This document shows, in pieces, positions 1-64,000 of a stretch of DNA of 64,000 nucleotides. The position numbers and the translations under genes were made by a program. Origin of the DNA: an uncultured Bacteroidia bacterium (GTDB lineage: Bacteria > Bacteroidota > Bacteroidia > Bacteroidales > Prolixibacteraceae); the NCBI GenBank assembly GCA_903834845.1, contig CAILKW010000142.1:18-64017 (forward strand). The letters are read 5' to 3'. Within the stretch, counting starts at the first letter, position 1, and the number at the start of each line of letters is the position of its first letter. Under the pieces are notes generated by a model. It did not search any database. It was not told where the DNA came from and saw only the letters and a program-made list of their open reading frames with translations.

Positions 1-209
1 ATAAATACCCCATCGAGTTAAAAATAATGTATTCAAAATCGGTCGTGCAGGAAGGTTTGGTGCAGCTTGGCAATTATATGACCACCCTCGGTGAAAAAAC
101 AGGCTGGTTGGTTATCTTTGACAGGGGCAATAAAAGAAGTTGGGACAAGAAAATATTCTGGAAAACTGAAATATCGGGAGGGAAGGTAATAAATATAGTT
201 GGTTGCTAA
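1..209 (+). CDS. 3' end of a gene cut by the window edge; PD-(D/E)XK-like C-terminal module of the kind that ends AAA-ATPase-like proteins
   Basis: Frame is open from base 3. The translation ..KYPIELKIMYSKSVVQEGLVQLGNYM..GWLVIFDRGNKRSWDKKIF..KVINIVGC* has an E-x-K strand (PIELK) and the LVIFD..W..KIF tail I associate with that family. Assignment is from memory only. Confidence 0.35.
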   Translation, partial: KYPIELKIMYSKSVVQEGLVQLGNYMTTLGEKTGWLVIFDRGNKRSWDKKIFWKTEISGGKVINIVGC

Positions 210-510
210 TTAACAGTAAATCAACAAACCATAATTTTACAAATTTCTTTTTTGAACCTTTTTTCGTTTTTTCTTATGATTTTAGTGACAAAGTAGTTTT
301 TCTACTCATTATTTTATATTTTTGTCGGGTCAAAAAGACAGATTTCAGAGAAATCAAACCTGTTCAGACCTTAACAAAAATGGGACTGAAGGGGCGAAGC
401 AGTGTAAGAGCACCACAGACGCAGTTCGTAACACGCTAAATATCAATCAATAACAAATATGGAACAACTCAGAGAATATCAACACAGTAACAAGCACCAT
501 CGCTTAACTA

Positions 511-580
511 TGTCCACAGATTTCACAGATTTCCACAGATAAATAAAAAACTCTGTGTTCATCTGAGTAATCTGTGGACA
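511..580. repeat. Palindromic word-repeat element (CACAGAT family)
   Basis: Perfect 12-nt inverted repeat TGTCCACAGATT (511-522) / AATCTGTGGACA (569-580). It encloses tandem CACAGAT words and an A-run. Related copies lie at 11959-12022 and, in opposite orientation, at 63205-63286. Confidence 0.7.
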
Positions 581-623
581 AAATATTCAAACTAATCATT
601 TAGTAATTGATAATAATCCTTCC

Positions 624-1000
624 ATGAAACAATCTAACCAATCACAACCAAATCCGGATTACCTTGTGTTAGGTTCAGGTATCAATGGGTTAGCCAATAC
701 CAAAGAACTAAACAATAGATTTCCAGAGGCTAAAATTGCATTATTGGAAAAGTAACATGATGTGGCCGAGCTCAGTAGCTGGCGAAATAGCGGAGTTCTT
801 CATGCCGGTACTATGTATATAGCCGATTCTTGAAAGGCAAAATTAAGGAGAGTTGATAGGGAATATTGTAGTAAATCAGCCTGCAATAATGCATCAGGTC
901 ATTTATTTAACAAATAGCTAAGGCGGGTAACCAAGACCAGTAGATTTCAGCAGGTTATGCAGGGCATGAATTACAAATCCGTGCCAGCTGGTTTAAAACT
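624..1000 (+). pseudogene. Decayed 5' part of an FAD-dependent 2-hydroxyglutarate-oxidase-like gene (lhgO-like)
   Basis: ATG at 624 gives MKQSNQSQPNPDYLVLGSGINGLANTKELNNRFPEAKIALLEK* with a GxGxxG dinucleotide-binding start. After the stop the frame reads ..NSGVLHAGTMYIADS*KAKL. The gene is broken by stops and deletions. Confidence 0.5.
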
Positions 1001-1084
1001 CGGTTTTGATCATGGTAATAACAAATAGTTAAGCATAGTTTATTTGATTACTAATTGTGAAGAATCATCTTAATACTAAGAGAA

Positions 1085-1294
1085 ATGAATAAATATGAAA
1101 TTATTCTTTATTGGAGCCGTGAAGATGACAGGTTTATTGCCGAAGTGCCTGAATTACCCGGCTGTATGGCTGACGGTGAAAATCAGATAGAAGCTCTTAA
1201 AAACGCAAATTTGGTTATAGATGAATGGATTGAAACTGCTATCCACACAAAGCGAAATATACCTATACCAAAAGGTAGGCTTATGTTTGCTTAG
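1085..1294 (+). CDS. hicB: HicB-like antitoxin (UPF0150 fold), no adjacent HicA
   Basis: 69 aa. YEIILYWSREDDRFIAEVPELPGCMADGENQIEALKNANLVIDEWIE matches the HicB-like pattern (..vPeLPGC.a.G.t.eEAl.n). Confidence 0.75.
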   Translation: MNKYEIILYWSREDDRFIAEVPELPGCMADGENQIEALKNANLVIDEWIETAIHTKRNIPIPKGRLMFA

Positions 1295-1345
1295 GTATCA
1301 GATTTGGTTTGTGCAATAGATTTTATATCTATTTATAACAAAAAA

Positions 1346-1633
1346 ATGAGGTTAAACAATTCTATCATCAATTTCTTTAAACAGGCTTTTGAAAAAGAGA
1401 TTCCGGGAGCAAAAGTTTATCTGTTTGGGTCCAGAGCAAATGATTCTGCTTTTGGCGGAGATATTGATCTGATGGTACTTACGCAAAATCAAGTTGACAA
1501 AAGGTTATTCAGGGCGATACGGATTGAATTCTACAAAAAATTTGGATGGCAGAAAATCGATCTCGTAAATTTCACTTTTGACGACCATTCTATATTCAGG
1601 CAGCTGATAACAACCAATGCTGTTGAACTATGA
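1346..1633 (+). CDS. MNT-type nucleotidyltransferase (antitoxin partner of HEPN)
   Basis: NTase motif LFGSRANDSAFGGDIDLMVL (GS...DxD). Start chosen at ATG 1346 inside ORF 1304..1633. The stop overlaps the next ATG (ATGA at 1630-1633). Confidence 0.8.
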   Translation: MRLNNSIINFFKQAFEKEIPGAKVYLFGSRANDSAFGGDIDLMVLTQNQVDKRLFRAIRIEFYKKFGWQKIDLVNFTFDDHSIFRQLITTNAVEL

Positions 1634-2094
1634 CAAATAACAAAGACCAACTTCTCCTCCTAATGCTTCAATCCGAATGGGTACTGCTTCAGGCATCACT
1701 GAAAACCCTTATTCAATCTGTTATAAAATGTAAAGCAATCGGAATAAAATCTGAATATTCTTTCGAAGAATAAGAGTCCGTTGATTCGCTTACATCAAAA
1801 TTTAACAGAACTTCGGACCTGTTTACCCAAAAAATAATCCGTACAACATGGATGTTGCTTCACGAACCGTTCGTGCCGTTTATTGATATGATGAATGGAG
1901 GAGAGAAAAATGGAATACTGCGTTCTTCTGATCAAATGATCGGAATTAGAGATATGCGTAATCAAATTGCCCACGAATACATTCCAGAAGTAATCCGTGA
2001 CCTTGTTCCAGAAGTGATTGAACTTACCAATCAATTATCAGAAAATATAACTTGTTGTCGTGATTTTCTGGAAGAAAGGAAATGGATAGATTGA
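1630..2094 (+). pseudogene. HEPN (DUF86/HepT-like) toxin gene interrupted by one in-frame TAA
   Basis: ATG at 1630 is translationally coupled to the MNT gene. The frame is open to 2094 except for TAA at 1771-1773. The C-terminal part carries the R-x4-H HEPN motif (RNQIAHEY). Confidence 0.7.
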
Positions 2095-2131
2095 ATTTAT
2101 TGATATAGGAAAATACACGCAATTTATTACC

Positions 2132-2479
2132 ATGCAAGTTCAGTACAGTCAAATAAAATCATATTTACATGGGAGGCAGACCATGCAAACTGAACAATAT
2201 GAGGAAATTCGTTTATCCGAATTGAATAATACTATTGAGATACTTCGAAAATATTTTACGAATAAAGTGGGTAAAGTATATATTTTTGGCTCAATTTGTC
2301 ATAAAGGCTGTTTCCTTAGCAATTCGGATATAGATATTGCTGTTGGTAATTTTCAGGGAAATAGAATTGATTTATATTGCGAGCTTTCAATACTATTCAA
2401 ACGTGAAATAGATTTGGTCTTTCTGGAAAAAACCAATATTAAAGACTATATTTTAAATGATAGCATTCAGATTATTTAA
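2132..2479 (+). CDS. MNT-type nucleotidyltransferase (second pair)
   Basis: IFGSICHKGCFLSNSDIDIAV NTase motif. Lies 2 nt upstream of a HEPN-like ORF. Confidence 0.75.
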   Translation: MQVQYSQIKSYLHGRQTMQTEQYEEIRLSELNNTIEILRKYFTNKVGKVYIFGSICHKGCFLSNSDIDIAVGNFQGNRIDLYCELSILFKREIDLVFLEKTNIKDYILNDSIQII

Positions 2480-2481
2480 TA

Positions 2482-2949
2482 ATGGAAAAAATAAAAATAC
2501 TTGTCGCATTTATTAGCAGGCAACTAAGGACAATTGAAAATCTAAAAGCCGCCATACTAAATCTCGATTTAAACGATTACAACCAACAATATGTATTTGC
2601 GTTGAAAACGCAACAACTCTATACCGCTGTTGAAGATTTGCTTAAATCTATTGCTGTTACATTTGAAAATAATATTGATTCGGCACAGAGTTATCATATT
2701 GAACTACTTAATCGAATGAAATTAGATATAAAAAACATTCGGCCTGCCGTTATATCCGATGATTCTTTTAAAATACTAAATAAACTCAGAGCTTTTCGTC
2801 ATTTTGTACGTCATGCTTACGATTATGAATTAGATAAGGACGAATTATTGCTCTTGCAAAAAAAGATGGGTGAGTCTTTTAAACACGTGAACAACGATAT
2901 TGGTATTTTTCTAAATTTTCTGGACGAACTATTAAAAACAGACATTTAA
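2482..2949 (+). CDS. HEPN-domain protein (HepT-like toxin candidate)
   Basis: 155 aa helical protein with R-x4-H in LRAFRHFVRHAYD. Paired with the preceding NTase. Confidence 0.65.
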   Translation: MEKIKILVAFISRQLRTIENLKAAILNLDLNDYNQQYVFALKTQQLYTAVEDLLKSIAVTFENNIDSAQSYHIELLNRMKLDIKNIRPAVISDDSFKILNKLRAFRHFVRHAYDYELDKDELLLLQKKMGESFKHVNNDIGIFLNFLDELLKTDI

Positions 2950-3049
2950 AGAGCGTTTTGCAAAAAAACGTCCTGTTATAAATTAGTAGGAAAGATCATG
3001 TTTACATTATAGTAAAAGCCGCGGTAAATCACAATAGCAACATTGAACT

Positions 3050-3195
3050 ATCAAAACGATAGGTAGCACAACCCAATCTGAATTACCTTGTGATAGGTAT
3101 CGGTGTTATTGGACTATCCATTGCCAGATAACTAAACAATAGATTTCCTGAGGCTAAAATTTCATTATTGAAAAAGTAACATGATGTGGCATAAT
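3050..3195 (+). pseudogene. Second copy of the decayed lhgO-like 5' fragment
   Basis: Aligns by eye to about 640-790, including the same premature-stop context (..GAAAAAGTAACATGATGTGGC vs ..GGAAAAGTAACATGATGTGGC). It is a direct repeat flanking the 1085-2949 TA patch. Confidence 0.6.
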
Positions 3196-3580
3196 AGAAA
3201 ATGGAAAAAGTAATCACTCAAAAAAAAAGTAACCCTGCATTCAATGCGATAATTCTTTTAGCTAACTTGGATGAATTAAGAAAACAAGCACGGCAAAAGA
3301 TCGCGTAATATTTGACAGTTGTGTTTTGATAAAAGCATTCAGGAGAGATGCTGCTGCAAAAAGCAATCTGAAAGTAATAATCCATCGTACAGCATATTCA
3401 GTAAATTGATTCAGTACCATATTCCCTGATTGCAGCAACCTCAATAATAACTAATTACCCTTTAATGACTTATAACAAAAAAAAATTTGAATTTATTGAA
3501 AGAATGATTTTTTACAAATAAGTGAGATTTTACAATAAAAATAACTCCATGTATCTCTGTGATAGTATAATCTGTGTTAA

Positions 3581-3745
3581 TATTTGACGTTTATAAATAT
3601 GTTTTAGATATAGTTAATTTATAACACTTTTTTACCATATTGGAGCATCATTAAAAGATTTGGGCAAAAAATGGTTCGCCTTCTCTAAAATCAACCTTGA
3701 TGTTGCAGAAATGTTAGCTAAATTGGAAAAGCCAAAATTATTTCA
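3581..3745 (+). pseudogene. ORF6N-family 3' remnant A (internally deleted)
   Basis: Matches the intact gene at about 6471-6505 and then 6728-6830 (..YHIGASLKDLGKKWFAFSKINLDVAEM.AKLEK). Shares the junction GTTAATTTATAACACTT with remnant B. Confidence 0.75.
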
Positions 3746-4044
3746 AAGACTTAATTATTAATAAATTAGGAAATTATAATCCTTGTGCAAGGTTGAAGTT
3801 ACAAATATCGGAGATTAAAATTCAATTACAAATAAAATAGTTTTGAAATTGAAATTTTCTTTATGCCTTTGTGCTTTTTAGATATTCCAGCGACCCAAAC
3901 AAATGGAATCCATAAGCCGTCCGGAATATAAACTTGATTACATTTTTCTTAAAAGTCTTCTCATAAACAAGTATAATCGTTGGCAGTTTTCAAAATAGGG
4001 TTTAATACCAGATTGCCGAGGAATATTATCGCAGACTTTATCAA

Positions 4045-5436
4045 ATGAAATCAGAACAAATCCAACAACTTATCAAGCAGGGAGAAGGTTTATCTGTTGA
4101 GTTTAAAAAAGCCAAAGATGAGCTTCCTTTAAATTTGTTTGAGACTGTGTGTGCATTTCTTAACAGAAATGGAGGTACCATCCTACTTGGCGTAAAAGAT
4201 GATATAACAATAGAAGGTGTAAACCCTCAAAAAGCAGATACTTTTTGCAAAAATATCGCAAATTTAAGTAACAATCCTCAAAAACTATTTCCCACATTTT
4301 TATTGGATGCCAGCATTGTTGAATATAATGGAAAAACTTTAATTTATATTTTAGTTCCCATCTCTTCGCAGGTGCATAAATGTAATAATAATATTTACGA
4401 CAGAAGTTCTGATGGAGATTTTGAAATATCATCAAGCGAACAGATCAAAAACCTTTACATTCGTAAGAGTACCTTGTATTCGGAAAACACTATCTACCCA
4501 TATTTATATGAATCTGATTTTGATAAAGGTATTGTTGAAAGAGTAAGAAAAATAATTAAGGTTCAGCGTCCCGAACATCCATGGAATGAACTTAATAATG
4601 ACGAATTTTTTAAAACCTCAGGTCTGTATCGAAAAGATTTCGCATCTGGATTAGAGGGATTTACTATGTCTGCACTATTACTTTTCGGAAAACCAGAAAC
4701 CATAAGTAGTGCTTTACCTCACTTTAAAATTGATGCTTTGCTAAGAGTTAAAGATATTGAGAGTTATGATGATCGCGAAAATATCCGTTGTAATTTAATT
4801 GATGCCCATGACAAACTAATGCAATTTGTTGCAAAGCATTTGCCAGACAAGTACTATCTCGAAGGCACACAACGAATTTCGCTAAGAGATACCATATTTA
4901 GAGAAATAGTAACAAATTTGTTAATCCATCGCGAATACACAAATGCATTCCCCACTACATTTATCATATATCTCGATCGTTTAATAGTTAAAAATGCAAA
5001 CAGGCCACATACTTATGGTCAATTGTTGCCAACAAAGTTTGAGCCGTTTCCAAAAAATCCTCATATTGCTCAGATTTTCACTCAAATGGGAAAATCGGAA
5101 GAGCTTGGAACAGGTATAAGAAAGGTGTACAAATATTCCAAGGCATATTCGGGAAGTGATGAAATTTTGTTTGAAGAAAATGATGTGTTTATAACTGTAG
5201 TGCCTCTCAATAATATTTCTCATTTTGATAATGTTACTGATAATGTTACTGATAAAAGATTACAAACCATATTAAATGAACTATCATTAAACTCGCAAAT
5301 CTCTTATGAACAACTTAGTAAAATTTTGGGTGTTGTTAGAATGACAATATATAGAGATATAGAAAAACTTAAAAAAGAAGGGAAAGTGAAACGAATAGGA
5401 TCAGCTAAAGCTGGCCATTGGTACGTAGTTGAATAG
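4045..5436 (+). CDS. AlbA_2 (Schlafen-type) domain / ATPase-like / wHTH protein, putative regulator or sensor
   Basis: N-terminal LSVEFKKAK ... AFLNRNGGTILLGVKDD (AlbA_2 signature). C-terminal wHTH-like MTIYRDIEKLKKEGKVKRIG. 463 aa. Confidence 0.7.
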   Translation: MKSEQIQQLIKQGEGLSVEFKKAKDELPLNLFETVCAFLNRNGGTILLGVKDDITIEGVNPQKADTFCKNIANLSNNPQKLFPTFLLDASIVEYNGKTLIYILVPISSQVHKCNNNIYDRSSDGDFEISSSEQIKNLYIRKSTLYSENTIYPYLYESDFDKGIVERVRKIIKVQRPEHPWNELNNDEFFKTSGLYRKDFASGLEGFTMSALLLFGKPETISSALPHFKIDALLRVKDIESYDDRENIRCNLIDAHDKLMQFVAKHLPDKYYLEGTQRISLRDTIFREIVTNLLIHREYTNAFPTTFIIYLDRLIVKNANRPHTYGQLLPTKFEPFPKNPHIAQIFTQMGKSEELGTGIRKVYKYSKAYSGSDEILFEENDVFITVVPLNNISHFDNVTDNVTDKRLQTILNELSLNSQISYEQLSKILGVVRMTIYRDIEKLKKEGKVKRIGSAKAGHWYVVE

Positions 5437-5502
5437 TCAGGATAATTTCAGGAATACTATCCTATAAAATATATAGACTTAAAAACAAATTTACCCCGTA
5501 AT

Positions 5503-5765
5503 GAAGGCATTTTTAATGATGGACAAATATTTGACGCTTATAAATATGTTTTAGATATAGTTAATTTATAACACTTTAATGCACAACATCCTAAATCGAG
5601 GTAAAAGTGTTTTCAAAATCGCACGATAGGTTTTTGATTATTGACAATAAAACAGTTTACCATATTGGAGCATCGTTAAAAGATTTGGGCAAAAAATGGT
5701 TCGCCTTCTCTAAAATCAACCTTGATGTTGCAGAAATGATAGCTAAATTGGAAAAGCAAAAATAA
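5503..5765 (+). pseudogene. ORF6N-family 3' remnant B
   Basis: Aligns to the intact gene from about 6445 to its stop, with an internal deletion (about 6505-6640). Ends ..AKLEKQK* like the intact copy. Confidence 0.8.
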
Positions 5766-5949
5766 CAAAAACACAACACCAATCTAAGAAAGCAAATCAG
5801 CTATAATATACAATTTTGTTATTAGAAGGCAATGGAAACTCAATTGAGTATTTCAGCAAAATGGAAAAAGAAACGCAATAATATATCTCTGGAACTGAAT
5901 GGGAGCTATCTCAAGTTTAGTTATATTTCTAATGTTTACTGTTCTTTAG

Positions 5950-6837
5950 ATGAAAGACTTACAGTTATACGATAATATTAAACGTAAAATTATCACGTTG
6001 CGCGGCACTGAAACAATTTTAGATAGAGATTTATCAGTAATGTATGGGGTTGAGACACGCGCATTAAAACAAGCAGTAAAGAGAAATATTACTCGCTTTC
6101 CGGATGACTTTATGTTTGAACTTAGAACAGATGAAATTGATTTTTTGGTATCACAATCTGTGATACCATCGAAGAGTTATTTTGGAGGTTCAAAACCTTA
6201 TGCTTTTACTGAACAGGGTGTTGCAATGCTTTCTTCAGTGTTAAATTCACAAACAGCTATTCAGGTTAGTATCCAAATAATGAAAGCTTTTGTGTTTGTG
6301 AGGTCTATCCTCAATGTAAATTACAATTTTTTCAAACAATTATCTAACTTAGAACAGAGACATACTGACCTTGAAATAAGCACTAACATTCGGTTTGACG
6401 AAGTTTTTAAGGCCATTTCTTCAAAAAAAAATTTGGCTGATCAAGGCATTTTTTACGATGGACAAATATTTGACGCTTATAAATTTGTTTCAGATATAGT
6501 TAAATCAGCAAATAGCACTATTGACTTGATTGACAATTATATAGACGAAAGTGTATTAACCTTACTTTCAAAAAGAAATATAACTGTAAAAGCGACCATT
6601 TATACCAATAAAATATCGAAGCAATTAACCTTAGATTTAGAACGCTTTAATGCTCAATACCCGAAAATCGAGGTAAAAGTGTTTTCCAAATCGCACGATA
6701 GGTTTTTGATTATTGACAATAAAACAGTTTACCATATTGGAGCATCATTAAAAGATTTAGGCAGAAAATGGTTCGCCTTCGCTAAAATCAACCTCGATGT
6801 TGCAGAAATGTCGGCTAAATTGGAAAGGCAAAAATAA
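5950..6837 (+). CDS. ORF6N (KilA-N related) DNA-binding domain protein, intact copy
   Basis: ITLRGTETILDRDLSVMYGVETRALKQAVKRNITRFPDDFMFEL...YAFTEQGVAMLSSVLNSQTAIQVSIQIMKAF is the classic ORF6N signature. The C-terminal half has HDRFLIIDNKTVYHIGASLKDLG. Confidence 0.8.
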   Translation: MKDLQLYDNIKRKIITLRGTETILDRDLSVMYGVETRALKQAVKRNITRFPDDFMFELRTDEIDFLVSQSVIPSKSYFGGSKPYAFTEQGVAMLSSVLNSQTAIQVSIQIMKAFVFVRSILNVNYNFFKQLSNLEQRHTDLEISTNIRFDEVFKAISSKKNLADQGIFYDGQIFDAYKFVSDIVKSANSTIDLIDNYIDESVLTLLSKRNITVKATIYTNKISKQLTLDLERFNAQYPKIEVKVFSKSHDRFLIIDNKTVYHIGASLKDLGRKWFAFAKINLDVAEMSAKLERQK

Positions 6838-6889
6838 CAAAAACACAGAACCCGTCAATGAAATAAATCCGGCTATGATACCTAAATTT

Positions 6890-7330
6890 GCAAGCAATAT
6901 GGTGAAATTACCAGCATATCCGACCATACAATGGATATTACTGTACCCGTAGCTTCCACGGTATATGGCTCAATGTTAATTGAAAAATACTTTACAACAG
7001 ATTGCACCATTTGTGGTACTGATTCATTTTTATTATCAAAATGACCAAGAATTTACAGACATGGTAAAGGCAGTCCTTGAAACAGAGGTAGCAATTGCAA
7101 AAATAGACAGTACGCTTACGGACAGAATGTTGAAAAGCTTTAAGTTTTCGCGATCGCTTTGTGTAGTTCATGAAATAAGTCAGGGAAGTTATCACTGAAA
7201 AGAATGTAAGAATCAATAGGTCAAGTTAAGGGAAGCATCAATAGTATTTTCCAAAGGTACTGGAGAAAATCGTAAGAGGATATGGAAAGAGGTACTCCAT
7301 TGAGAGATAGTGATATAAATTGCCCATAGA
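6890..7330 (+). pseudogene. Remnant of the 3' half of a pseI/neuB-type synthase gene
   Basis: Aligns by eye to 44915-45340 of the intact pseI: ..SDHTMDITVPVAS..IEKYF.. then MVKAVLETEVAIAKIDSTLTDRMLKSFKFSRSLCVV. It has several stops and frame changes. Confidence 0.65.
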
Positions 7331-7454
7331 GAAGAATTTGATTCTTTCATTTGCCAAGAATTTTAGGCAACTTCATTTAATTCCAAATCGTTGTTCCGAT
7401 TGATCCCCACTAAAAGATGAAACCATCACTAATAAATTAACATAAATAAATATC

Positions 7455-7664
7455 ATGACACTGACATTGGTAATTAAAAAAGGTAAAAATGGATACCTGA
7501 TTGGGCAGTTAAAAGAATTACCGGAAGTTTTTACGCAAGGACTTTCAGTTGAAGAGGTAAAAGAGAACATAGTTGATTCGTTAGAAATGTACCTCGAAGA
7601 TATGCGTGAGAAATATCAACCCGAAGGGGAAATGATACAGGAAAAGGAATTAATCTTCGCGTAA
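7455..7664 (+). CDS. hicB: HicB-family antitoxin
   Basis: 69 aa, LIGQLKELPEVFTQGLSVEEVKENIVDSLEMYLED. Lies 3 nt upstream of a HicA-like ORF. Confidence 0.7.
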   Translation: MTLTLVIKKGKNGYLIGQLKELPEVFTQGLSVEEVKENIVDSLEMYLEDMREKYQPEGEMIQEKELIFA

Positions 7665-7667
7665 TTC

Positions 7668-7856
7668 ATGAAGAGGAACAAATTTATCCAATATCTGAAT
7701 GAACATAACTGTGGTTTCATAAACCATGGAAGTAAACACGATAAATATATGAATCATGTCAACGGCAAAAGAACAAATATTCCGCGTCATCCCGACATTG
7801 ATGATGATCTTTGCCGGTTGATATGCAAACAACTAGAAATTCCTAAGCTGAAGTGA
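7668..7856 (+). CDS. hicA: HicA-family mRNA interferase toxin
   Basis: 62 aa, FINHGSKHDKYMNHVNGKRTNIPRHPDIDDDLCRLICKQLEIP matches the HicA pattern (GSKH...IPRH..i...l...I.kqL.I). Confidence 0.8.
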   Translation: MKRNKFIQYLNEHNCGFINHGSKHDKYMNHVNGKRTNIPRHPDIDDDLCRLICKQLEIPKLK

Positions 7857-8074
7857 CGAAAAACATCATTAAATACCTGCAAACTTTATCAACTTCATAG
7901 TTGAGCATTATTTAACTCTTCAAGAGTTTTTTCTTCTTTATTTACTCTTTCTCAAAAAAAAAATTCGTTTATACACAGTTTTCTCCTTTGGAGAAAAAAA
8001 CTTGAAAGGATTTCATAAGTAACTTAAATACAATTATGAGAGCATGTATTTTTTAACCAATATAATGCCAAATA

Positions 8075-8274
8075 ACCTTAGATTTAGAACGCTTTAATGC
8101 TCAATACCCGAAAATTGAGGTAAAAGTGTTTTCCAAATCGCATGATAGGTTTTTGATTATTGACAATAAAACAGTTTACCATATTGGAGCATCATTAAAA
8201 GATTTAGGCAAAAAATGGTTTGCACTCTCGAAAATCAACCTTGATGCCGCTGAGATGATAGCTAAATTAGAATA
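8075..8274 (+). pseudogene. ORF6N-family 3' remnant C
   Basis: Aligns to 6625-6837 of the intact gene (LDLERFNAQYPKIEVKVFSKSHDRFLIIDNKTVYHIGASLKDLGKKWFALSKINLDAAEMIAKLE*). It has no 5' part. Confidence 0.8.
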
Positions 8275-8345
8275 AAAACAAAAGATATTTAAAAAGGAAC
8301 ACCGATTTTGTCTAAACTAATCAAATAGATTTTTCAATTACCAAA

Positions 8346-9905
8346 ATGCAAACAATTATAAAACGCTTACCAATAGCTAAAACAGAAATTAAAGAATTAA
8401 TAGAAGGCAATTTTTGTTATGTTGATAAAACAAAATTTATAAAAGATTTGCTCGATGACGGTCATGGATATTACTTTTTATCTCGTCCACGTCGCTTTGG
8501 AAAATCTTTATTAATTGATACTATACGTGCCGCTTTTGAAGCTGAAAAAGAAATTTTCAATGGACTGTATATAGAAAATAATTGGGACTGGTCAATAAAA
8601 TATCCGGTTATTACGATTAGTTTTGGTGCCGGAACAGTTGACACTAATGATCAACTTGAAATACGACTAAATGAATTATTAAATAGAAATATTGATAATA
8701 ATAAAATAGAAATTAAAAATGTCTCTATTCCCGGCAGATTTGAAGAACTCATAAAAAAACTCTTCGATAAATTCAATTTGCCGGTAGTAATATTGATTGA
8801 CGAATACGACAAACCTATTCTTGATAATATCACCAATGAAAATGCAAATAAAATAAAAGAAGGACTAAGCAGTTTCTATTCTGTTTTAAAAGATGCAAGC
8901 AAATATCTTAAATTTGTTTTTTTAACAGGAGTTTCAAAATTCAGTAAAACAAACATTTTCAGCAAATTAAATAATATAACTGACATTTCGCTTGTTCCAA
9001 AATATGCAGATATTTGTGGTTATACACAAACCGACTTAGAAACTACCTTTGCGGATTATTTATACAATGTGGACTTGGAAAAAGTAAAAAATTGGTATGA
9101 TGGGTATAATTTTTTAGGAAGTAATTTATATAATCCGTATGACGTTTTATTGTTTTTGTGGGAAAAAAGATACCGTTGTTTTTGGTTCGAAACAGGTACA
9201 CCAACTTTTTTACTTGAACTTATAAAAAAACGAAATTACTATGTTCCCAATTTAGAAAGAATTCAAATCTCGGAATTTGAAATGGGTGAATTTGATATTA
9301 ACAATATTAAATTAGAGATCCTATTATATCAAACGGGCTATCTGACCATTGAGAAATTGGAAGAAATAAACGAAAACTATATTTATACCTTAAAAATACC
9401 CAATAAAGAAGTTAGAAAAGGACTTAACGAATATTTATTAACTGCTTTTTATGCTTCAGGAGTTAATGCTTACGAACGCACAAATGTTTCATTAATATTG
9501 AGCAAGGCATTAAACCAACATAATTTGGACGACCTAAAACTTGCATTTACAACTCTTTTTGCCGGAATACCAAATAATTGGTACACAAACAATAATATTG
9601 CTCAATACGAAGGCTTTTATTGCTCTTTATTTTATGCTTTTTTTGCTGCACTTGGTGTGGAGATAAAAAGCGAAGACACCACAAATAAGGGACGCATAGA
9701 TTTTACGATAATAACACAAACAGCTATATTTATTTTCGAAATAAAAATGAAACACATAAATAAAAAAGCTCTTGCACAAATAAGAGAACGGCAATACCAT
9801 CAAAAATATTTATCTGAAAAAAAAGATATTTATCTGATAGGTTTAGAATTTGACGAAACGGATAAAAATATTTCTACTTTTGAATATGAGAAGGTCATAG
9901 TATAA
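8346..9905 (+). CDS. AAA-ATPase-like protein with C-terminal PD-(D/E)XK (PDDEXK_9-type) domain
   Basis: N-terminus FCYVDKTKFIKDLL..YYFLSRPRRFGKSLLIDTI is the AAA-ATPase_like signature. C-terminus GRIDFTII..IFIFEIKMK gives D...E-x-K. Confidence 0.8.
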   Translation: MQTIIKRLPIAKTEIKELIEGNFCYVDKTKFIKDLLDDGHGYYFLSRPRRFGKSLLIDTIRAAFEAEKEIFNGLYIENNWDWSIKYPVITISFGAGTVDTNDQLEIRLNELLNRNIDNNKIEIKNVSIPGRFEELIKKLFDKFNLPVVILIDEYDKPILDNITNENANKIKEGLSSFYSVLKDASKYLKFVFLTGVSKFSKTNIFSKLNNITDISLVPKYADICGYTQTDLETTFADYLYNVDLEKVKNWYDGYNFLGSNLYNPYDVLLFLWEKRYRCFWFETGTPTFLLELIKKRNYYVPNLERIQISEFEMGEFDINNIKLEILLYQTGYLTIEKLEEINENYIYTLKIPNKEVRKGLNEYLLTAFYASGVNAYERTNVSLILSKALNQHNLDDLKLAFTTLFAGIPNNWYTNNNIAQYEGFYCSLFYAFFAALGVEIKSEDTTNKGRIDFTIITQTAIFIFEIKMKHINKKALAQIRERQYHQKYLSEKKDIYLIGLEFDETDKNISTFEYEKVIV

Positions 9906-9960
9906 AATATATAACAATATATTTCGATTTGGAAAGTGTAATAACTTTTTCGTTAGCATA

Positions 9961-10064
9961 AGAGAGCATCATTAAAAGATTTGGGCTAAAAATGGTTCGC
10001 CTTCTCTAAAATCAACCTTAATGTTGCAGAAATTTTATCAATATTAGAAAAACAAAACATTTAA
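9961..10064 (+). pseudogene. ORF6N-family 3' remnant D (shortest)
   Basis: GAGCATCATTAAAAGATTTGGGCTAAAAATGGTTCGCCTTCTCTAAAATCAACCTTAATGTTGCAGAAAT.. matches 6740-6815. It contains an internal stop. Confidence 0.7.
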
Positions 10065-10098
10065 TAATATCGGATGAATAAAACTAATTTCTCGGAGA

Positions 10099-11799
10099 AT
10101 GGTGCAGAACTATTCACGAAAGGAACAATGGGAAATATTGGATGCCAATGTAATGCCTTATCATTGGGAAGGTAAATCCAAATTTAACCACGACGCAAAA
10201 TTCCTAAGTTCATATTATGAGGAAATACTAATATTGGTGTCTTCTAAACTTAATGAGATTCATTGCACCAATAAAGGTCTTCGTTATTGGAGAATTTTTA
10301 TAGGGCCATGGTTGGCTTACTTTATTCAGATGCTGTTCGACAGATGGGAAAGTATTCATCATGCAATTGAAAAATAAGACTAAGGTGGAACTGTTGTATT
10401 GGAATTTGAGGAAGGCTCCTTCGTACCAAACGACATGAATGATTTTATTAAACTTTTTACTGAAGATAATTGGAATCATGAAATTTTCGGAATAATTCTT
10501 AAACAATATACAAAAACCAATTGCATTATTCAAAAACCATCGCACGTAGAATACACCGGTAGTTTATCCAAAAAACAATCAATAAAAAGATACACTAAAA
10601 AACAAACACGATCTTTTCTTTCTAAAATTGCATCAACATTTAAGAGGGATACCGATATGTTTTTAATAAACACTTATTTACCACTATATTTGGAAATATT
10701 GTTGCAGATTAAACTTGGACAGGTACCTCAGTTATGGAAATCCAACATCACACCTGTACGAACAAAACCAAATTTTAATTAACGGAATTGGGCTTTAAAG
10801 CATAATATGGATTCTCCTTTCGATGATTTTGTTAACCGTTTAATTCCAAAACATATTCCTGCAGTATTCTTAGAAGGATATAAAGCCATTGTCAAGCAAA
10901 CGGATGAATTATTGTGGCCCCAAAACCCAAAGGTTATCTACACAAGTAATGTATTATGGCATGATAGCGTTTCAATGGCATATACAGCCGAAAAAACTGA
11001 AAATGGAGCCGGACTTTTATATGGACAGCATGGCGGCTTTTACGGCTCGGCTCTTTACAGTTGGGCAGAAAGACATGAAATTGAAATAAGTGATAAGTAT
11101 TTAACATGGGGTTGGGATGAATTATTACAACCGAAAATAATTCCAACCGGTGTTTTAAAAACTGCCTCCTGGTACAATAATGCTGTTGATTTAAAAAAAA
11201 ATAAAACAAAAAAGCTCTTATTAGTACTGGTATCCACATCAATGTAAAGCTACAGAATTGATAGCGATCCTAAATCCGCAGAATTGATTCAACGTTTTGA
11301 GGAACACTTTCTATTTGTGAAATCGCTCCCAAAAACAATACAAAATCAAATCACTGTTCGGCTTCATAGAAATGAATATGGATGGTATATTGATAAACGG
11401 TGGAAAGATCAATTTTCAGATATTGTATTGGATGATGGTACTTCGAATATGGACCACCTTATGAGAAACAGCCGAATATTCGTCTATACATACAACTCAA
11501 CCGGATATTTAGAATCCTTATCTTGGAATATACCAACACTAATTTTTTGGAATTTAGATTCAAGTCCCCTGAGAGATGATGCAATGCCTTATTATAACAG
11601 GCTTAAAGAAGCAGGTATATTTCACCAAACCCCTCAATCTGCTGCTGCAAAGGTGGCTGAAATCTGGGATGTTGTACCAACATGGTGGAATCAACAGGAA
11701 ATTCAGGAGGCAAGAGAGTTATTCTGTTATCGCTTTGCACGTACCATTAGTAATCCTACGACAGTTCTAAAAAGTATTTTGCTGTCAATTAAAGAATGA
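10099..11799 (+). pseudogene. Putative polysaccharide-locus transferase (LIC12162-family-like, name from memory) inactivated by four in-frame TAA codons
   Basis: ORFs 10099..10377, 10399..10782, 10807..11247 and 11284..11799 are all in the same frame. They are separated only by TAA at 10375, 10381, 10780 and 11245, with no frameshift. Confidence 0.6.
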
Positions 11800-11958
11800 T
11801 AACACAATCGCTAAAAAACGTTATGTTGCCAAACTATCTGCAAATCTTGTGGGCATGGCGGTAGGTTTGGTTACAGCTACATAAACAAAAGTCGGTCTAT
11901 TGATAAACTTCGGAATAAAAAAGTTTTATAATACAAAAGATTCGTAAAATAAAGAAAA

Positions 11959-12022
11959 TGTCCATGTCCACAGATTACCACATAAAATAAAAAAATCTGT
12001 GCTACTCTGTGTAATCGGTGAC
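11959..12022. repeat. Palindromic word-repeat element (CACAGAT family), imperfect
   Basis: TGTCCACAGATTAC (11965-11978) ... A-run ... GTAATCGGTGACA (12010-12022). Same layout as 511-580. Confidence 0.55.
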
Positions 12023-12113
12023 AAAAAAAAGCCGACAATATATCCACCAACATAAAAAGCAACAAAGTTATAATAATATCGTTGCAAGAGTTATCAGAAA
12101 ATTAAATTACTAT

Positions 12114-13571
12114 ATGAAACAAATCGAAAAACTTAAATATTTTTTTAGTGAAAAAATAATTCTTCATCCAATTCTAATTGGAATTTTGTTCATAACAACG
12201 TCATTATATTCTAACTGGTTGATTTCTACAAGTAATAATAAATTATTTTTTATTGTATTGGTTATGGTTTTTTGTGTTGCTGTTAATAGACTATCCAGAT
12301 CTTTGGTTAGAAATAGAATAAAAGCCTCACTTATCGCAACTTTATTTATTACAATTAATCTCTATTACAAGTATATTGAAAAAATATTATCTGAATTTAG
12401 CCTCTTTAAATGGTTTATGGATTTATTTATAAATGAAAGGTTTGGATGGTTTATTTTTGCTTCAATATACATTAGTTTTTTAGCTGTAGCTTTTATAATT
12501 AGCAAAACAAGAAAAAAACTTTTCAGTCTCAATCTTTACCTAAATGTGGTAATTAGCTTGTTTTTAGCTTACGAAGTCGGTAGTATAATCTTTACAAAGC
12601 CCTTCAATGTTGAATTAGTTAATACACCAAAACAGCAAGAAAAAAAATTAATTAATTCCTTGATTCTGGATAAACCCAACGTTTACTTTATAATATTAGA
12701 TGCTTACACAAGCTCTGAAAGTTTAAAAAAGTATTGGGCCTATGACAATTCTTCTTTCGAAAATTCACTCACTAAAATGGGCTTTTTCGTTACACATACC
12801 AGTAAATCAGATTATGATTTTACACCTTACTGCATGGCATCATACTTAAATATGTCTTTAATAAAAGTTTATAACATCCAATTGTTATCTCAAAGATGGA
12901 ATTGGCAAAAAGACCACGTTCTTAAATTAATAGAGAATAGTAGCCTTATTCAGCAATTTGTATCTTCAGGTTACAAATTTATTAATTATTCCATATTCAA
13001 TATCGGAAACGACAAAGCACTTTTTTATACTCCCTTTCCAAAAGGGAATGAACCCATAGCTGTTTTTTTTCAACAAACAATTTATCCATATATCAATTAT
13101 AAAATTAAACGATTCACTCAGTCCTCAGAACAATTCCCATCCTATCCAAATCTAAAATTTTTCAAGCTATTAAGTGAAAAATACCCATTGAAAAGTGAAG
13201 TTCCAAAGTTCTATTATGCGCATATTTTAATGCCACACCAGCCATTTGAATATGATGAAAACGGAAACAAAATGAGTTATGAATACAGTACTTTAATAAA
13301 AAATGATAGTTATCTAAAACTATTACGCTATACAAATTCAATGGTTATTAAAACAATACAAAATATCCTGACTAATGAAAAGAAGAAGCCTTTTATAATT
13401 ATTCAAGGTGATCACGGTTATCGTTTTTTAGAAAATGTTGATACTAAAATTCAAAAAACTGAAGGTCATACAATTTTCAGTGCTTATCTCTACCCCAACG
13501 AACTTAAGATACAACTAAATGATTCAATTAAACCAATCGAGGCACTTTCATTATTATTTGATGAGAAATGA
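12114..13571 (+). CDS. Membrane-anchored sulfatase-like (alkaline-phosphatase superfamily) transferase/hydrolase
   Basis: Multi-TM N-terminal half followed by FIILDAYTSSESL, LMPHQPF and IIIQGDHGYRF core motifs. Start at ATG 12114 is preferred over the word-repeat-derived upstream extension. Confidence 0.65.
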   Translation: MKQIEKLKYFFSEKIILHPILIGILFITTSLYSNWLISTSNNKLFFIVLVMVFCVAVNRLSRSLVRNRIKASLIATLFITINLYYKYIEKILSEFSLFKWFMDLFINERFGWFIFASIYISFLAVAFIISKTRKKLFSLNLYLNVVISLFLAYEVGSIIFTKPFNVELVNTPKQQEKKLINSLILDKPNVYFIILDAYTSSESLKKYWAYDNSSFENSLTKMGFFVTHTSKSDYDFTPYCMASYLNMSLIKVYNIQLLSQRWNWQKDHVLKLIENSSLIQQFVSSGYKFINYSIFNIGNDKALFYTPFPKGNEPIAVFFQQTIYPYINYKIKRFTQSSEQFPSYPNLKFFKLLSEKYPLKSEVPKFYYAHILMPHQPFEYDENGNKMSYEYSTLIKNDSYLKLLRYTNSMVIKTIQNILTNEKKKPFIIIQGDHGYRFLENVDTKIQKTEGHTIFSAYLYPNELKIQLNDSIKPIEALSLLFDEK

Positions 13572-13624
13572 TCACAAAATTTACTTACCATAAATTATTA
13601 AAAACAAATATAATTTAAAATCCA

Positions 13625-14398
13625 ATGAAAGTTCTGATCTTAGCAGGAGGCCTTGGCTCACGGCTCTCAGAAGAAACAACCCTAAGGCCAAAACCAATGG
13701 TAGAAATTGGTGGAAAACCAATTCTTTGGCACATTATGAAAATATATTCACATTTTGGGTATAACGAATTTATCATTCTGTGTGGTTACAAAGGATATAT
13801 GATCAAAGAATTTTTCTCCCATTATTTTCTTCATACATCCGATATGACAATTGACATGACAACCAATACAATTACCCATCATAATAATCATTGCGAACCA
13901 TGGAAAGTAACCCTTGTGGATACAGGGCTCGACACAATGACTGGTGGGCGTATTAAAAAGGTACGGGATTATATTGGTAACGTACCCTTTATGCTTACTT
14001 ATGGTGATGGTGTTGGAGATGTTGATATTTCTAAGCTGGTTAAATATCATCAATCTCACGGTAAAGCAATAACAATGACCGCTGTACAACCTGAAGGAAG
14101 GTATGGTTCTTTGGTTCTTAACGAAAATGAAGAGGTAACCTCATTTCAGGAAAAACCAAAGGGAGATGGTGCATGGATCAATGCAGGTTATTTTGTTTGC
14201 CAACCTGAAGTATTCGACTATATTCCAGATGGAGATCAAATTATTTTTGAACGAGAACCTTTGGAAGGTTTAGCAAGTGCCTGTCAACTTCAAGCTTATA
14301 AACATGACGGATTATGGAAACCCATGGATACCCAACGCGACAAAAGCCAATTGGAAGATTTGATTGAAAAAGGGAAAGCGCCCTGGATACGCTGGTAG
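13625..14398 (+). CDS. rfbF: Glucose-1-phosphate cytidylyltransferase
   Basis: MKVLILAGGLGSRLSEETTLRPKPMVEIGGKPILWHIMKIYS.. at 257 aa is the typical RfbF/DdhA signature and length. Confidence 0.9.
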   Translation: MKVLILAGGLGSRLSEETTLRPKPMVEIGGKPILWHIMKIYSHFGYNEFIILCGYKGYMIKEFFSHYFLHTSDMTIDMTTNTITHHNNHCEPWKVTLVDTGLDTMTGGRIKKVRDYIGNVPFMLTYGDGVGDVDISKLVKYHQSHGKAITMTAVQPEGRYGSLVLNENEEVTSFQEKPKGDGAWINAGYFVCQPEVFDYIPDGDQIIFEREPLEGLASACQLQAYKHDGLWKPMDTQRDKSQLEDLIEKGKAPWIRW

Positions 14399-14445
14399 CG
14401 ATTACGAATTACACGAATTAAAACGAATTTTACGAACAAATTACA
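14399..14445. repeat. ACGAATT/AATTCGT word array (spacer after rfbF)
   Basis: ATTACGAATTACACGAATTAAAACGAATTTTACGAAC holds three ACGAATT words at 9-11 nt spacing. It is followed by CACAG-type words and an 8-bp hairpin (AAAGCACT..AGTGCTTT, about 14491-14520). Confidence 0.7.
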
Positions 14446-14550
14446 CAGTGTCACACAGAAAAAAAAGCACCGTGTCACACAATGTAGTTAAAAAGCACTC
14501 AGTTAAACTCAGTGCTTTCACTGAGATACCTTGTTCAACGAACACTTAAC

Positions 14551-15627
14551 ATGGAAAATCTTTTTGATAGAATATTTACCAATCGCAAGGTTTTGATCAC
14601 AGGGCATACCGGTTTTAAAGGATCGTGGTTGTGTTTATTATTGAATAAATTGGGTGCTGATGTTTTTGGTTATGCGTTAGACCCTCCTACTAACCCTAGT
14701 TTGTTCGTGGAAGCAAAAATTAACGAAATCATGACTTCCTTTATCGGCGATATTCGTGATTACGAAAATCTATTCAAAGTCATTCAGCAAGTTCAACCTG
14801 AAATTGTTATCCACATGGCTGCGCAACCGTTGGTTAGGGAATCATACAAGAAACCTGTTGAAACCTATGCGATCAATGTGATGGGAACAGTACACTTTCT
14901 TGAAGCATGTCGGCATACAAAAAGTGTAAAGGCCATTGTAAATGTAACAACCGACAAATGTTACGCAAATAAAGAGTGGCATTGGGGTTATCGTGAAAAT
15001 GAGCCAATGGGAGGTTACGATCCTTATTCAAACAGCAAAGGATGTTCGGAGCTTGTAACTTCTTCGTACCGCAATTCGTATTTTAATCCTGCAAAATACT
15101 CCGAACATGGTGTGGCTGTCGCTTCAGCTCGTGCAGGTAATGTTATTGGAGGTGGCGATTGGGCTAATGACAGACTTATCCCAGATTTTATCCGCTCCAT
15201 ATCCCAAGGTGAAAAAGTAAAAATCCGCAGTCCTTTTGCAATTCGTCCATGGCAACATGTATTAGAACCTTTAACAGGCTACCTTACTTTAGCTGCAAAA
15301 CTATTTACCGAAGGCGTAAAATATGCCGAGGGGTGGAACTTCGGACCCGATGATGAAGATGCCAAAAACGTGGAGTGGATCACATTAACAATCTGCGAAC
15401 TTTGGGGTGAGGGTGCCTCTTTCAGCATCGACAAAGACCCTCAGCTCCACGAGGCCAATTACCTGAAACTAGACTGTTCAAAATCTAAAGCCGAACTGGA
15501 TTGGACTCCCAAATGGAACATCCAAACAACTTTACAATCCATCGTAGAGTGGAACAAAGCTTATTTGCGTGGTGAAAACATGCGTACAGTATCGGAATAC
15601 CAAATAAATCAATATTATAACAATTAA
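14551..15627 (+). CDS. rfbG: CDP-glucose 4,6-dehydratase
   Basis: VLITGHTGFKGSWL Rossmann start, YSNSKGCSE (YxxxK) and about 358 aa. Start at ATG 14551 (MENLFDR). Confidence 0.9.
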   Translation: MENLFDRIFTNRKVLITGHTGFKGSWLCLLLNKLGADVFGYALDPPTNPSLFVEAKINEIMTSFIGDIRDYENLFKVIQQVQPEIVIHMAAQPLVRESYKKPVETYAINVMGTVHFLEACRHTKSVKAIVNVTTDKCYANKEWHWGYRENEPMGGYDPYSNSKGCSELVTSSYRNSYFNPAKYSEHGVAVASARAGNVIGGGDWANDRLIPDFIRSISQGEKVKIRSPFAIRPWQHVLEPLTGYLTLAAKLFTEGVKYAEGWNFGPDDEDAKNVEWITLTICELWGEGASFSIDKDPQLHEANYLKLDCSKSKAELDWTPKWNIQTTLQSIVEWNKAYLRGENMRTVSEYQINQYYNN

Positions 15628-15686
15628 AAACGAACCACTTCGTGTAATTCGTAATAATTCGTGTAATTCGTATAATTCGTAACAAT
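15628..15686. repeat. AATTCGT word array
   Basis: Four AATTCGT words start at 15646, 15656, 15665 and 15674, a 9-10 nt phasing. They lie immediately upstream of the antitoxin-like ORF. Confidence 0.8.
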
Positions 15687-15941
15687 ATGTTGGCAATAAA
15701 AGCAAATTATCATAATGGCATAATTACTTTTCTCGAAGCCATGCCAGAGAAAGTAAGGAATGCACGGTTGACCATTGTAGTGGAACCGGAGGAACAGGAC
15801 AATAGTTTTATCCCATCACAAGATTTTAAAAGTACACAAATTGATAGTGAAGTTGAATTTGAAGCCATGGGACTGAGTGCGCTTTTTGATGACGAAAACG
15901 ATAAAAACATTAATTGGGAGGATTATTTTGGACTCAAATAA
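15687..15941 (+). CDS. Small antitoxin-like protein (DUF104-like N-terminus)
   Basis: 84 aa, MLAIKANYHNGIITFLEAMPEKVRNARLTIVVEPE resembles the i.A.Y.NG.i..LE.. antitoxin family, with an acidic tail. Lies upstream of and overlapping a MazF-like module. Confidence 0.5.
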   Translation: MLAIKANYHNGIITFLEAMPEKVRNARLTIVVEPEEQDNSFIPSQDFKSTQIDSEVEFEAMGLSALFDDENDKNINWEDYFGLK

Positions 15942-16284
15942 ATTCAACATCGGCGAAATTGTCTTGATCGATTTCCCCTATTCTAATCTAAAAGGCTCTA
16001 AATATAGGCCTGCTGTTATCATTGGAGTAACTGACATTCAGAACGATTTAATCGTTGCATTTGTTACATCAGAAATTGAAAATTATAGTTGGAGCGAATA
16101 TGCTGTTAAGTTCAGCCAGGCACATTTACAATCTGGTACAATTAAACAAGAAAGTATCATACGCTGCGACAAAATGATCACCATCAGTCCGCAACGTATT
16201 TCACTCAGAAAAGTTGGGACATTAAAGAAAACAAAAACTGCAGAAGTTCTCCGGAAATTGTCTCGAATCAGTGTCAATGGGGTA
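15877..16284 (+). CDS. MazF/PemK-like toxin module with no stop codon, continuing in frame into rfbH
   Basis: NIGEIVLIDFPYSNLKGSKYRPAVIIGV... is the MazF/PemK N-terminal signature. Possible starts are ATG 15877, ATG 15889 and TTG 15928. The frame runs uninterrupted into ATG 16285. Confidence 0.6.
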
Positions 16285-17550
16285 ATGGAAACAATTCATG
16301 CCAAACAAGACTTTATCCCTGGCAAATCACGGGTTAATTATGCCGGACGTGTATTCGATGAGAAAGAAATCAACAACGCTGTCAATGCTTCTCTTGATTT
16401 CTGGCTCACTGAAGGACGTTTCTCTGAAGAATTCTCCGAAAAGATTGCAGAATTTATAGGTGTGGAACATGTATTATTGACCAATTCGGGTTCTTCAGCC
16501 AATTTGCTTGCGTTCTCGGCACTGACTTCCGAAAAACTTGGCGACAAACGATTACGTCCGGGAGATGAAGTGGTATCAGTTGCAGCCGGGTTTCCTGCTA
16601 CCGTTACGCCGATTATCCAAAATGGTTTGGTTCCTGTGTTTGTTGATGTTGAGATACCTACCTACAATATTGATGTAGAGATGATGCGTAAAGCGATCAC
16701 GCTTAAAACCAGATGTATCTTTATTGCACATACCTTGGGGAATCCATTCAATATCGATGCCGTAATGCAATTGGCCAAAGAACACGATTTGTGGGTAATC
16801 GAAGACAATTGCGATGCATTTGGAAGTGAGTACAACGGTAAGAAGACGGGATCTTTTGCTCATCTTTCAACCATATCCTTCTATCCTGCCCATCATATCA
16901 CCACAGGCGAAGGAGGTGCAATTTGTACAAATGATCCTCAATTGGCTCAATTAGTTCGTGCTTTCCGCGACTGGGGACGTGATTGCTATTGTGCAGGCGG
17001 TGAAAACAACACTTGCGGCAAACGTTTCTCGCAGTTGTTTGGAAACCTTCCTTTCGGATTCGATCATAAATATGTTTATTCCGAAATTGGTTATAACCTA
17101 AAGATGACAGATATACAAGCTGCAATTGGTGTAGAACAAATCGAAAAACTACCATATTTCTGCGAACGCCGGAAAGCAAATTTTCAGGAATGGGAACGAA
17201 TTTTCACGAAGTATCATGATTACTTTATTTTGCCGAAAGCAACCGAACGAGCCGATCCGGCATGGTTTGCATTTATTGTAACTCTTAAGGAAACCGCTCC
17301 TTTTAAACGTGATGATTTAACAGGTCACCTAAATGCAAAGCTAATTGAAACCCGTAATCTGTTTGCAGGCAACATCACCAAACAACCAGGCTTCATGGGC
17401 AAAAACTGGCGCATTGCCGATCATTTGAATAATACTGACTACATAATGAATAACACTTTCTTCCTTGGTACATACCCTGGACTAACGAAAGATATGTTTG
17501 ATTATGCTGAAGGCGTACTCGATTCATTTGTTCAAGATTTCACGAATTAG
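16285..17550 (+). CDS. rfbH: CDP-6-deoxy-D-xylo-4-hexulose 3-dehydrase (E1, RfbH/DdhC)
   Basis: From METIHAKQDFIPGKSRVNYAGRVFDEKEINNAVNASLDFWLTEGRF.. for about 421 aa. DegT-type PLP/PMP fold with the RfbH-typical N-terminus. It is part of the composite ORF 15877..17550. Confidence 0.85.
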   Translation: METIHAKQDFIPGKSRVNYAGRVFDEKEINNAVNASLDFWLTEGRFSEEFSEKIAEFIGVEHVLLTNSGSSANLLAFSALTSEKLGDKRLRPGDEVVSVAAGFPATVTPIIQNGLVPVFVDVEIPTYNIDVEMMRKAITLKTRCIFIAHTLGNPFNIDAVMQLAKEHDLWVIEDNCDAFGSEYNGKKTGSFAHLSTISFYPAHHITTGEGGAICTNDPQLAQLVRAFRDWGRDCYCAGGENNTCGKRFSQLFGNLPFGFDHKYVYSEIGYNLKMTDIQAAIGVEQIEKLPYFCERRKANFQEWERIFTKYHDYFILPKATERADPAWFAFIVTLKETAPFKRDDLTGHLNAKLIETRNLFAGNITKQPGFMGKNWRIADHLNNTDYIMNNTFFLGTYPGLTKDMFDYAEGVLDSFVQDFTN

Positions 17551-17570
17551 GACGAATTACACGAATCGAA

Positions 17571-17945
17571 ATGCCAGAGATTATCTACAAAGAAGAAAGC
17601 TACAAGATCATAGGGGCATGTATGGAAGTCCATAAAAAGCTTGGTTGTGGGTTTCTTGAAAGTGTATATTCTGAGGCACTCGAAATAGAATTTAAGAAGT
17701 CCGAAATACCCTACGAGCGTGAAAAAAAATTGCCCGTATTTTATGGAGACGTTCCGCTTAAAAAGTATTTCAAAGCCGACTTCGTTTGTTATAATTCAAT
17801 CATCCTTGAACTGAAGGCAACAAAGTTTATTATTGAAGCTGATCACCGTCAAACGGTTAATAATGTAAAAGCCACCAAATTTCAACTTGGTTTGCTTATC
17901 AATTTCGGTACTCCATCATTGACCTATAAACGAATCGTCAATTAG
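17571..17945 (+). CDS. GxxExxY protein (PD-(D/E)XK-like small nuclease-fold family)
   Basis: 124 aa with GCGFLESVY (G-x-x-E-x-x-Y) and D...ELK (ADFVCYNSIILELKA). Flanked on both sides by ACGAATT/AATTCGT words. Confidence 0.8.
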   Translation: MPEIIYKEESYKIIGACMEVHKKLGCGFLESVYSEALEIEFKKSEIPYEREKKLPVFYGDVPLKKYFKADFVCYNSIILELKATKFIIEADHRQTVNNVKATKFQLGLLINFGTPSLTYKRIVN

Positions 17946-17978
17946 TCTAATTCGTGTTCGTGTTATTCGTTTAAATTC

Positions 17979-18671
17979 ATGAAATCAATGCTACAAAAAA
18001 AATATAAATCAGCTGTTGTATCCGTAATAAATCCATTCTCAGGTATCTATACTTTGGAAATTAAATCCTTGGGAAACAAATTCAAATACTCGCCTGGCCA
18101 ATTTCTTCACATTGCGATTGATTCAGATTACGATGGTACCAGCCAATGGCCCGATTCCCGATGTTTCTCGATGCAAAGCAATCCCGACGAAGAAACCATC
18201 CGGATTACTTATGCGGTAAAGGGATCATTTACCAAACAGATGGAACAAAACTTTAAAGTAGGTTCCGAAGTCTGGTTGAAACTACCTTATGGCGATTTGT
18301 TTTCCCAGCCACACAACAAAATTAATACTGTATTTATTGCTGGCGGCACAGGCATCACCCCGTTCCTCTCCCTTTTTACACACGAATCTTTCAACGAATA
18401 CCTCAACCCAAAAATTTACCTCGGGTTTCGTTCCCAGTCTTACAACATATATCAGGATGAACTCGTCAGTTCGAGAAATTCGTCAAAATTCGTGAAATTG
18501 TATAACGAGGACACCGATGGAATTATTGACATCCAAAGCATCTTCAACGAGAATGGCCCGGAACCCAATTATTTTATCTCCGGACCACCGGCAATGATTA
18601 AAGCCTTCAAAAACACGCTGATCGGTAAAAAAGTTCCAGCAGGAAATATACTTACCGATGATTGGGAGTAA
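17979..18671 (+). CDS. FNR-like FAD/NAD(P)-binding oxidoreductase, candidate E3 reductase for RfbH (lacks a ferredoxin domain)
   Basis: 230 aa. FLHIAIDS..RCFSM (FAD-binding RxxS-like) and VFIAGGTGITPFLS (NAD-binding). Sits directly after rfbH. Confidence 0.7.
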   Translation: MKSMLQKKYKSAVVSVINPFSGIYTLEIKSLGNKFKYSPGQFLHIAIDSDYDGTSQWPDSRCFSMQSNPDEETIRITYAVKGSFTKQMEQNFKVGSEVWLKLPYGDLFSQPHNKINTVFIAGGTGITPFLSLFTHESFNEYLNPKIYLGFRSQSYNIYQDELVSSRNSSKFVKLYNEDTDGIIDIQSIFNENGPEPNYFISGPPAMIKAFKNTLIGKKVPAGNILTDDWE

Positions 18672-18747
18672 CATTCGTGAAATTCATCAAAGTTCATTGA
18701 TTTTTTTTCCCTTGATAAGGGCAACAATTCTCAATTTATTATTTCAC

Positions 18748-18755
18748 TAACTTTG
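18748..18755 (+). promoter_or_regulatory. Bacteroidota -7 promoter-like motif TAnnTTTG
   Basis: TAACTTTG lies 22 nt upstream of ATG 18777. The motif is short and the DNA is AT-rich, so a chance match is quite possible. Confidence 0.25.
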
Positions 18756-18776
18756 TAAAACAACAATGAAACCAGA

Positions 18777-19097
18777 ATGACGAGCAGTGACAGAGAAATA
18801 TTAAGCCAAAAACTGATTTCATGCAAAAGCTTTTGGTCTTTTAAAATACCACAGGAAATCCCTGATGATATTTTAATTGAAAAAACTCTGATATACCTTG
18901 ATCTGGTGGATATTAATGTATTGTTTAAACTATTTTCATCAAAAAAGATAAAACATATTTGGCGGTCCCGTGTCGTGATTCAGGACGATTATTACCATAC
19001 GCTAAATAAACTGCTTGCATGGATGTATTTTGAAATAAAAAACCCAGACCGTTACATAAAAATAACAATTCGTAACCACATTAACCATCTTTCATGA
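18777..19097 (+). CDS. Small protein upstream of an AbiEii-type NTase, putative cognate antitoxin
   Basis: 106 aa. SFWSFKIPQEIPDDILIEKTLIYLDLVDINVLFKLF resembles the LFWDvd..ld...fIIeRvL.yG family that I recall upstream of such NTases. The stop overlaps the next start (ATGA). Confidence 0.45.
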   Translation: MTSSDREILSQKLISCKSFWSFKIPQEIPDDILIEKTLIYLDLVDINVLFKLFSSKKIKHIWRSRVVIQDDYYHTLNKLLAWMYFEIKNPDRYIKITIRNHINHLS

Positions 19098-19741
19098 CGG
19101 CCTTAGCACCTAACACTGGTAAACTTTTCGATAAAGTCGCCGCTCTGGAATGTATAAAGCCTTATTTCCTGGTGGGAGGTACCGCTCTTTCTCTGCAACT
19201 AGATACCCGTCTTAGCGAAGATTTGGACTTCATGAACTGGAAGACACAGAAAAGGCAAAAACAAGAGGTTGATTGGTTTGCTATTGAAAAAGAATTATCA
19301 ACAATAGGAACTATTGAAGCCCACGATATTTGGGATTTTAATCACGTTGAATTTTTGGTTGCCGGAGTCAAATTCTCATTTTACAATTCCATGAAATCCT
19401 CTCCGATTGCAGCTCCGGTTTACTTAAAAGACAATTTACAACTTGCCGATATTGAAGCAATCGGTGCAATGAAAATGGAAGTAATGTTGCGCAGAAGCAA
19501 TTTTCGCGATTATTACGATATCTATGCTATACTTCAACATGGAATAGATTTTAAAAAGCTGGTTGATTTATCATTAAATTATTCGGGGCACATTTTAACA
19601 ACCAAAAATCTACTTGCTATACTAATCAATAGTTCACGTTTTAATATTGATCAAGGATTTGAACTGTTAAACCCAAAATATAAGGTAGGCCCTGCCGAAA
19701 TTGAGGCTTATCTGAAAATAAAGATTAAAGCATCATTTTGA
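19094..19741 (+). CDS. AbiEii/AbiGii-family nucleotidyltransferase toxin-like protein
   Basis: YFLVGGTALSLQLDTRLSEDLDFM is the AbiEii (DUF1814) N-terminal signature. 215 aa. Confidence 0.7.
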   Translation: MTALAPNTGKLFDKVAALECIKPYFLVGGTALSLQLDTRLSEDLDFMNWKTQKRQKQEVDWFAIEKELSTIGTIEAHDIWDFNHVEFLVAGVKFSFYNSMKSSPIAAPVYLKDNLQLADIEAIGAMKMEVMLRRSNFRDYYDIYAILQHGIDFKKLVDLSLNYSGHILTTKNLLAILINSSRFNIDQGFELLNPKYKVGPAEIEAYLKIKIKASF

Positions 19742-19784
19742 TTTGTAAAAATATATTACCTGGGTACAAATACTGGTAGTATAG

Positions 19785-19918
19785 AGATTTTTCATAGCAA
19801 GGCATCTGCTATCAACTACTTTATCTACGGCCCTCCGGCAATGATTAAAGCCTTTAAAAACACGCTGATCGGTAAAAAAGTTCCATCAGAAAATATTCTG
19901 ACCGACGATTGGGAGTAA
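19785..19918 (+). pseudogene. Reductase 3' remnant 1 (copy of the end of 17979..18671)
   Basis: ..NYFIYGPPAMIKAFKNTLIGKKVPSENILTDDWE* compares with the intact ..NYFISGPPAMIKAFKNTLIGKKVPAGNILTDDWE*. It has no 5' part. Confidence 0.85.
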
Positions 19919-19976
19919 CTTTCGAGTAATTCGTCTAAATTCGTGAAATCCGCAAAAATGTAATTCGTATTTTCTA

Positions 19977-20990
19977 ATGATTAATTCTGTACACACAAAT
20001 AATTTTGGGCCTTTAACTGATTTACAGTGGAATAAATTGGGGAATATTAACTTGATATTAGGCCCTAACAGTTGTGGAAAAACATTCTTGCTCAAAGCAT
20101 TGTACAGTGCAATCCGCACACTCGAAGATTACCGAAGGGGTGATGATCAGCGGACTGCCTCCGAAATCTTGCAAGAAAAATTATATTGGACTTTCCAATC
20201 CGATAAAATCGGAGATATAGTAACTAAAGGAGCTGAAACGCCCCTTTCATTTAAAATGCAAATTGACAACCACGATTTTCGATATTCATTTGGACGCGAT
20301 ACTGTGAAACAGATCTCTGAATTGGAAAACCATAATCCAAAGCGTGAAAGCAACTCCATATTCCTACCCGCTAAAGAAGTCTTGTCTATTCACCATATCA
20401 TCCTGAAGTCCAGAGAAATTGACAAAGTATTTGGATTTGACGATACCTATCTCGACTTGGCAAGGGCTATAAGGCAGTCACCGAAAAAAGGAAAAAACTT
20501 TGATGAATTTGCAAGGTCTCGGCAGAAATTAGAGGAAATGATTGGTGGCAAAATTGAATTTGATGAATTAACAGGCAAATGGCTTTTCAAAAAAGGCAAT
20601 GCAAAATTTACAATTGGCTCAACTGCTGAAGGGATAAAAAAAATTGCGATTGTTGACACGTTATTAGGAAACCGATATCTTGATGACAAATCGGTTGTAT
20701 TTATTGATGAACCCGAATCTGCCTTGCATCCTGATGCAATTGGCACATTGCTTGATATTGTGGCTCTTCTGGCCGAAAGGGGAATTCAGTTTTTTATGGC
20801 AAGTCACTCCTATTTTGTAGTCAAGAAACTTCTACTCATTGCATTGGAAAAGAACTTGTCCATCCCTGTAATTAGTTTTCAGGAAAATAGGTGGAATATG
20901 GCAGATCTAAGAGAAGGAATGCCATCGAATTCAATTGTCCAGGCCTCAATCGACCTCTACATGAAAGAGGTTGAAATTCAAACTACCTGA
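19977..20990 (+). CDS. ABC/SMC-like P-loop ATPase (AAA_21-like)
   Basis: Walker A LILGPNSCGKTF, Walker B VVFIDEPESALHP and H-loop-like MASHS. 337 aa with no transmembrane or transporter partner. Confidence 0.75.
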   Translation: MINSVHTNNFGPLTDLQWNKLGNINLILGPNSCGKTFLLKALYSAIRTLEDYRRGDDQRTASEILQEKLYWTFQSDKIGDIVTKGAETPLSFKMQIDNHDFRYSFGRDTVKQISELENHNPKRESNSIFLPAKEVLSIHHIILKSREIDKVFGFDDTYLDLARAIRQSPKKGKNFDEFARSRQKLEEMIGGKIEFDELTGKWLFKKGNAKFTIGSTAEGIKKIAIVDTLLGNRYLDDKSVVFIDEPESALHPDAIGTLLDIVALLAERGIQFFMASHSYFVVKKLLLIALEKNLSIPVISFQENRWNMADLREGMPSNSIVQASIDLYMKEVEIQTT

Positions 20991-20992
20991 TC

Positions 20993-21502
20993 ATGGTAAC
21001 AGTAGTAGAATCGGGAATGACTTTTGGTCCTTTCCATGAAGATCAATTTTTTTATATAGAAAAATGTATTGTTTACCGGGCAATTCAAGACCAGGTAAAA
21101 ATGGTCGAATTTGTTTTACATAAACCGAATGGAGTTGATGGACAAATATGGTTGATTGAGGCGAAACAAAGCTCACCTCAACCTAAAAATCAAGCAGATT
21201 GGGAGTTTTATTTGGGTGAACTAAAAGAAAAATTTGAAAATGGATTAAGCCTCTTTCTTGCTTTGTGTTTGAATAGGTATTCCGATCCGGATTTTCACGA
21301 AGCAATAAGAACTGTTGATATGGGGAACATACAATTCAAAATTACTTTAGTTATAAAAGGTCATAAAATCGAATGGTTACCTCCTCTTAAAGATGCACTT
21401 CAACAGAGACTTTTACCCCTTTGCAAATCCTTAAATCTTACACCCAACCCCGTGTTGGTAGTTAACGATGAAATGGCACGCGCGAAAGGATTAATCACTT
21501 AA
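20993..21502 (+). CDS. Uncharacterised 169-aa partner of the ATPase, possible PD-(D/E)XK-like fold
   Basis: Starts 2 nt after the ATPase stop. MVEFVLHKPNGVDGQIWLIEAKQS gives a D/E ... E-x-K arrangement. I recognise no family. Confidence 0.5.
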   Translation: MVTVVESGMTFGPFHEDQFFYIEKCIVYRAIQDQVKMVEFVLHKPNGVDGQIWLIEAKQSSPQPKNQADWEFYLGELKEKFENGLSLFLALCLNRYSDPDFHEAIRTVDMGNIQFKITLVIKGHKIEWLPPLKDALQQRLLPLCKSLNLTPNPVLVVNDEMARAKGLIT

Positions 21503-21552
21503 TTCGTGCAATTCGTGCAATTCGTTTTAATTCGTGTAATTCGTATTTTATA
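21503..21552. repeat. AATTCGT word array
   Basis: AATTCGTGCAATTCGTGCAATTCGTTTTAATTCGTGTAATTCGTATTTTATAAC carries five phased words. The same 3' junction (..GTAATTCGTATTTTATAACAAAACAAATAC) recurs at 22684-22712. Confidence 0.8.
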
Positions 21553-21947
21553 ACAAAACAAATACTGTATTTATTGCTGGTGGCACAGGTATCACCCCTT
21601 TCCTCTCGCTCTTTACCCACGAATCCTTCAACGACTATATAAAGCCAAAGATCTATTTAGGTTTCAGATCTAAGGAATATAACATCTATCAGGCTGAACT
21701 TGATCGAATGATACAACTTCGTAAAGAATCATCGGTCCCTGAGCGCGAAGCAGTCGAAGGGAAATTTGTGAAATCCTACATACAAGAAAGCGATGGTGTT
21801 ATAGATATAGAGGAAATCTTTCTTGACAACGGTATTCATTCGAACTACTTTATCTCCGGCCCTCCTGCCATGATCAAGAACTTTAAGCAGACTCTTCTTT
21901 CAAATGGAGTACCGACAAGAAATGTTCTAACCGACGATTGGGAGTAA
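21553..21947 (+). pseudogene. Reductase 3' remnant 2 (about the C-terminal half)
   Basis: The open frame reads NTVFIAGGTGITPFLSLFTHESFNDYIKPKIYLGFRS..NYFISGPPAMIKNFKQTLLSNGVPTRNVLTDDWE*. It has no start codon before M at 21708. It corresponds to intact 18330-18671. Confidence 0.85.
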
Positions 21948-22038
21948 ATTCGTGAAATTCCTGCCTACGGTAGGCAGACGTTTTGATTCGTGTAATCCGT
22001 ATTTACTAAATATGCGTATCTTAGCAAAAAAAAATGAT

Positions 22039-22245
22039 ATGACAGATGTTCAATTATATAAAAGGTTACAAAATCTCAAACCTTCTTTAAAAGCAGAGGT
22101 TTATGACTTTGTCGATTTTCTTTTGACCAAACAAGAGAAAGATATTAAACTTGTGAAACCTCAGTTTGGGTGCGCAAAAGGCAGGTTTAAAATGGCTCCT
22201 GATTTTGATGCACCACTAGATGATTTAAAAGAATATATGTACTAA
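22039..22245 (+). CDS. DUF2281-like antitoxin (VapB-type partner)
   Basis: MTDVQLYKRLQNLKPSLKAEVYDFVDFLLTKQ...GCAKGRFKMAPDFDAPLDDLKEYMY. The DFDaPL tail is typical. The stop overlaps the PIN gene start. Confidence 0.65.
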   Translation: MTDVQLYKRLQNLKPSLKAEVYDFVDFLLTKQEKDIKLVKPQFGCAKGRFKMAPDFDAPLDDLKEYMY

Positions 22246-22628
22246 TGGATATTTTACTGGATACACATACATTCATTTGGTTCTTTAATGGCGATGAACA
22301 ATTGTCTTTTAAAGCTAAAAAGCTTATAGAAGATTCAAAAATCAGAAAATTTGTAAGTATTGCATCAATTTGGGAGGTTGCAATTAAAATTGGGCTTAAA
22401 AAATTGTTTTTCGATGGTAACGTAAGTGAAGTAGCTGAACTAATTGAAAAAAATGGATTTCGAATATTGCAAATTTCAGTTGGTCACGCTGTTGCTTATG
22501 AAGCTTTGGAGTTGGTTCATCGTGATCCATTTGACAGGATTCTTGTAGCGCAGGGAATGGTAGAAAAGATGACAATAATTACGAAAGACGATAATATTAA
22601 AAAATACATAGTTAAAACAAATTGGTAA
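22245..22628 (+). CDS. vapC: PIN-domain VapC-family toxin
   Basis: MDILLDTHTFIWF.. at 127 aa, with DPFDRILVAQ near the C-terminus. Classic VapC layout. Confidence 0.8.
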   Translation: MDILLDTHTFIWFFNGDEQLSFKAKKLIEDSKIRKFVSIASIWEVAIKIGLKKLFFDGNVSEVAELIEKNGFRILQISVGHAVAYEALELVHRDPFDRILVAQGMVEKMTIITKDDNIKKYIVKTNW

Positions 22629-22707
22629 TAATTCAATTCTAATCAGCCTTTGCAAAAATTCGTGCCATTCGTTTTAATTCTTGTAATTCGTATTTTATAA
22701 CAAAACA

Positions 22708-23099
22708 AATACAGTCTTTATAGCCCGTGGAACAGGCATCACACCATTCCTCTCCCTTTTCACACACGAATCTTTCAACGAATACCTCAACCCGAAAATT
22801 TACTTTGGTTTCATTCAAAAGAATATAACATCTACCAGGAAGAACTGAACCGTATGATGGCAATTCGTACCATTCTTACAAATTTGGGTAATTCGAGTGA
22901 ATGTAATTCGTTTATATCCTTGAAATCTTACAATCAGGATACTGACGGAGTTATTGATATTCAGAAAATCCTAAATGAAAATGGTAAAAACTCGAACTAT
23001 TTTATCTCTGGTCCACCAATAATGATAAAATCTTTCAAGAAAACGTTGATTACCAACGGGATTCCATCTCAAAATGTGCTAATAGTTAACTGGGAATAA
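22708..23099 (+). pseudogene. Reductase 3' remnant 3 (frameshifted)
   Basis: NTVFIARGTGITPFLSLFTHESFNEYLNPKIYFGF.. then a frame break, then ..NYFISGPPIMIKSFKKTLITNGIPSQNVLIVNWE* (ORF 22854..23099). It begins at the same gene position as remnant 2. Confidence 0.85.
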
Positions 23100-23140
23100 A
23101 ATTAATACTAATCGTTTTAAATTCGTGCAATTCGCATTTT

Positions 23141-24064
23141 ATGAGGATTTTATTAACCGGTGCCACTGGGTTTATAGGTTCGAACATAGCCAGAGAACTA
23201 TTGGGAAATGGATACCAGGTTTCTGCAACGCATAGAACTACCTCTTCATTTGAAAAATGTTCTAGCATTAAAGACAAAATAAATTGGATTAACACAGATC
23301 TTCCGGATTGGAAAAAACAAGTAAAAGATGCAAAACCTGATCAATTAATTCATATTGCCTGGGGAGGTATTGAAGCAAAAGATAGGAACAATTGGGATAT
23401 TCAAATTAAAAATTTCTGGTTCTCTAAAGAATTATTCGATATCGCCAAAGAATATGAAATAAAAAAAGTAATTGGAATAGGTTCACAGGCAGAATATGGA
23501 GTATATGGATACCCGGTTAATGAGGAAACAGTGCCAAAGCCACAAGATGCCTACGGATCTACAAAAACATTAACTTGCAATTACCTTCGAAATTTATATG
23601 AAGGTTACCAAACAGAGTGGTACTGGATCCGTATTTTTTCTGTTTTTGGAGAAGGCGAAAACTCTGACTGGTTAATACCCACTGCTATATCAAAACTATT
23701 AAGAAATGAGTCAATCCAACTTACACCATGCGAACAGAAATATAATTACCTGTATATTGGTGATTTTGTGAAAGAAATTTATTCAGTAATTAATTGTTCA
23801 CAAAATAGATCAGGAATCTATAACCTATGTAATAATGAATCTATTGAATTAAAAGATTTATTGATTCAAATTTCAGAAATTATGAATGTATCTTCAGACC
23901 TACTTGAATTTGGGAAAATCCGGTATCGTAACAGCCAAAATATGTTAATTCATGGTGATAATTCAAAATTTAGAAAAACATTTTGTAGGGATCTTAACAA
24001 TTCAGGAAGTTTGAAAAAAGGATTATTAAATTCTATCCGTTATTTTAAAAATAAAGAATCTTGA
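23141..24064 (+). CDS. NAD-dependent epimerase/dehydratase-family SDR (candidate 4-keto or branched-chain reductase, YerF/RfbS/RfbJ-like)
   Basis: MRILLTGATGFIGSNIA Rossmann start and AYGSTK (YxxxK). 307 aa. Confidence 0.75.
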   Translation: MRILLTGATGFIGSNIARELLGNGYQVSATHRTTSSFEKCSSIKDKINWINTDLPDWKKQVKDAKPDQLIHIAWGGIEAKDRNNWDIQIKNFWFSKELFDIAKEYEIKKVIGIGSQAEYGVYGYPVNEETVPKPQDAYGSTKTLTCNYLRNLYEGYQTEWYWIRIFSVFGEGENSDWLIPTAISKLLRNESIQLTPCEQKYNYLYIGDFVKEIYSVINCSQNRSGIYNLCNNESIELKDLLIQISEIMNVSSDLLEFGKIRYRNSQNMLIHGDNSKFRKTFCRDLNNSGSLKKGLLNSIRYFKNKES

Positions 24065-25761
24065 AAGTAACTACATATATTGCAAAATTCCTAAAAAATA
24101 AAGGAATAGATACTGTATTCGAATTGCAGGGCGGTATGATTACCCGAATTATTGATGCCTTGCATCATGAAGTCGGAATAAAAATAGTAAGTATGCACCA
24201 CGAGCAGGCTGCAGCAATGGCTGCAGATGCTTACGGTCGTATAACAAATAAACCAGGGATTGCTTTGGCCACTAGTGGGCCAGGAGCTACTAACCTATTA
24301 ACCGGAATAGGCAATTGCTATTTTGATTCTGTTCCTGCCATTTTTATCACTGGACAAGTTAATATAAACGAACAAAAAGGTGATCGCCCTACCCGTCAAT
24401 TAGGTTTTCAAGAAACAGACATCGTGAGCATGGCAAAATCAATTACTAAAGAAGCTTTTGAAATTAACACCGCCAAAGAGATTCCTGTTATATTTGAGAA
24501 AGCATATCAAATTGCAATATCAGGCAGACCTGGTCCTGTTCTGATTGATATTCCGATGAACATTCAAAATCAGGAAATTGAATTACCTATTCCTGAAGTT
24601 TTTTCTCCTATTCTTGAAGTAAACAAAAGATATCATCAAGCTTTTTGTCGAAACTACCTTGATGCATTAAAAAAAAGCAAACAACCATTGGTTTTAGTAG
24701 GAAGAGGTATCCGATCTGCAGACGCAGTAGTACAGTTTCATAATTTCCTTGAAAAGCATCAGATACCCGTCGTTACTTCGCTTTTAGGTTTTGACGTTTT
24801 ACCTTATCAGTATCCCCAACGTATCGGTTTTATTGGAACCTATGGCAACCGTTGGGCCAATTATGCATTGGGAAGTTGCGATCTATTGTTGGTATTGGGT
24901 AGCCGTTTAGACCTTCGTCAAACAGGTTCTGACATTCCTTCGTTCGAAAGCGGAAAACAAATTTACCATGTTGACATTGAACAAGCGGAATTAAATAACC
25001 GGGTTACAGGATGCCACATATTAGAAGCTGACTTATCTGATTTCTTCACACAAGTAGCAAATCTTGATTCTGCCTACAACGCCCCAATAAGTTGGCTAAA
25101 TGAAATTGAAGAAAAGAAACAAGCCCGTTTAGATACCAGCGAATTGGGTTATATTAACGGAATTAACCCCAATGTATTTATTCATCAGCTCTCGCGTGCA
25201 TCACAACAAACCAAAGCATATACTGCCGATGTGGGTAATAACCAAATGTGGAGCGCACAGTCGTTGGAACTAACCGAGAACCAATTATTTCTGACTTCTG
25301 GAGGTATGGGGGCTATGGGTTATTCATTACCCGCTGCGATTGGTGCTTCAATTTCCTTGAAGAATGCTCCGGTTGTATGTATTGCAGGTGATGGTGGTTT
25401 TCAAATTAACATTCAAGAGCTGCAAACCATACGCAGAAATAACATGCCAATAAAAATCGTGATACTAAACAATAATTGCCTTGGTATGATTCGTCAGTTT
25501 CAGGATGCATACTTTGACAGTTGTTACCAATCAACAGTATGGGGATACAATACTCCCGACTTTACAAAAGTAGCTTTAGGCTATGGAATTGACTCATATT
25601 GTATTAGTAAAACAGAGGAAATTGGAGCTGGTCTATCTAAGCTTTGGGAAGATCCAACCCAACCTTTCCTACTCGAGGTTTCAATAGATATACACACCAA
25701 TGTATTTCCTAAAATGATGTTTGGTAGCCCGATAACAGAGATGGAACCGAAAATTTCATAA
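24061..25761 (+). CDS. Thiamine-diphosphate enzyme, acetolactate-synthase large-subunit-like (YerE-like candidate)
   Basis: 566 aa. ThDP-binding motif IAGDGGFQINIQELQTIRRNNMPIKIVILNNN (GDG..NN) and an ALS-like N-terminus. TTG start overlaps the SDR stop. Confidence 0.8.
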   Translation: MKVTTYIAKFLKNKGIDTVFELQGGMITRIIDALHHEVGIKIVSMHHEQAAAMAADAYGRITNKPGIALATSGPGATNLLTGIGNCYFDSVPAIFITGQVNINEQKGDRPTRQLGFQETDIVSMAKSITKEAFEINTAKEIPVIFEKAYQIAISGRPGPVLIDIPMNIQNQEIELPIPEVFSPILEVNKRYHQAFCRNYLDALKKSKQPLVLVGRGIRSADAVVQFHNFLEKHQIPVVTSLLGFDVLPYQYPQRIGFIGTYGNRWANYALGSCDLLLVLGSRLDLRQTGSDIPSFESGKQIYHVDIEQAELNNRVTGCHILEADLSDFFTQVANLDSAYNAPISWLNEIEEKKQARLDTSELGYINGINPNVFIHQLSRASQQTKAYTADVGNNQMWSAQSLELTENQLFLTSGGMGAMGYSLPAAIGASISLKNAPVVCIAGDGGFQINIQELQTIRRNNMPIKIVILNNNCLGMIRQFQDAYFDSCYQSTVWGYNTPDFTKVALGYGIDSYCISKTEEIGAGLSKLWEDPTQPFLLEVSIDIHTNVFPKMMFGSPITEMEPKIS

Positions 25762-25772
25762 AACTATTAAAT

Positions 25773-26795
25773 ATGATTAATTATGAGAAAAACAATATTT
25801 TGTCTTTTGTTATAACGACAAAAAATAGATGTGAAACCATAAAAGAAAGTTTGAGCCATCATTGTGCTGCTTTAAAACGTGAAGGTCTTGAAAATATTGT
25901 AAAAATTATCATTGTTGACAATGGATCGACGGATAATACACTTGACTTTCTAAGAGACTTTTGTTTATATCACGAGAACATCCTCGTAATTAGTAATGGG
26001 TACGATATTGGCTTCGATAAAAGCTTACTTGTAGGATTGGAATCTTCAAAAAGCAGATATGTGTGGTGTTTGCAAGATCACGCACTAGTTTTGATTGAGG
26101 AACTAAAATCCATTATTAGTTTACTTGAGAAACTTGAAATCGAGTACTCTTATGTCTTTGCACCTCTTCAGAATATAGAAAAGCTCAATAAAATAGACGA
26201 TAAGAAACTACATGTTATACTCAGAAGTGATATTCTAAACTCTAATATATTTAATAGAGAACTATTTTTACCCTATTATAAAAAACATATAGTTGAATTT
26301 GGCGGATCTGGACTCGTATTCTTTCTTGCTAATGTGGAAATGGTAATTAGTTATGGTATTGAAAGAATGTTGATATTGGATCGGGTTGCAACTATATATC
26401 AGCATTTCCAGGTTTTGCAGAAGGGGACTAATGATAGATGGCAAAAGTCGCATGGTGGGTACATTACCGTCAGCGTAGGTTACGCTAAAATAATTAAATA
26501 CTTTATCGGAAGAGGATTGTTATCTGAAGCGGCTATTAAGCGTCACTTAGCCGTAAATGACAATGGGCTAAACGCTCTTCACGCTTTTATTAAGTTTAGG
26601 AACTTGTTTTCTGTTAGTAATGTTTCTGTTGAGACAGCTCAAATTATAACCGGCATACCTAATTATAGTTACATTGAAAAACTTTTAATATCAGAAGCCC
26701 TGTGTGGGTCGAGATTTAAATTTGCTTTTTTAAAAGTGTTAGACTTTCCGTTGGTTGTATATTTAAAAGCCAAGAAGTGGTACTCCAATAACTAG
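25773..26795 (+). CDS. Family 2 glycosyltransferase
   Basis: SFVITTKNRCETIKESL...IIIVDNGSTDNT N-terminal GT-A signature. Confidence 0.7.
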   Translation: MINYEKNNILSFVITTKNRCETIKESLSHHCAALKREGLENIVKIIIVDNGSTDNTLDFLRDFCLYHENILVISNGYDIGFDKSLLVGLESSKSRYVWCLQDHALVLIEELKSIISLLEKLEIEYSYVFAPLQNIEKLNKIDDKKLHVILRSDILNSNIFNRELFLPYYKKHIVEFGGSGLVFFLANVEMVISYGIERMLILDRVATIYQHFQVLQKGTNDRWQKSHGGYITVSVGYAKIIKYFIGRGLLSEAAIKRHLAVNDNGLNALHAFIKFRNLFSVSNVSVETAQIITGIPNYSYIEKLLISEALCGSRFKFAFLKVLDFPLVVYLKAKKWYSNN

Positions 26796-26938
26796 ATGGA
26801 AGCAATACCACAAAAAGACCGAACATAAGCGAGCGGTGAGTTTAGGTTATATGTGTGCTTCAAAATCATTGATAAGCATAAAGAATGACTGAAAATTATT
26901 AAGATAGCCCATTGAAAGTAGAAATTTTGAAATAAACA

Positions 26939-28447
26939 ATGACCAGTAGAACAATTAAAGCCGTAAAGGGAACTGTTACAAGCCTTGTGTCTTATGGCGT
27001 GTTGGTATTGTTGCAAGCCGTGTTAGCCCCCATCGTTTTAAAAACAGCAGGACAGGAAGTATTGGGAGCTTACTCTATTATAATGCAGATAATTGGCTAT
27101 GGATTGATTTTGGATTTTGGGATAGGTGTTGCCCTCAGCCGGTACTTGGCACACAGCTTTGGTGAAGATGATCAAGGAGACAGATTCTCTACAATATTCA
27201 ATATTGGCAGATATTTTATCCTCGCAACCAACATGCTGCTAGCTGTTTTTATTCTTGTCCTTGCCTTTAATATTGATAACCTAATCACGGCCAGCTCTGC
27301 AATAATCATTGACGCCCGCGTTGCATTGTTACTTTTGTCAGCCTGGACAATTTTACGAACACCATTAACCTTATTTAGCCATGGCCTTTTTGCTTCACAG
27401 AACATGGCTGCTGTAAATATAATGGGGCTGATTAGCAGCACAAGTCGCTTATTGCTAACATTATATTTTGTATTTGCCGGGTATGGGTTAATCGGCATGA
27501 TTATAGCGAACATAGTGTCCGAATTTCTGGGTTTGCTATTACAAAAAGTTTATTTTAATAGGTTAAATCCCAAACTTGATCTAAAGTGGAAAAAACCGGA
27601 TTTACCATTATTAAAAGAGCTATTTTCTTTCGGGATAACCTACTGGGGTGTAAATATTGCAATTGTTCTTACAACAGGGAGTGACAGTATTGTTATAGGT
27701 CATCTGTATGGTGCTGCAGCAGCAGCTATTTTTTACACAACAAAGATCCCTTCATTTTTGATTATTCAAGTCATTTATAAAATATCGGATAATGCCGGGC
27801 CAGCAGCTAATGAACTACTGGCGCAAGGAAATTTTGAGGCCCTAAGGTCAGCTTACTTGAAAATATTACGTTATTCGCTATTACTGGCTGTCCCACTCGC
27901 GATTGGTATTGTCGGTTTTAACAAAGGCGTTATAACAGTTTGGGTTGGTGCAAATCAATACGCAGGCAATTTAATGTCTATTGCGCTTGCCTTGTTCGCA
28001 TTAACACAAGTTATCAACCATATTAACGCCATGATTACCTTGGCAGCAGGCAATATGCGAAACTGGATATCCATCTCGACTGTTACTGGTGGTTTAACGA
28101 TTACTCTGGCCTTTACATTAGGTAAATACTTAGGAATGCAATGGGTGATGGTTGCTATTGCCTTGATGGATTTACCTGGTTTTATTTTCCTGACGCGTCG
28201 TAGTTTTGCTGGTTTAGACTTGACATATGGACGAGCTTGGTGCGAAGCAATTTGGCCTGCTATTCTTGCTGCGATTCCAATGCTTGGATGGATGCTCTTT
28301 GTCATCGCGACCAACAGTGCAACCAGCTTTGTAAGTCTGGTTATCTGTATTGCTGTGTTTGCTTTCTTTTGGCTACTAGGAATGTATGCTTTTGGCATTA
28401 GCAAGTTAGAAATCAGATCAATAAAAAATAAACTTAGACTAATTTGA
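26939..28447 (+). CDS. wzx: Oligosaccharide flippase (Wzx / polysaccharide biosynthesis protein family)
   Basis: 502 aa polytopic membrane protein with many hydrophobic spans throughout. The N-terminal K.....G.......v..ll.....P pattern and the locus context support the call. Confidence 0.7.
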   Translation: MTSRTIKAVKGTVTSLVSYGVLVLLQAVLAPIVLKTAGQEVLGAYSIIMQIIGYGLILDFGIGVALSRYLAHSFGEDDQGDRFSTIFNIGRYFILATNMLLAVFILVLAFNIDNLITASSAIIIDARVALLLLSAWTILRTPLTLFSHGLFASQNMAAVNIMGLISSTSRLLLTLYFVFAGYGLIGMIIANIVSEFLGLLLQKVYFNRLNPKLDLKWKKPDLPLLKELFSFGITYWGVNIAIVLTTGSDSIVIGHLYGAAAAAIFYTTKIPSFLIIQVIYKISDNAGPAANELLAQGNFEALRSAYLKILRYSLLLAVPLAIGIVGFNKGVITVWVGANQYAGNLMSIALALFALTQVINHINAMITLAAGNMRNWISISTVTGGLTITLAFTLGKYLGMQWVMVAIALMDLPGFIFLTRRSFAGLDLTYGRAWCEAIWPAILAAIPMLGWMLFVIATNSATSFVSLVICIAVFAFFWLLGMYAFGISKLEIRSIKNKLRLI

Positions 28448-28496
28448 ATGATTGATCAGACTAACAACGCTCCAAATAAAATATAATTGAAATAAA

Positions 28497-29519
28497 ATGA
28501 TGAAGTTAACTATAGCAATCCCAACCTATAATAGAGCTAAAAGACTTGAAAAAGCTTTGTTTGACTTATCCTCTGAAATTAATTCGGCAAGCAACAAAGC
28601 GCTGATTGCAGTTTATGTAAGTAATAATGGTTCTAAGGATAACACTTCCGAAGTTATTGAGCGGTTCAGTAAACGATTTAATGAAAATGGCATTCCTTTT
28701 TCTTCACGCGAAGCTGCCATTAATCAAGGTTTTGACGCAAACGTTCTTGCCTGTTACGCAGGCAGCCAAAGCGAGTATGTCTGGTTTTTAAGTGACGATG
28801 ATAATATAATTACTGGTGCGATTGATGCGATAATACAGGATATAAACCAATATAACCCAACAGTGGTCTATTATAATCATGACCAAAAACCTTATGACAA
28901 AACCCAACCTTACATTCAGAAGATTGAATACTTTGATAAAGTCAATAAAGATAATATAAATGCCTTGCGCAAAATTGTATTCTGGCCAAAGTTAACATCC
29001 CTCGTCATTAAAAGGTGTAAAGCAGGACTGAATGTACCTAATAAGAATTGCGGGTTTTCGCATGTAACGCTTGCTTTGCAATGTGGATTAAACGGGGGAA
29101 TGGTACTCCACTCTCCTGTTTTTACGGCCCATCCAGATGACGACTACACAGAAAATATAGATTTTCCACCATACATTGCCAATAACCTGGACATTGGTAT
29201 TCGATGGGTGTTGGAGGACAACAACAAGATGCATCTGTACAACGATCTTGCTATAGGTTTGACAGACCCTTTAATTTCTACTTTAAACACTTTAGGCGCA
29301 TATTATCGCGGACGACATGTGCTAACCCTTCCACTTAAAACTGAGCTTTGGGAAACCGTATTTCGTGAAATTAAAGGGAAATGGCTTAAGCGGATCGTGG
29401 ATTGGAAATCAATTAAAGAGCTTGTTAAATTTCCTGTTTCTGTGGCTTACGGTTTTGTTTTTACTATGATAACACGTAAAAGAATCACAAAAATTAGACA
29501 ACTACTATCTGATAATTAA
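28497..29519 (+). CDS. Family 2 glycosyltransferase
   Basis: LTIAIPTYNRAKRLEKAL..YVSNNGSKDNT..WFLSDDD (GT-A with DxD). Confidence 0.7.
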   Translation: MMKLTIAIPTYNRAKRLEKALFDLSSEINSASNKALIAVYVSNNGSKDNTSEVIERFSKRFNENGIPFSSREAAINQGFDANVLACYAGSQSEYVWFLSDDDNIITGAIDAIIQDINQYNPTVVYYNHDQKPYDKTQPYIQKIEYFDKVNKDNINALRKIVFWPKLTSLVIKRCKAGLNVPNKNCGFSHVTLALQCGLNGGMVLHSPVFTAHPDDDYTENIDFPPYIANNLDIGIRWVLEDNNKMHLYNDLAIGLTDPLISTLNTLGAYYRGRHVLTLPLKTELWETVFREIKGKWLKRIVDWKSIKELVKFPVSVAYGFVFTMITRKRITKIRQLLSDN

Positions 29520-29535
29520 CAATACAACAACTTTC

Positions 29536-30333
29536 ATGATAAAGGACTCTTTGATAAAACTCCATTGGATTCTCTCAAGCCAATTCAGCTTGAACCCTCT
29601 CATTTTTCTACGATCATTCAAAGGCTTGCCATTTTACTTTCGCGATTGGGCTGCTTTCCGAAAGGGCTATTCGGGCACAATGCGGTTCAAACCCTGTCTG
29701 AATGACCGCTATGAAGAAGGTGGCTCCACCAGTAGTGAATACTTTTGGCAGGACCTAATTGTTGCTCGTGCCATTAATGCTGCCAAGCCGGTCAAGCATG
29801 TTGATATAGGTTCGCGTGTGGATGGGTTTGTGGCGCATGTGGCTAGCTTTCGGGAAATTGAAGTCTTTGATGTCAGGCTAAATAGCACTGTGTTGCCTGG
29901 CGTGGTATTTTGCCAGGCTGATTTGATGAAACCAACCTCGTTTTTGACAACTGATGAGGTGGGCTACTGTGATTCGCTATCTTGCCTCCATGCCATTGAA
30001 CACTTTGGGCTGGGGCGTTATGGTGACTCTGTCAACCCACAAGGCTATCAGAGCGGGATTGCGAACATGGCTAAGCTGCTACAATCGGGTGGCACATTTT
30101 ATCTTTCTACTCCAATCGGACAAGAGCGAGTTGAATTTAACGCTAACTGGGTGTTCGACCCGAGAAGCATTGTGCACCTTACCAAGGCGGCTGGCTTGAC
30201 ACTACAAAAACTCATCATAATTACGCCAACCAAGGGTCCGCAGGAGTCGGCTATAGACACAGAATCACTTACTGTTTTAGCCTTACAGCACTATCAGCTT
30301 GGTTTGTTCATTTTTACAAAAAACAAGTTCTAA
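29536..30333 (+). CDS. DUF268-like SAM-dependent methyltransferase
   Basis: HVDIGSRVDGFVAHVASF and LSCLHAIEHFGLGRYGD. Assignment is from memory of the DUF268 pattern. Confidence 0.5.
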   Translation: MIKDSLIKLHWILSSQFSLNPLIFLRSFKGLPFYFRDWAAFRKGYSGTMRFKPCLNDRYEEGGSTSSEYFWQDLIVARAINAAKPVKHVDIGSRVDGFVAHVASFREIEVFDVRLNSTVLPGVVFCQADLMKPTSFLTTDEVGYCDSLSCLHAIEHFGLGRYGDSVNPQGYQSGIANMAKLLQSGGTFYLSTPIGQERVEFNANWVFDPRSIVHLTKAAGLTLQKLIIITPTKGPQESAIDTESLTVLALQHYQLGLFIFTKNKF

Positions 30334-30346
30334 AAAAGTATCCAAT

Positions 30347-31036
30347 ATGTTCATCAAAAACATCAATGAAATTAATCGCCAGGCTTGGCTCAAACAAACC
30401 CTGCTTTCTTTGCCTAAAGGTGCATGCATACTGGATGCCGGTGCTGGCGAACTCAAGAACAGGAAGCACTGCGACCATCTGCACTATACCTCTCAAGATT
30501 TTAATCAATATACTGGGGGGGGGGAGCTGAACGAAGGGCTGCAAACTGGTTTGTGGGACACCAGCGGCATTGACCTGATAAGCGACATTACTTCAATCCC
30601 AGCGCCAGATTCCAGCTTTGATGCCATTATTTGCAGCGAGGTGTTAGAACACATCCCTGAACCAACTCATGCTCTCGATGAATTTTACAGACTGCTAAAA
30701 CCTGGCGGGATAATGATTCTTACGGCCCCCTTTGCATCACTTGTTCATTTTGCACCATATCATTATTGCACTGGATTCTCACGTTACTGGTATGAGCATC
30801 ATCTTACAAATCGTGGATTCAAAATTACAGAGCTTACCCCAAACGGTGACTGGTACGCTTATACCGAGCAGGAAATCACCCGCCTCGGCGGACTTGAACG
30901 CCAACACGGCAACTGGAGTTGGCCTCTGGCATATTTGTACTCACTGTTGGGCTTGCTCTATTTCAAACTGCGCAGCAAAAAACAGGCTGTGGATTTAGCT
31001 TGTTTTGGCTGGCATTGTGTGGCGGTTAAACAATAA
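30347..31036 (+). CDS. Class I SAM-dependent methyltransferase
   Basis: ILDAGAGELKN (motif I), FDAIICSEVLEHI and LLKPGGIMILTAPF. Start at ATG 30347. Confidence 0.75.
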   Translation: MFIKNINEINRQAWLKQTLLSLPKGACILDAGAGELKNRKHCDHLHYTSQDFNQYTGGGELNEGLQTGLWDTSGIDLISDITSIPAPDSSFDAIICSEVLEHIPEPTHALDEFYRLLKPGGIMILTAPFASLVHFAPYHYCTGFSRYWYEHHLTNRGFKITELTPNGDWYAYTEQEITRLGGLERQHGNWSWPLAYLYSLLGLLYFKLRSKKQAVDLACFGWHCVAVKQ

Positions 31037-31044
31037 TATAAGTA

Positions 31045-32535
31045 ATGGTTTCTGTTATAAAGAAACTGGATAAACCAGTAAAAAAAAAGTTTCTTACTTA
31101 TGGAGTGGGCGGCATTTTGTTGTCTTCTTTTGGATTAGTATTAGTAGGTGAATATGAAACAATGATGGCTTGGTGGCTGGTGATAATATTATTGATGCCA
31201 CCACTTTTATGGGCATTGAAAACCCCTTATGTGGCGTTGAAAACCATTACTATTATCTCATTTGTTACACAATTTGTTACAGTTCCATTTTTTTACCTTA
31301 ACAGAGATACCTTTGCTTTTGGAAACGTTAAGCCATTTCATTTTACAGCTTGGGAAGCATTTCCAATGCTCGCCAAAGTTTCTATATTTTTGTTTGCCCT
31401 GGTACTATTTTTCAAATTGCTTTATCCTATCTCTTGGTTGGGCGGTACACCCAGCAAGGTTACAAACTCAAACACGCAGAACATCGCATCAAAAGACCGT
31501 CTAAATAAATACTCTGATTTTGACATTAGAAAAAATAGAAACCCATTATTTTTTGTATCCATTATCATTCTCATGTTGGCAGTACTGGCACCTCTTAATT
31601 TATGGTTATATTCGAAAGGTATTGGCCTTACAGGTGTTGAATCATACCGGCTACCCTACAGACTATCTGGTATTTTATTTTATTTAACGAAATACGTAAC
31701 CCCATTGATTTTAGGTTATTTATATTCAAAAACCAAACGGGATTGGCCTTTGATGATGCTATTTTTGGCTTATGCATGGGAGCTGGGATTATGTTCTATC
31801 AGTAAGGGCGCAGTCATTATGGTTATGTTTCCAGTTATTATTTTTGCTTGGTTGGATCATCGTAAGATTATGTTTACATTCGTAAGTCTCGTCGCGCTTT
31901 TAGGCGTTTCGTTTGCTTCAGAGGCACGTAATTATGTTTACTTTGTTGAGAGTGGTACGTCAGGAGCAGATACCAGTTTTAGTATTTTAACCCTATTAGC
32001 AAAAGTATTTAATAGCTCGGATAGCAAAATATGGGATCTTGATTTTATACCTTTACTTATTAGTGGAATTCTATCCAGAATCGAAGGATTTGGTAACCTT
32101 GTTATGGCACAATTTTATGACCCGGACGCAGTGGATGGGGCCTGGAGTTTTATTTTAAGAATGATATGGAGAAATTTAGCTCCATTCGACGTAGATTTAC
32201 ATTCAATTCAATGGCAAGGATATACATTACCAATTGGTTTTTATAATGGGGGCGCTTTATTATCAAATGCAGTGATTGTCGGAAATACCAGTCTATGGTG
32301 GGTAGTTATTAGTGCAATGGTTACTGCATTGATACTGGTAATTCTGGAAAAAAGCACGAAACGCCTGTTCCAAATTTACAAGTTACATGCATATATAACC
32401 ACTGTGGTTATAGGTTTTTTTTCTATGTTATATTTTGCTGAAACAGGTGGTTCAGTTACTTTCGTTTTCCCATTCCTATTAATATTTATTCTAAGTTGGC
32501 TACCTCCACTTTTTCATTTAGATGATAATCAATGA
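31045..32535 (+). CDS. Polytopic membrane protein, Wzy-type polymerase candidate
   Basis: 496 aa, mostly hydrophobic spans with one larger loop. Lies among the wzx and GT genes. No soluble-enzyme motifs seen. Confidence 0.5.
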   Translation: MVSVIKKLDKPVKKKFLTYGVGGILLSSFGLVLVGEYETMMAWWLVIILLMPPLLWALKTPYVALKTITIISFVTQFVTVPFFYLNRDTFAFGNVKPFHFTAWEAFPMLAKVSIFLFALVLFFKLLYPISWLGGTPSKVTNSNTQNIASKDRLNKYSDFDIRKNRNPLFFVSIIILMLAVLAPLNLWLYSKGIGLTGVESYRLPYRLSGILFYLTKYVTPLILGYLYSKTKRDWPLMMLFLAYAWELGLCSISKGAVIMVMFPVIIFAWLDHRKIMFTFVSLVALLGVSFASEARNYVYFVESGTSGADTSFSILTLLAKVFNSSDSKIWDLDFIPLLISGILSRIEGFGNLVMAQFYDPDAVDGAWSFILRMIWRNLAPFDVDLHSIQWQGYTLPIGFYNGGALLSNAVIVGNTSLWWVVISAMVTALILVILEKSTKRLFQIYKLHAYITTVVIGFFSMLYFAETGGSVTFVFPFLLIFILSWLPPLFHLDDNQ

Positions 32536-32771
32536 ATAAAATCTTTTGCCCCAATTGAAATTCATGATTTTTAAAATCTTGAACCGAAATACTGAAGTCA
32601 GAAATGGTTTGAATGACAATCCAAACATCTTGTGTTAGAAAGAAGTGGACCAATCCATTTATCTGCTTGGTATTGGAAATCATTGATTATGGTTTGGCAA
32701 TTCATTCAATTACGGATAACAAAAACTGAAAGGCATGGTCAGCTATGTATGCCAAATAAAACTAAGTTGAA

Positions 32772-33686
32772 ATGAACCATTACTCACCCAACACAGCACC
32801 TTCAAAAATCATATGTCGCATTTTTGGCGGTCTCGGTAACCAGCTTTTCTGCTACGCCGCTGCCCGCCGGCTGGCATTGGTCAACAATGCAGAACTGGTA
32901 ATTGACAATGTTAGCGGCTTTGAGTACGACGTTGACTATCAGCGCCACAATCAGCTTGATCATTTTGCCATTTCTTGCCGCAAGGCAACATATGCAGAGA
33001 GATTTGAGCCATTCTCAAGAGTGCGCCGCTACGTCAAACGCAAATGGAACCAACGCAAACCGTTTGAGCAGCGCTCTTACCTTGTTCAAGAGGGCATTAA
33101 CTTCGACCCACGCCTTATATATTTCAAGCCACATGGTACTGTTTATCTTGAAGGCTATTGGCAAAGCGAGGATTACTTTAAGGACGTGGAGTCCATTATA
33201 CGGAAAGATCTTCAAATTACCCCCCCGATGGATTCAATCAATCTGTTCATGGTCGCTAAAATAAAAAGTTGCACTTCCGTGGCAGTTCATGTACGCTTTT
33301 TTGACTCCCCTATAGAAAACAATATAAATAATACACCTATTGATTATTATGCAAAAGCCATTTGTAAAATGGAGACACTTGTCTCTGGTGCCCACTACTT
33401 TGTATTCTCTGATCAATCTTCATCCGCACGAACCCGGATTCCACTTCCAAATGATCGTTTAACAATGGTAACACATAATCAGGGAGACGAATACGCTTAT
33501 GCTGACCTTTGGTTAATGTGTCAATGTCAACACTTCATCATTGCCAACAGTACTTTTAGTTGGTGGGGGGCGTGGTTGGCTGAGTATGATTCAAAATTGG
33601 TGATCGCTCCAGGGTTTGAAAAGCGCGATGGAAAGATGAGTTGGGGATTTAAAGGTCTTTTGCCTGAAACATGGATGAAATTATGA
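32772..33686 (+). CDS. Family 11 glycosyltransferase (alpha-1,2-fucosyltransferase-like)
   Basis: RIFGGLGNQLFCYAAARRLAL, VAVHVRFFD and IIANSTFSWWGAWL are the GT11 motifs. Confidence 0.8.
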   Translation: MNHYSPNTAPSKIICRIFGGLGNQLFCYAAARRLALVNNAELVIDNVSGFEYDVDYQRHNQLDHFAISCRKATYAERFEPFSRVRRYVKRKWNQRKPFEQRSYLVQEGINFDPRLIYFKPHGTVYLEGYWQSEDYFKDVESIIRKDLQITPPMDSINLFMVAKIKSCTSVAVHVRFFDSPIENNINNTPIDYYAKAICKMETLVSGAHYFVFSDQSSSARTRIPLPNDRLTMVTHNQGDEYAYADLWLMCQCQHFIIANSTFSWWGAWLAEYDSKLVIAPGFEKRDGKMSWGFKGLLPETWMKL

Positions 33687-34714
33687 AAATGATTTATGTT
33701 AGTACGTTGTCCACGGGTCCAGATCGTGATTCAGGATGGATTTATTCTTTTGGAGAGCTTGGATGGGAGGTCGTTTCATTTAGCACAATTCACAAAACAG
33801 CTCATGGGTTTGTTGGCAAATTTCAACGCAGGTTCAATCTAAGTAAAGCAAACCTCAAAATGCAGAATTCCTTAATAGAACTTGTCCATAAAATAAAACC
33901 AAGATGGGTGCATTTTCGGTTACCAATTGAATTCGACAGAAAAACAATCGAAAATATACAAAACTTGGGTTGCTTTGTGACAGAATACTTCAACGATGAT
34001 CCATTTTCATCAAAAAGCCCATTTGGGTTACACTGGAAGTTCCGGAAAGCTTTAAGTGCTTATGATGGGCACTTTGTATATAGGCCTCTAAATATTGATA
34101 AATTCAAAAGTTATGGTGCAAAATATGTTGAGCATTGCCCACCTACGTATGATACTAAACGACATTTTCTAGAAACAGCTTTTGCAGACGAAACCGTTTT
34201 GGCTGATGTAGCATTTATAGGGCATTGGGAAAATGATTGGCGAGTTAAATGCCTCACTTCATTAAAGGAAACGGGTTTTCATGTGATCTTGCGTGGGGGA
34301 GGATGGGACAGGGCCATTCAATCTGGTACACTTTCTTCGTTTTCTCCTGTTCAACATGCTTTCGGTGAAGAGTATAATAAAATATATAGAAATGTTATTG
34401 CCGGTTTATGTTTTTTCTCCAAGATTAATCGCGATGCATGGACAGAAAGGGCGTTAGAAATAATTGCCGTTGGTGGCGTACTCGTTTGTGAGCGTACAGA
34501 CGAGGCACAAAAATATTTCATAGATGGCAAAGAGGCTTGTTTTTTTTCAACAATTGAGGAATTGATTAAAATTGTGAAGGAGCTAAAGGAAGATCCATCC
34601 AAAAGAATATCCATCCAACAAGCTGGATATAAACGCCTAATAGCAGGTAATCATACAATAAAGGATAGAGCAATTCAAGTATCCAAGTTGGTTAATAGCA
34701 AAATAAAAGAATAA
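33671..34714 (+). CDS. GT-B type glycosyltransferase (CgeB/Glyco_trans_1_2-like C-terminus)
   Basis: The C-terminal ERALEIIAVGGVLVCERTDEAQKYFIDGKEACFFSTIEELIKIVKEL pattern is typical of that domain. Confidence 0.5.
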   Translation: MDEIMKMIYVSTLSTGPDRDSGWIYSFGELGWEVVSFSTIHKTAHGFVGKFQRRFNLSKANLKMQNSLIELVHKIKPRWVHFRLPIEFDRKTIENIQNLGCFVTEYFNDDPFSSKSPFGLHWKFRKALSAYDGHFVYRPLNIDKFKSYGAKYVEHCPPTYDTKRHFLETAFADETVLADVAFIGHWENDWRVKCLTSLKETGFHVILRGGGWDRAIQSGTLSSFSPVQHAFGEEYNKIYRNVIAGLCFFSKINRDAWTERALEIIAVGGVLVCERTDEAQKYFIDGKEACFFSTIEELIKIVKELKEDPSKRISIQQAGYKRLIAGNHTIKDRAIQVSKLVNSKIKE

Positions 34715-34719
34715 TATAG

Positions 34720-35871
34720 ATGACCAAAATCCCATACGGACGACAAAATATTACAGATGATGATATTCACGCGGTTGTTGATGTTCTCAAATCAGACTAT
34801 CTCACCCAGGGACCACATGTTCCCGAATTTGAGCAATCTTTCGCAAAATATATAGGTGCAAAATATGCAGTTGCTGTTTCAAATGGCACCGCGGCATTAC
34901 ATTTATGTACTTTGGCCCTTGGTGTTAAAAAGGGTGATAAAGTAATCACCACACCCATCACATTTGCCGCTTCAGCAAATTGTGTGCGATATGCTGATGG
35001 TGATGTGGCATTTGCCGATATTGATCCAGTAACCTATCTGATTGATATTAATAAAGTTCGGGAACTGCTGGAATCCTCCCCCCAAGGAACTTATAAAGGC
35101 ATAATCCCAGTAGATTTTGCCGGTAGGGCTGTTGATCTGGAAGCCTATAGAAAGTTAGCCGATGAATTCAACCTTTGGATTATTGAAGATGCCTGCCATG
35201 CACCAGGAGGCTACTTCATTGATTCTAAAGGAAAACAACAAAATTGTGGCAATGGGTTGTTCGCAGAATTGGCCATATTCTCATTTCACCCTGTTAAACA
35301 TATTGCCTGCGGAGAAGGTGGAATGATCACCACCAATGATAAAGCTTTATACGATAAATTGCGTAATCTTCGGTCGCATGGTATCCAGCAAAATCCGGAA
35401 CTTTACCAATATAATCACGGTATATGGTATTATGAGATGCAGGAACTTGGTTATAATTACCGTCTGACTGATTTTCAGTCTGCTTTGGGCATGAGTCAGC
35501 TTAAACGTGCTTATGAAGGAATAAACAGGCGAACTGAAATAGCAACTTTATATGAAAATGAATTTGCAGGAAAGCCTTATATTATACAACAAACAGGAGT
35601 CGTCCATGGACATGCTTATCATCTGTACATTGTTGAATTTAATAATAGGGATGGCTTGATTCGGCACCTCCGAGATAACAATATCTTTGCCCAGGTTCAT
35701 TATATCCCGGTTCATTTGATGCCGTATTACAGACAATTTGGATGGAAAGATGGAGATATGCCAATTTCTGAGAACTATTATGCACATTGCCTGAGTTTAC
35801 CAATTTATCCCTCATTAACCAAAGAGGAGCAGTTATTTGTGATCAAATCAATTGAAGCCTTTTATGAGTAA
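34720..35871 (+). CDS. pseC: UDP-4-amino-4,6-dideoxy-N-acetyl-beta-L-altrosamine transaminase
   Basis: IPYGRQNITDDDIHAVVDVLKSDYLTQGPHVPEFE (PseC-type DegT N-terminus). SFHPVKHIACGEGG carries the PLP lysine context. Confidence 0.85.
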   Translation: MTKIPYGRQNITDDDIHAVVDVLKSDYLTQGPHVPEFEQSFAKYIGAKYAVAVSNGTAALHLCTLALGVKKGDKVITTPITFAASANCVRYADGDVAFADIDPVTYLIDINKVRELLESSPQGTYKGIIPVDFAGRAVDLEAYRKLADEFNLWIIEDACHAPGGYFIDSKGKQQNCGNGLFAELAIFSFHPVKHIACGEGGMITTNDKALYDKLRNLRSHGIQQNPELYQYNHGIWYYEMQELGYNYRLTDFQSALGMSQLKRAYEGINRRTEIATLYENEFAGKPYIIQQTGVVHGHAYHLYIVEFNNRDGLIRHLRDNNIFAQVHYIPVHLMPYYRQFGWKDGDMPISENYYAHCLSLPIYPSLTKEEQLFVIKSIEAFYE

Positions 35872-36568
35872 ACTTGCCATCATACCTGCCAGGGGAGGAA
35901 GTAAACGTATTCCAAGAAAAAACATTAAAGACTTTCTCGGAAAACCCATCATAGCCTATTCGATTGAAGCAGCCTTACAAAGCGGCCTATTTGACGAAGT
36001 AATGGTTTCGACCGATGACCATGAAATAGCCGAAATAGCAATAAAATATGGTGCAAAGGTTCCATTTTTCCGTAGCCAAGAAAATTCCAATGATTATGCA
36101 ACAACAATGGCTGTAATTCAGGAGGTTATTACTAAATATAATGAAAATTCAAACGCTTTAGTTAATCTTGTTTGTTGCATATATCCTACAGCACCACTTA
36201 TTCAAATTAAGCATCTCATCGAAGGATGCTCTATGTTAAACGAAAAAAACCTGGATAGCGTTTACCCCGTTGTTGCATTCGGATATCCAATTTGGCGTGG
36301 TGTTGAGATTTTGGACAATGGAAAAGCACAAATGATCTGGCCTGAATACTTAAATTCAAGATCACAGGACCTGAAAAAAGTTTACCATGATGCAGGTCAA
36401 TGGTATTGGATGAATATGTCTTATATATACGATAATACGATATTAAAAAAAAATATTGGCACTCTTGTAATGACCGAATTAGAGGTACAGGACATTGATA
36501 ATGAAACCGATTGGAAGATTGCAGAATTAAAATATAAATTGCTGGTCAATAATGGAAAGATTATATAA
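35864..36568 (+). CDS. pseF: Pseudaminic acid cytidylyltransferase
   Basis: LAIIPARGGSKRIPRKNIKDFLGKPIIAYSIEAALQSGLFDEVMVSTDD. Start at ATG 35864. Confidence 0.85.
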   Translation: MSKLAIIPARGGSKRIPRKNIKDFLGKPIIAYSIEAALQSGLFDEVMVSTDDHEIAEIAIKYGAKVPFFRSQENSNDYATTMAVIQEVITKYNENSNALVNLVCCIYPTAPLIQIKHLIEGCSMLNEKNLDSVYPVVAFGYPIWRGVEILDNGKAQMIWPEYLNSRSQDLKKVYHDAGQWYWMNMSYIYDNTILKKNIGTLVMTELEVQDIDNETDWKIAELKYKLLVNNGKII

Positions 36569-37547
36569 AAAAATATATTTCCGAACTGATGCCTCATTCA
36601 CAATAGGCTATGGCCATTTTATCCGTTCATTGGCATTGGCAGAAATGTTGCAGGAGGACTTCGAATGCGTTATAGTAACGGTTAATCCGACGCAATACCA
36701 AATCAATGAGATTAATAAAGTCTGTGAATATATTTCTTTACCTTCTGATCAATCTCATTTTGAAACCTTTTTACAGACATTAAAAGGAGATGAAATTGTA
36801 GTATTGGATAATTATTTTTTCACATCCGATTATCAAAAGGCCATAAAATCAAAAGGATCTAAATTGGTTTGCATTGATGATTTGAGGGATAAGCATTATT
36901 TCGCTGACCTAATCATTCATCAGGGAATCAGTGATCCTTCCATGTTCTCAGCAGAAGCTTACACTAAATTTTGTATAGGAATTGATTGGGTCTTATTACG
37001 TGCACCTTTTCTAAAAGCATATAACGAGACAAAATCAAGACCGTTTCCTAAATCAATTGGAAGGATTGCGGTCTGCTTTGGTGGATCTGATATGAACAAT
37101 ATTACGGAACTGACAATTAGTGCTCTTTGCAATCAGAAAAATATTACACAAATCGATATTATTAGTAATCAAAACAAGTCAATTTTTTTAGGTAATGATA
37201 AAATTAAGCTCATATATCATCAGAATATTAGTGCTGATAAAATTGTTGAAATCTTTACAAATTGTGATTTAGGAATTCTTTCAACAAGTACAATATGTCT
37301 CGAGGCTTTAGCGTGTCATACATTATTAGCCGTTGGTTATTACGTTGATAATCAAGCTGAATTTTATAAATATCTGACTCAAAATAAGATGGCTTTAGGT
37401 TTGGGAAATCTTTTAAATGATAAGTATTTAAATGAATTAGCACTAATATTTGAAAAATTTGGTGCATCTGAGATTTCAAGATTTGATTTTAATTTTGATA
37501 GTGTGAAAAGTCGGTATATCAAAAGCTTTAATGAATTATGTATATAA
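36552..37547 (+). CDS. pseG: UDP-2,4-diacetamido-2,4,6-trideoxy-beta-L-altropyranose hydrolase
   Basis: IYFRTDASFTIGYGHFIRSLALAEML is the PseG N-terminal signature. 331 aa. Confidence 0.8.
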   Translation: MERLYKKIYFRTDASFTIGYGHFIRSLALAEMLQEDFECVIVTVNPTQYQINEINKVCEYISLPSDQSHFETFLQTLKGDEIVVLDNYFFTSDYQKAIKSKGSKLVCIDDLRDKHYFADLIIHQGISDPSMFSAEAYTKFCIGIDWVLLRAPFLKAYNETKSRPFPKSIGRIAVCFGGSDMNNITELTISALCNQKNITQIDIISNQNKSIFLGNDKIKLIYHQNISADKIVEIFTNCDLGILSTSTICLEALACHTLLAVGYYVDNQAEFYKYLTQNKMALGLGNLLNDKYLNELALIFEKFGASEISRFDFNFDSVKSRYIKSFNELCI

Positions 37548-38155
37548 TAGATAAGAATAAACCATATTCTCAAGATGATTTTTCCTACCATAACTTTATT
37601 CATCTTTCTCCTGATGAAATTGTAATGGTGCTAAATTGGCGAAACCATCCATCGGTAAGAAAATGGATGTTGAATACTAATATAATTGAAATAGAAAATC
37701 ATTTAAATTTTATTAATTCCTTAAAAGACCGGGAAGATTGTTATTACTGGTTGGTATATAGAAATTCTGAGGCTGTTGGAGTTGTTTCTGTAACGAATAT
37801 TGATAATGAAAACCTTTCATGTGAGTCTGGCTTTTATTTAAATCCTGAAAGAATTAACCAAGGCGATGGATTCGATTTTACGCTAAGTTTTCAAAAACTA
37901 ATATTCATGGAATTTAAGTTTGAGCATCTGGTCGGGATAATATTGAAGACTAATAAGTATGCCATTATAAATGCTCTATTTTTCGGCGCAAAAATAATAA
38001 AAGAGGTTCTAATTGCTGACATGGAATACTATATAACATATGTTTCAAAAAAAGATTTCTGCTCAAATTTGGATATTAAAGCCGACAAAAAGCAATTTGC
38101 ACAATTTGTCTATTCGATTAAGAAGGGTTCTATTTCAATAAAAACAAACGATTGA
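37538..38155 (+). CDS. pseH: GNAT N-acetyltransferase, PseH-like
   Basis: LSPDEIVMVLNWRNHPSVRKWM..IENHLNFI is the PseH-type pattern. Sits after pseG. Confidence 0.65.
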   Translation: MYIIDKNKPYSQDDFSYHNFIHLSPDEIVMVLNWRNHPSVRKWMLNTNIIEIENHLNFINSLKDREDCYYWLVYRNSEAVGVVSVTNIDNENLSCESGFYLNPERINQGDGFDFTLSFQKLIFMEFKFEHLVGIILKTNKYAIINALFFGAKIIKEVLIADMEYYITYVSKKDFCSNLDIKADKKQFAQFVYSIKKGSISIKTND

Positions 38156-39678
38156 TCATGCAAATTAATATCCTTGAATATTTTGAAAAAACGGTAATTA
38201 CCGTTCCCACTAAAACAGCCGTAATCGATGGAGAACTAAAAATCTCCTTTAACGAATTAAGTCGTAAAGCAAAATCTTTAGCGTCAGAATTGTGTGGGTT
38301 TAATTGTCTTAATAAACCCATCGCCGTATTCCTGCCAAAATCAATCGAAAGCATTATTGCTGATATAGCTATTACATATAGCGGTAATGCATACATGAAC
38401 CTTGACATTAAGACACCACCTGCCAGAATAGGAAATATTTTGGAATTGATTAAACCTGAAGCCGTCATAACCAATAGAAAACTTGCTGTTTTTATTAGTG
38501 AAATAAATCCAAGTTTGCCTTTGGTTTTAATTGATGAATTGGATTTTTCAGATATTGCCCCAAAAGAATTTTTCTTTGAAAGGCTTAAAAGTATAATTGA
38601 TACCGATCCTCTGTGCATTATAAATACTTCGGGTTCAACCGGTACTCCTAAAGGTGTTGTTTTAAATCATAAAAGTTTCATTGATTTTACTGAATGGGCA
38701 ATCGATACACTTAAAATAACAAACAATGAAATAATTGGGTCATTGTCACCTTTGGTTTTCGATATTTACAGTTTTGAGCTTTGCATGTTAATGGCAAAAG
38801 GAAGTACGATTGATTTACTGCCGGATTCACTAGCACCTTTTCCTGCTAAGATCCTAAGTTTGATGCAGGAAAACAAAGTGACCTTTCTATTTTGGGTGCC
38901 AACAATTATGGTGAATATTGCCAACATGGATTTATTAAGTAAAATAGCTTTGCCTGATTTAAGAACAGTTTGGTTTGCCGGTGAAGTGTTTCCAACTAAG
39001 CAGTTCAATTATTGGAGGAAGCAATTATCAGAAGTAAAATTTGTAAACCTATATGGACCAATTGAAATCACATTGGATTGCACCTATTTTATCGCTGAAA
39101 GAGAAATAAAAGATGACGAACCAATTCCTATTGGTTTCCCTTGCCGGAATACAGATATTTTGATTTTAAATGACAAAGATGAACGAGCGTCAACAAATGA
39201 GGAAGGCGAACTTTGTGTGCGCGGCACCTCGCTTGCCATGGGGTACTACAACAATCCTGAAAAGACGGCTGCTTCTTTTGTTCAAAATCCTTTGAATACC
39301 TCTTATCCCGAAATAATTTATCGAACCGGTGATATTGTCTATACAAACCAAAGAGGAGAAATATTTTTTAAAGGTAGGAAAGACAGCCTGATTAAGCATT
39401 TGGGATATCGTATTGAACTTGGTGAAATCGAACATGTTATTATCAATACACTAAAATTGGTAGAGAATGGTTGTATTGTTTACAACCACAATAAAAAAGA
39501 GATAACCTTGTTTTACGAGAGCCAAAGCAATATTGCAATTGCTGAAATGAAAAAAGCAATAGCTGAAGTATTTCCCAAGTATATGATTCCAACCGTATTT
39601 CATCAAATGGAAGTTCTTCCTAGAAATATTAATGGAAAGATAGACAGGTTGAAATTAAGCAAAAATGTCAATTCTTAA
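38152..39678 (+). CDS. Stand-alone adenylation enzyme (DltA/AMP-ligase type) loading a carrier protein
   Basis: A3 core NTSGSTGTPKGV, A8 FKGRKDSLIKHLGYRIELGEIE and A10 NGKIDR. 508 aa. Confidence 0.85.
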   Translation: MIMQINILEYFEKTVITVPTKTAVIDGELKISFNELSRKAKSLASELCGFNCLNKPIAVFLPKSIESIIADIAITYSGNAYMNLDIKTPPARIGNILELIKPEAVITNRKLAVFISEINPSLPLVLIDELDFSDIAPKEFFFERLKSIIDTDPLCIINTSGSTGTPKGVVLNHKSFIDFTEWAIDTLKITNNEIIGSLSPLVFDIYSFELCMLMAKGSTIDLLPDSLAPFPAKILSLMQENKVTFLFWVPTIMVNIANMDLLSKIALPDLRTVWFAGEVFPTKQFNYWRKQLSEVKFVNLYGPIEITLDCTYFIAEREIKDDEPIPIGFPCRNTDILILNDKDERASTNEEGELCVRGTSLAMGYYNNPEKTAASFVQNPLNTSYPEIIYRTGDIVYTNQRGEIFFKGRKDSLIKHLGYRIELGEIEHVIINTLKLVENGCIVYNHNKKEITLFYESQSNIAIAEMKKAIAEVFPKYMIPTVFHQMEVLPRNINGKIDRLKLSKNVNS

Positions 39679-39682
39679 TCTT

Positions 39683-40555
39683 ATGAAAATCGTTTTTTTT
39701 GGAGAAGATTCATTTAGTAATGTAGTGCTACAGTCATTAATTGGGGCAGGACATAATATACTGCTTGTTGTTAGCCCTTATTATCAAAATCTTATTCATA
39801 AACGACTTGAAAACACTTGTATAAGTAACAACATCGTATATATGAGGGTCCCCGATATAAAAGACCTAGGTTTTATTCAAAAATTGGGAGCCTCGACCGC
39901 TGATATGTTTGTAGTATCTCATTTCGAAAAATTATTAAAAAAAGAAATTATCGAAATTCCCAAAGCCGGTTGCATAAATTTGCATCCTTCTTTATTGCCA
40001 TATTATAGAGGAATGTCTCCACAACATTGGCCCATCATCAATGGAGATAGTGAAACAGGTATTACTGTACACTATATCGATGAAACTGCGGATACAGGCG
40101 ATATAATATTGCAGCGAAAAATTGAGATAAGACCAAACATGTATGTATCTGACTTACAGTTAGAATTCATAAATATTTACAAATCAATAGTCGTTGAATC
40201 AATTCAATTAACACAAAATAGTCAATTTATTCCTTTTAAGCAATCTGCACTTGAAGGAAGCTATTACGGTAAACTTAAAAGAAATCAATGCCAAATTTCT
40301 TTGGAAAAAACTCAAATGCAAACAATGAATCTGATCAGGGCTGTTTCAAAACCCTACTTTGGCGCTTTTTTTGATAATATAATTATTTGGAAAGCACATC
40401 CTGCCAACCAGATTGAAAATCAGATAACTTCGGATTTTAGCGGTTTAGGATTACACTATTCGGATAAATTAGGTTTATTTTTAAAATTGTTCGATGGAGA
40501 CATAATCATTGAAAAACACGAAAAAACAAACAATAATGAAACAACAAATAATTAA
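39683..40555 (+). CDS. Formyltransferase (Fmt/ArnA-N-like), candidate sugar N-formyltransferase
   Basis: MKIVFFGEDSF.. and NLHPSLLPYYRGMSPQHW (SLLPxxRG motif), plus an Fmt-like C-terminal domain. Confidence 0.75.
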   Translation: MKIVFFGEDSFSNVVLQSLIGAGHNILLVVSPYYQNLIHKRLENTCISNNIVYMRVPDIKDLGFIQKLGASTADMFVVSHFEKLLKKEIIEIPKAGCINLHPSLLPYYRGMSPQHWPIINGDSETGITVHYIDETADTGDIILQRKIEIRPNMYVSDLQLEFINIYKSIVVESIQLTQNSQFIPFKQSALEGSYYGKLKRNQCQISLEKTQMQTMNLIRAVSKPYFGAFFDNIIIWKAHPANQIENQITSDFSGLGLHYSDKLGLFLKLFDGDIIIEKHEKTNNNETTNN

Positions 40556-40769
40556 TATTCTTCAAGAGATTCGTCCAGAATTTGATTTTACACAAGATAT
40601 AAATTTCATTGAAGAAGGAATGCTTGATTCCTTTGATGTCGTAAGTTTAGTTACAACATTAGATGAAAATTATGGTATATCGATTGATGGAATGGATATC
40701 CTTCCTGAAAATTTTGCGACAGTTGATTCAATCATAAACCTGTTGATCAAAAACGGTGTAAAACAATGA
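40536..40769 (+). CDS. Acyl/peptidyl carrier protein 1
   Basis: 77 aa with GMLDSFDVVSLV (the DS phosphopantetheine site). Directly after the adenylase and formyltransferase. Confidence 0.75.
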   Translation: MKQQIINILQEIRPEFDFTQDINFIEEGMLDSFDVVSLVTTLDENYGISIDGMDILPENFATVDSIINLLIKNGVKQ

Positions 40770-41830
40770 ACCTAACATTTCGTAACAAGGCAATTACGGG
40801 CATATTGACTGTTTTGCCCGCAAATGAAATTAAGTTTGAGGATGAAATGGATAACTATAATTTCTCTGTTGCCAAATCGCTTAAACTTAAAATGGCTATG
40901 GGCTATAACAAGCACCGCATTGTGGAAGATGGGGTTACCATATCCGATTTATGTGTTTTTGGGCTTAACCATCTTTTCGAAAATGGACTTCTAAAAAAAG
41001 AAGATATTGATGCCGTCATATTGATAACGCAATCTCCTGAATACTTTATGCCACCAACCAGCAATGTTATTCAAGGTAAACTTGGTTTAAAACATGATTT
41101 GATTTGCATGGACATCAATCAGGGTTGTGCGGGCTTCGAAATCGGCCTTTTTCAGGCATTTATGCTCCTTGATCAGGATGAAATCAATAAGGTTGTCTTG
41201 CTAAATGCCGATATACTTAGCCCAAAAGTTTCGAAAAGAGACAGGAACAGTAACCCACTTATTGGAGATGGCGCTTCAATTACAATTGTGGAGAAATCAA
41301 TTAAACCAAATACCGTTTTTGCGAATATCAAAATGGATGGAACTGCTTTTGATGCCCTGATTATTCCAGCGGGCGGTTTTAAAACTCCGTCAACTCCTGA
41401 AACTGCCACAATGGTTGAAGATACAGCAGGAAACTTTAGATCGTTGGACAATCTTGTAATGAAAGGTGATGATGTTTTTAATTTCGTACAACGCGAGGTG
41501 CCTCCAATGATTGAAGATCTACTTTTAAAAGCCGGAGTTGACAAACAGGCAGTTGATTATTATATGTTCCATCAGCCCAATAAATTTATGCTTAATAAGC
41601 TGGCAGATAAATTGGAGTTGCCACGCGAGAAAATGCCCAGCAATATTGTGGAAAATTTCGGCAATGCCAGCGGAGTTTCTATTCCAACTGCAATAACATT
41701 TAATCTCGGTGAACGATTAACAAAAGAATCTTTTTTAATTTGCCTGGCAGGCTTTGGAGTTGGGTTGACTTGGGCTTCATTATTGCTCACTCTTGAAAAT
41801 CTAAATTTCTCAAAACAAATAGATTATTAA
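40766..41830 (+). CDS. 3-oxoacyl-ACP synthase III (FabH-like)
   Basis: DINQGCAGFEIGL (active-site Cys context), FHQPN and NFGNASGVSIP (His/Asn triad contexts). 354 aa. Confidence 0.8.
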   Translation: MNLTFRNKAITGILTVLPANEIKFEDEMDNYNFSVAKSLKLKMAMGYNKHRIVEDGVTISDLCVFGLNHLFENGLLKKEDIDAVILITQSPEYFMPPTSNVIQGKLGLKHDLICMDINQGCAGFEIGLFQAFMLLDQDEINKVVLLNADILSPKVSKRDRNSNPLIGDGASITIVEKSIKPNTVFANIKMDGTAFDALIIPAGGFKTPSTPETATMVEDTAGNFRSLDNLVMKGDDVFNFVQREVPPMIEDLLLKAGVDKQAVDYYMFHQPNKFMLNKLADKLELPREKMPSNIVENFGNASGVSIPTAITFNLGERLTKESFLICLAGFGVGLTWASLLLTLENLNFSKQIDY

Positions 41831-41846
41831 TTAAAAAACATTATTA

Positions 41847-42065
41847 ATGGAAAAACTAATTGAAAAACTAGAAGTAATACTGGAAGTTCAAAATATTGAT
41901 CTATCAAAGAAATTTGAAGAATTTGAAGAATGGGATTCATTGACAAGTCTGTCAATTATTGCTATGTTAGATTCAGATTATAAATTGACAACGAATCACA
42001 AACAATTAACTGACTTTTTAACAGTGGGTGACTTTTGTTCTTTTGTACTTCAGAATGAAAACTAA
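41847..42065 (+). CDS. Acyl carrier protein 2
   Basis: 72 aa with EEWDSLTSLSII (DSL Ser site). Confidence 0.7.
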   Translation: MEKLIEKLEVILEVQNIDLSKKFEEFEEWDSLTSLSIIAMLDSDYKLTTNHKQLTDFLTVGDFCSFVLQNEN

Positions 42066-42789
42066 ATATACCCTGGTTTCTGCTTCAACATCAGCCATTG
42101 GTGAAGCAATTGTCAGTAAACTATCTCCCTTGGGCAATATTATTCTACATGGCAGAAATCAGGAAGAGTTGGAAAGAATTGCACGCTCAATTAACTCTTC
42201 TAAAACATTGATTTGGAACTTTGACCTATTAAATGTTGAAGAAATAGGTAACAATCTAACATCCTTTTTAAACAAGAATGAAATTATCATCGAGCAATTT
42301 GTTCACTGTGCCGGAACAATTAAAATATTACCGGTAAAACACTTTCGACTTGACTTTGCCCGCGAGATATTTAATGTAAATTTTTTTAGTGCACTTGAAA
42401 TTATCAAAGTGTTACTGTTAAAAGTAAACGAAAAAGGATTATCAAATATTGTTTATATTTCAGCAATGTTCAGCAAATTCGGTGATAAAGGAAATTCAGT
42501 TTATGCAGCAAGCAAAGGTGCAATTGATTCTTTTGTGAAGTCCTTAGCAGTGGAACTTGCTCCGAAGGTTAGGGTTAATTCGGTATTACCAGGAGGTTTG
42601 AGAACACGTATGACCAATCATTTATTTGAAGATACGGAATATATGGAAAAATATCACAATAAGTATCTGCTCGGAGAAGGTATTCCTGACGATATTGCAT
42701 CAATGGTTCGCTTCTTATTGTCAAATGAATCTAAATGGATAACCGGGCAAAATTATATGGTTGATGGAGGTTGTTCTATCCACTTATAA
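42055..42789 (+). CDS. Short-chain dehydrogenase/reductase (FabG-like ketoreductase)
   Basis: LVSASTSAIGEAI and YAASKGAIDSF (YxxxK). Start at ATG 42055. Confidence 0.8.
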   Translation: MKTKYTLVSASTSAIGEAIVSKLSPLGNIILHGRNQEELERIARSINSSKTLIWNFDLLNVEEIGNNLTSFLNKNEIIIEQFVHCAGTIKILPVKHFRLDFAREIFNVNFFSALEIIKVLLLKVNEKGLSNIVYISAMFSKFGDKGNSVYAASKGAIDSFVKSLAVELAPKVRVNSVLPGGLRTRMTNHLFEDTEYMEKYHNKYLLGEGIPDDIASMVRFLLSNESKWITGQNYMVDGGCSIHL

Positions 42790-42798
42790 AACAAAAAA

Positions 42799-43647
42799 AT
42801 GAAAGAAGTATTACTTTTTACCGGACAACTTGGTTCAGTTACAAACATTAACCTGTTGGATGCGCTGAATACAATTGGTGCTCAAAATGCTGATATCCTT
42901 TATATTCATACAGCATTAAACTTCGGAATTCCTAATAATTTAATCCCTAAAAAGGAACTTCTCTTTGAATTATTAGAAACAATTAAGAAATTAAATGTTT
43001 CAACTTTGATTTTTCCATCCTATACATTCAGCTTTTGCAATGGGTTAAGTTATAATGTACAGGAATCAAAGACCTCGATGGGTTTGTTGAATAATTATGT
43101 TTTATCGCAAGAAGGTGCAGTTCGTTCATGTGATCCTTTGATGTCGAATGTTTTACTCGGTGAACATAAAGAGTTTATAACAGATATTGGTAAAAGTTCA
43201 ATTGGAGAGGATTCTACTTTTGACTTACTCCATAAAACTCAACTTAAAGTCAAATTCTTATTCCTTGGTCCATCTGTAGGGGATTGTTATACATATATGC
43301 ATTTTATTGAGGAGCGGGTTAATGCACCTTATAGGTATAAAAGAAACTTTACAGGTTTAATTACCAATAATAGTGATACTTATGAGGATACTTACGAACT
43401 TTTCGTGCGTTATAATAACGTTCTGCCAGGAACTGGGTCATACATTTACGAAAATATACTTATAGAACGAGAAGAAGCAAAACGGATTAAGATTGGCAAT
43501 GGAACAATTACTATAACTGATGAAAAGTCATCTTTTAACACATACGTGGAACTAATTTCGCGTTATCCAAATTTCTTTCTGAAAGAACCCTTTTCAAGTC
43601 ATGAAAGATCTGAAGAATTCAATGTTAAGAATATGATTGCGCTCTGA
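42799..43647 (+). CDS. AAC(3)-family (Antibiotic_NAT-like) N-acyltransferase
   Basis: LLDALNTIGAQNADILYIHTALNFGIP...STLIFPSYTFSF matches the AAC(3)-fold N-terminal pattern, from memory. Confidence 0.55.
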   Translation: MKEVLLFTGQLGSVTNINLLDALNTIGAQNADILYIHTALNFGIPNNLIPKKELLFELLETIKKLNVSTLIFPSYTFSFCNGLSYNVQESKTSMGLLNNYVLSQEGAVRSCDPLMSNVLLGEHKEFITDIGKSSIGEDSTFDLLHKTQLKVKFLFLGPSVGDCYTYMHFIEERVNAPYRYKRNFTGLITNNSDTYEDTYELFVRYNNVLPGTGSYIYENILIEREEAKRIKIGNGTITITDEKSSFNTYVELISRYPNFFLKEPFSSHERSEEFNVKNMIAL

Positions 43648-43659
43648 GTTTCATTTTGA

Positions 43660-44280
43660 ATGATAGAAATTACTGCTTTTCGCAATTCTCCAGTAAATTC
43701 AAACTGCTTTGTAGTTCAATCAACCAATACCAATAAATGTATTATAATTGATCCAGGCAGCGAGGATTCTTCTATTATAATAAATTTTATTACAAATAAA
43801 GCCCTAACTCCGGATTACATTGTTTTAACGCACGAACATTTTGATCACATTTGGGGCATCAATCATCTTAAAAAGGAATATCCGATTCAGGTTATTTGTT
43901 CAATCGAGTGTGCAAAAAACATTGCTGATCCCAAAAAAAACATGTCAATTTTTTATGATCAGGTCGGATTTAATGTTCAACCTGCAGATATAATCTTAAA
44001 AGAAAGCCATAATTGTTTTTTCTGGAATAACACAGAACTAAACTTCTTTTCTACACCAGGTCATACAAAAGGTAGTATTTGTCTATATTTTAAAAATTAT
44101 TTGTTTACAGGTGACACCTTGATAAAGGGTCTAAAAACCGTCACAAAACTACCTGGTGGAAGTATTACTGAACTCAATAAATCACTTAATTTTATCTCAA
44201 AAACTTTCAAATTGAGTAATCCAATGGTCTATCCTGGTCACAACGATTGCTTTTTTTTAAACGATTATCGATTTTTTTAA
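43660..44280 (+). CDS. Metallo-beta-lactamase-fold hydrolase (candidate thioesterase)
   Basis: LTHEHFDHIWG (HxHxDH), TPGHTKGS and a later GD and H. Confidence 0.8.
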   Translation: MIEITAFRNSPVNSNCFVVQSTNTNKCIIIDPGSEDSSIIINFITNKALTPDYIVLTHEHFDHIWGINHLKKEYPIQVICSIECAKNIADPKKNMSIFYDQVGFNVQPADIILKESHNCFFWNNTELNFFSTPGHTKGSICLYFKNYLFTGDTLIKGLKTVTKLPGGSITELNKSLNFISKTFKLSNPMVYPGHNDCFFLNDYRFF

Positions 44281-44338
44281 GCTTGAGATATTGATTCAGA
44301 ATATTTATTTATTAAAAATCATCAGTTAAAATATTTTC

Positions 44339-45352
44339 ATGAATAAAATCCTAATTGTTGCTGAACTTTCAGCCAACCATAATGGCAAAAAAGAAATTGC
44401 AATTGAAACCATTAAAGCCGCGAAGCGAGCCGGTGCTGATGCGATAAAACTGCAAACTTACACTGCTGATACGATAACGATAGATTGTCGCAATAAAGAT
44501 TTTTATATTCCATCTGGATTATGGGGTGGCAGATACCTTTATGATTTATATAAAGAAGCTTATACTCCTTGGGAATGGCATAAAGAGCTTTTTGAAGCTG
44601 CACGCAAGGAAGGGCTGATTTGTTTTTCATCTCCATTTGATAAAACAGCAGTTGATTTACTTGAGTCATTAAATAATCCTATTTATAAAATTGCGTCTTT
44701 TGAAATAACCGACATTCCGTTGATTGATTATGCGGCTAAAAAAATGAAACCCATGATAATTTCAACAGGTATTGCATCAATTGAAGATATTCAACTTGCC
44801 ATTGATACCTGTCGAATTGCTGGAAATTATGATATTACGTTATTAAAATGTACATCAGCGTATCCAGCTGCCTTAGAGGATGCCAATTTAGCAATGATAA
44901 AGGACATGGCTGAACAGTTTAATGTTAAGGTTGGCCTTTCTGATCACACAATGGGATCTACCGTTCCAATAACTTCAATTGCTATGGGTGCAACAGTTAT
45001 TGAAAAACATTTCATCATTGATAGAAGCATTGGAGGCCCTGATGCTTCGTTCTCAATGAATGAAGTAGAATTTACCGAAATGGTAAAAGCTATTCGTGAA
45101 GCAGAGGCAGCAATCGGAAAAATTGATTACACCCTTACTGATAAAATGCTCAAAGGTAGAGAATCAGCGCGATCGCTATATGTAGTGGAGGATATTAAAG
45201 CAGGTGAAGTTATATCCGAAAAGAATATTCGGAGTATAAGACCTGGATTTGGAATGCATCCGAAGTTTTATCATGAGGTGTTAGGGAAAACTTTGAAATA
45301 TGATATTGAAAAAGGAATTGCATTAACCAGCGAATTAATTGAAGATTTATAG
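44339..45352 (+). CDS. pseI: Pseudaminic acid synthase (NeuB family)
   Basis: ILIVAELSANHNG, AIKLQTY, IASFEITD, LSDHT and a C-terminal SAF domain. 337 aa. Confidence 0.85.
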   Translation: MNKILIVAELSANHNGKKEIAIETIKAAKRAGADAIKLQTYTADTITIDCRNKDFYIPSGLWGGRYLYDLYKEAYTPWEWHKELFEAARKEGLICFSSPFDKTAVDLLESLNNPIYKIASFEITDIPLIDYAAKKMKPMIISTGIASIEDIQLAIDTCRIAGNYDITLLKCTSAYPAALEDANLAMIKDMAEQFNVKVGLSDHTMGSTVPITSIAMGATVIEKHFIIDRSIGGPDASFSMNEVEFTEMVKAIREAEAAIGKIDYTLTDKMLKGRESARSLYVVEDIKAGEVISEKNIRSIRPGFGMHPKFYHEVLGKTLKYDIEKGIALTSELIEDL

Positions 45353-45450
45353 GGATTCAATTGAAATTGGGAAAATCAATATGTTTTTATTCAAATTCTT
45401 TGTGAAGCTGTCGGTTTCTTTAATAGTTCCACAAAATAAAAAAATTAACA

Positions 45451-46731
45451 TTGGAAAAAGATACCAATAAAATCATAGCATTCGATAGTTGGACAGGTGG
45501 TTCTAATCATTTCAGACGACTGCTACCCGCTTTAGCAGAACGGAAAATGGAACTTTTATTGGTTCATATAGCTTCATGGGGCAACGAGCCAAACTGTCCC
45601 AAAGAGCAACAAATTGGTGATTTAATTATGCGTGATATTTCGTATTATGGGGGTGATTCCTTTGAACGCGTATTGGATATAGAGCAACCGGATGCAGTGC
45701 TTCTACTTTCAACAGATACTTTTGCTCATCGGGCTTTTATTCGCTATTGCACTCAAAGGTCTATCCCATCTTTAAATCTCTACCATGGTCTGGTCAATGT
45801 TCAGGATACAGAAGATGAATCTGATGGATATTCAACATCACGCAAAGCTTATGTAATATACGTTGTTTCAAAGCTTGGTAAGTTGTTTCGACATACATTC
45901 CCGTGCTACATAAAATCATTAATCAAAACCAATGGCAATCTAAAAGATTGGGTTAGGTTTATTGATGATATTTTTAGTATGGCAAGGGGACTTCCATCAA
46001 AACGTGCCGCCAAGGATACAAAAACTGATAAATGTGCGGTATATGTAAATGCTGATGTTGAACACGCAATGCGTTTCTATGGGTTTATAAAAGAGGATGT
46101 AGTAGTTGTCGGCAATCCTGATTTTTTGCATTTCGGATTGAACCAAGAGATGATCGGTAACTGGGTGATACCTTCAAAAGATATTGACAAAACAATCATG
46201 TATATTGAAACTGGCTATTCCTCTGTTGGCTTGTTTTATTCTGGGACACAGGATTTTTCTGATCATCTGATAACTACTTCATATTCATTATTGCAGCAAG
46301 GATATAGATTGTGCGTTAAGCTTAAACCACATCAAGCTAACATACAATTAATTGAGAAAAATCTTCAAAAATCTGGGATTGAACTAATTACAAATGAGCA
46401 ATTTTTGACCAAATTAATGGATTGTTCTGCTTGTATAGTTGAGGCCAGTACGCTCGCGATGTTGCCAACATTAGTGGGTATGCCTTCACTACTGGCTAAT
46501 TATGGTAAACTAAAAGTATTACCTTTTGGTAAAGTATTAACAAGCTATCCACGAAGTTACATGCTTCGCGAAATTTCAGATGTCGCTAAAATTCTGCTTA
46601 AAGATCAGCAAACTTTCGATAAAGACGAGCTTAAAGCATGGATTGATCTTAATGTGGGGCCGCTTCCTCCTGATAAAATGCCTAACCGAGTGGTAGATAT
46701 TCTTGCAGAAATGATCTCAAAAAAAAACTAA
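45451..46731 (+). CDS. Hypothetical protein, possible GT-B-like transferase for the nonulosonic acid
   Basis: 426 aa soluble protein with no family recognised. Its position immediately after pseI and before the GT4 genes is the only basis for the functional guess. Confidence 0.3.
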   Translation: MEKDTNKIIAFDSWTGGSNHFRRLLPALAERKMELLLVHIASWGNEPNCPKEQQIGDLIMRDISYYGGDSFERVLDIEQPDAVLLLSTDTFAHRAFIRYCTQRSIPSLNLYHGLVNVQDTEDESDGYSTSRKAYVIYVVSKLGKLFRHTFPCYIKSLIKTNGNLKDWVRFIDDIFSMARGLPSKRAAKDTKTDKCAVYVNADVEHAMRFYGFIKEDVVVVGNPDFLHFGLNQEMIGNWVIPSKDIDKTIMYIETGYSSVGLFYSGTQDFSDHLITTSYSLLQQGYRLCVKLKPHQANIQLIEKNLQKSGIELITNEQFLTKLMDCSACIVEASTLAMLPTLVGMPSLLANYGKLKVLPFGKVLTSYPRSYMLREISDVAKILLKDQQTFDKDELKAWIDLNVGPLPPDKMPNRVVDILAEMISKKN

Positions 46732-46754
46732 ACTAAACTAATCTACTTACCATA

Positions 46755-47465
46755 ATGCCTTCTATTTCCCAAATCTGTGTTGAAGGCAATTCTGGTTCTA
46801 CAGGCAGGATTGCTGAAGAGATAGGGATTTTAGCAATACACAAGGGATGGGAAAGCTATATTGCATACGGTAGGTTTACACGACCAAGTAAATCCAAAAC
46901 CATTCGGATTGGATCCGACCGGGAGGTGTTTTATCATGGTTTGGAAACCCGCTTATTTGACAGGCATTGTCTGGGATCAAAAGCAGCTAAAATAAGACTT
47001 GTCAAACAGATTGAATCAATTAAACCTGATATTATCTACCTACACCATCTGCACGGATATTATATTAATATTGAAACATTATTTGCCTATCTCCCAAAAG
47101 CAACTATTCCTGCCGTCTGGACTTTTCACGATTGCTGGTCAATTACGGGTCATTGTGCCCATTTTGATTATTTCGGATGTGACAAATGGAAAACTGAATG
47201 TCATCACTGCCCTCAAACAAAAGAGTATCCTGCAAGCTTATGGATCGACCGGTCAACAAAGAATTATCGCCTGAAGAAAAAACTTTTTACTTCCGTTCAA
47301 AATATGGTTATCGTTACTCCATCCGATTGGTTAGCACACATTGTAAAGGAATCTTTTATGCAAAGTATTCCTGTTCGAACAATTCACAACGGTATCGATA
47401 CATCCGTTTTTAAACCACAAATTAACCATCGGGAAACAAGAGAAAAATACAGAATTATAGGCTAA
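46755..47465 (+). pseudogene. 5' truncated duplicate of the GT4 gene at 48976..50202
   Basis: 236 aa nearly colinear with residues 1-235 of the intact copy (ICVEGNSGSTGRIAEEIG ... FKPQINHRETREKY), then diverging and stopping. The catalytic C-terminal half is missing. Confidence 0.8.
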
Positions 47466-47482
47466 ATTTGTTACAACAAAAT

Positions 47483-47516
47483 ATTAGTGGTTATTAGCGG
47501 TTATTAGTGGTTATTG
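47483..47516. repeat. GGTTATTAG word array
   Basis: ATTAGTGGTTATTAGCGGTTATTAGTGGTTATTG holds three tandem 10-nt words. It sits at the breakpoint of the truncated GT4 copy. Confidence 0.75.
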
Positions 47517-47550
47517 TTTATACTTTTTAGTATTAAATTTAGATTTATCC

Positions 47551-48767
47551 ATGAAGTTCAACCCATTCAGACCAAATAGTATTGCCTCAGCCGATCTTTT
47601 TCAAGGTAGGAAGGAATAAATGCTGATAATCGAACAGAGACTGTTCCAAACAAAGAATGGTAATCCTCAACATTTTTTAATAGAAGGCGAACGTGGTTTG
47701 GGAAAATCATCACTTTTTCTAATGGTTGAGAAACAAGCAACTGGCAAAATTCCACTACGAAACTCAGAAAAAGTAAACTTCGTTGTAATCAATATTGAAC
47801 TTGATTCCACCCAATCCTTTTTTGAAATATTAAAAGCAATTGCTGTAGATTTCAAACGTGCCCTGTCCGAAAGAGATAGAATAAAAACTCTTGCATCGGG
47901 GGTTTGGGTTTTTTGAGCAATTGGGAGATACTTGGCGTTCGATATCACAAGTTTGATGAGAACCTAATCCAACCTTATGAAATATTGATTGAGTTGGTAT
48001 TGAATTTTGAAAAAGTAGTTAAACTAATCAAAAACGAAATTGATGGTATCCTAATTCTCATTGATGAAGCAGACCGCCCCAGTGAGAAATCCTCCCTTGG
48101 CGAAATAGTGAAATTATTAACCGAAAAACTTTCAAAAAGAGGATGCGACCAAGTTGCAATTGGGATGACCGGCCAACCAGGATTGATAGCAAAACTTAAG
48201 GCAAGCCACGAATCGGCATCCCGCATTTTTACTGAACTTACACTTAAACCCTTAAGTGACGAGGAAAATAAGGCAGTAGTTATGAGCGGATTAACAAAAG
48301 CAAATCTGATAAATAAAGAGCAAGCAATGATTGATAATGATGCTTTTGATTTAATATCACAGTTGTCTGAAGGTTATCCCCACTTTTTGCAGGAATTTTC
48401 ATATAAAGCATTTGAAAAGGATAACGATTACCGGATTTGTGCCGAAGATGTAATAGATGGCGCATTTGGTGTTAATGGAGCACTCAACCAGTTGGGGAAT
48501 AAATATTTTAACGAATTGTATTTCACACAAATTGGTTCAGATGAGTACAGAAGAGTATTACAAGCTATGGCCAACTTTTCTGACTCATGGGTCAATAGGG
48601 ATAAAATAAAAAGTGAAATTACGATTAAAGACACTACCCTGAATAATGCTCTGCAAGCACTGAAAACGCGCAATATCATTATTCCGAATCCAGGACAGCA
48701 GGGTGAATTCAGATTACCAACCAAGTCATTTGCCGCTTGGATAAAAGCATTTTATATGTTAGACTAA
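47551..48767 (+). pseudogene. P-loop NTPase (AAA_22/ORC-like ATP-binding protein) with a nonsense codon and a frameshift
   Basis: MKFNPFRPNSIASADLFQGRKE then TAA at 47617-47619, then in frame LIIEQRLFQTKNGNPQHFLIEGERGLGKSSL (Walker A). A frame change near 47904-47916 leads into ORF 47904..48767, which has ILILIDEADR (Walker B). Confidence 0.7.
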
Positions 48768-48975
48768 GAACCTTTTAACAGCACAGATCACAAATATTAA
48801 ACTAACATGTTTACCGTAATAGGTTATAAGATCTAATTTACAATCATGCCAAATACCTATAATTTCTGTAATAGCAACGACTCAATGTTTAAATATGTAG
48901 AAGAGTTTAGCAGCTTTGAAAATGTAGTTGCAATAGAAATTGTAAAGCAAGAATATGCGATTCAGCATTGTTTTT

Positions 48976-50202
48976 ATGTCTAACATTTTCCAAATCTGTG
49001 TCGAAGGGAATACCGGTTCAACCGGTAGGATTGCAGAAGAAATTGGAATTTCAGCAATGCAGCAAGGTTGGGAAAGCTATATTGCATTCGGTAGGTTTCC
49101 ACGTCCAAGTAAGTCCAAAACCATACGGATTGGATCCGATTTGGCGGTATTCTGTCATGGTTTGGAAACCCGCTTTTTTGACCGGCATTGTCTGGGATCA
49201 AAAACAGCTACAATAAGACTTGTCAAACAGATTGAATCAATTAAACCCGATATCATCCACCTGCACCATTTGCATGGATACTACATTAATATCGAAATAT
49301 TATTTAATTACTTAGCAAAAGCAGCTATTTCTGTCGTCTGGACTTTTCACGATTGTTGGTCAATTACAGGTCATTGTGCCCATTTTGATTATATCGGATG
49401 TGACAAATGGAAAACCGAATGTAATCATTGTCCCCAAACAAAAGAGTATCCTGCAAGCTTATGGTTCGACCGGTCAACAAAGAATTATCGCCTGAAGAAA
49501 AAACTTTTTACTTCCGTTCAAAATATGGTGATCGTTACACCATCCCATTGGTTAGCAAATATTGTCAAGGAATCTTTTATGCAAAGTATTCCGGTTCAGA
49601 TAATTCACAACGGTATCGATACTTCAGTTTTTAAACCACAAATTAACCATCGAGAAACAAGAGAAAAATACCACATTGGTGAAAGGTTTGTGATTTTGGG
49701 GGTTGCTAATCCATGGACACAGAAGAAAGGTTTTGATGATTTTATTGCTTTAAGTAAGCTATTATCTAAAGATGATGTTATAGTTTTGGTAGGATTGGAT
49801 AAGTCTCAAATAAAACAATTACCAAAGAACATCATCGGTCTAACCAAAACAGAAAACAGACAAGAATTGGTGGATTTGTATTCGGCTGCCGACCTGTTTG
49901 TTAATCCAACCTGGGAAGATAATTTTCCAACAACCAATATCGAGTCATTGGCTTGTGGAACACCTGTGGTAACCTATCGCACCGGTGGAAGTATTGAGGC
50001 GGTTTCACCGGAAACAGGATTTATTGTGGATAAAGGAGATATTAACAGTCTTGTTGAAATCGTCAGAAGTGTTAAAGTAACTGGTAAGCTTGCCTACACA
50101 GCATCATGCCGAAAACGGGCAGTTGATTTTTTTTCGAAAAATGACCGTTTTGCGGAATACATGGTTTTGTATGAAAACCTGCTCAGACAAAAAAATGGTT
50201 AG
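48976..50202 (+). CDS. Family 4 glycosyltransferase (intact copy)
   Basis: N-terminus ICVEGNTGSTGRIAEEIG. C-terminal GT-B motif NPTWEDNFPTTNIESLACGTPVVTYRTGGSIE (EX7E-like). Start at ATG 48976. Confidence 0.8.
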   Translation: MSNIFQICVEGNTGSTGRIAEEIGISAMQQGWESYIAFGRFPRPSKSKTIRIGSDLAVFCHGLETRFFDRHCLGSKTATIRLVKQIESIKPDIIHLHHLHGYYINIEILFNYLAKAAISVVWTFHDCWSITGHCAHFDYIGCDKWKTECNHCPQTKEYPASLWFDRSTKNYRLKKKLFTSVQNMVIVTPSHWLANIVKESFMQSIPVQIIHNGIDTSVFKPQINHRETREKYHIGERFVILGVANPWTQKKGFDDFIALSKLLSKDDVIVLVGLDKSQIKQLPKNIIGLTKTENRQELVDLYSAADLFVNPTWEDNFPTTNIESLACGTPVVTYRTGGSIEAVSPETGFIVDKGDINSLVEIVRSVKVTGKLAYTASCRKRAVDFFSKNDRFAEYMVLYENLLRQKNG

Positions 50203-50242
50203 ATATTAAAAAAAAATGTTGATTAAAAATTGAAGGAAAAAC

Positions 50243-51385
50243 ATGAAAAACAGTAATTTCATTGAAATTATTCAACAAGGTGAAAATTCAGCCATCGAAT
50301 TTAAGTCGGCAGATGTTAAAACTGATAGTTTGGCGAAAGAGATAATTGCTTTTGCCAATATGAATGGTGGAATCATCCTGATTGGAATTGAAGATGATAG
50401 GACGATTAGCGGTGTTTCAAAAGAAAAAAACTGGGAGGAGTGGACGATGAATATTGCACGCAACAATATAAATCCACCATTAAATATTGGTTTCGAATAT
50501 ATTGAATTGAAGGAGAAAATAATTGCAATCATTACGGTTGATAAAGGAAAAAATAAGCCATACCAAACCATTGATGGCAAATATTATATCAGGATTGGTT
50601 CTACAAATCGAATAGCTTCCATTGCCGAATTAATGCGCCTGTTTCAGGAAAGTGGTGCGTTTAATTATGATTTGTTCAAGGTAGAAAAATCGAAAATTTC
50701 AGATTTAAACTCTAATAAATTAGATACTTATTTCAGTAAATATGGTGTGGACTTCAGCTTGGATAAGGATAAAGAAAAATTGCTGGTGAATACAGATATT
50801 ATGACAGAAGAGGGCAACCTGACAGTAGGTGGGCTTCTTATTTTTGGAATAAATCCACAACGATATTTATACAATTCATACATTGTATTTGCTCATTTTA
50901 ATGGAAATATAATTTCTGATGAATTAATTGATAAGCAGAATATTGAAGGCACAATTGATATGCAGGTTGATTTAGCGGTATCAGTGATAAAAAATAACCT
51001 GCTTACACCTTCAAAAATTATTGGATTAAAAAGAGAACATAGTAAGCATTTATATGAAGATAAGGTATTTCGTGAAATTGTGTTAAATGCTGTTGTACAC
51101 CGTAATTATGCCATTTTGGGCAGCTCAATACGTATATTTTTATTTAGTGATAGATTAGAAGTAATTAGTCCTGGAAAATTGCCAAACACCGTAACCCTCG
51201 AAAAAATAAAAGCGGGTGTTTCGTATTCGCGAAATTCAGTAATTCTAAAATATTTAGAAAACCTAAGATATATTGATAAGCTTGGTAGGGGCATACCAAT
51301 GATCATAAATGAAACAAAAAAAGCCAATAAGAATGTAATTTTTGAAGAAATTGGCGAAGAATTTAAAGTTACTCTGGAGTTGTGA
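50243..51385 (+). CDS. AlbA_2 (Schlafen-type) + ATPase-like domain protein
   Basis: GENSAIEFKSAD ... AFANMNGGIILIGIEDD. 380 aa. Mosaic paralogue of 56997..58145. Confidence 0.7.
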   Translation: MKNSNFIEIIQQGENSAIEFKSADVKTDSLAKEIIAFANMNGGIILIGIEDDRTISGVSKEKNWEEWTMNIARNNINPPLNIGFEYIELKEKIIAIITVDKGKNKPYQTIDGKYYIRIGSTNRIASIAELMRLFQESGAFNYDLFKVEKSKISDLNSNKLDTYFSKYGVDFSLDKDKEKLLVNTDIMTEEGNLTVGGLLIFGINPQRYLYNSYIVFAHFNGNIISDELIDKQNIEGTIDMQVDLAVSVIKNNLLTPSKIIGLKREHSKHLYEDKVFREIVLNAVVHRNYAILGSSIRIFLFSDRLEVISPGKLPNTVTLEKIKAGVSYSRNSVILKYLENLRYIDKLGRGIPMIINETKKANKNVIFEEIGEEFKVTLEL

Positions 51386-51425
51386 AGTTAATTATTAAAA
51401 AAATAGTGCAGAAAAAAAACAAAAA

Positions 51426-52667
51426 ATGCCTATACTATTTCAAATCAACGTAGTACGAAATACCCGATCAACAGGGACGATAGCTGAGGAGATTGGCCGA
51501 CTTGCTATTGAACATGGTTGGGAAAGCTATATAGCACATGGCCGTTATACAGTGAAATGTGATTCCCAAATCATTAAAATAGGAACTGAGTTATCTGTTA
51601 TTTTGCATGGCCTTCAAACCCGGCTTTTTGACCGGCACGGTTTAGGTTCCCGTAGGGCAACTATAAAATTAATCGAACAAATTAAAACCATTAAGCCAGA
51701 TGTTATCCATTTACATAACATACATGGCTATTATATTAATATCGAAGTTTTATTTAACTTTCTTGCAATTTCCTCAATCCCTATTATTTGGACACTACAT
51801 GATTGTTGGTTGATGACTGGCCATTGTGCCCATTTCGAATATGTAAAATGTGATAAATGGAAAACTGAATGTAATAATTGTCCCCAATTGGGCGAATATC
51901 CCAAAAGTTTATTTGTGGACAGGTCAACTAAAAATTTCTATCTGAAAAAGACCTTGTTTACATCGGTATCAAATATGGTTCTTGTACCTGTATCAAATTG
52001 GCTTAAAAATCTGGCAAAAGAATCTTTTATGGGTAGTTTCCCTATAAAAACCATTTATAATGGATTAGATATTTCTATATTTAAACCACAAAATAACAAC
52101 GAAAACACAAGAACGAAATATGGGATTGGCAATCGTCTGATGATTTTAGGGGTAGCAATGCCTTGGACAAAGAAAAAAGGGCTTTATGATTTTGCCCAGT
52201 TAAGTAAACGGATAAAGTTGGATGAAGTGATTGTTTTAGTGGGATTAAGCGATAGGCAAATAAAAGAATTACCTAAAGAGATTATTGGTTTGCCTAAAAC
52301 AAATAATCATCAGGAATTAACAGATCTTTATTCGGCTTCCGATCTGTTCGTGAATCCAACCTGGGAAGATAATTTCCCGACCACCAATATTGAGGCTTTG
52401 GCGTGTGGGACACCTATAGTTACCTATCGGACTGGTGGAAGTATTGAAGCTGTTTCGCCTGAAACAGGTTTTATCGTCGAAAAAAGAGATATTGATGGAC
52501 TGTTAAAAGTGATCGCAACCATCAAGAAAAACGGCAAATCGTTTTATTCGGATGCCTGCCGTAACCGCGCAATAAAATACTATAATAAAAATGAACGTTT
52601 CGCCGAATATATCGAATTATATGAAAGGCGTTTAGAAAAAAAGATTGTAAAAGGGCCAGCAGATGTA
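51426..52667 (+). CDS. Family 4 glycosyltransferase module (third paralogue) lacking a stop codon
   Basis: Colinear with 48976..50202 to ..ERFAEYIELYERRLEKK, then reads through a CT-rich spacer into the next gene. It is part of the composite ORF 51426..53903. Confidence 0.75.
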
Positions 52668-52748
52668 GATTTGTCTCCCCCTCCCACTCTCCCCCCCTCT
52701 CTCCCTCTCTCCCACTCCCCTTCTCAACCCCTAAAAATCAAAACATTT

Positions 52749-53903
52749 ATGACAACACACTACAAACCAAAGGCAACTTACAGAATCTGCACCAACTGTA
52801 TAATGGATACCTCTGATCCCAACATCACCTTTGATGAACGTGGGTGGTGCGACTATTGCAGAAATTATTACAAAAACATTGTACCCTACTGGCATCCCAA
52901 TGAACAAGGGATGAAGGAATTGCAACCCTTGATTGATAAAATTAAAAGGGATGGTAAGGGCAAACCGCATGATTGTTTGATCGGCCTGAGCGGCGGTGTG
53001 GACAGCTCGTATGTTGTCTGGTTGGCAAAGGAAAAATTCGGGCTGCGACCCATGCTGTTCCATGTCGATGCCGGATGGAATTCACAGGAGGCAGTTAACA
53101 ACATTGAGAAATTAGTTGATGGGCTTGGGCTCGACTTATATACGGAGGTCGTTAACTGGGAGGAGATGAAAGACTTGCAATTGGCATTTTTTAAAGCGCA
53201 GGTTCCCCATATCGATACCCCACAGGATCATGCTTTCTTCGCAGGGCTCTATAACTTTGCGGCCGAACACAAACAAAAATATATTTTTACAGGTGCTAAC
53301 TATTCAACTGAATGTGTACGCGAACCACTCGAATGGCATTACCATGCCTCAGACCTGGTCCAATTACAAGATATCCACCGGAAATTTGGGACACGGCCTC
53401 TCAAATCATTTCCATTAGCCGATATCTTTAAATTCAAAATATATTATCGGTTTATCAAAGGAGTACAAGTCGTTAAGCCATTAAATCATGTCCATTACAT
53501 CAAAGAGGAGGCAATGAATATGTTGGTGGAGCGTTTTGGTTGGCAAAAATATGCGCACAAACATTACGAATCGCGCTTTACCCGCTTTTATGAAGGGTAT
53601 TGGTTGCCCACAAAATTTGGTTATCAGAAACACCGTGCCCACTATTCGAGCCTGATCCTCACGGGTCAAATGACACGCGATGAAGCCCTTGACCTGATTT
53701 CCAAGCCGGCATACGACCCCGAAACCATTGCACAAGATTTTGAGTACATTGCCAAAAAACTGGAGATCTCCGTCCAGGAATTGCAGGAATTGATGGATGG
53801 TGAGAACAAGACCTATCGTGATTATAAATCCAGAATGCCACTCATTAATCTGGGAACAAAAATATTAACTCTGTTTGGAATACAAAAATCTATCATACGA
53901 TAA
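52749..53903 (+). CDS. wbuX: N-acetyl sugar amidotransferase (WbuX/PseA type, PP-loop)
   Basis: From ATG 52749. Zn-ribbon-like CTNCIMDTS..CDYCRNY and PP-loop GLSGGVDSS. About 384 aa, the normal size for the family. Confidence 0.8.
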   Translation: MTTHYKPKATYRICTNCIMDTSDPNITFDERGWCDYCRNYYKNIVPYWHPNEQGMKELQPLIDKIKRDGKGKPHDCLIGLSGGVDSSYVVWLAKEKFGLRPMLFHVDAGWNSQEAVNNIEKLVDGLGLDLYTEVVNWEEMKDLQLAFFKAQVPHIDTPQDHAFFAGLYNFAAEHKQKYIFTGANYSTECVREPLEWHYHASDLVQLQDIHRKFGTRPLKSFPLADIFKFKIYYRFIKGVQVVKPLNHVHYIKEEAMNMLVERFGWQKYAHKHYESRFTRFYEGYWLPTKFGYQKHRAHYSSLILTGQMTRDEALDLISKPAYDPETIAQDFEYIAKKLEISVQELQELMDGENKTYRDYKSRMPLINLGTKILTLFGIQKSIIR

Positions 53904-53937
53904 TGTCTTTAACCCACTCATGCTTTTACATTTTTTT

Positions 53938-53945
53938 TATTTTTG
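53938..53945 (+). promoter_or_regulatory. Bacteroidota -7 promoter-like motif TAnnTTTG
   Basis: TATTTTTG lies about 26 nt upstream of ATG 53971. Weak evidence in AT-rich DNA. Confidence 0.25.
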
Positions 53946-53970
53946 CATTTTAAATCAAAAACAAAATGTC

Positions 53971-54168
53971 ATGAACACAAATGAGCACGAACAATATTTG
54001 AGCGAATTTAAATCTTATTTACTCGACGTGGTATCAACCCACAAGAAAGCTCAAGATTTTTTGATACGCTCTGGCATCAACACAAAATCAGGTAAATTGT
54101 CTAAACAATATTCACCTTCCCCAACTAAAAAAAGTCAAAGTACATGTATTCCAAAAGAACCGGCTTAA
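53971..54168 (+). CDS. Small (65 aa) protein overlapping the start of the DUF3990-like gene, antitoxin-like position
   Basis: MNTNEHEQYLSEFKSYLLDVVSTHKKAQDFLIRSGI.. is helical with a basic tail. Its 3' end overlaps ORF 54144 by 25 nt. Confidence 0.4.
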   Translation: MNTNEHEQYLSEFKSYLLDVVSTHKKAQDFLIRSGINTKSGKLSKQYSPSPTKKSQSTCIPKEPA

Positions 54169-54764
54169 TTTTGGGTTTTCATGGTTGCGACCAAACAGTA
54201 AGGGATGCCATTGTTTCGATGGAAGGAGGTAAGCTTCTTCCAAGCAGTAATAATTACGACTGGTTGGGTCATGGTGTTTATTTTTGGGAGAACAATTATA
54301 AAAGAGCACTCGAATTTGCAAAATTTCTAATGCAAAACACACCACATAATTCTAAACAGCGGATTAAAATACCATCGGTTGTTGGAGCAGTTATTGATTT
54401 GGGATATTGTTTGGATTTACTCGATTCTGAATATTTGAACCTCCTTAAAGCAGGCTATTATTCATTGAAAGAGACACATGTAAAATATGATTTAGAAATC
54501 CCAAAAAACTTGTCTTTGTTTAAAGATGGTGATTTATTAAAAAGACATCTCGATTGTGCTGTTGTAGAAACGATCCATCAGTTTAATATAGACACCAATA
54601 AACACGAATTCGATTCTGTTCGTGGAGTTTTTTTTGAAGGAGACGATTTGTATGAAAATGCAGGGTTTAAAGAAAAGAATCATATTCAAATTGCAAAAAA
54701 TCCGAATTGTATTAAGGGTTATTTTATACCTCGTAAATTAGATACAAAATATCCAAAGCCATAA
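54144..54764 (+). CDS. Distant DUF3990-like protein
   Basis: Shares LILGFHGC, DWLGHGVYFWENNYKRALEFA, FDSVRGVF and NHIQIA with LYHGG, DFGKGFYTTRNRDQSEKWA, FDIVIGAV and DQISF of 56132..56620. Confidence 0.5.
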   Translation: MYSKRTGLILGFHGCDQTVRDAIVSMEGGKLLPSSNNYDWLGHGVYFWENNYKRALEFAKFLMQNTPHNSKQRIKIPSVVGAVIDLGYCLDLLDSEYLNLLKAGYYSLKETHVKYDLEIPKNLSLFKDGDLLKRHLDCAVVETIHQFNIDTNKHEFDSVRGVFFEGDDLYENAGFKEKNHIQIAKNPNCIKGYFIPRKLDTKYPKP

Positions 54765-54794
54765 TTGTCCTTATCCATCTTAAATATTCAAATT

Positions 54795-55409
54795 ATGATC
54801 GCAATAATAGATTATGGGTTAGGTAATATAAAAGCTTTTGCCAATGTGCATAAACAGCAAAACATTCCGGCCACCATTGCACAGTTTCCGTATCAATTGA
54901 GGGAAGCAGATAAAATTATCCTGCCTGGAGTTGGTTCTTTTGATTATGCCATGCAGCGGCTCAATAGTTCCGGAATGCGCGAAACGCTTGATGATTTGGT
55001 ATTAAATAACCAAATACCGATTTTAGGGATCTGCGTGGGCATGCAGATGTTGGCCAAAACGAGTGAAGAAGGAGAGCTTCCGGGATTGGGATGGATCGAT
55101 GGGGTTGTCAAACGATTCGATCCGGCAACATTTAAAGATCCCGCATGTATCCCACACATGGGCTGGAACGATGTTAACCCAACGGGAAATTCGCTACTTA
55201 TGCAAAATCTTGAACAAAATGCAAGGTTTTATTTTCTTCATTCCTACTACTTTAGTTGCAACAACCCCGAAGATACAATCGCTGTCACCGATTACGGTAT
55301 TCAGTTTTCGAGTGCTGTTTGCCATCAAAACATTTACGGTGTTCAGTTTCATCCTGAGAAAAGCCATCAGTGGGGAATGCAGTTGCTCAGGAACTTTGCC
55401 TTACTTTAA
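54795..55409 (+). CDS. hisH: Glutamine amidotransferase, HisH paralogue of glycan loci (WbuY-like)
   Basis: MIAIIDYGLGNIKAF, GICVGMQML (nucleophile Cys) and GVQFHPEKS. Start at ATG 54795. Confidence 0.85.
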   Translation: MIAIIDYGLGNIKAFANVHKQQNIPATIAQFPYQLREADKIILPGVGSFDYAMQRLNSSGMRETLDDLVLNNQIPILGICVGMQMLAKTSEEGELPGLGWIDGVVKRFDPATFKDPACIPHMGWNDVNPTGNSLLMQNLEQNARFYFLHSYYFSCNNPEDTIAVTDYGIQFSSAVCHQNIYGVQFHPEKSHQWGMQLLRNFALL

Positions 55410-55675
55410 TGCAAAAGTGCGGTAGCACTGATAACCCCTTGAACACTGATAACATTTGGGAACACGGATGACAAGGATATTACGGGTTTAATAATTCTTA
55501 TCTGTGTAAATCTGTTCAACCCCCCGAGGGTTCCCGAAAATCGGGACAGGCAGGGGCAGGCTGTGTAGTCTCCCGATGCTCGGGACAAGTTGTGTTCCAA
55601 AAATGTAATCTATGTTCTAATCAGTCATCACTGTTCTAAAAAAATCCGATATTTTCGTGTTGAAATCCAAAAGCT

Positions 55676-55915
55676 ATGGACAATAATGTTTTCAAATCTA
55701 TACTTCCATTTAAGATACAGGATTTAATATCGATTATTAAGGATCGGAAGCATTTGAATTTTACGGAAGCGCTTCATTATCTTTATGAATCTAAACTTTA
55801 CAATGCTTTTTCAATAGAGGATACTAAACTTTGGCACCTAAGTTCAGAAAAACTTTTTGATATGCTTGAGAACGAGAAACTAACAAAAGAAATCATTTTC
55901 CCTGACTACGTATAA
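55676..55915 (+). CDS. Small helical protein, first of a DUF3791-like pair
   Basis: 79 aa, immediately upstream (3-nt gaps) of a DUF3791-like and a DUF3990 gene. Weak resemblance only. Confidence 0.4.
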   Translation: MDNNVFKSILPFKIQDLISIIKDRKHLNFTEALHYLYESKLYNAFSIEDTKLWHLSSEKLFDMLENEKLTKEIIFPDYV

Positions 55916-55918
55916 AAG

Positions 55919-56128
55919 ATGATCAAACTCAATAAAATAGAGCAGTTTCAGCTATTTTGTCTCGAATATTATAAGAATCAGATTAGTATTTCGGGCAAAA
56001 TGGCTTTGGATGTTTTTGAATCAAAAGGTGTCTTTAATTTTCTTGAAATGGGCTATGAAATATTGCATACACAAAGTATTAAGTATGTTGTTGACGAAAT
56101 TATCCTTTTCATTAAAAACAGATCGTAA
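55919..56128 (+). CDS. DUF3791-like protein
   Basis: QLFCLEYYKNQISISGKMALDVFESKGVFNFLEMGYEILHTQSIKYVVDEI matches my recollection of DUF3791 (..y.iLHt.s..y.v.di). Confidence 0.55.
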   Translation: MIKLNKIEQFQLFCLEYYKNQISISGKMALDVFESKGVFNFLEMGYEILHTQSIKYVVDEIILFIKNRS

Positions 56129-56131
56129 TTA

Positions 56132-56620
56132 ATGAACCTATACCATGGTGGCTTAAATGTGGTTGAATTTCCGGTTATACAGGATTCTCAAAGATTGTTG
56201 GACTTCGGTAAAGGGTTCTATACCACAAGAAATCGGGATCAGTCTGAAAAATGGGCTATAATCAAGCAAAACAGGGAAGACAATAAGCCTAAACCTATCG
56301 TTACCGTGTATAAAATAGACGAGGATATACTTAAAAACGAGACTTTTAATGTGAAGATGTTTGCAAAAGCAGATGAACAATGGTTGGATTTTATCTTTTC
56401 TAACAGAATGGGATTAAATGTTCACACTTTTGATATTGTCATTGGTGCTGTTGCCAATGATACACTATATTCAACACTTGTTTTATATGAATCCGGAGTG
56501 CTTTCAAAAATTGAAACCATCAGAAGACTTAAAACCCATAAACTCTTTGACCAAATCTCGTTTCATAATCAAACAGTTCTAAAAAAACTTCAATTCATTG
56601 AAAGCTATGTGGTTAAATAA
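56132..56620 (+). CDS. DUF3990 protein
   Basis: MNLYHGGLN..DFGKGFYTTRNRDQSEKWA... at 162 aa. Canonical DUF3990 N-terminus and the usual DUF3791 neighbourhood. Confidence 0.65.
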   Translation: MNLYHGGLNVVEFPVIQDSQRLLDFGKGFYTTRNRDQSEKWAIIKQNREDNKPKPIVTVYKIDEDILKNETFNVKMFAKADEQWLDFIFSNRMGLNVHTFDIVIGAVANDTLYSTLVLYESGVLSKIETIRRLKTHKLFDQISFHNQTVLKKLQFIESYVVK

Positions 56621-56996
56621 ATTTTCAGAAACACGGATGGAACTGATGTTACAGCCTGCCTCGTTTTTTCGGGAGATGATACAGATGGACGCAGTTTTAA
56701 TTTAGGAATACTTTATTAATCCGTGGAATCCTGTTTAATTTGTGTAATCTTTACTCCGAAAAAAAACATGAACTCTGTATTCCGAAAAAAAATCCTTACA
56801 TTTATCCACTACAACAGCAAATGAAGAAGTTGAATAACTGGTTGCAGCAATAAATAGTTTAAATAATTTCAAATACTTGATATAAATGAAACGAGCCATG
56901 AACAGCAATTCTCGTAAAGCAGGATGATTTTCATGGCGAGTTCCCCCGAAGGATCGGGGCTGGCTATGTGGCCATTAAAAAATAAATTATAAACAC

Positions 56997-58145
56997 ATGA
57001 ACCACAGTAATTTAATTGAAATTATTCATCAAGGTGAAAATTCCGCCATCGAATTTAAGTCAGCTGATGTTAAAACTGATAGTTTGGCAAAAGAGATAAT
57101 TGCTTTTGCCAATATGAATGGTGGAATCATCCTGATAGGAATTGAAGATGATAGGACGATCAGCGGAGTTTCAAAAGAAAAAAACTGGGAAGAGTGGACC
57201 ATGAATATTGCCCGCAACAATATAAAACCTCCATTAAATATTGGTTTCGAGTATATTGAATTGAAGGAGAAAATAATCGCAAGTATTACGGTTGAGAAAG
57301 GGAAAAATAAGCCATATCAAACCATTGATAGCAAGTACTATATCAGAATCGGCTCTACAAATCGGATAGCCTCCATTGCCGAATTAATGCGCCTGTTTCA
57401 GGAAAGTGGAGTTTTTCATTATGATTTGTGCAAGGTAGAAAACACGTCAATTAAATCGCTAAATTATTATAAGATAGCTGAATATTTTAAACATTTTGAA
57501 ATTGATTTTGAAAAGGAAATCGATGAAAATAGGGTCAATTTACTTACAAATACCGATATACTGACTGTGAACGGAGAAGTTACACTGGCTGGTTTGTTGG
57601 TTTTTGGAATCAATCCAGCCCGGTATCTTTTTCAATCGGGAATCACTTTTGTTCATTACAATGGAAATGATGTTACTGGCGATATAATTGATAGCAGGCA
57701 CATTGAAGGCGATATGGATTATGTCATTTCTACTGCATTTACATCAATAAAAAACAATATTTTAACACCTTCTGTAATTATCGGATTAAAAAGAGTTGAT
57801 ACCAAAGAAATATATCCTGATAAAGTATTCAGAGAGTTGATAACAAATTGTTGTGCTCATCGAAATTATGCAATTACCGGTTCAAAAATAAGGATTTTAT
57901 TATTTCACAATAGAATTGAATTTATCAGTCCCGGCAGGTTGCCAAATACAATAACTATCGAGAAATTATCCGCAGGCGTTTCATTTAGACGAAATCAGCT
58001 TTTGACAAAATTTATGGTTGTTCTTCGGCTAATGGACACTTTTGGAAGAGGATTGCCCAATGTAATTTCCGAAGCCAAAAGATTGAAAAAAAGTATCCTA
58101 TTTGAGGAAATTGGCGAAGAATTTAAAGTTACTTTAGATTTGTGA
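56997..58145 (+). CDS. AlbA_2 (Schlafen-type) + ATPase-like domain protein
   Basis: 382 aa. The first 147 aa differ from 50243..51385 at 11 positions (hand count), the centre is diverged, and the last 13 aa differ at one position. Confidence 0.7.
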   Translation: MNHSNLIEIIHQGENSAIEFKSADVKTDSLAKEIIAFANMNGGIILIGIEDDRTISGVSKEKNWEEWTMNIARNNIKPPLNIGFEYIELKEKIIASITVEKGKNKPYQTIDSKYYIRIGSTNRIASIAELMRLFQESGVFHYDLCKVENTSIKSLNYYKIAEYFKHFEIDFEKEIDENRVNLLTNTDILTVNGEVTLAGLLVFGINPARYLFQSGITFVHYNGNDVTGDIIDSRHIEGDMDYVISTAFTSIKNNILTPSVIIGLKRVDTKEIYPDKVFRELITNCCAHRNYAITGSKIRILLFHNRIEFISPGRLPNTITIEKLSAGVSFRRNQLLTKFMVVLRLMDTFGRGLPNVISEAKRLKKSILFEEIGEEFKVTLDL

Positions 58146-58147
58146 TT

Positions 58148-58338
58148 TATATCAATGAGGAGGCGATGAATGTATTGGTGGAGGTTCTGTTGCTAAAATC
58201 CTGATGATAAAACAGCAATAACCGAATATGTTATCCGTTTTTCGAGTGTTGTCAGCCATCAAGATATTTGCGGTGTACAATTCAATCCTGAGAAAAGTCA
58301 TTAGTGGGGCATGCCGTTGCGAAGGAGATCTGCCTTGA
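58148..58338 (+). pseudogene. Composite remnant: internal wbuX piece fused to a hisH 3' end copy
   Basis: 58148-58200 aligns to 53494-53550 (..IKEEAMNMLVERFGWQK). 58200-58338 aligns to 55265-55405 (..[32 protein letters not shown]), with stops. Confidence 0.7.
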
Positions 58339-58648
58339 AAGGAGAGTGGAAGAAATTACGAGGTTTATAAATTTAGAGATTATGAAGTTTGGCCTCTCTT
58401 CTCGTAAGTTTTTGATTCTATTCGTTTTTTTATATAAAGGGAGAAATGAAGAGGTTAGAAGGATAGATATTAGAAATGGTTGATATTAAAAACAATAGCC
58501 TCCTTTTTACCAACCTTCTAATCTCCTTACCTCTTAATTTCTTACCCTATTATTTTCAATATATTACCCTCTTATCCATTTAACCTCTAAACTCCTCATC
58601 TTCTAAACTCCTCACCTTCGAATCTTTTCACCTTCTAAACTCCTGCAA

Positions 58649-59434
58649 ATGCTACGACCCAGAATTATCCCCTGTTTACTTGTCCATGACAAAGGCCTGG
58701 TTAAAACCATTCGGTTTAGTGATCCCAAATATGTTGGTGATCCTATCAATGCTGTAAGGATTTTCAATGAAAAAGAGGTAGATGAGTTAATAGTGTTAGA
58801 TATTGATGCCACCCGTGAAAAAAGAGAACCTGACTATAGGATGATTGCTCATCTGGCAGAGGAATGTCGGATGCCTCTTTGCTACGGTGGCGGTGTAACA
58901 ACCAGTGATCAGGTGAGAAAAATAATTGGCCTTGGAGTTGAAAAAGTGGCAATCAGTGCAGCTGCAATCAATCATCCACATCTTATTGCTGAGGCAGCCG
59001 GTAAGGTAGGAAATCAAAGTATTGTTGCTGTACTTGATGTTAAAAAACTACTTTTCTCGGGGAAATATGAAGTAAAAATAAACAATGGAACCAAATCAAC
59101 AGGTAAGAGTCCTTTTGAATTTGCCAAAGAATTGGAACAACTTGGTGCTGGCGAAATCGTAATTAATTCCATTGATAACGATGGTATTATGAAGGGTTAC
59201 GATCATCAGTTGGTCGAAAAAATTTGTAAAGCTATTCATATTCCATTAACGGTTCTTGGCGGAGCTGGTTCACTTCAAGACATAGGTCAGCTATTTCAAA
59301 GACATGGTACTTTGGGTGCTGCTGCGGGAAGCCTATTTGTTTTCAAAGGAATTTATCGAGCTGTTTTGATTAATTATCCCAACCGTGATGAAAAAGATAC
59401 TCTTATCAGACAAAACATTCAATATCTGTCCTAG
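58649..59434 (+). CDS. hisF: HisF paralogue of glycan loci (WbuZ / AglZ-HisF2-like cyclase subunit)
   Basis: RIIPCLLVHDKGLVKTIRF..YVGDPINAVRIFNEKEVDELIVLDI. 261 aa. Confidence 0.85.
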   Translation: MLRPRIIPCLLVHDKGLVKTIRFSDPKYVGDPINAVRIFNEKEVDELIVLDIDATREKREPDYRMIAHLAEECRMPLCYGGGVTTSDQVRKIIGLGVEKVAISAAAINHPHLIAEAAGKVGNQSIVAVLDVKKLLFSGKYEVKINNGTKSTGKSPFEFAKELEQLGAGEIVINSIDNDGIMKGYDHQLVEKICKAIHIPLTVLGGAGSLQDIGQLFQRHGTLGAAAGSLFVFKGIYRAVLINYPNRDEKDTLIRQNIQYLS

Positions 59435-59585
59435 ATAATCACCACACTGATGGTATATTAACCGGTGGTAAGCAGTGATAAACACAAACTGCTCCACAGT
59501 TTAACACTGAGTCAACATTGTGAAGCACTTTTGAAAGATTAAAATACGATTAATAATCCAACATATTTTTCCTAATATTGATAGC

Positions 59586-59725
59586 ATGTTTAAAAACAAA
59601 ATACTTCTAATTACGGGCGGCACATACTCTTATGGAAATGCCCTAATCAACCGCTTTTTAGACACCGATTAAAAAAAAATCGTATTTTTTCGCGAGACGA
59701 GAAAAGCAGGCCGATATGAATGTTG
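59586..59725 (+). pseudogene. fnlA 5' remnant 1
   Basis: ATGTTTAAAAACAAAATACTTCTAATTACGGGCGGCACATACTCTTATGGAAATGCC.. aligns to 62182-62320 (MFKNKILLITGGTYSYGNALINRFLDTD*). It has a stop and an indel. Confidence 0.8.
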
Positions 59726-59747
59726 TTTTTAGCAATAACAATTCGCA

Positions 59748-60810
59748 GTGGATATTAAAACAATTATAACCCAATCAGAAGGCCGTCGCCTTGAGTTTAA
59801 GGAGACAATGCCTAAACGTTCGGATTTGGCAAAGACAGTTATTGCCTTTGCCAACGATGCCGGTGGAGATATAATCATTGGGATAGGGGACAAACCTCGT
59901 GCTGTTATCGGTCTTCCGGAAGTAGAACTTGTGTCTATGGAGGAACAAATCAGCGACATTATATACAGTCGTTGTTATCCTGGAATATTGCCTGAAATAA
60001 CATTTCTGAGTGTTGCCGACAAACACCTGATTAAGGTTACTGTTTATAGAGGAAGTATGCCGCCATATTACATTAAAGAGAAAGGTAAGTTACAAGGAAC
60101 ATATATTCGTGTTGGTTCTTCAAACAGATTAGCCGACGAGTCAATAATTACAGAATTAGAGCGTAGAAAACGAAATGTATCGTTTGATAGCGAACTTGTT
60201 TCGGATAAACTGGCAGAAGCATTAAAAACAGATCCCTTTGCTTCCATTTTCAATGAAAAAACCGGTAAAGAACTCAGTAAACAAACGTTGAAAAAATTGG
60301 AATTGACGAAAGAGAATCACGGAGTAATTTACCCAACCAATGCGTTGGTTTTGTTTTCAGATGATGAATTACGCAACTCACTATTTCACTATGCAAAAGT
60401 GGAATGTGCACGTTTTAAAGGAATATCCGAATATTGAATTCCGTTGGAAGGAAGTGGGTTTGTCATTTCAGGTACAGTTCGTAAAGTTGAATTATATTGT
60501 CGAGCAACAACATCAGCAAGAGTTAGGGCAAGAGTTAGGGCAAGAGTTGAGCCAAGAGCAAAAAGAGAAAACTCTTTTCAGTTTAATATTCAAACATTTA
60601 CAAGTTCGACCTCAGTCGCGTAATGAACTAAAAGAGGCATTTGGCCTTAAAAAAGTATCTGGTTACCTAAATAGAACCATAATAAAATTGCAATTATATA
60701 ATTTAATAGAACAAACAATCCCGAAAAATCTCAATCACCCCAGCCAAATGTTGCGTATTACAGAGCGTGGAGTAAATCTCATACAATTAGTTGAACAAAG
60801 ACATAAATAA
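59748..60810 (+). pseudogene. AlbA_2-family gene with its central region lost and a frame break
   Basis: N-terminal part (ORF 59748..60437) has EGRRLEFKE ... AFANDAGGDIIIGIGDK. The C-terminal wHTH-like part is in another frame (60340..60810). Total length is far below the 380-463 aa of the paralogues. Confidence 0.6.
60517..60558 (+). repeat. 12-nt tandem repeat (CAAGAGTTAGGG x about 3.5) inside the pseudogene
   Basis: CAAGAGTTAGGGCAAGAGTTAGGGCAAGAGTTGAGCCAAGAG encodes QELGQELGQELSQE. Confidence 0.85.
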
Positions 60811-60825
60811 AATATTATCCATTAC

Positions 60826-60975
60826 CATTTTTTAAAACAAAACCTCTTAATTACCGTGGCACAGGCTCTTATGGTACTGCCGTACTCAATCTCTTTTTTG
60901 ATACCGATATCAAAGAAATCCGCTTCTTTTCAAGTGATGAAAAGAAGCAGGACGATATGCGATATGGTTTTTGAA
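60826..60975 (+). pseudogene. fnlA 5' remnant 2
   Basis: ..AAAACAAAACCTCTTAATTACCGTGGCACAGGCTCTTATGGTACTGCCGTACTCAATC..GATACCGATATCAAAGAAATCCGC..GATGAAAAGAAGCAGGACGATATGCG aligns to 62190-62330. Confidence 0.8.
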
Positions 60976-61026
60976 AGATGCCTTTGTTTGCGTAATACGA
61001 AGAGTTTTAAATTTTCAATAAAATAG

Positions 61027-61059
61027 TTCTGATTATTTCAGAACAATTACATATCTTTG
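61027..61059 (+). promoter_or_regulatory. Possible HigBA promoter/operator: inverted repeat TTCTGA-N5-TCAGAA plus TAnnTTTG
   Basis: TTCTGATTATTTCAGAA (61027-61043) is followed by TATCTTTG (61052-61059), 10 nt before ATG 61069. Short motifs, so weak evidence. Confidence 0.3.
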
Positions 61060-61068
61060 TACACGCTT

Positions 61069-61407
61069 ATGAGATTAATTGGTAAGCAAAAATTAGAAAA
61101 ACTTAAAAGAAAAAACAAAGGAAACGTTTCTTTGACAAAAGATATTAACAAGCTGATTGTTGATATTGAAATGAATGAGTGGAAAAGTAAGGCTGATTTA
61201 AAAGAAACAAGATCAGATGCCAATTGTGTGCATAGCGATGGCTTCTACTTCTTTAATCTGGAAGTAAGCCGAACTATGATACTTGTAGTATTTGAAGAAG
61301 GAGAAGCCTCGGTAGTATGGGTTGGTAATCATCAGGAATATGAAATTACCTTCAAAAATAATAAAGACACCATCAAAAAATGGTTAAAGGATAACAATTG
61401 GATATAA
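61069..61407 (+). CDS. higB: HigB-family (RelE-fold) toxin
   Basis: MRLIGKQKLEKLKRKN...YFFNLEVSRTMILVVFEEGEASVVWVGNHQEYE fits the HigB_toxin pattern (..f.i.gn.yRli..i......v.i..igtH.eYd). Confidence 0.7.
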   Translation: MRLIGKQKLEKLKRKNKGNVSLTKDINKLIVDIEMNEWKSKADLKETRSDANCVHSDGFYFFNLEVSRTMILVVFEEGEASVVWVGNHQEYEITFKNNKDTIKKWLKDNNWI

Positions 61408-61413
61408 TAGCTT

Positions 61414-61974
61414 ATGCAAACAGATTTCGACATAAATAAGGTTATTAAGTCAGGCAAAATTCAAAATGAATTGGATTTTGAAAAAGCCTTGATTGCCGAC
61501 AGAAAGTTAAGGGTACTTTCAAAAGAAAATCCCGAATATAGGTCAGTAAGGAGTAAATTACGCGATTTAATTGAGGCATGGGAAAGCAAGCATTGGATGG
61601 CAGATTCGGAAATATCGGATGAAAAAATCCGAGAAAGTGATCTGGCGGGTTCTATCGCGGAAAACGAACGTCAATTTATTGAAAAAAGAAAGAATCTGAT
61701 CAGAAATCAATTAAAAAGCCTGAACCTTACGCAGCAAGCCTTGGGTGGCCTATTAGGGCATAAGAATAAATCATATATTTCAGAATTAATGAATGGAGTT
61801 GCACCTTTTTCATTGCGGGATTTAATCGTTATTAACCTTCTAATGAAAATTGATTTGTCCGATTTGATACCGGCATTCTTATCTCATAACGAACGGTTAA
61901 GGATAAAAGCATCTCTGGAGAAACTGGAAAATACCAAATTAAAACTACGCAAGGCCGATTTTACAATAGTTTGA
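61414..61974 (+). CDS. higA: HTH (XRE-type) antitoxin, HigA-like
   Basis: C-terminal LKSLNLTQQALGGLLGHKNKSYISELMNGVAPFSLRDL is an XRE helix-turn-helix. Located 6 nt after higB. Confidence 0.65.
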   Translation: MQTDFDINKVIKSGKIQNELDFEKALIADRKLRVLSKENPEYRSVRSKLRDLIEAWESKHWMADSEISDEKIRESDLAGSIAENERQFIEKRKNLIRNQLKSLNLTQQALGGLLGHKNKSYISELMNGVAPFSLRDLIVINLLMKIDLSDLIPAFLSHNERLRIKASLEKLENTKLKLRKADFTIV

Positions 61975-62181
61975 TTTTTAGAGTCCAATTCTTTAAGCGA
62001 TTTTTACAGAATTACGCTCCATAGCGTAACGCCTGAAGGCGTAATATCAAAAATCAACCTAAAACAAACACACTACAGTGTTTCAAAACTTGTCCCGATT
62101 TGTCGGACGAGGTAACACAGTGTTACACTGTGAAATTAATTATCAATTTCAACAAATTGTTTTTTCTCAAAATTTACGATC

Positions 62182-63198
62182 ATGTTTAAAAACAAAACCC
62201 TCTTAATTACCGGAGGCACAGGCTCATTTGGGAATGCCGTACTAAACCGCTTTTTAGATACCGATATCAAAGAAATTCGCATCTTTTCACGTGATGAAAA
62301 AAAACAGGATGATATGCGCCATCAGTACCAAAACCCCAAGATCAAATTTTACATTGGCGATGTACGCGACAAACGTAGTGTGGACGGAGCAATGTTTGGC
62401 GTAGATTATATATTTCATGCCGCTGCATTAAAACAAGTACCGTCCTGCGAGTTTTTCCCTACACAAGCAGTAAAAACAAATGTGTTTGGAACTGAAAATG
62501 TTTTGGACTCAGCCATCGAACATGGCGTAAAAAATATAGTGATTTTAAGTACCGACAAGGCTTGTTATCCAATCAATGCAATGGGAATCAGCAAAGCCAT
62601 GATGGAAAAAGTAGCTATTGCAAAAGGACGGGCATTAGGTAAAGATTCGAAAACAACGATCTGTTGTACCCGGTATGGGAATGTAATGGCTTCGAGAGGA
62701 TCGGTTATTCCATTATTTGTCGATCAACTTAAAGCTGGAAAAGATTTGACCATCACCGACCCCAACATGACCCGGTTTATGATGACTCTGGAAGATGCCG
62801 TTGATTTGGTTCTCTATGCCTTTTCAAATGGCCAAAACGGCGATCTTTTTGTACAAAAAGCACCTGCAGCAACTATTCTTACCTTGGCTGAATCAATTAT
62901 TAACTTATACCAATCGAATCAACAAGTAAGAGTGATAGGGACTCGTCATGGGGAAAAGCTTTATGAAACACTGGTAACCCGTGAAGAAATGGCCAAAGCA
63001 GAAGATATGGGGAATTATTACCGGGTACCTTGTGATTCGCGCGACTTAAACTACGATAAATATTTTGTGGAAGGTGAAGAAGAAATCTCCAAAATCGAAG
63101 ATTATCATTCACACAACACACGCCGTCTGGACAAGGACGGGATGAAAGAGCTTTTACTCAAACTCCCGATGATCAGAAAAGACATTTTGAACGAATAA
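62182..63198 (+). CDS. fnlA: UDP-N-acetylglucosamine 4,6-dehydratase/5-epimerase (FnlA/CapE type)
   Basis: MFKNKTLLITGGTGSFGNAVLNRFLDTDIKEIRIFSRDEKKQDDMR..KFYIGDVRD is almost the CapE/FnlA N-terminus as I remember it. 338 aa. Confidence 0.85.
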   Translation: MFKNKTLLITGGTGSFGNAVLNRFLDTDIKEIRIFSRDEKKQDDMRHQYQNPKIKFYIGDVRDKRSVDGAMFGVDYIFHAAALKQVPSCEFFPTQAVKTNVFGTENVLDSAIEHGVKNIVILSTDKACYPINAMGISKAMMEKVAIAKGRALGKDSKTTICCTRYGNVMASRGSVIPLFVDQLKAGKDLTITDPNMTRFMMTLEDAVDLVLYAFSNGQNGDLFVQKAPAATILTLAESIINLYQSNQQVRVIGTRHGEKLYETLVTREEMAKAEDMGNYYRVPCDSRDLNYDKYFVEGEEEISKIEDYHSHNTRRLDKDGMKELLLKLPMIRKDILNE

Positions 63199-63204
63199 AT
63201 TTTT

Positions 63205-63286
63205 GAACGCAGATGACGCTGATTGAAAGGATTAACACAGATTTTTTTATCCGTATAAGTCATTAGCATTTGTGTCATCTGCGTTC
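63205..63286. repeat. Palindromic word-repeat element (CACAGAT family, inverted orientation)
   Basis: Perfect 13-nt inverted repeat GAACGCAGATGAC (63205-63217) / GTCATCTGCGTTC (63274-63286). It encloses ..TTAACACAGATTTTTTTATCCG.. Confidence 0.7.
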
Positions 63287-63299
63287 TAATCTTAAAATT

Positions 63300-63746
63300 A
63301 TGTCCGAACAACCAACTATTATTAAAGGTGGTAACTTCACCGATCACCGTGGTTCGATGCGTTTTGTCAATGATTTTCGTTTTGAAGACATAAAACGTTT
63401 CTATTTTATCAAACATCCTGAGACTTCTGTTATTCGTGCATGGCAAGGACATCAGTTTGAGAAAAAGTATTTCTACCCTATTTCGGGTCGTTTTGTGGTT
63501 GCCTGGGTGAAAATTTATGACTTTGAAAATCCATCAAAAGACTTGATCCCTGAATACCATTTCCTTTCAGCCGAGAACAGTGAAATCATTTCAGTTCCAA
63601 AAGGATATGCCAACGGATTAAAAGCTTTGGAGACAAACTCCGAACTTATGATCTTCTCTGACATGAATCTGGAAGAATCGGTCAATGAAAAAATACGCTA
63701 TCCTGCTTATTGGTGGCTTAACTGGGAAACGATAGAACACAGATAA
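63300..63746 (+). CDS. WxcM/FdtA-like cupin (sugar ketoisomerase-like)
   Basis: MSEQPTIIKGGNFTDHRGSMRFVNDF..FKRFYFIKH..IRAWQGHQFEKKYFYPISG is the cupin pattern of WxcM-like domains. Start at ATG 63300. Confidence 0.6.
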   Translation: MSEQPTIIKGGNFTDHRGSMRFVNDFRFEDIKRFYFIKHPETSVIRAWQGHQFEKKYFYPISGRFVVAWVKIYDFENPSKDLIPEYHFLSAENSEIISVPKGYANGLKALETNSELMIFSDMNLEESVNEKIRYPAYWWLNWETIEHR

Positions 63747-63776
63747 CACAGATTAAACGGATTTACACAGGAAAAG

Positions 63777-64000
63777 ATGGATCGGTATTTACATGAGGAT
63801 GTTACTAAAAAGATAATTCAGGCTTATTACAAAGTATATAATACGCTGGGATATGGATTTCTTGAAAAAGTATACCACAATGCTTTACTGATCGAGCTCC
63901 GAAAAATGGGGTTGGAATGTAAAAGTCAGTATCCCATTAAAGTCTTTTATGAAAATCAATCTGTTGGTGAATACTTTGCCGATATAATAGTGAATGATTG
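63777..64000 (+). CDS. GxxExxY protein, 3' end beyond the window
   Basis: MDRYLHEDVTKKIIQAYYKVYNTLGYGFLEKVYHNAL..GEYFADIIVND has G-F-L-E-K-V-Y. It is preceded by ACACAGAT words (63738-63770). This ORF is not in the supplied track because it is open-ended. Confidence 0.75.
   Translation, partial: MDRYLHEDVTKKIIQAYYKVYNTLGYGFLEKVYHNALLIELRKMGLECKSQYPIKVFYENQSVGEYFADIIVND

Follow-up and report, generated by a model that had tools for sequence, protein, structure and literature searches.

How does the 3′ end of a single gene come to be repeated, broken and co-oriented, between unrelated genes? In the 64-kb stretch of DNA analysed here (the window), an intact ORF6N-PLD gene is accompanied by four 5′-truncated copies of its 3′ end (remnants A–D, 85–97% identical), and each segment between copies carries a different cargo (Table 1). 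BLAST places all four decayed ends within a few bases of the coordinates claimed in an earlier note, and the cargo is as it described: AlbA_2, a NeuB/PseI remnant with HicBA, and AAA-ATPase/PD-(D/E)XK. We consider it probable that small defence or toxin-antitoxin cassettes were inserted repeatedly just 3′ of one resident ORF6N-PLD gene, and that the array is the record of these events.

Table 1 Features of the ORF6N-PLD array and of comparable loci in the window
Feature	Position	Strand	Evidence
Palindromic intergenic element, right half, directly adjoining the remnant A 5′ break	3540–3578	+	Resemblance to full palindromes
Remnant A: ORF6N-PLD 3′ end with shared 133-nt and private 78-nt deletions	3579–3745	+	BLAST
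Cargo 1: AlbA_2 (Schlafen-like) + HATPase_c_4 + HTH protein, 463 aa	4045–5436	+	Pfam
Remnant B: intact 6440–6503 fused to 6637–6837, plus ~50 nt of native 3′ flank	5501–5818	+	BLAST
Intact ORF6N-PLD gene, 295 aa, PDC-S05-type candidate defence gene	5950–6837	+	Pfam, PADLOC, AF2 model
NeuB/PseI-like 3′ remnant, aa 190–325 of 337, frameshifted	6886–7307	+	tblastn
Cargo 2: HicB-like antitoxin (7455–7664) and HicA toxin (7668–7856)	7455–7856	+	HicA, Pfam; HicB-like, position only
Remnant C: mosaic 3′ end	8052–8275	+	BLAST
Cargo 3: AAA-ATPase_like + PD-(D/E)XK (PDDEXK_9) protein, 519 aa	8346–9905	+	Pfam
Remnant D: shortest, most decayed 3′ end, in-frame AAA>TAA stop	9950–10064	+	BLAST
LIC12162-family transferase gene, split into four ORFs	10099–11799	+	NCBIfam TIGR04331
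Reductase array: intact gene (17979–18671), then three 3′ remnants	17979–23123		
GATase anchor, with a 3′ remnant at 58170–58337	54765–55409		
Polysacc_synt_2 anchor, with 5′ remnants at 59586 and 60828	62182		
Oxidoreductase anchor, 5′ fragments	643 and 3067		

The intact gene and its cargo

The intact gene encodes an ORF6N DNA-binding domain (Pfam, amino acids 13–97), a long helix and a PLD-like domain. The C-terminal half, as modelled by AF2, matches NucT, Zucchini and TrmBL2 in their PLD fold, and PADLOC model PDLC04869, which represents the candidate defence family PDC-S05, matches the gene over its full length (E = 8e-110). In E. coli, a PDC-S05 representative lowers T7 and T5 plating by ~1000-fold (bioRxiv 10.1101/2024.09.26.614923). 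That phage-tested protein is described with a RhuM domain, whereas the gene in the window belongs to an ORF6N-type subfamily and is a candidate; in the metagenome loci examined, RhuM-type and ORF6N-type proteins have the C-terminal PLD-like domain in common. More than 8000 homologues of the intact protein exist, and the nearest one outside its lineage-specific family shares only ~71% protein identity.

The cargo between the copies is of defence or toxin-antitoxin type and, like the ORF6N-PLD gene itself, may act in defence. HicA matches the Pfam HicA_toxin profile with E = 8.5e-6 and 26.2 bits, just under the 27-bit curated cut-off, and profile searches gave no family match for the neighbouring HicB-like frame. 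Immediately 5′ of HicBA lies the NeuB 3′ remnant. Its identity to the window's own NeuB (44339–45352) is only 40–56% (tblastn, E = 1.5e-20), so it originated in another locus or genome; this suggests that the HicBA cassette was once located behind a neuB-like gene, the remnant being a fossil anchor that travelled with it. Downstream of the array, the four LIC12162 frames match consecutive segments (24–585) of NCBIfam TIGR04331, and this gene was presumably the original downstream neighbour of the ORF6N gene. The array had been placed outside the sugar operon, from which it is not fully separate: it adjoins this broken transferase gene and holds the NeuB remnant.

Remnants and their shared deletion junction

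All copies have the same orientation, every remnant extends to the natural stop codon of the gene, and the 5′ break points all differ (intact coordinates ~6465, 6440, 6599–6622 and 6726–6740). The blastn E-values of the remnants against the intact copy or one another (1e-28 to 3e-82) exclude chance similarity. These data support the remnants as decayed 3′ ends of one lineage-specific gene family, themselves non-functional, and tblastn found the 5′ half of no additional ORF6N copy elsewhere in the window.

Remnant A consists of three blocks (3579–3617, 3618–3629 and 3631 to ~3745, equivalent to intact 6465–6503, 6637–6648 and 6728–6837) and matches amino acids 261–295 at 86% (tblastn). The gene part of remnant B (5501–5765) consists of two (5501–5564 and 5565–5765, intact 6440–6503 and 6637–6837), which match amino acids 154–184 at 66% and 240–295 at 93%; downstream of it come the native intergenic region and then the intact gene. 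A and B are 97% identical over 108 nt. Remnant C (~8052/8069–8275) corresponds to intact 6599/6622–6825, with 91% identity over 206 nt, and remnant D (~9950/9964–10064) to intact ~6726/6740–6837, with ~90% over 94 nt. A 17-nt block near D (9931–9947) resembles intact 6546–6562, a similarity that alone is not significant. At the other end of the array, the half-palindrome beside A resembles the right arm of complete palindromes at 511–580 and 11960–12022. Its end, ...TCTGTGGACAAAATATT, resembles ORF6N ...GATGGACAAATATTTGACG, and the 5′ break of A may possibly be a microhomology junction.

The earlier note had drawn attention to an identical internal-deletion junction in A and B, and the same string, GATATAGTTAATTTATAACACTT, indeed occurs in both. 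Here GATATAGTTAA is joined exactly to TTTATAACACTT through the loss of intact 6504–6636, a frameshifting deletion of 133 nt; a second deletion, of 78 nt, is private to A. Because A and B share this exact junction, an already broken copy was itself duplicated, as had been proposed. B reaches 25 nt further 5′ than A, an extension compatible with an origin from a circle or a donor, or with A having been trimmed later, and not with simple target duplication.

Mosaic structure of the copies

Over 8073–8210, remnant C and the intact gene share 98.5% identity, against ~76% in the tail from 8211. Upstream of intact position 6764 the two differ at 2/138 nt, and downstream at 15/62 (Fisher p = 5e-7). 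Since synonymous codon changes follow the same division (2/45 in the upstream block, 6/20 downstream), differing constraint does not explain this break. Gene conversion, instead of target duplication, could have produced the near-identical block in the middle of C. In their tails, C and D depart from the other copies by 15–25%, with many synonymous changes, and D, with its nonsense codon, is the copy furthest from the intact gene. The intact gene has private states against all four remnants at 6764, 6781, 6795, 6812–13 and 6827. Such states are expected if the last insertion exchanged the tail. The changes are, however, mostly non-synonymous (K>R, S>A, I/L>S, K>R), which is not the look of a foreign functional allele and counts against the insertion model. 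Aligning the copies, suggested earlier as a route to the order of duplication, separates shared from private deletions but yields no simple tree, because the copies are mosaic.

Recombination between repeats in sister strains

Contigs from other samples, built with different assemblers, reproduce the arrangement at 99.8–99.98% identity. L002 spans 3760–16000, L003, L004 and L005 cover parts of this, and L093 spans the junction from A to the AlbA_2 cassette. Sister-strain contigs show the repeats recombining, with deletion or duplication of the genes between them. L001 and L006 are A×B deletion recombinants that lack AlbA_2 and have their crossover bounded by diagnostic sites 3650 and 3714; because both retain the private deletion of A, they are most simply read as secondary deletions. 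L092 is an A×C deletion recombinant without AlbA_2, B, ORF6N and HicBA, and L001 further carries an intact×B tandem duplication of 1072 nt (intergenic region plus ORF6N) with a B-type 3′ end. All contigs that reach LIC12162 carry the AAA-ATPase cassette upstream, and among the contigs examined none held a true empty-site allele (ORF6N directly beside LIC12162, or ORF6N–AAA–D). All variant haplotypes come from short-read metagenome assemblies, in which repeats can give chimeric joins.

The same pattern at other anchor genes

The earlier note likened this array to the reductase array, and the layout is indeed shared: behind an intact gene come 5′-truncated 3′ remnants, and AbiEii, AAA_21 and PIN genes are the cargo that lies between these. 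Together the reductase, GATase, Polysacc_synt_2 and oxidoreductase anchors flank AbiEii, AAA_21, PIN, AlbA_2, HigB, DUF3990 or MNT/HepT cargo, and the succession of gene end, cargo and gene end uses at least five unrelated anchor sequences in the window. Comparable remnant arrays were absent around ORF6N-PLD homologues in 80 other genomes surveyed, which indicates that the process is specific to the lineage and is not a property of the gene family.

Origin of the array

The earlier note named no mechanism; its interpretive claims hold, with the qualifications given above on the sugar locus and mosaicism. We propose insertion accompanied by long target duplication, also termed sequential displacement, in which each insertion would duplicate 100–260 nt of the ORF6N 3′ end. 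Incoming DNA would pair by homology with the 3′ end of the gene, and either its other end would be joined illegitimately or a circular molecule of repeat plus cargo would integrate by a single crossover. By either route a full gene and new cargo would result, and the old 3′ end would be left further downstream, now a 5′-truncated remnant. Such a process could account for the order intact gene–(NeuB remnant, HicBA)–C–AAA-ATPase–D–LIC12162, with D as the oldest remnant. A and B would derive from a second, upstream tandem copy that first lost 133 nt and its 5′ part, after which insertion of the AlbA_2 cassette would have duplicated the broken copy. Once in place, the direct repeats serve as substrates for ordinary homologous recombination, by which cassettes are deleted, duplicated and reshuffled.

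Alternatively, full-length ORF6N paralogues, each with its own neighbour, lost their 5′ parts independently, and no insertion duplicated a target. Full-length tandem pairs of the family do occur in other genomes (L010, L040 and L083) and in sister-strain contig L001, and the succession of B, native intergenic region and intact gene implies that at least one tandem pair existed here. We nevertheless regard this decay as unlikely: it requires four independent deletions, each sparing the last 100–260 nt, and the same again at the reductase, GATase and other anchors. It leaves unexplained both the sharp drop in the identity of C and the shared A/B junction, for which a broken copy must have been duplicated, and has no surviving 5′ halves in the window.

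Also doubtful is a purely internal origin, in which unequal crossing-over, gene conversion and illegitimate deletions shuffled resident island genes with no cassette import. Unequal crossing-over and deletion between repeats are seen directly in the population, and the mosaic blocks are compatible with gene conversion. Recombination among existing repeats, however, cannot make the first duplication or put unrelated cargo between copies; the divergent C and D tails argue for distinct alleles, and the NeuB remnant for another locus or genome.

An integron-like system, or an integrase-driven island targeting the gene 3′ end, with an att site inside the repeat, is largely refuted and has very little probability left. 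Integrase-driven tandem islands at tRNA or gene 3′ ends do give rise to this topology of intact target, cargo and displaced co-oriented ends. Against this, the repeats vary in length (100–265 nt) and 5′ end, and the unrelated anchors show the same pattern. Among called genes, from 3 kb before the window through to its end at +64 kb, no integrase, transposase or recombinase family was found, the repeat holds no attC-like or significant secondary structure (z −0.6 to +1.2), and comparison of the junctions found no common motif. These results point to homology-anchored recombination over site-specific integration. That the array is a strain-variant chimera, collapsed or mis-joined at the repeat, is highly improbable: the data are entirely short-read metagenome assemblies, many contigs stop exactly at repeats, which thus confuse assemblers, and an assembly-graph loop could underlie the L001 duplication in particular, but the order recurs across samples and assemblers, the copies differ by 3–15% and are distinguishable at k = 141, and L093 independently contains the A-to-AlbA_2 junction.

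Comparison with known systems

Integron arrays also hold small co-oriented cassettes, many of them toxin-antitoxin, with a recurring separator element and the newest cassettes closest to the insertion point. The window, in contrast, has no intI, attI or attC; its recurring element is a gene fragment without hairpin potential, and its recombination appears to be homology-based. In Vibrio cholerae T6SS effector-immunity arrays, for which homology-facilitated illegitimate recombination has been proposed (Kirchberger et al. 2017, PMC5361080), successive insertions without an integrase push older genes downstream and, in a single reconstructed step, an effector 3′ end. There, a conserved region lying upstream of the effector-immunity module serves as the anchor and immunity genes are the cargo that is kept, whereas several different operon genes act as anchors in the window. 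Rhs/CdiA displacement and orphan arrays share the arrangement of a 5′ intact gene followed by co-oriented 5′-truncated 3′ fragments; for them, homologous recombination within the conserved part has been put forward, by way of a postulated circular intermediate (Jackson et al. 2009, PMC2935791). The tips displaced in those systems are toxin domains that vary and are each accompanied by an immunity gene; in the window the displaced tips all represent one and the same conserved domain end, and it is separate, unrelated genes that vary.

Long target duplication is known where restriction-modification genes have inserted with no mobile-element gene present (Nobusato et al. 2000; Furuta, Abe & Kobayashi 2010, PMC2853133). 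There, too, chromosomal defence genes are flanked by long direct repeats of varying length (30–420 bp) that duplicate the target, in many cases overlap a gene 3′ end and then permit amplification and loss. The cargo in the window is AlbA_2, HicBA, AAA-ATPase/PD-(D/E)XK, AbiEii, PIN and others, not restriction-modification; a broken repeat was re-duplicated, a clean empty-site allele was not found, and the target appears to have been struck repeatedly to give an array of four remnants. We view the array as a known insertion process in serial form and not as a new kind of system.

A decayed gene end borders each cargo

Repeat finding, multiple alignment and BLAST place four partial copies of the 3′ end of one ORF6N-PLD gene, remnants A to D, around the intact gene. 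The copies are 85-97% identical with E-values of 1e-28 to 3e-82, which excludes chance, and these repeats of 100-265 nt border every cargo. As the earlier note had described, each segment between them (1.6-2.3 kb) carries something different, the AlbA_2 gene, the NeuB/PseI remnant with HicBA, and the AAA-ATPase/PDDEXK_9 gene being mutually unrelated. HicA scores 26.2 bits, slightly under the Pfam cut-off of 27 bits, and its neighbour is named HicB-like by position because the ORF has no family hit.

Coordinates of the ORF6N-PLD array, its cargo and comparable partial gene copies in the window
Feature	Position (nt)	Description
Remnant A	3579-3745	3′ remnant, co-oriented with the intact gene
AlbA_2/HATPase_c_4/HTH cargo	4045-5436	between A and B
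Remnant B	5501-5765	3′ remnant, co-oriented; similarity extends ~50 nt beyond the stop
Intact ORF6N-PLD gene	5950-6837	295 aa; four co-oriented partial 3′-end copies in the window
NeuB/PseI 3′ remnant	6886-7307	frameshifted; aa 190-325 of 337; ahead of HicB-like ORF and HicA
HicB-like ORF and HicA	7455-7856	between the intact gene and C
Remnant C	~8052/8069-8275	3′ remnant, co-oriented with the intact gene
AAA-ATPase_like+PDDEXK_9 cargo	8346-9905	between C and D
Remnant D	~9950/9964-10064	3′ remnant, co-oriented with the intact gene
Reductase array	17979-23123	intact NAD_binding_1-type gene 17979-18671; 3′ remnants 19661-19942, 21549-21971, 22696-23123
GATase (HisH-like)	54765-55409	last 56 codons repeated at 58170-58337, directly ahead of a HisF-like gene
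Polysacc_synt_2	62182-63198	first 41-49 codons repeated upstream at 59586-59705 and 60828-60971; mirror-image case
FAD-oxidoreductase-like 5′ fragments	643-766, 3067-3190	decayed GxGxxG N-terminus; two copies, 85% identical

Upstream of the array lie a HicB-like gene, two nucleotidyltransferase genes (one with a HepT-like partner) and AbiEii genes. Downstream, an LIC12162 transferase gene broken into four ORFs precedes ~50 kb of co-oriented polysaccharide genes; the lengths of these ORFs differ among sister-strain contigs (e.g. 227, 278 and 290 aa), indicating frameshifts that are polymorphic in the population. The array order is matched at 99.8-99.98% identity by metagenome contigs from other samples and assemblers (L002-L005 and L093), and is therefore not an artefact of a single assembly.

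The copies are mosaics and a broken copy was duplicated

The 5′ starts of the remnants vary by up to ~300 nt, and all remnants reach the natural stop codon; no 5′ half of an extra copy was found in the window. B and C contain ORFs of 52 and 49 codons, respectively. A and B share an identical deletion junction, GATATAGTTAA joined to TTTATAACACTT, which corresponds to the loss of positions 6504-6636 of the intact gene, a 133-nt frameshifting deletion. A further 78 nt are missing from A and kept in B. B is followed by the native intergenic region of the gene and then by the intact gene, which implies that both A and B derive from an earlier tandem copy on the upstream side, broken before the AlbA_2 cassette arrived. 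The proposal that a broken repeat was itself re-duplicated thus holds, A and B having the junction in common.

Local alignment extended the 5′ sides of A, B, C and D by short stretches alone, each non-significant. A 17-nt block just 5′ of D (9931-9947, GAAAGTGTAATAACTTT) matches intact positions 6546-6562 at 15 of 17 nucleotides (z ~2.4, not significant alone); if it is real, D would be internally deleted like A and B.

Upstream of intact position 6764, C and the intact gene disagree at 2 of 138 positions, compared with 15 of 62 downstream of it (Fisher p = 5e-7). Synonymous changes break likewise (2 of 45 versus 6 of 20 codons), so differing constraint does not explain the break in identity; the copies are mosaics. 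Within its last 75 nt the intact gene also holds states found in none of the four remnants (6764, 6781, 6795, 6812-13 and 6827). D is the shortest remnant, the furthest from the intact gene, and contains an in-frame stop. Mosaicism, together with excessive divergence of the nearest homologue (P0004, L094) over the last 100 nt, prevented a reliable duplication tree. The intact tail at 6764-6834 departs from the family consensus as well, mostly non-synonymously (K>R, S>A, I/L>S, K>R); it may be a foreign allele or reflect relaxed constraint or selection.

Repeats recombine in the natural population

Sister-strain contigs show the repeats recombining in the natural population. In two of them (L006 and L001), A is joined to B by a crossover between the diagnostic sites 3650 and 3714, and the AlbA_2 cassette is gone. 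In L092, A runs into C inside the first 31 nt of homology; this contig has neither AlbA_2 nor B, and the intact gene and HicBA are missing as well. L001 also carries a 1072-nt tandem duplication of the intergenic region and ORF6N gene, with a B-type 3′ end on the first copy, which could be an assembly loop; many contigs of these short-read assemblies break off exactly at repeats.

The private deletion of A is kept in L006 and L001, so these AlbA_2-less haplotypes are probably secondary deletions. Another AlbA_2-less contig, hLMQPPBb, has a HepT-to-ORF6N spacing of 1521 nt, which equals the upstream flank plus a B-type remnant lacking A's private deletion; it could be the ancestral, pre-insertion state or the product of a crossover in the 5′ block. 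No empty site for the HicBA or AAA cassettes was found among contigs carrying HepT or the LIC12162 fragment.

The intact gene encodes a candidate defence protein

Pfam places an ORF6N DNA-binding domain at aa 13-97 of the intact gene product. The AlphaFold model (mean pLDDT 79) consists of this domain, a long helix and a C-terminal domain, with pLDDT of ~78-92 (mostly ~90) across aa 171-290. The C-terminal domain is predicted to have a PLD fold: in Foldseek searches it resembles PLD-superfamily structures, namely NucT (6ehi, E = 8.5e-6), Zucchini, PLD3 and the PLD-like domain of TrmBL2. Measured against the catalytic motif of the superfamily, HxK(x)4D, the invariant family motif H249-D250-R251-(x)4-D256 ... 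G264-A-S-x-K268 (HDRFLIID...GASLKDLG) has HxR in place of HxK.

The PADLOC model PDC-S05 (PDLC04869) gives a full-length match (E = 8.2e-110, aligning aa 8-292 with profile positions 15-301 of 306), which makes the gene a PDC-S05 candidate defence gene by profile. According to a preprint, one PDC-S05 representative, for which a RhuM domain is described, protected E. coli ~1000-fold against T7 and T5 (bioRxiv 10.1101/2024.09.26.614923). RhuM-type N-termini are fused to the same C-terminal domain in metagenome loci. Two unrelated metagenome contigs carry truncated or internally deleted RhuM-PLD relatives within type I restriction-modification operons (L110, 802-1126; L116, 1-424), placed between hsdR and hsdS and adjoining Fic and hsdS; the family thus has decayed copies elsewhere too.

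The family has >8000 members at 50-63% identity in many bacterial phyla and in archaea, and no relative in GTDB representative genomes exceeds 61% protein identity. A phage origin was rejected, as 7 of 50,697 phage records match, all partially and none at full length. Shine-Dalgarno sequences are absent, leaders are A-rich and the GC content is 35.5%, features that point to Bacteroidota.

Other genes of the window show the same pattern

The earlier note had likened the ORF6N array to the reductase array, and the likeness stands: there, an intact gene is followed by three 5′-truncated 3′ remnants. The cargo comprises a 106-aa ORF with AbiEii, AAA_21 with a 169-aa ORF, and DUF2281 with PIN. Unlike the ORF6N array, the reductase array lies inside the sugar operon.

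Three more genes are affected. The GATase interval holds DUF3990 (56132-56620) and an AlbA_2+HATPase_c_4 gene (56997-58145) with 68% protein identity to the AlbA_2 gene at 50243-51385. The Polysacc_synt_2 5′ remnants border an AlbA_2 gene (59748-60437) and a HigB toxin/HTH_3 pair (61057-61974). Between the oxidoreductase 5′ fragments are the HicB-like gene and both nucleotidyltransferase genes, of which the second has HepT as its partner; the window contains no intact copy of the oxidoreductase gene.

As a trait of the ORF6N-PLD family as a whole, the remnant array was rejected: among 80 homologue loci in genomes, 8 show another hit less than 10 kb away on one side or the other. Most of these hits are complete tandem copies or N-terminal fragments, and none of the 80 loci has a 3′-remnant array. 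The cargo genes are not conserved as neighbours of homologues. The pairing of gene end and cargo is a property of the locus and not of the gene family.

Further repeats were observed in the window. The N-terminal region of a GT4 glycosyltransferase occurs three times within 46755-52643 (starts 46755, 48976 and 51426), at 62-87% protein identity. Between the copies lie a 287-aa ORF and the AlbA_2 gene at 50243-51385, and the third has an Asn_synthase-like region fused to it. Rich in CCACAGAT/ATCTGTGG, a palindromic intergenic element with 29-nt arms and a 12-nt spacer is found at island or operon boundaries (511-580, 11960-12022, 3540-3578, ~63738), and a half copy sits precisely at the 5′ break of A. 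Short tandem AATTCGTG(N)AATTCGT repeats span 14402-23130 and are grouped at gene boundaries, reductase remnant ends included (14.40, 15.64-15.68, 17.54-17.56, 17.95, 18.48, 18.67, 19.93, 21.50-21.54, 21.95, 22.66 and 23.12 kb); none occurs in the ORF6N array. A 557-aa ORF at 15877-17550 matches both PemK_toxin and DegT aminotransferase, and sister-contig gene calls give 553 aa with an 84-aa ORF ahead. Here a toxin-antitoxin module may be fused with, or may overlap, a gene for a sugar aminotransferase.

No site-specific recombination system was found

Pfam searches covering the called genes of the window and of the 3 kb that precede it gave no integrase, transposase or recombinase family, and no integrase lies within the cargo. 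An attC-like structure was rejected: the repeat is a coding fragment, and when four copies were folded as DNA (both strands for B and the intact gene, + strand for C and D), none was more stable than its shuffles (z = -0.6 to +1.2). The window has no Rfam or tRNA matches, promoter and terminator scans were at shuffle level, and searches for a common junction motif or target-site duplications returned A/T-rich chance matches alone. The different anchors, variable repeat lengths, missing common motif and lack of hairpin potential argue against a site-specific system and for a homology-anchored mechanism.

Probable serial insertion followed by cassette turnover

The repeats, the common junction and the reductase parallel bear out the earlier note's observation and support its interpretation. 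We consider it reasonably probable that serial insertions, each with long target duplication, built the array, and that recombination between the repeats then turned the cassettes over. Incoming DNA would recombine inside the 3′ end of the gene, bringing a new tail and cargo, and the old tail would be displaced downstream. The mosaic copies, the private tail of the intact gene and the short, stop-bearing D fit such displacement. This explanation is limited chiefly by the lack of clean empty-site alleles, by possible gene conversion and by its reliance on short-read metagenome assemblies.

A bolder reading strikes us as improbable: an integrase-free, homology-driven cassette platform, in which modules of a gene-end fragment and a defence or toxin-antitoxin gene excise as circles, spread and re-integrate. 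Circles would form by repeat recombination, move between strains and re-integrate at any gene sharing the fragment, and the NeuB fragment accompanying HicBA would be a trace of such transfer. The nuclease-like ORF6N-PLD protein or the cargo nucleases might then make the DNA breaks that start insertion, a role that Kobayashi's group proposed for restriction enzymes. If true, this would be a RecA-dependent functional analogue of the integron, building defence islands inside polysaccharide operons.

Gene turnover in defence islands that lack obvious mobile elements is poorly understood, and this locus and its sister variants are an unusually readable record of it. Defence and toxin-antitoxin cassettes seem to have been placed behind ordinary genes with long gene-end duplications, repeatedly at the same spot, and the duplicated ends later serve cassette deletion or amplification in a natural population. 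Serial insertion with long target duplication, if correct here, would show that a process described for restriction-modification genes also acts on other kinds of defence and toxin-antitoxin cargo and can build arrays in series, with a polysaccharide operon colonised by such insertions. The junctions offer concrete targets for testing excision circles.

Comparison with known systems

The closest described process is the insertion with long target duplication of restriction-modification genes. Copies of the target, 30-420 bp long and often from a gene 3′ end, lie on both sides of such genes, which come without mobile-element genes; a life cycle of insertion, repeat-mediated amplification and release has been proposed for them (PMC2853133). 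The process is defined by direct repeats >30 bp, an insert <20 kb without a mobile-element gene, and a single repeat at the empty site (Nobusato 2000; Furuta 2010). Here the direct repeats measure 100-265 nt at 85-97% identity, and the inserts are <20 kb and contain no integrase, transposase or other mobile-element gene.

The topology is also that of Rhs C-terminal displacement (PMC2935791) and of sequential displacement in the V. cholerae T6SS (PMC5361080), for which the explanations put forward were a circular intermediate or homology-facilitated illegitimate recombination. The intact ORF6N-PLD gene is followed by the co-oriented, 5′-truncated C and D, and the reductase array is built likewise; A and B, however, lie upstream of the intact gene and require a second anchor copy, now dead. 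In Rhs/CdiA the tips are variable toxin domains with an immunity gene, whereas here the repeated end encodes a conserved PLD-like motif, YHIGASLKDLGKKWFAFSK, and the cargo consists of unrelated genes.

Identity with an integron or an integrase-driven island was rejected, since neither an IntI tyrosine recombinase with attI adjoining the array (among called genes) nor attC sites at cassette ends were found, and the own integrase and fixed-length att expected of an island at a gene 3′ end are likewise missing. What distinguishes this locus from the compared systems is its defence and toxin-antitoxin cargo other than restriction-modification, the probable serial hits on one target, the re-duplication of a broken copy and the use of ordinary operon genes as anchors.

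Follow-up and report, generated by a model that had tools for sequence, protein, structure and literature searches.

How small toxin-antitoxin (TA) and defence cassettes come to lie between the genes of a sugar pathway, with no recombinase gene beside them, is the question raised by the 64,000-nucleotide stretch of DNA analysed here (the window). The locus, a super-operon for a glycan of the O-antigen/capsule type, belongs to a freshwater member of the Bacteroidales that is uncultured and probably Prolixibacteraceae-like. An initial annotation had proposed that the cassettes arrived on circles carrying a homology arm and integrated by a single crossover.

Cassettes within the sugar operon

The results showed that all genes of the window lie on the plus strand and that 11 co-oriented, mostly promoterless TA/defence cassettes split the modules rfbF-G-H-reductase-epimerase and GT4-WbuX-HisH-HisF-FnlA (Table 1). 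Relatives retain a compact rfbH-RED-EPIM order (L015, L016, L018, L019, L020, L028 and L038), and their rfbF and rfbG orthologues (78-87% amino acid identity) also keep their order. WbuX and HisH are contiguous in 50 of 51 relative loci and HisH and HisF in 58 of 66, while FnlA follows HisF within 300 bp or less in 27 of 31 relatives. Modules that are normally contiguous are thus interrupted, bearing out the view that foreign cassettes sit in a recognisable sugar pathway.

Table 1. Features of the window, with arms named after their source gene
Feature	Position	Strand	Evidence
DAO 5' remnants	643-766, 3067-3190	+	partial copies
ORF6N 3' arm A (3579-3738), AlbA_2 cassette (4045-5436), arm B (5481-5808); population-polymorphic site	3579-5808	+	self-match; conspecific contigs
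Intact ORF6N gene, HicBA, AAA-ATPase_like/PDDEXK_9 gene, ORF6N 3' arms (8015-8306, 9944-10060)	5950-10060	+	domain and self-match
rfbF (glucose-1-P cytidylyltransferase), rfbG (CDP-glucose 4,6-dehydratase); backbone	13625-15627	+	Pfam NTP_transferase / GDP_Man_Dehyd
84-aa ORF (presumed antitoxin), PemK/MazF domain fused in frame to RfbH; no arms	15687-17550	+	PemK_toxin E 2.6e-15
GxxExxY (PDDEXK_3) gene (17571-17945), bracketing inverted triple-word clusters	17542-17975	+	TIGR04256 E 2.3e-40
Intact FAD/NAD reductase (RED, AscD-like), source of 3' arms	17979-18671	+	PF00175
AbiEi-like/AbiEii cassette with own Bacteroidetes -7 motif	18777-19741	+	AbiEii
RED 3' arm rem1 (aa ~195-230)	19813-19918	+	87% nt over 130 bp; omega 0.08, dS 0.50
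HEC-02A/B defence-candidate cassette with 3' ATTCGT-word cluster (21502-21548)	19958-21548	+	PADLOC E 3.5e-159 / 1.9e-57
RED 3' arm rem2 (aa 112-230)	21549-21947	+	repeat of RED 3' end
VapB (DUF2281)/VapC (PIN) cassette	22012-22628	+	NF050009 E 4e-22; PIN
ATTCGT cluster and RED 3' arm rem3 (aa 112-230, frameshifted; arm 22696-23096)	22657-23099	+	81% nt to 21510-21723
Epimerase (EPIM), directly after RED in empty-site relatives	23141-24064	+	relatives' gene order
GT4 5' arm (aa 1-234, open frame)	46755-47465	+	89% nt to 48985-49671; omega 0.14, dS 0.41
AAA ATPase pseudogene cassette	47551-48767	+	weak AAA_22/AAA_16 matches; ORFs in pieces
Intact GT4 glycosyltransferase	48955-50202	+	Glyco_transf_4/Glycos_transf_1
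AlbA_2/Schlafen-like cassette 1	50243-51385	+	AlbA_2
GT4' paralogue fused to WbuX (N-acetyl sugar amidotransferase)	51426-53903	+	TIGR03573 E 5e-96
65-aa and 206-aa pair between WbuX and HisH; no arms	53971-54764	+	no family match
HisH-type glutamine amidotransferase	54765-55409	+	GATase
79-aa/DUF3791/DUF3990 cassette (PDC-M13-like)	55676-56620	+	DUF3791/DUF3990; PDC-M13 match
AlbA_2 cassette 2	56997-58145	+	74% nt to AlbA_2 cassette 1; first 469 bp 91%
HisH 3' arm (aa 158-213, two stops)	58170-58337	+	omega 0.20
HisF-type cyclase	58649-59434	+	His_biosynth
fnlA 5' arm remA	59586-59705	+	similarity to fnlA 5' end
AlbA_2 pseudogene cassette 3, split	59748-60810	+	AlbA_2
fnlA 5' arm remB	60828-60971	+	86% nt; omega 0.22
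HigB/HTH-antitoxin cassette	61057-61974	+	HigB_toxin; HTH_3
Intact FnlA/CapE-type dehydratase	62182-63198	+	family match; order in relatives
Second GxxExxY gene, running off the window, flanked by inverted CACAGAT-type word clusters	63777-64000	+	homology to GxxExxY

Domain searches recovered the identities given initially for PemK/MazF, GxxExxY, AbiEii, VapB/PIN, the three AlbA_2 genes, the second DUF3990 module, HigB with its HTH partner and the AAA pseudogene, and the pair described as an ATPase with a 169-aa protein proved to be HEC-02A/B of PADLOC. Two labels found no support: the "DUF104-like" 84-aa ORF gave no match in the family search, and the first "DUF3990-like" pair (53971-54764) matched no family and shows no similarity to the true DUF3990 gene. 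The PemK/MazF-RfbH fusion is kept in 8 relatives. The promoter of the AbiE cassette carries TAACTTTG at -29; a copy of this cassette in L038 (78% nucleotide identity) sits in another spacer, the homology being confined to the promoter and ORFs.

No integrase or transposase domain was detected in the scanned ORFs and ORF-free stretches of the 64-kb window, no recombinase in the window or in the visible ~3-10 kb past either end, and no tRNA in the window; an Rfam search of the window returned no match. The longest inverted self-match in the window is 34 bp. The reported lack of mobility features thus stands for recombinases, tRNAs and long inverted repeats, but ~30-bp imperfect inverted repeats flank the GxxExxY genes.

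Arms, relatives and population variants

Eight of the 11 cassettes are flanked by direct repeats, each a 5' or 3' piece of the adjoining pathway gene (arms). Self-comparison of the window confirmed that these gene-end repeats are real, with E-values from 1e-8 to 1e-141 and 71-89% identity to the source genes; the RED 3' end came up again at 19813-19915, 21549-21944 and 22696-23096. That most cassettes are bordered by a partial gene copy therefore holds for these eight and not for the MazF, GxxExxY and 53971-54764 cassettes, which are armless. The least-decayed arms and cassettes are those closest to the intact gene. GT4' is a full-length paralogue with 64% amino acid identity to GT4. The same cassette and arm pattern continues outside the range first annotated, in the ORF6N and DAO remnants.

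Contigs in other assemblies often end at the repeats, as would be seen if chimeric metagenome assembly had produced both the repeats and the cassette order. However, independently assembled contigs from several lake samples show the window arrangement in the same order, 99.7-100% identical, and the arms are too diverged from their sources for assembly-graph collapse; we regard an artefact as extremely improbable.

Comparison of the arms with the intact genes yielded omega (dN/dS) values of 0.04-0.25 at dS of 0.4 to saturated, and an arm in L134 showed the same pattern (omega 0.17). The arms are therefore foreign alleles and not local duplications. This bears on insertion with long target duplication in situ, whereby a staggered or resected break has the target end copied on both sides and one copy decays. 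The structure is identical to that of the R-M cases (Furuta et al. 2010), the ORF6N arms flanking the AlbA_2 cassette are 97-98% identical, and one cassette has arms from two different target genes. However, the omega values, reached at dS of 0.4 to more than 1, are far under the ~0.5 expected with one copy drifting neutrally, several arms keep open frames (over 229 codons in the GT4 arm), and a RED arm with HEC-02 occurs at a place where the 6 kb seen upstream holds no intact RED, all of which makes target duplication improbable.

Relatives showed empty, occupied and differently occupied sites, in agreement with a foreign origin of the insertions. The RED-EPIM junction holds different cassettes in L012 and L037, and in L037 the cassettes at these sites have no arms. 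The HEC-02 span with its cluster is 82-83% identical at the nucleotide level in L132, L133 and L134. L132 keeps HEC-02, cluster and RED arm, whereas L133-L138 carry HEC-02 and cluster with an arm from a UDP-glucose-dehydrogenase-like gene, i.e. a different sugar gene. Cassette and arm thus recur in other genomes as a unit. HEC-02A relatives reach 91-98% amino acid identity, whereas none of 3593 RED homologues falls in the 83-100% range; judging from this contrast, the spread of the HEC-02 cassette is recent.

Metagenome contigs of the same species revealed that single cassettes have been lost, gained or replaced, and the crossovers fall in repeat blocks that are identical over 47-63 bp. L131 lacks window positions 3739-5763, the switch lying inside a 63-bp identical block of the ORF6N arms, and hLMQPPBb lacks 1947 bp, which fits the other register of these arms. 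In L123 and L128 a second ORF6N gene replaces AlbA_2. In L007, 6754 bp are missing, and the sequence switches within a 47-bp stretch over which the two AlbA_2 genes are identical, cassette 1 being the left partner. The presence/absence polymorphism predicted by the initial annotation was thus found (L131, L123, hLMQPPBb and L007), with breakpoints inside repeats; one or two contigs support each deletion or replacement variant, and in the "deletion" contigs the assembler may have skipped across direct repeats.

Arm junctions, word clusters and GxxExxY genes

The junction between cluster and RED codon 110 is identical behind different cassettes (5 instances in 4 genomes), the rem2-cluster junction is common to L012, L034 and L132, and the ends of the fnlA arms beside 3 unrelated cassettes in two genomes lie no more than ~6 nt apart. 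These coincidences contradict the capture of an arm by each cassette independently. Random arm capture does not predict them, which suggests a founder junction followed by cassette swapping, or a site-preferring step. The recurrent breakpoints, the ATTCGT clusters and the inverted repeats at GxxExxY had been missed in the first reading.

The conserved ATTCGT-word cluster could be a recognition site. In an integron-like site-specific system, such clusters, related ones or hairpins at the 3' edge of the cassettes would be the site, the recombinase or nuclease would be encoded elsewhere, and the arms would be by-products. Consistent with this, the cluster accompanies HEC-02 into an unrelated locus, a cluster is present at every junction from 14.4 to 23.1 kb, with ...ATTCGTATTT(T)A invariably as its end, right in front of a start codon or an arm, and elements of 30-47 bp, mutually 90-100% identical, border the L037 cassettes; the recurring breakpoints and the co-oriented, mostly promoterless cassettes also fit. 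We nevertheless consider such a system unlikely. No recombinase lies in the 64 kb and its visible flanks, the junctions share no single motif (between 47 and 62 kb the words are different or missing), and clusters fill empty junctions too (L038). Moreover, the clusters are direct word repeats and not attC-like palindromes, the flanks of the TA/defence cassettes do not pair, and the observed crossovers lie in the longest identical blocks of long repeats.

The first GxxExxY gene lies between CACGAAT x3 (17542-17566) and ATTCGTG x3 (~17950-17975), with a flank complementarity of z -4.5 to -5.2 (-4.5 to -9 across the GxxExxY genes). Three GxxExxY lineages pair with three word types (CACGAAT, CACAGAT and CACNAAGT), the matching word occurs in spacers near each gene, and in different genomes one and the same junction, rfbH-RED, holds GxxExxY genes of 37% and 82% identity. 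Hot spots might accordingly be made by GxxExxY, a PD-(D/E)XK-fold protein, cutting its cognate spacer words, with repair from foreign templates importing cassettes and duplicating gene ends. However, its nuclease activity and DNA binding are putative, co-inheritance may explain the word match among the three lineages sampled, clusters are also found at loci that showed no GxxExxY gene (L134), and the GT4 region has arms without word clusters. Nuclease-made hot spots are thus quite unlikely, while the word clusters, recurrent breakpoints and GxxExxY inverted repeats leave room for a possible site-specific or nuclease-assisted step.

Known systems and the proposed exchange

The nearest precedent is insertion with long target duplication, known for R-M systems (Nobusato et al. 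2000; Furuta, Abe & Kobayashi 2010, PMC2853133). These units have no mobility gene, and their flanking direct repeats of 46-423 bp align to a single-copy target in the empty genome; the authors proposed that such units invade, are amplified by way of the repeats and are released again in a cycle (PMC2853133). The window cassettes are likewise small selfish units without a mobility gene and with direct target repeats. However, the R-M repeats differ little and were taken as a duplication made when the unit inserted, whereas the window arms are diverged alleles. The cargo there is R-M systems and here TA, abortive-infection and defence candidates; unlike the R-M cases, a single gene end within the operon carries a stack of as many as three units, and a word-repeat cluster accompanies the cassette.

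Other systems share single traits. In orphan cdiA-CT/cdiI and rhs-CT/rhsI arrays, displaced gene-end fragments and their small companion genes lie downstream of the intact gene, and homologous recombination in the conserved part both assembles and rearranges the array. The window also has gene-end fragments with small genes near the intact gene, but the cdi/rhs fragment is a variable toxin tip and its companion an immunity gene, whereas here the fragment is the end of a housekeeping sugar gene, providing homology only, with unrelated cargo. Integron arrays and CALINs hold many short, co-oriented, mostly promoterless, TA-rich cassettes, each followed by a repeated element. The window cassettes share these traits, but IntI is absent, the element consists of direct 7-9-nt words and not an attC palindrome, operon genes lie among the cassettes, and long gene-end repeats are present. 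In capsule/O-antigen locus switching and at defence hot spots, heterologous DNA passes between strains without mobility genes, by homologous recombination in the conserved core genes on either side; the scale is smaller in the window, where single cassettes of 0.4-1.5 kb within the locus are exchanged and the flanking gene is partly duplicated. REP/RAYT elements and 23S rRNA intervening sequences with four-helix-bundle ORFs have a small gene between inverted short repeats that are also scattered in intergenic DNA nearby. This likeness applies to the GxxExxY and four-helix-bundle cassettes only; GxxExxY has a PD-(D/E)XK fold, putative mobility and word-triplet repeats, whereas RAYT has a Y1 transposase fold.

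The observed structure, the allelic arms, the empty and occupied sites of relatives, the recurring cassette-arm units and the population recombinants together support homology-driven exchange. We consider it fairly probable that the sugar modules are landing pads, at which exchange proceeds via a cassette joined to a gene-end fragment and the repeats drive later turnover. Widely shared sugar-nucleotide modules would receive small selfish TA/defence cassettes, each moving with a conserved sugar-gene fragment (a 3' end after the cassette or a 5' end before it) and often with a short ATTCGT-word cluster. General (RecA-type) recombination between fragment and resident gene would place the cassette beside the intact copy, leaving direct repeats of two diverged alleles, and the same repeats could later allow cassette loss, growth of a tandem array or replacement by another cassette. 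The partial gene copies apparently provide homology for an exchange that may need no dedicated recombinase. The first join of a cassette to a new arm would have to be illegitimate, and selection inside a long operon would permit only co-oriented, terminator-free cassettes.

The dependence on RecA, the direction in which events ran and the form in which DNA came in are what we infer. The DNA may be a circle entering by a single crossover or a linear molecule entering by an out-of-register double crossover. Unequal double crossover between arrays fits equally well as a Campbell circle, simple allelic replacement by way of homologous flanks yields identical products, and no circle or junction read was seen. 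Hence, of the capture by homology first proposed, exchange at repeats is supported, the independent uptake of arms is not, and double crossover is equally compatible. Two further observations speak against the favoured reading: arms of 71-89% identity are poor RecA substrates, and some cassettes are armless. The idea is not without precedent, although the initial annotation knew of none: mobility-gene-free R-M insertions with long target repeats were reported by Furuta, Abe & Kobayashi 2010 (PMC2853133). The cassette exchange at this locus appears to be a variant of the process already proposed for R-M genes.

Cassettes and gene-end copies in the operon

All recognisable genes of the window lie on the + strand (G+C 35%), and tRNA and Rfam scans found no tRNA or Rfam family in it. 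Independent assemblies of several stratified-lake metagenomes contained the window DNA at 99.7-100% identity, indicating that its arrangement is not an assembly product. The closest genomes were Bacteroidales MAGs (Prolixibacteraceae, Mariniphaga, Sunxiuqinia), in which the reductase RED reached at most 78-83% protein identity. No RED homologue fell between 83% and 100%, so conspecific variation is readable solely through identical-protein look-ups, by which the same-species contigs were obtained.

The backbone consists of four modules: rfbF-rfbG-rfbH-RED-epimerase-TPP enzyme; glycosyltransferases, flippase and methyltransferases; a pseudaminic-acid-type module with acyl-modification genes; and GT4-WbuX-HisH-HisF-FnlA. 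Eleven small modules, the cassettes, break up two of these. They are concentrated in the widely shared sugar-nucleotide modules, and the central 23 kb, with the serotype-specific transferases, flippase, pseudaminic-acid and acyl-modification genes, contains none. The cassettes comprise PemK/MazF, GxxExxY, an AbiEii pair, HEC-02, VapB/PIN, an AAA pseudogene, three AlbA_2 genes (one broken), DUF3791/DUF3990, and HigB with an HTH protein. The adjacent ATPase and 169-aa genes match the PADLOC models HEC-02A (3.5e-159, 1-335 of 337 aa) and HEC-02B (1.9e-57, 1-168 of 169 aa) end to end and are a candidate HEC-02 defence system. Most cassette identities proposed in the initial annotation held; the exceptions were its "DUF104-like" 84-aa ORF, which had no family match, and a "DUF3990-like" pair, which had neither a family match nor similarity to DUF3990. 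The PemK/MazF toxin domain is fused to RfbH, an unusual joining of a toxin to a pathway enzyme.

Self-comparison of the window matched partial gene copies, or arms, to intact genes with E-values of 1e-8 to 1e-141, bearing out the partial copies noted in the initial annotation. Within the glycan super-operon the arms are three RED 3' ends (rem1-rem3), one HisH 3' end and two fnlA 5' ends (remA, remB), and GT4 is present as one 5' copy and one full paralogue. Arms of 105-700 bp bracket 8 of the 11 cassettes, in agreement with the claim that most are bordered by such a copy. The pattern goes on upstream, where AlbA_2, HicBA, MNT/HEPN and an AAA/PDDEXK_9 gene are surrounded by recurring ORF6N 3' ends and DAO-type 5' ends. 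Only four cassette starts have a Bacteroidetes -7 motif within 35 nt upstream; sigma-70 promoter and terminator scans gave counts equal to those of shuffles, the promoter model not being applicable to Bacteroidetes.

The statement that no recombinase gene is present was upheld: no recombinase domain was detected in any window ORF, in six-frame translations of ORF-free stretches, or among called genes 3-10 kb beyond either window end. The six-frame Pfam scan for decayed recombinases returned solely a DAO oxidoreductase remnant.

Positions of features in the window and in contigs of relatives or of the same species
Feature	Contig	Position	Observation
DAO-type FAD oxidoreductase 5' remnants	Window	643-766; 3067-3190	84% identical to each other; enclose HicB/MNT/HEPN cassettes of the upstream island; intact copy absent from window
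ORF6N arms A and B	Window	3579-3738; 5481-5808	Surround AlbA_2 (4045-5436)
Segment missing from L131	Window	3739-5763	
NeuB/PseI fragment	Window	6886-7307	Decayed; ~69% nt identical to 44999-45226; adjoins HicBA
LIC12162-family gene	Window	10099-11799	Split into four ORFs
PemK/MazF-RfbH (DdhC, aminotransferase-type) fusion	Window	15877-17550	In frame, no stop codon; kept in at least 8 related genomes (L013, L014, L016, L019, L030, L033, L037, L038)
GxxExxY flank repeats	Window	17542-17975; 63740-64000	Three short words each
GxxExxY flank repeats	L007; L037; L016	9540-10070; 9550-10005; 9440-10005	Three short words each
RED, intact reductase	Window	17979-18671	
HEC-02 cassette	Window	19958-21548	Includes ATTCGT-word cluster
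EPIM, epimerase	Window	23141-24064	
Central 23 kb	Window	23141-46731	
GT4-WbuX ORF	Window	51426-53903	Single 825-aa ORF with proline-rich linker; two genes ~80 bp apart in relatives
Pair labelled "DUF3990-like"	Window	53971-54764	
Word-run spacers	Window	47480-47515; 55410-55470; 58540-58645; 59435-59530; 63200-63260	
Small GC-rich hairpins (TCCCGA...TCGGGA)	Window	55520-55590; 56935-56965; around 62090	In spacers
Four-helix-bundle (23S rRNA IVS-type) genes	L048; L084; L092	808-1173; 344-706; 1803-2177	Between HisH and HisF
Four-helix-bundle gene	L007	11417-11764	Between fnlB and fnlC, just past window; long arrays of purine-rich words on both sides
Radical-SAM pathway gene	L039	10769-12624	Inserted between HisF and FnlA, then HisF 3' remnant
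~90-bp hairpin element	L132; L012	7680-7767; ~11700-11790	Interrupts or borders RED remnants

Divergent arms, insertions and same-species variants

A local duplicate left to decay is expected to have a pairwise dN/dS near 0.5 and to accumulate stops and frameshifts. The arms were 71-89% identical to the intact genes in nucleotides, with omega of 0.04-0.25, the exception being the ORF6N arms (97-98%). Among RED arms, dN/dS was 0.08 in rem1 (dS 0.50) and 0.04 in the first part of rem3 (dS 1.08), and was not computable in rem2, where synonymous sites were saturated (pS 0.80, pN 0.20). It was 0.18 in fnlA remA (dS 0.93), 0.22 in fnlA remB (dS 0.91), 0.20 in the HisH remnant (dS 1.22; two stops) and 0.14 in the GT4 5' copy (dS 0.41; 229 codons without stop or indel). 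Values far below 0.5 indicate that the divergence mostly arose while both copies were functional, in different lineages, and an origin by in-situ tandem duplication was rejected on dN/dS. The repeats would have been made by recombination with foreign DNA, or the working copy would later have been swapped for a foreign allele. Similarity ranking of RED 3' halves named no donor of the RED arms, all alleles being 65-80% identical with saturated synonymous sites, and when the 5' and 3' halves of intact alleles were compared to test RED codon 110 as a recombination breakpoint, no clear shift was seen.

RED is followed by the epimerase within 30-70 bp in L015, L016, L018, L019, L020, L028 and L038. 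Across 80 metagenome loci fetched with HisF, WbuX and HisH were contiguous in 50 of 51, HisH and HisF in 58 of 66, and HisF and FnlA in 27 of 31; the window gaps are ~0.9, ~3.2 and ~2.7 kb, respectively. The pathway genes are contiguous in relatives, and the cassettes are insertions. At the RED/EPIM junction, L037 carries YoeB and MNT/HEPN pairs; L012 carries YefM/YoeB, AbiE and an ATPase at the same junction. In L048, fnlA and a 5' remnant of it enclose an AlbA_2 gene. At least five unrelated loci, of unrelated metagenome lineages, have four-helix-bundle genes at the junction of HisH and HisF, those of L085 and L096 being decayed. The radical-SAM gene of L039, with its HisF remnant, indicates that gene-end remnants accompany ordinary pathway-gene gain too, not only toxin-antitoxin (TA) cassettes.

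One site, flanked by the HepT and ORF6N genes, differed in structure among same-species contigs. It holds a 463-aa AlbA_2 in the window, L125 and L126 and a 483-aa variant in two contigs; in L123 and L128, AlbA_2 is replaced by another complete ORF6N gene that is 98% identical to the first. In L131, which lacks window 3739-5763, the first diagnostic site is of arm-A type and the next two are of arm-B type, placing the crossover inside a 63-bp identical block. The 1947 bp missing from hLMQPPBb correspond exactly to the other register of the two ORF6N arms. Between the two AlbA_2 genes, 6754 bp are absent from L007, whose switch point falls within 47 bp of identical sequence; its sample did not yield the 825-aa gene. 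For L131 and L007, the occupied state has the cassette between direct repeats, the empty state has one repeat copy, and the joint lies inside the repeat. Each structural variant is represented by 1-2 contigs, one contig having no DNA record, and direct-repeat loops can be skipped by assemblers; the L123 allele has its own sequence differences and is thus not such an artefact. The single-cassette presence/absence polymorphism with breakpoints in repeats, predicted in the initial annotation, was thereby seen within the species (L131, hLMQPPBb, L123/L128, L007).

HEC-02A relatives reach 91-98% protein identity and RED has none between 83% and 100%, indicating that the HEC-02 cassette is younger in the genome than its surroundings. 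In L132, the match to HEC-02 (82% DNA identity) extends across the ATTCGT cluster and on to a RED remnant whose junction, at RED codon ~110, is that of the window; no intact RED was seen within 6 kb upstream. In L133-L138, another glycan locus of another organism, HEC-02 and the cluster lie downstream of a UDP-glucose-dehydrogenase-like gene, and beyond them comes a 343-bp remnant of its 3' end (81.9% nt, dN/dS 0.17). HEC-02 was thus found with arms of two different sugar genes, both times in the order intact gene, cassette, cluster, remnant. This is consistent with cassette and arm travelling between genomes as one unit, a feature of the Campbell model.

Word clusters and recurrent breakpoints

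The junction "ATTCGT cluster ... ATTCGTATTT(T)A" followed by RED codon ~110 is common to window rem2 and rem3, L012 remA, L034 and L132, with a different cassette to its left in each instance. Arms of fnlA end within ~6 nt of one another beside three unrelated cassettes in two genomes, and arm starts and ends tend to coincide with conserved Rossmann-type segments or domain borders. The RED/EPIM cassettes of L037 have no arms and are bordered by 30-47-bp near-identical hairpin-plus-word elements, indicating that arms are not required. ATTCGT clusters occupy rfb-module spacers even at empty junctions (L038), and also accompany HEC-02 to an unrelated locus. No attC-type palindrome was found at cassette 3' ends, which carry direct ATTCGT-word runs; flank pairing of TA/defence cassettes did not exceed that of shuffles, and no motif was common to every junction.

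GxxExxY genes are a class apart from the arm-flanked cassettes. They have no arms and carry ~30-bp inverted word repeats on either side (z -4.5 to -9), a pairing seen in some four-helix-bundle genes and not in TA/defence cassettes. The word depends on protein lineage (CACGAAT, CACAGAT, CACNAAGT), and the matching word recurs in neighbouring spacers. Empty rfbH/RED sites retain both clusters around a ~100-bp hairpin (GTCATTGCGAG...CTCGCAATGAC). Many spacers are degenerate runs of 9-15-nt words, such as TTAGTGGTTA, ACACTGATAAC and CTTCTAAACTCCTCA. The ~90-bp hairpin element of L132 and L012 (AATAGCCATGAAAGCC...TTAATGGCTATTC) looks like a MITE.

Proposed routes of exchange and relation to known systems

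Homologous recombination through the gene-end repeats is the best-supported route by which the cassettes would be exchanged. The repeats would serve as portable homology for cassette gain, loss, stacking and replacement, and arrays would extend outwards from the intact gene; in keeping with this, decay is least in the arms and cassettes nearest to that gene. Any initial join between a cassette and a new arm would have to be illegitimate. The initial annotation proposed Campbell-type capture, in which a circle carrying arm and cassette enters by a single crossover. This reading is partly supported: repeat-flanked sites, joints inside repeats and cassette-arm units speak for it, and recurrent arm boundaries, the armless L037 cassettes, the two roles of the ATTCGT clusters and the separate GxxExxY class fall outside it. 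Judged from sequence, the same products would also arise from linear donor DNA already arranged as gene, cassette and remnant and recombining out of register, or, within the species, from simple replacement by way of flanking DNA.

Because arm breakpoints recur at the edges of clusters, an enzyme with a site preference may also take part. GxxExxY genes and the word clusters could represent an undescribed cassette system, a reading less likely than homologous recombination. Its full form, a two-tier system in Bacteroidales glycan loci, appears improbable. In the first tier, GxxExxY (PD-(D/E)XK) and four-helix-bundle genes would be autonomous elements bracketed by inverted, lineage-specific 7-9-nt word triplets, and their words would seed operon spacers. 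In the second, the 3' word cluster of each TA/defence cassette would act like an attC-type site, and the GxxExxY nuclease, or some other enzyme not seen here, would insert the cassettes at the cluster edge beside conserved Rossmann-type gene segments; gene-end arms would afterwards give homology for spread between taxa.

The closest description is the "insertion with long target duplication" of restriction-modification (R-M) systems without mobility genes, for which an invade, amplify and release cycle was proposed (PMC2853133). As under the criteria of Furuta 2010, the inserts are below 20 kb, lack mobility genes and lie between direct repeats longer than 30 bp that align to one empty-site copy, the empty sites being L038, L015, L016 and others (RED/EPIM) and L131 (AlbA_2 site). 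Unlike the near-identical repeats copied at insertion in that study, those here are 71-89% identical in nucleotides, except the ORF6N arms. The locus also departs from the R-M cases in that its arms are allelic, its cargo consists of TA/defence genes, its units are stacked within an operon and a word cluster goes with them. Some of its features recur in orphan CDI/Rhs arrays, integrons, capsule switching and REP/RAYT, but for each of these at least one defining feature does not fit. Integrons and CALIN share co-oriented (here all + strand), mostly promoterless cassettes, but IntI and attC were not found at the window array. GxxExxY genes resemble REP/RAYT in sharing flanking inverted repeat copies that are also dispersed in intergenic DNA, but their protein (PDDEXK_3/TIGR04256) lacks the Y1 (HUH) transposase fold. 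Among the papers searched, none describes TA cassettes in Bacteroidetes O-antigen loci or mobility of GxxExxY or four-helix-bundle genes.

The observation of a cassette-colonised glycan operon with gene-end copies was confirmed by self-comparison, domain searches and the contiguous modules of relatives. Surface glycan is a main phage receptor, and its locus is the most recombining part of many genomes. The locus described here concentrates anti-phage and addiction modules in the glycan region, where a fragment taken from some conserved sugar gene would be the only vehicle needed to move them. Such an arrangement would link receptor variation and defence turnover within a single locus and would account for the integrase-free spread of defence genes among distant taxa. 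Cassettes of this kind can be looked for by a simple criterion, a small gene pair with the remnant of a gene end beside it. The data also open the long-proposed "invade, amplify, release" cycle of selfish gene pairs to testing in a natural population.

Follow-up and report, generated by a model that had tools for sequence, protein, structure and literature searches.

AATTCGT arrays of a Bacteroidia dideoxyhexose locus are end modules of a small GxxExxY element and may serve as joints for cassette recombination

The gene junctions of a dideoxyhexose locus from an uncultured Bacteroidia bacterium carry arrays of the short word AATTCGT in either orientation, which raises the question of what these arrays are and why they stand where they do. 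Here we examined them within a stretch of 64,000 nucleotides (GCA_903834845.1 CAILKW010000142.1:18-64017; hereafter the window, with positions counted from its first letter). At this locus the word proved to be enriched over a composition-matched background and biased towards non-coding DNA, as a preliminary description had supposed. AATTCGT/ACGAATT occurs 39 times on the two strands of the window against 14.2 ± 3.8 (maximum 25) in dinucleotide shuffles, 30 of these 39 are concentrated in 13.7-23.2 kb, and 23 of the 31 AATTCGT copies in 13625-23200 fall outside intact coding sequences, the non-coding share being 17.5% (binomial p=7e-12). Arrays of at least three exact words at 8-12 nt spacing were found at 14404 (-), 15646 (+), 17542 (-) and 21501 (+); block shuffles yield ∼0.3 such arrays per window. 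TRF assigns periods of 9-10 to the arrays, with spacings of 9, 9, 10 and 9 and variable spacers.

The preliminary description also held that every intergenic junction from rfbF to the SDR gene has two to five copies. All ten junctions that it named do contain the motif, but junctions internal to a single gene module (15941/15950, 16237, 19094/19097, 19741-19840, 20990/20993 and 22245) have none. Exact copies number three at 14399-14445, four at 15628-15686, one at 17551-17570 (with one more inside the final rfbH codons), one at 17946-17978, none at 18672-18700, three at 19918-19976, five at 21503-21552, one at 21948-22010, two at 22650-22707 and one at 23100-23140. The exact range is therefore zero to five, and two to five is true only if one mismatch is allowed.

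Rather than standing alone, the AATTCGT words form the three internal repeats of a single ∼31-bp module, TTCGTG-W-AATTCGT-NNN-AATTCGTG-AAATT, and the arms of 24 relatives of the GxxExxY gene align to a fixed three-word consensus, TTCGTGWAATTCGTNNNAATTCGTGAAATT. A profile built from these arms (nhmmer) matches exactly the ten window junctions and almost nothing else in 64 kb. The module forms the terminal inverted repeats around the GxxExxY gene at 17571-17945 and, in dozens of unrelated host loci, around its relatives; the nine other arrays at junctions are copies of this end module that stand solo or have decayed. The features are as follows.

14401-14437, minus strand: rfbF/rfbG junction, one ∼31-bp module with 3 exact ACGAATT plus ACGAAC, inner end toward rfbG (nhmmer profile E=6e-8)
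15636-15682, plus strand: rfbG/antitoxin junction, 4 exact AATTCGT and a CTTCGTG, the module end lying 6 nt upstream of the ATG at 15687 (E=3e-10); 35 nt are identical to 2075-2109 of locus L048
17522-17566, minus strand: left terminal inverted repeat of the GxxExxY element, which gives rfbH its last codons and stop (E=4e-10)
17571-17945, plus strand: GxxExxY/PDDEXK_3 gene, 124 aa (TIGR04256, 2e-40; PF13366, 2.5e-36)
17949-17992, plus strand: right terminal inverted repeat of the element, extending into the reductase ATG (17979/17988) (E=9e-7)
18467-18503, plus strand: module-like sequence in frame within the reductase ORF (..SSRNSSKFVKL..) (E=1e-7)
18668-18695, plus strand: reductase/AbiE junction, degenerate module, CATTCGTG A AATTCATC (E=0.003)
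19915-19968, plus strand: reductase fragment 2/AAA ATPase junction, 3 exact AATTCGT, the module end lying 8 nt upstream of the ATG (E=2e-8)
21499-21551, plus strand: 169-aa ORF/reductase fragment 3 junction, 5 exact AATTCGT, the first word forming the stop codon (E=5e-10)
21945-22011, plus strand: fragment 3/DUF2281 junction, module interrupted by a nested GC-rich hairpin at 21961-21977 (profile match)
22657-22696, plus strand: PIN/reductase fragment 4 junction, 2 exact and 2 one-mismatch words (E=4e-6)
23112-23141, plus strand: fragment 4/SDR junction, module remnant ending ..AATTCGCATTTT-ATG (profile match)

The module-like sequence inside the reductase ORF is kept in all orthologues, including that of L210 (E=3e-9), a locus free of arrays.

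One intact element, 17522-17992, lies between rfbH and the reductase gene. The inverted module pair bounds a mini-element of ∼450 bp whose sole gene encodes a predicted PD-(D/E)XK nuclease of 124 aa. This GxxExxY protein has conserved D70, E80 and K82 together with the motif G27xxE30xxY33, and the D-ExK columns are invariant; its structural model (pLDDT 83.7) has Cas4 SSO0001 and a restriction-endonuclease-like protein as nearest folds. The order ACGAATT upstream and AATTCGT downstream of the gene was seen in the window, in locus L127 and at 6 of 9 array-adjacent GxxExxY genes in genomes, and 80 metagenome relatives (55-85% identity) have the same inverted arrangement next to rfbH, rmlA, fcl-like or wzt/ABC-transporter genes. 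Start and stop codons of the relatives often fall within the innermost words (ACGA|ATG...TAA|TTCGT). Among 47 non-redundant GxxExxY loci outside the profile set, 24 have a module match within 130 nt; module density is 3.4/kb near the gene against 0.15/kb elsewhere, and orientation is minus for 20 of 22 upstream and plus for 16 of 18 downstream matches. PF13366 is the only gene family that recurs between arrays, and close relatives of the gene occur in both Bacteroidota and Chloroflexota. The link to GxxExxY genes suggested earlier is thus upheld, the arrays being inverted ends of the gene here and of its relatives elsewhere. Word type does not match GxxExxY clade cleanly: relatives of 55-61% identity have CACAGATT or ATCCGCG words, and flanking arms often contain mixed types. 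GxxExxY genes, with two in or just beyond the window, appear to be multi-copy, and their family descriptions speak of large paralogous families. No target-site duplication was seen outside the arms, and no precise empty/filled pair was found.

We compared the window with five orthologous dideoxyhexose loci (L210, L211, L209, L128 and L127). Across the six, intergenic modules range from none (L210) to ∼10 and rise with the number of inserted genes. Because L210 has none, the modules are dispensable for the dideoxyhexose operon. The site between rfbH and the reductase gene holds GxxExxY, GIY-YIG with a GxxExxY remnant, another ORF with a remnant, or nothing. The GxxExxY gene is absent from L210 and L128, the latter retaining the right-arm array without the left arm, and L209 and L211 retain 3' remnants.

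The preliminary description regarded the words as specific to this locus. This did not hold, as AATTCGT-type arrays occur at at least 120 loci in ∼10 phyla, with several unrelated loci in single genomes; ∼1 chance match would be expected, as estimated from pattern length and collection size. Most are two-armed hairpins beside gene ends. The set includes 56 ACGAATT..AATTCGT pairs with a gap of <60 nt against 6 in the reverse order, and arrays lie at gene ends in 34 cases and at gene starts in 20, in both senses and without orientation or start-codon bias. Across many phyla the module also adjoins unrelated housekeeping genes. The source lake metagenomes contain it in multiple copies, and Logan contigs reveal small indels within arrays in the population as well as array-to-array joints, which may be assembly artefacts. 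The apparent locus specificity would arise because all copies here descend from one invading element lineage. These small indels, and copy numbers and spacers that differ between orthologous junctions, are what one would expect of neutral minisatellites born by slippage, with neither function nor mobility. We give that reading scarcely any credence, since a fixed three-word module recurs across phyla in inverted pairs around one gene family and the words are kept while the spacers vary.

Other words in the window were said to be used in the same way; they proved heterogeneous. CACAGAT, CACGGAT and ATTAGTG are variants of one CACNNAT/ATNNGTG word family, this being the general word of the module family as a whole, to which the CACAGAT/CACGGAT/CACTGAT hairpins belong; ATTAGTG is included in GGTTATTAG. 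The CTCCC tract falls within the ORF 51426-53903 and TTCTAAACTCCT has a period of 16 nt. The main CACNNAT-family features are:

511-580, no strand assigned: two-armed CACAGAT hairpin with 3 direct words, an A-rich loop and 3 inverted words (-30.6 kcal/mol, z=-6.84)
47482-47515, plus strand: ATTAGTG array at the break between a glycosyltransferase 5' fragment (46764-47450) and an inserted AAA-like module
63736-64000, plus strand: CACAGAT-word left arm, then a second GxxExxY gene (start ∼63777) that runs past the window end (sequence reading)

On other contigs the product of this second gene is a 138-aa PF13366 protein, and the CACAGAT copies elsewhere in the window may represent another element lineage, that of the second gene.

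Insulation between cassettes had been proposed for the arrays, and the folds do not support it. Of ten junctions folded as DNA, eight gave z-scores of 0 to +1.6, no better than shuffles; the remaining two were L048:1335-1415 (z=-1.69) and window 21945-22011 (z=-3.55, due to the nested hairpin). Terminator-like sites (a GC-rich hairpin and a T run) are not enriched in the window (11 against 7.5 ± 3 expected), and the sole one within a junction is the nested hairpin at 21961-21977. Rfam 15 gave 0 matches at the gathering score over the whole window. Arm-to-arm mismatches comprise 27 G-U and 27 A-C, and this lack of G-U bias argues against RNA pairing. The arrays are thus neither terminators nor selected RNA stems. 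Elsewhere the family is mostly two-armed and favours gene ends over starts, the hairpin at 511-580 is very stable, and GxxExxY and four-helix-bundle ORFs are reported within 23S rRNA intervening sequences, all of which would suit hairpins in the RNA that part the cistrons as terminators, insulators or RNase III sites, as in an excision of GxxExxY mRNA akin to that of intervening sequences. With 8 of 10 arrays at the locus one-armed and unstructured, and the terminator, mismatch and Rfam results as given, we regard such a role as very improbable.

Lack of structure could also mean something else. In the window (7 of 10 junctions) and in L048, L127 and L128, most plus-strand arrays stop 3-15 nt short of a start codon, and with their shuffle-like folds they might be sites in mRNA leaders to which S1, Csp or an RRM protein binds as a translational or post-transcriptional factor, so that each cistron would have an unstructured and standard initiation region in a phylum without Shine-Dalgarno sequences. 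A precedent has been proposed for TAACTGA heptamer repeats (PMC4679880). We consider this unlikely: orthologous genes in L210 lack arrays, those upstream of rfbG and GxxExxY are in the opposite sense, across the at least 120 loci arrays face gene starts and ends about equally in both senses, and the module is found in inverted pairs around a gene and within coding sequence. Arrays are accordingly unlikely to be obligatory translation signals. Operator-like sites on duplex DNA, through which a nucleoid protein or regulator of the host would coordinate the polysaccharide locus or keep it silent, would fit the 9-10 bp phasing and orientation independence and are compatible with the unbiased mismatches. 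The arrays have no linked candidate regulator, however, orthologous loci can lack them, and the module stands beside those housekeeping genes, which makes this, too, quite improbable.

What the modules do accompany is inserted genes. They bound every inserted accessory unit at this locus (MazEF-like, AbiE, AAA ATPase and DUF2281-PIN) and also adjoin reductase gene copies that have been truncated:

15687-16236, plus strand: toxin-antitoxin (TA) module, an 84-aa ORF and a PemK/MazF domain (PF02452, residues 26-131 of ORF 15877-17550) with in-frame read-through into rfbH
18777-19741, plus strand: inserted module, a 106-aa ORF and an AbiEii nucleotidyltransferase (PF08843)
19813-19918, plus strand: reductase 3'-end fragment 2, 90% identical to 18566-18671
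19977-21502, plus strand: inserted module, an AAA_21/AAA_15 ATPase (337 aa) and a 169-aa ORF (domain search)
21552-21947, plus strand: reductase 3'-half fragment 3, ∼80% identity, same start codon position as fragment 4
21952-22628, plus strand: inserted TA module, a DUF2281 antitoxin-like ORF (PF10047) and a PIN toxin (PF01850)
22699-23099, plus strand: reductase 3'-half fragment 4, ending ..tgggaataa

Because fragment 4 ends as the orthologues do, it probably represents the reductase gene's original 3' end, now displaced. Fragments 3 and 4 both start at one codon, directly after an array, and fragment lengths and breakpoints vary (106 nt against ∼400 nt). The PemK/MazF-rfbH fusion is shared with L127, L128 and L209 and absent in L210 and L211. 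In L128 the AbiE pair sits upstream of rfbF and is 76-79% identical to that of the window; the homology is limited to 18742-19727, and the cassette therefore ends 45-70 nt from the array and not at it. Between the reductase and SDR genes, L128, L127 and the window hold 0, 2 and 3 different TA/defence modules, respectively, and the array at the fragment 4/SDR junction has an equivalent in L128, which lacks the cassettes. Since module number tracks insert number and partial core genes lie at the breakpoints, the arrays are dispensable and invasive and appear to mark recombination joints, in keeping with the earlier reading of them as cassette boundaries. Within the window's first 12 kb, separate accessory modules are parted by repeated ORF6N 3' fragments and not by arrays, so that cassette insertion does not require arrays.

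We lean, with little more than even confidence, to the explanation that the words are end modules of GxxExxY elements acting as recombination joints for TA and defence cassettes. Modules in direct orientation could provide short portable homology for cassette loop-out, with re-entry by single-crossover (Campbell-type) recombination that would leave core-gene fragments behind. Alternatively, the GxxExxY nuclease might cut or bind the modules and so make them recombinogenic; an action of this protein on the modules is something we infer. The net effect would be integron-like, a growing same-strand cassette array without an integrase. It counts against this explanation that a 124-aa PD-(D/E)XK protein is not among the known transposase types.

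A site-specific system with attC-like sites and a recombinase encoded elsewhere in the genome would account for several of the same observations: same-strand cassettes with a conserved 60-100-nt junction element between them, both in the window and in L048, the latter having at least nine TA cassettes; one junction with differing content between genomes; and serial gene-3'-end fragments that recall tandem integration at a gene end. Domain scans found no integrase, tyrosine/serine recombinase, transposase or RAYT in any sizeable window ORF, nor was a recombinase present among the L127/L128 gene calls or the part of the L048 ORFs that was scanned. The junction elements have no attC-like fold, and fragments of 106 and ∼400 nt with differing breakpoints agree better with crossovers between homologous sequences than with one fixed core site. 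We therefore think a site-specific system improbable and retain recombination at the end modules.

Taken further, GxxExxY genes with ∼31-bp inverted repeats made of word arrays may constitute an undescribed cross-phylum class of very compact selfish elements of ∼450 bp whose nuclease acts on the arrays, solo arrays in operons serving as integrase-free cassette-exchange sites. We offer this tentatively, as possible but rather doubtful. If true, solo arrays would cause the polysaccharide loci of Bacteroidota, and those of other phyla, to accumulate TA and defence genes.

Among known systems, the module family is of the REPIN/MITE-like kind, as a distinct variant. With REP/REPIN and RAYT (Bertels and Rainey 2011, PMC3116915; Di Nocera et al. 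2013, PMC3733652) it shares dispersed intergenic palindromes by gene ends, short and in inverted pairs (the 56 described above, with several loci per genome), a small gene with the repeats in inverted orientation on its two sides, and the occurrence of both hairpins and solo arms. The gene here is PD-(D/E)XK (PF13366/TIGR04256) and not a Y1 HUH transposase (PF01797), the GTAG/CGTC tag is absent from the module consensus, each arm has three words of 7-8 nt spaced 9-10 nt apart, and the family is not confined to one phylum. The TAACTGA heptamer repeats of Beggiatoaceae, Cyanobacteria and Bacteroidetes, of unknown function and with a suggested role in rearrangement (MacGregor 2015, PMC4679880), and the cyanobacterial STRR are likewise short intergenic words with a patchy phyletic spread that suggests horizontal transfer, often a few nt before start codons, a placement seen here at 7 of 10 window junctions but not as a bias across the at least 120 loci; theirs run head-to-tail with period 7, whereas ours have period 9-10, variable spacers, a fixed three-word module, inverted pairs and a linked predicted nuclease gene. 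Integrons resemble the locus in their small, often TA, same-strand cassettes, a recurring junction element and variable content at a fixed site, but an IntI integrase is lacking in the window, as are the fold and core of attC sites, and its partial core-gene duplications point to homologous or illegitimate recombination. The 23S rRNA intervening sequences with PF05635/GxxExxY ORFs also place a small ORF of the same family in the loop between complementary arms; the element described here lies outside rRNA and gives no hint that RNA pairing has been selected. MITEs and small IS elements differ from the present element, whose mobility is putative: it encodes no transposase of a recognised class, and no duplication of its target site was seen. 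They share with it terminal inverted repeats of ∼30 bp with repeated motifs, forms with a gene as well as hairpin forms without one, and presence or absence that varies between related genomes, and here inverted modules bound the GxxExxY unit in many unrelated contexts.

In the 64-kb window we counted 39 copies of the heptamer AATTCGT or its complement, against 14.2 ± 3.8 (maximum 25) in dinucleotide shuffles, and 30 of these copies (both strands) lie within 13.7-23.2 kb. Between 13625 and 23200, where the non-coding share is 17.5%, 23 of the 31 copies fall outside intact coding sequences (p=7e-12). Exact arrays of at least three copies at 8-12 nt spacing were found at 14404, 15646, 17542 and 21501, while local shuffles predict about 0.3 such arrays per window; Tandem Repeats Finder gave array periods of 9-10. 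The preliminary description had placed two to five copies at each of ten junctions from rfbF to the SDR gene (14399-23140). We found the motif at all ten, but four hold at most one exact copy, and that at 18672-18700 has none; with these corrections to copy number, the junction enrichment is real and non-random. Junctions internal to an inserted module (overlapping or fused gene pairs) contain no AATTCGT words. The core genes and inserts of the locus are as follows.

13625-14398, rfbF, core gene
14512-15627, rfbG, core gene
before rfbH, insert: 84-aa ORF, and PemK/MazF domain continuous into rfbH
about 16237-17550, rfbH, core gene
17571-17945, insert: GxxExxY/PDDEXK_3 gene
17979-18671, FAD/NAD reductase gene, core gene, intact copy
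between core genes, insert: AbiE pair
between core genes, insert: AAA_21 ATPase gene and 169-aa ORF
between core genes, insert: DUF2281-PIN pair
23141-24064, SDR gene, core gene, with the TPP enzyme gene next

The PemK/MazF toxin domain is in frame with RfbH in a single ORF (15877-17550) with no intervening stop codon, a fusion also called in the orthologous loci L127, L128 and L209 and absent from L210 and L211. None of the window's sizeable ORFs was found to encode an integrase, transposase or RAYT. The surrounding polysaccharide locus also contains four dispersed Schlafen/AlbA_2-domain genes (4045-5436, 50243-51385, 56997-58145 and 59748-60437) and four tandem PF27859 (LIC12162) paralogues (10099-11799). 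Past the window end, on other contigs, a GxxExxY gene (138 aa) is followed by fnlB-like, PF05635 four-helix-bundle and fnlC-like genes in that order; a single pathway thereby has members of both "intervening sequence" protein families set among its genes. The CACAGAT, CACGGAT, CACTGAT and ATTAGTG arrays found elsewhere in the window belong to the same CACNNAT family of words, and one array of this family lies upstream of a second GxxExxY gene starting at about 63777. The C-rich CTCCC tract (52668-52735) is internal to ORF 51426-53903, whose glycosyltransferase domains stop at residue 371 and whose remaining ~390 residues have no family match; this ORF may be two genes joined via a stop-free low-complexity tract.

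A consensus derived from the aligned sequences flanking 24 genes closely related to the GxxExxY gene revealed that both flanking arms have, outward from the ORF, the fixed order (G/A)TTCGTG, 1 base, AATTCGT, 3 bases, AATTCGTG, AAATT. When applied to the window, the arm-derived profile matched precisely the ten junctions and one site within the reductase ORF, with a single weak match elsewhere in the 64 kb. Because the arms share a fixed architecture and the profile matches exactly those junctions, the word arrays are copies of one module of ~31 bp. Small GC-rich hairpin units, such as CTGCCTACGGTAGGCAG, tcccgagaggaacgattcggga and tccctgagcgcgaagcagtcgaaggga, are nested in word arrays and in a reductase pseudogene fragment (window 21961-21977 and ~21740-21770; L127 ~9750-9800, 10350-10420 and 11190-11260; L128 4036-4060) and appear to be a second, still smaller repeat family.

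The GxxExxY gene of the window has a minus-oriented module upstream, overlapping the rfbH stop, and a plus-oriented module downstream, extending into the reductase start. The same inverted arrangement was seen in L127 and in six of the nine GxxExxY genes in loci retrieved solely by DNA pattern, these six being from Prevotella and Flavobacterium; the GxxExxY genes of Saprospiraceae, Chloroflexia and Anaerolineae loci instead lie beside or between complete AATTCGT hairpins. Among 80 metagenomic relatives (55-85% identity) the neighbours vary (rfbH, rmlA, fcl-like and ABC-transporter genes), and nearly all have ACGAATT-type words before the gene and AATTCGT-type words after it, the innermost words often containing the start and stop codons of the gene (ACGA/ATG ... 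TAA/TTCGT). We examined 47 non-redundant loci, none of which was used in building the profile, and found module matches within 130 nt of the gene in 24, at a density of 3.4 per kb near the gene versus 0.15 per kb elsewhere. Orientation was minus in 20 of 22 upstream matches and plus in 16 of 18 downstream matches. One sub-clade has a complete two-armed hairpin at each side instead.

The D-ExK catalytic residues are retained in the GxxExxY protein, as is the GxxExxY motif. Its predicted model (pLDDT 83.7) matches Cas4 and restriction-endonuclease-like folds with a TM of about 0.5, no more than a generic Cas4/RecB-like nuclease similarity; a PDB sequence search with the protein gave no match. 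More than 4,000 database clusters match it, the family being scattered through cell-surface polysaccharide loci in our analysis, and no relative of a CACAGATT-type GxxExxY was found in the viral contigs searched. PF13366, to which it belongs, appears in PMC3424549 as a family of unknown function that has been transferred repeatedly between divisions, and the literature we searched makes only passing mention of GxxExxY. We also considered that the word type might be a "specificity code" of the protein clade; this reading is unsupported since arms mix words and close relatives differ in them.

The distribution of the words was surveyed in one genome per species by searching for three AATTCGT words separated by 2-3 nt. 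At least 120 loci were recovered, compared with about one chance match by our estimate from the pattern length and collection size. The matches listed include Bacteroidota, Planctomycetota, Chloroflexota, Acidobacteriota, Verrucomicrobiota, Cloacimonadota, Kiritimatiellota, Spirochaetota, Calditrichota, Ignavibacteriales, Deltaproteobacteria MAGs and one Clostridia MAG. Among these listed matches, several genomes have two or three unrelated array loci each, and the commonest form is a hairpin of ACGAATT words, a loop and AATTCGT words (56 ACGAATT..AATTCGT pairs with a gap below 60 nt versus 6 in reverse order), situated near the ends and starts of genes. The genes between the arrays are diverse, PF13366 being the only recurrent family in the listed matches, and adjoining arrays at these loci are built of AATCTGTG, AATCCGTG, AATTAGTG and many more words. 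In metagenomes of the source lake, contigs cover the array at 15639-15675 at 2-13x the depth of its flanks, and many contigs pass from the edge of this array, or of those at 21510-21544 and 22657-22697, into unrelated sequence. The excess depth and divergent contig edges indicate that multiple copies of the module exist in the community and that these disrupt assembly. Such arrays are a known source of assembly breaks in metagenomes. As candidate recombinant joints, the metagenome contigs aligned to the locus itself gave only short, low-depth joints at the arrays that are indistinguishable from assembly artefacts.

Five orthologous dideoxyhexose loci, with reductases 78-83% identical, served as a natural experiment.

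L210: no intergenic modules; without MazEF, GxxExxY or cassettes; reductase-internal module 5479-5515
L211: a few modules; unrelated 444-aa ORF and GxxExxY remnant at the rfbH/reductase site; reductase-internal module 5483-5518
L209: modules present; at the rfbH/reductase site (4314-4607 and 4855-5002), GIY-YIG gene with the final 31 codons and the right arm of a GxxExxY gene; reductase-internal module 5479-5517
L128: modules at junctions; MazEF fusion, AbiE pair upstream of rfbF, short array only in the reductase-SDR gap; reductase-internal module 9479-9519
L127: module-type words at all junctions; GxxExxY element, antitoxin-YoeB and MNT-HEPN-like TA modules between reductase and SDR genes; reductase-internal module 9481-9524

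It follows from this comparison that the pathway does not need the modules, that module count increases with the number of inserted genes, that the same junctions take different inserts, and that words are kept at orthologous junctions though copy number and spacers vary. Small nuclease genes of more than one type compete for the rfbH/reductase junction, as seen in L209, where the GIY-YIG gene sits beside the GxxExxY remnant. The AbiE pairs of the window and L128 are 76-79% identical yet occupy different positions, their homology being confined to 18742-19727 of the window, and that of L128 is flanked by AATCCGTG/ATCTGTG words: cassettes are mobile between sites, and words remain with the junction. 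In L048, a Tangfeifania MAG contig, at least nine TA-type cassettes (MNT/HEPN, Phd-YoeB-like, DUF3791/3990-like and others) lie on one strand at 1300-6500, each preceded by one conserved junction of 60-100 nt (..CACAAAT..CCTCG.CCCGTTCGTGAAATTCGT..) ending in AATTCGT words. Within the window reductase ORF a full 31-bp module lies in frame (18467-18503; peptide ..RS(C/R)NSS(K/Q)FVK..). Kept in every orthologue, including the locus without intergenic arrays, it looks like an exapted repeat, or possibly the origin of the word type of the locus.

Other functions were considered. The junction arrays do not fold better than shuffled sequence, apart from the junction at 21940-22015, which has a nested small GC-rich hairpin, and one L048 junction (weak, z=-1.69). 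Terminator-like sites are not enriched, and an Rfam scan of the window gave no match. A selected RNA stem was dropped as an explanation: mismatches between the two arms comprise 27 G-U, 27 A-C and 72 transversions, and since G-U shows no excess over A-C it is the words, not transcript pairing, that are conserved. An obligatory leader signal is argued against by the lack of any preferred array sense relative to genes across the at least 120 loci and by the absence of intergenic modules from L210; the arrays of this lineage lie a few nt ahead of start codons, a position compatible with a secondary role in expression. The locus was found in DNA runs only, one metatranscriptome having 5% of the words, and a sigma-70 promoter scan is uninformative for this phylum. 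The AATTCGT word differs from the DnaA box, and one Chi sequence common to several phyla is implausible; both readings were rejected. Searching the literature for the words as text found nothing but unrelated primer sequences.

Word arrays are not the sole kind of junction repeat in the window, which also contains the following partial gene copies. Insertions in other parts of the window, too, have pieces of adjacent core genes at their borders.

19813-19918, 21552-21947 and 22699-23099: reductase 3' part (fragments 2, 3 and 4, in that order), each adjoining an array
3631-3738, 5564-5768, 8069-8272 and 9953-10057: 3' end of ORF6N-domain gene (intact 5950-6837), 82-93% identity
59586-59718 and 60827-60961: 5' end of fnlA-like dehydratase gene (intact 62182-63198)
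46764-47450: glycosyltransferase 5' half (intact 48955-50202), 87% protein identity, terminating at the ATTAGTG array

The three reductase fragments are, piece by piece, 71-90% identical to the intact gene; fragments 3 and 4 begin at one and the same codon of that gene, each immediately after an array, and fragment 4, the most distant from the intact gene, has an orthologue-like end (..tgggaataa). The ORF6N copies alternate with accessory genes (Schlafen/AlbA_2, HicAB-like, AAA-ATPase/PDDEXK_9) and are a second type of junction repeat, consisting of gene ends and not word arrays. The fnlA-like and glycosyltransferase 5' fragments precede inserted modules of the Schlafen, HigB-HTH and AAA-like types. 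This is the pattern that serial single-crossover insertion of DNA bearing part of the target gene would leave.

We propose that the unit of GxxExxY gene plus arms is, or was, mobile, that the nuclease may act on the module, and that solo modules and gene-end fragments would provide homology or break sites for cassette entry and exit. Neither a target-site duplication nor a clean empty site was found in the loci compared. Such a mechanism could account for a common, unexplained pattern, namely TA and defence genes among O-antigen and capsule operon genes together with partial copies of their neighbours; if the arrays are recombination joints, surface-antigen loci would possess plasticity without an integrase. 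The tie between GxxExxY genes and a defined DNA module also provides a concrete substrate for biochemistry, and suggests that these genes supply the enzyme that partners a REPIN-like repeat family.

The closest published description of repeats like those of the window is that of the TAACTGA heptamer arrays that precede start codons in Beggiatoaceae, Cyanobacteria and Bacteroidetes, whose function is unknown and for which translational control and gene rearrangement have both been suggested (PMC4679880). In logic, the closest system is REPIN/RAYT, in which a small gene is flanked by dispersed palindromic repeats thought to be mobilised by that gene (PMC3116915, PMC3733652). We regard the module system as a variant of the REPIN/MITE kind that lies outside every family tested.
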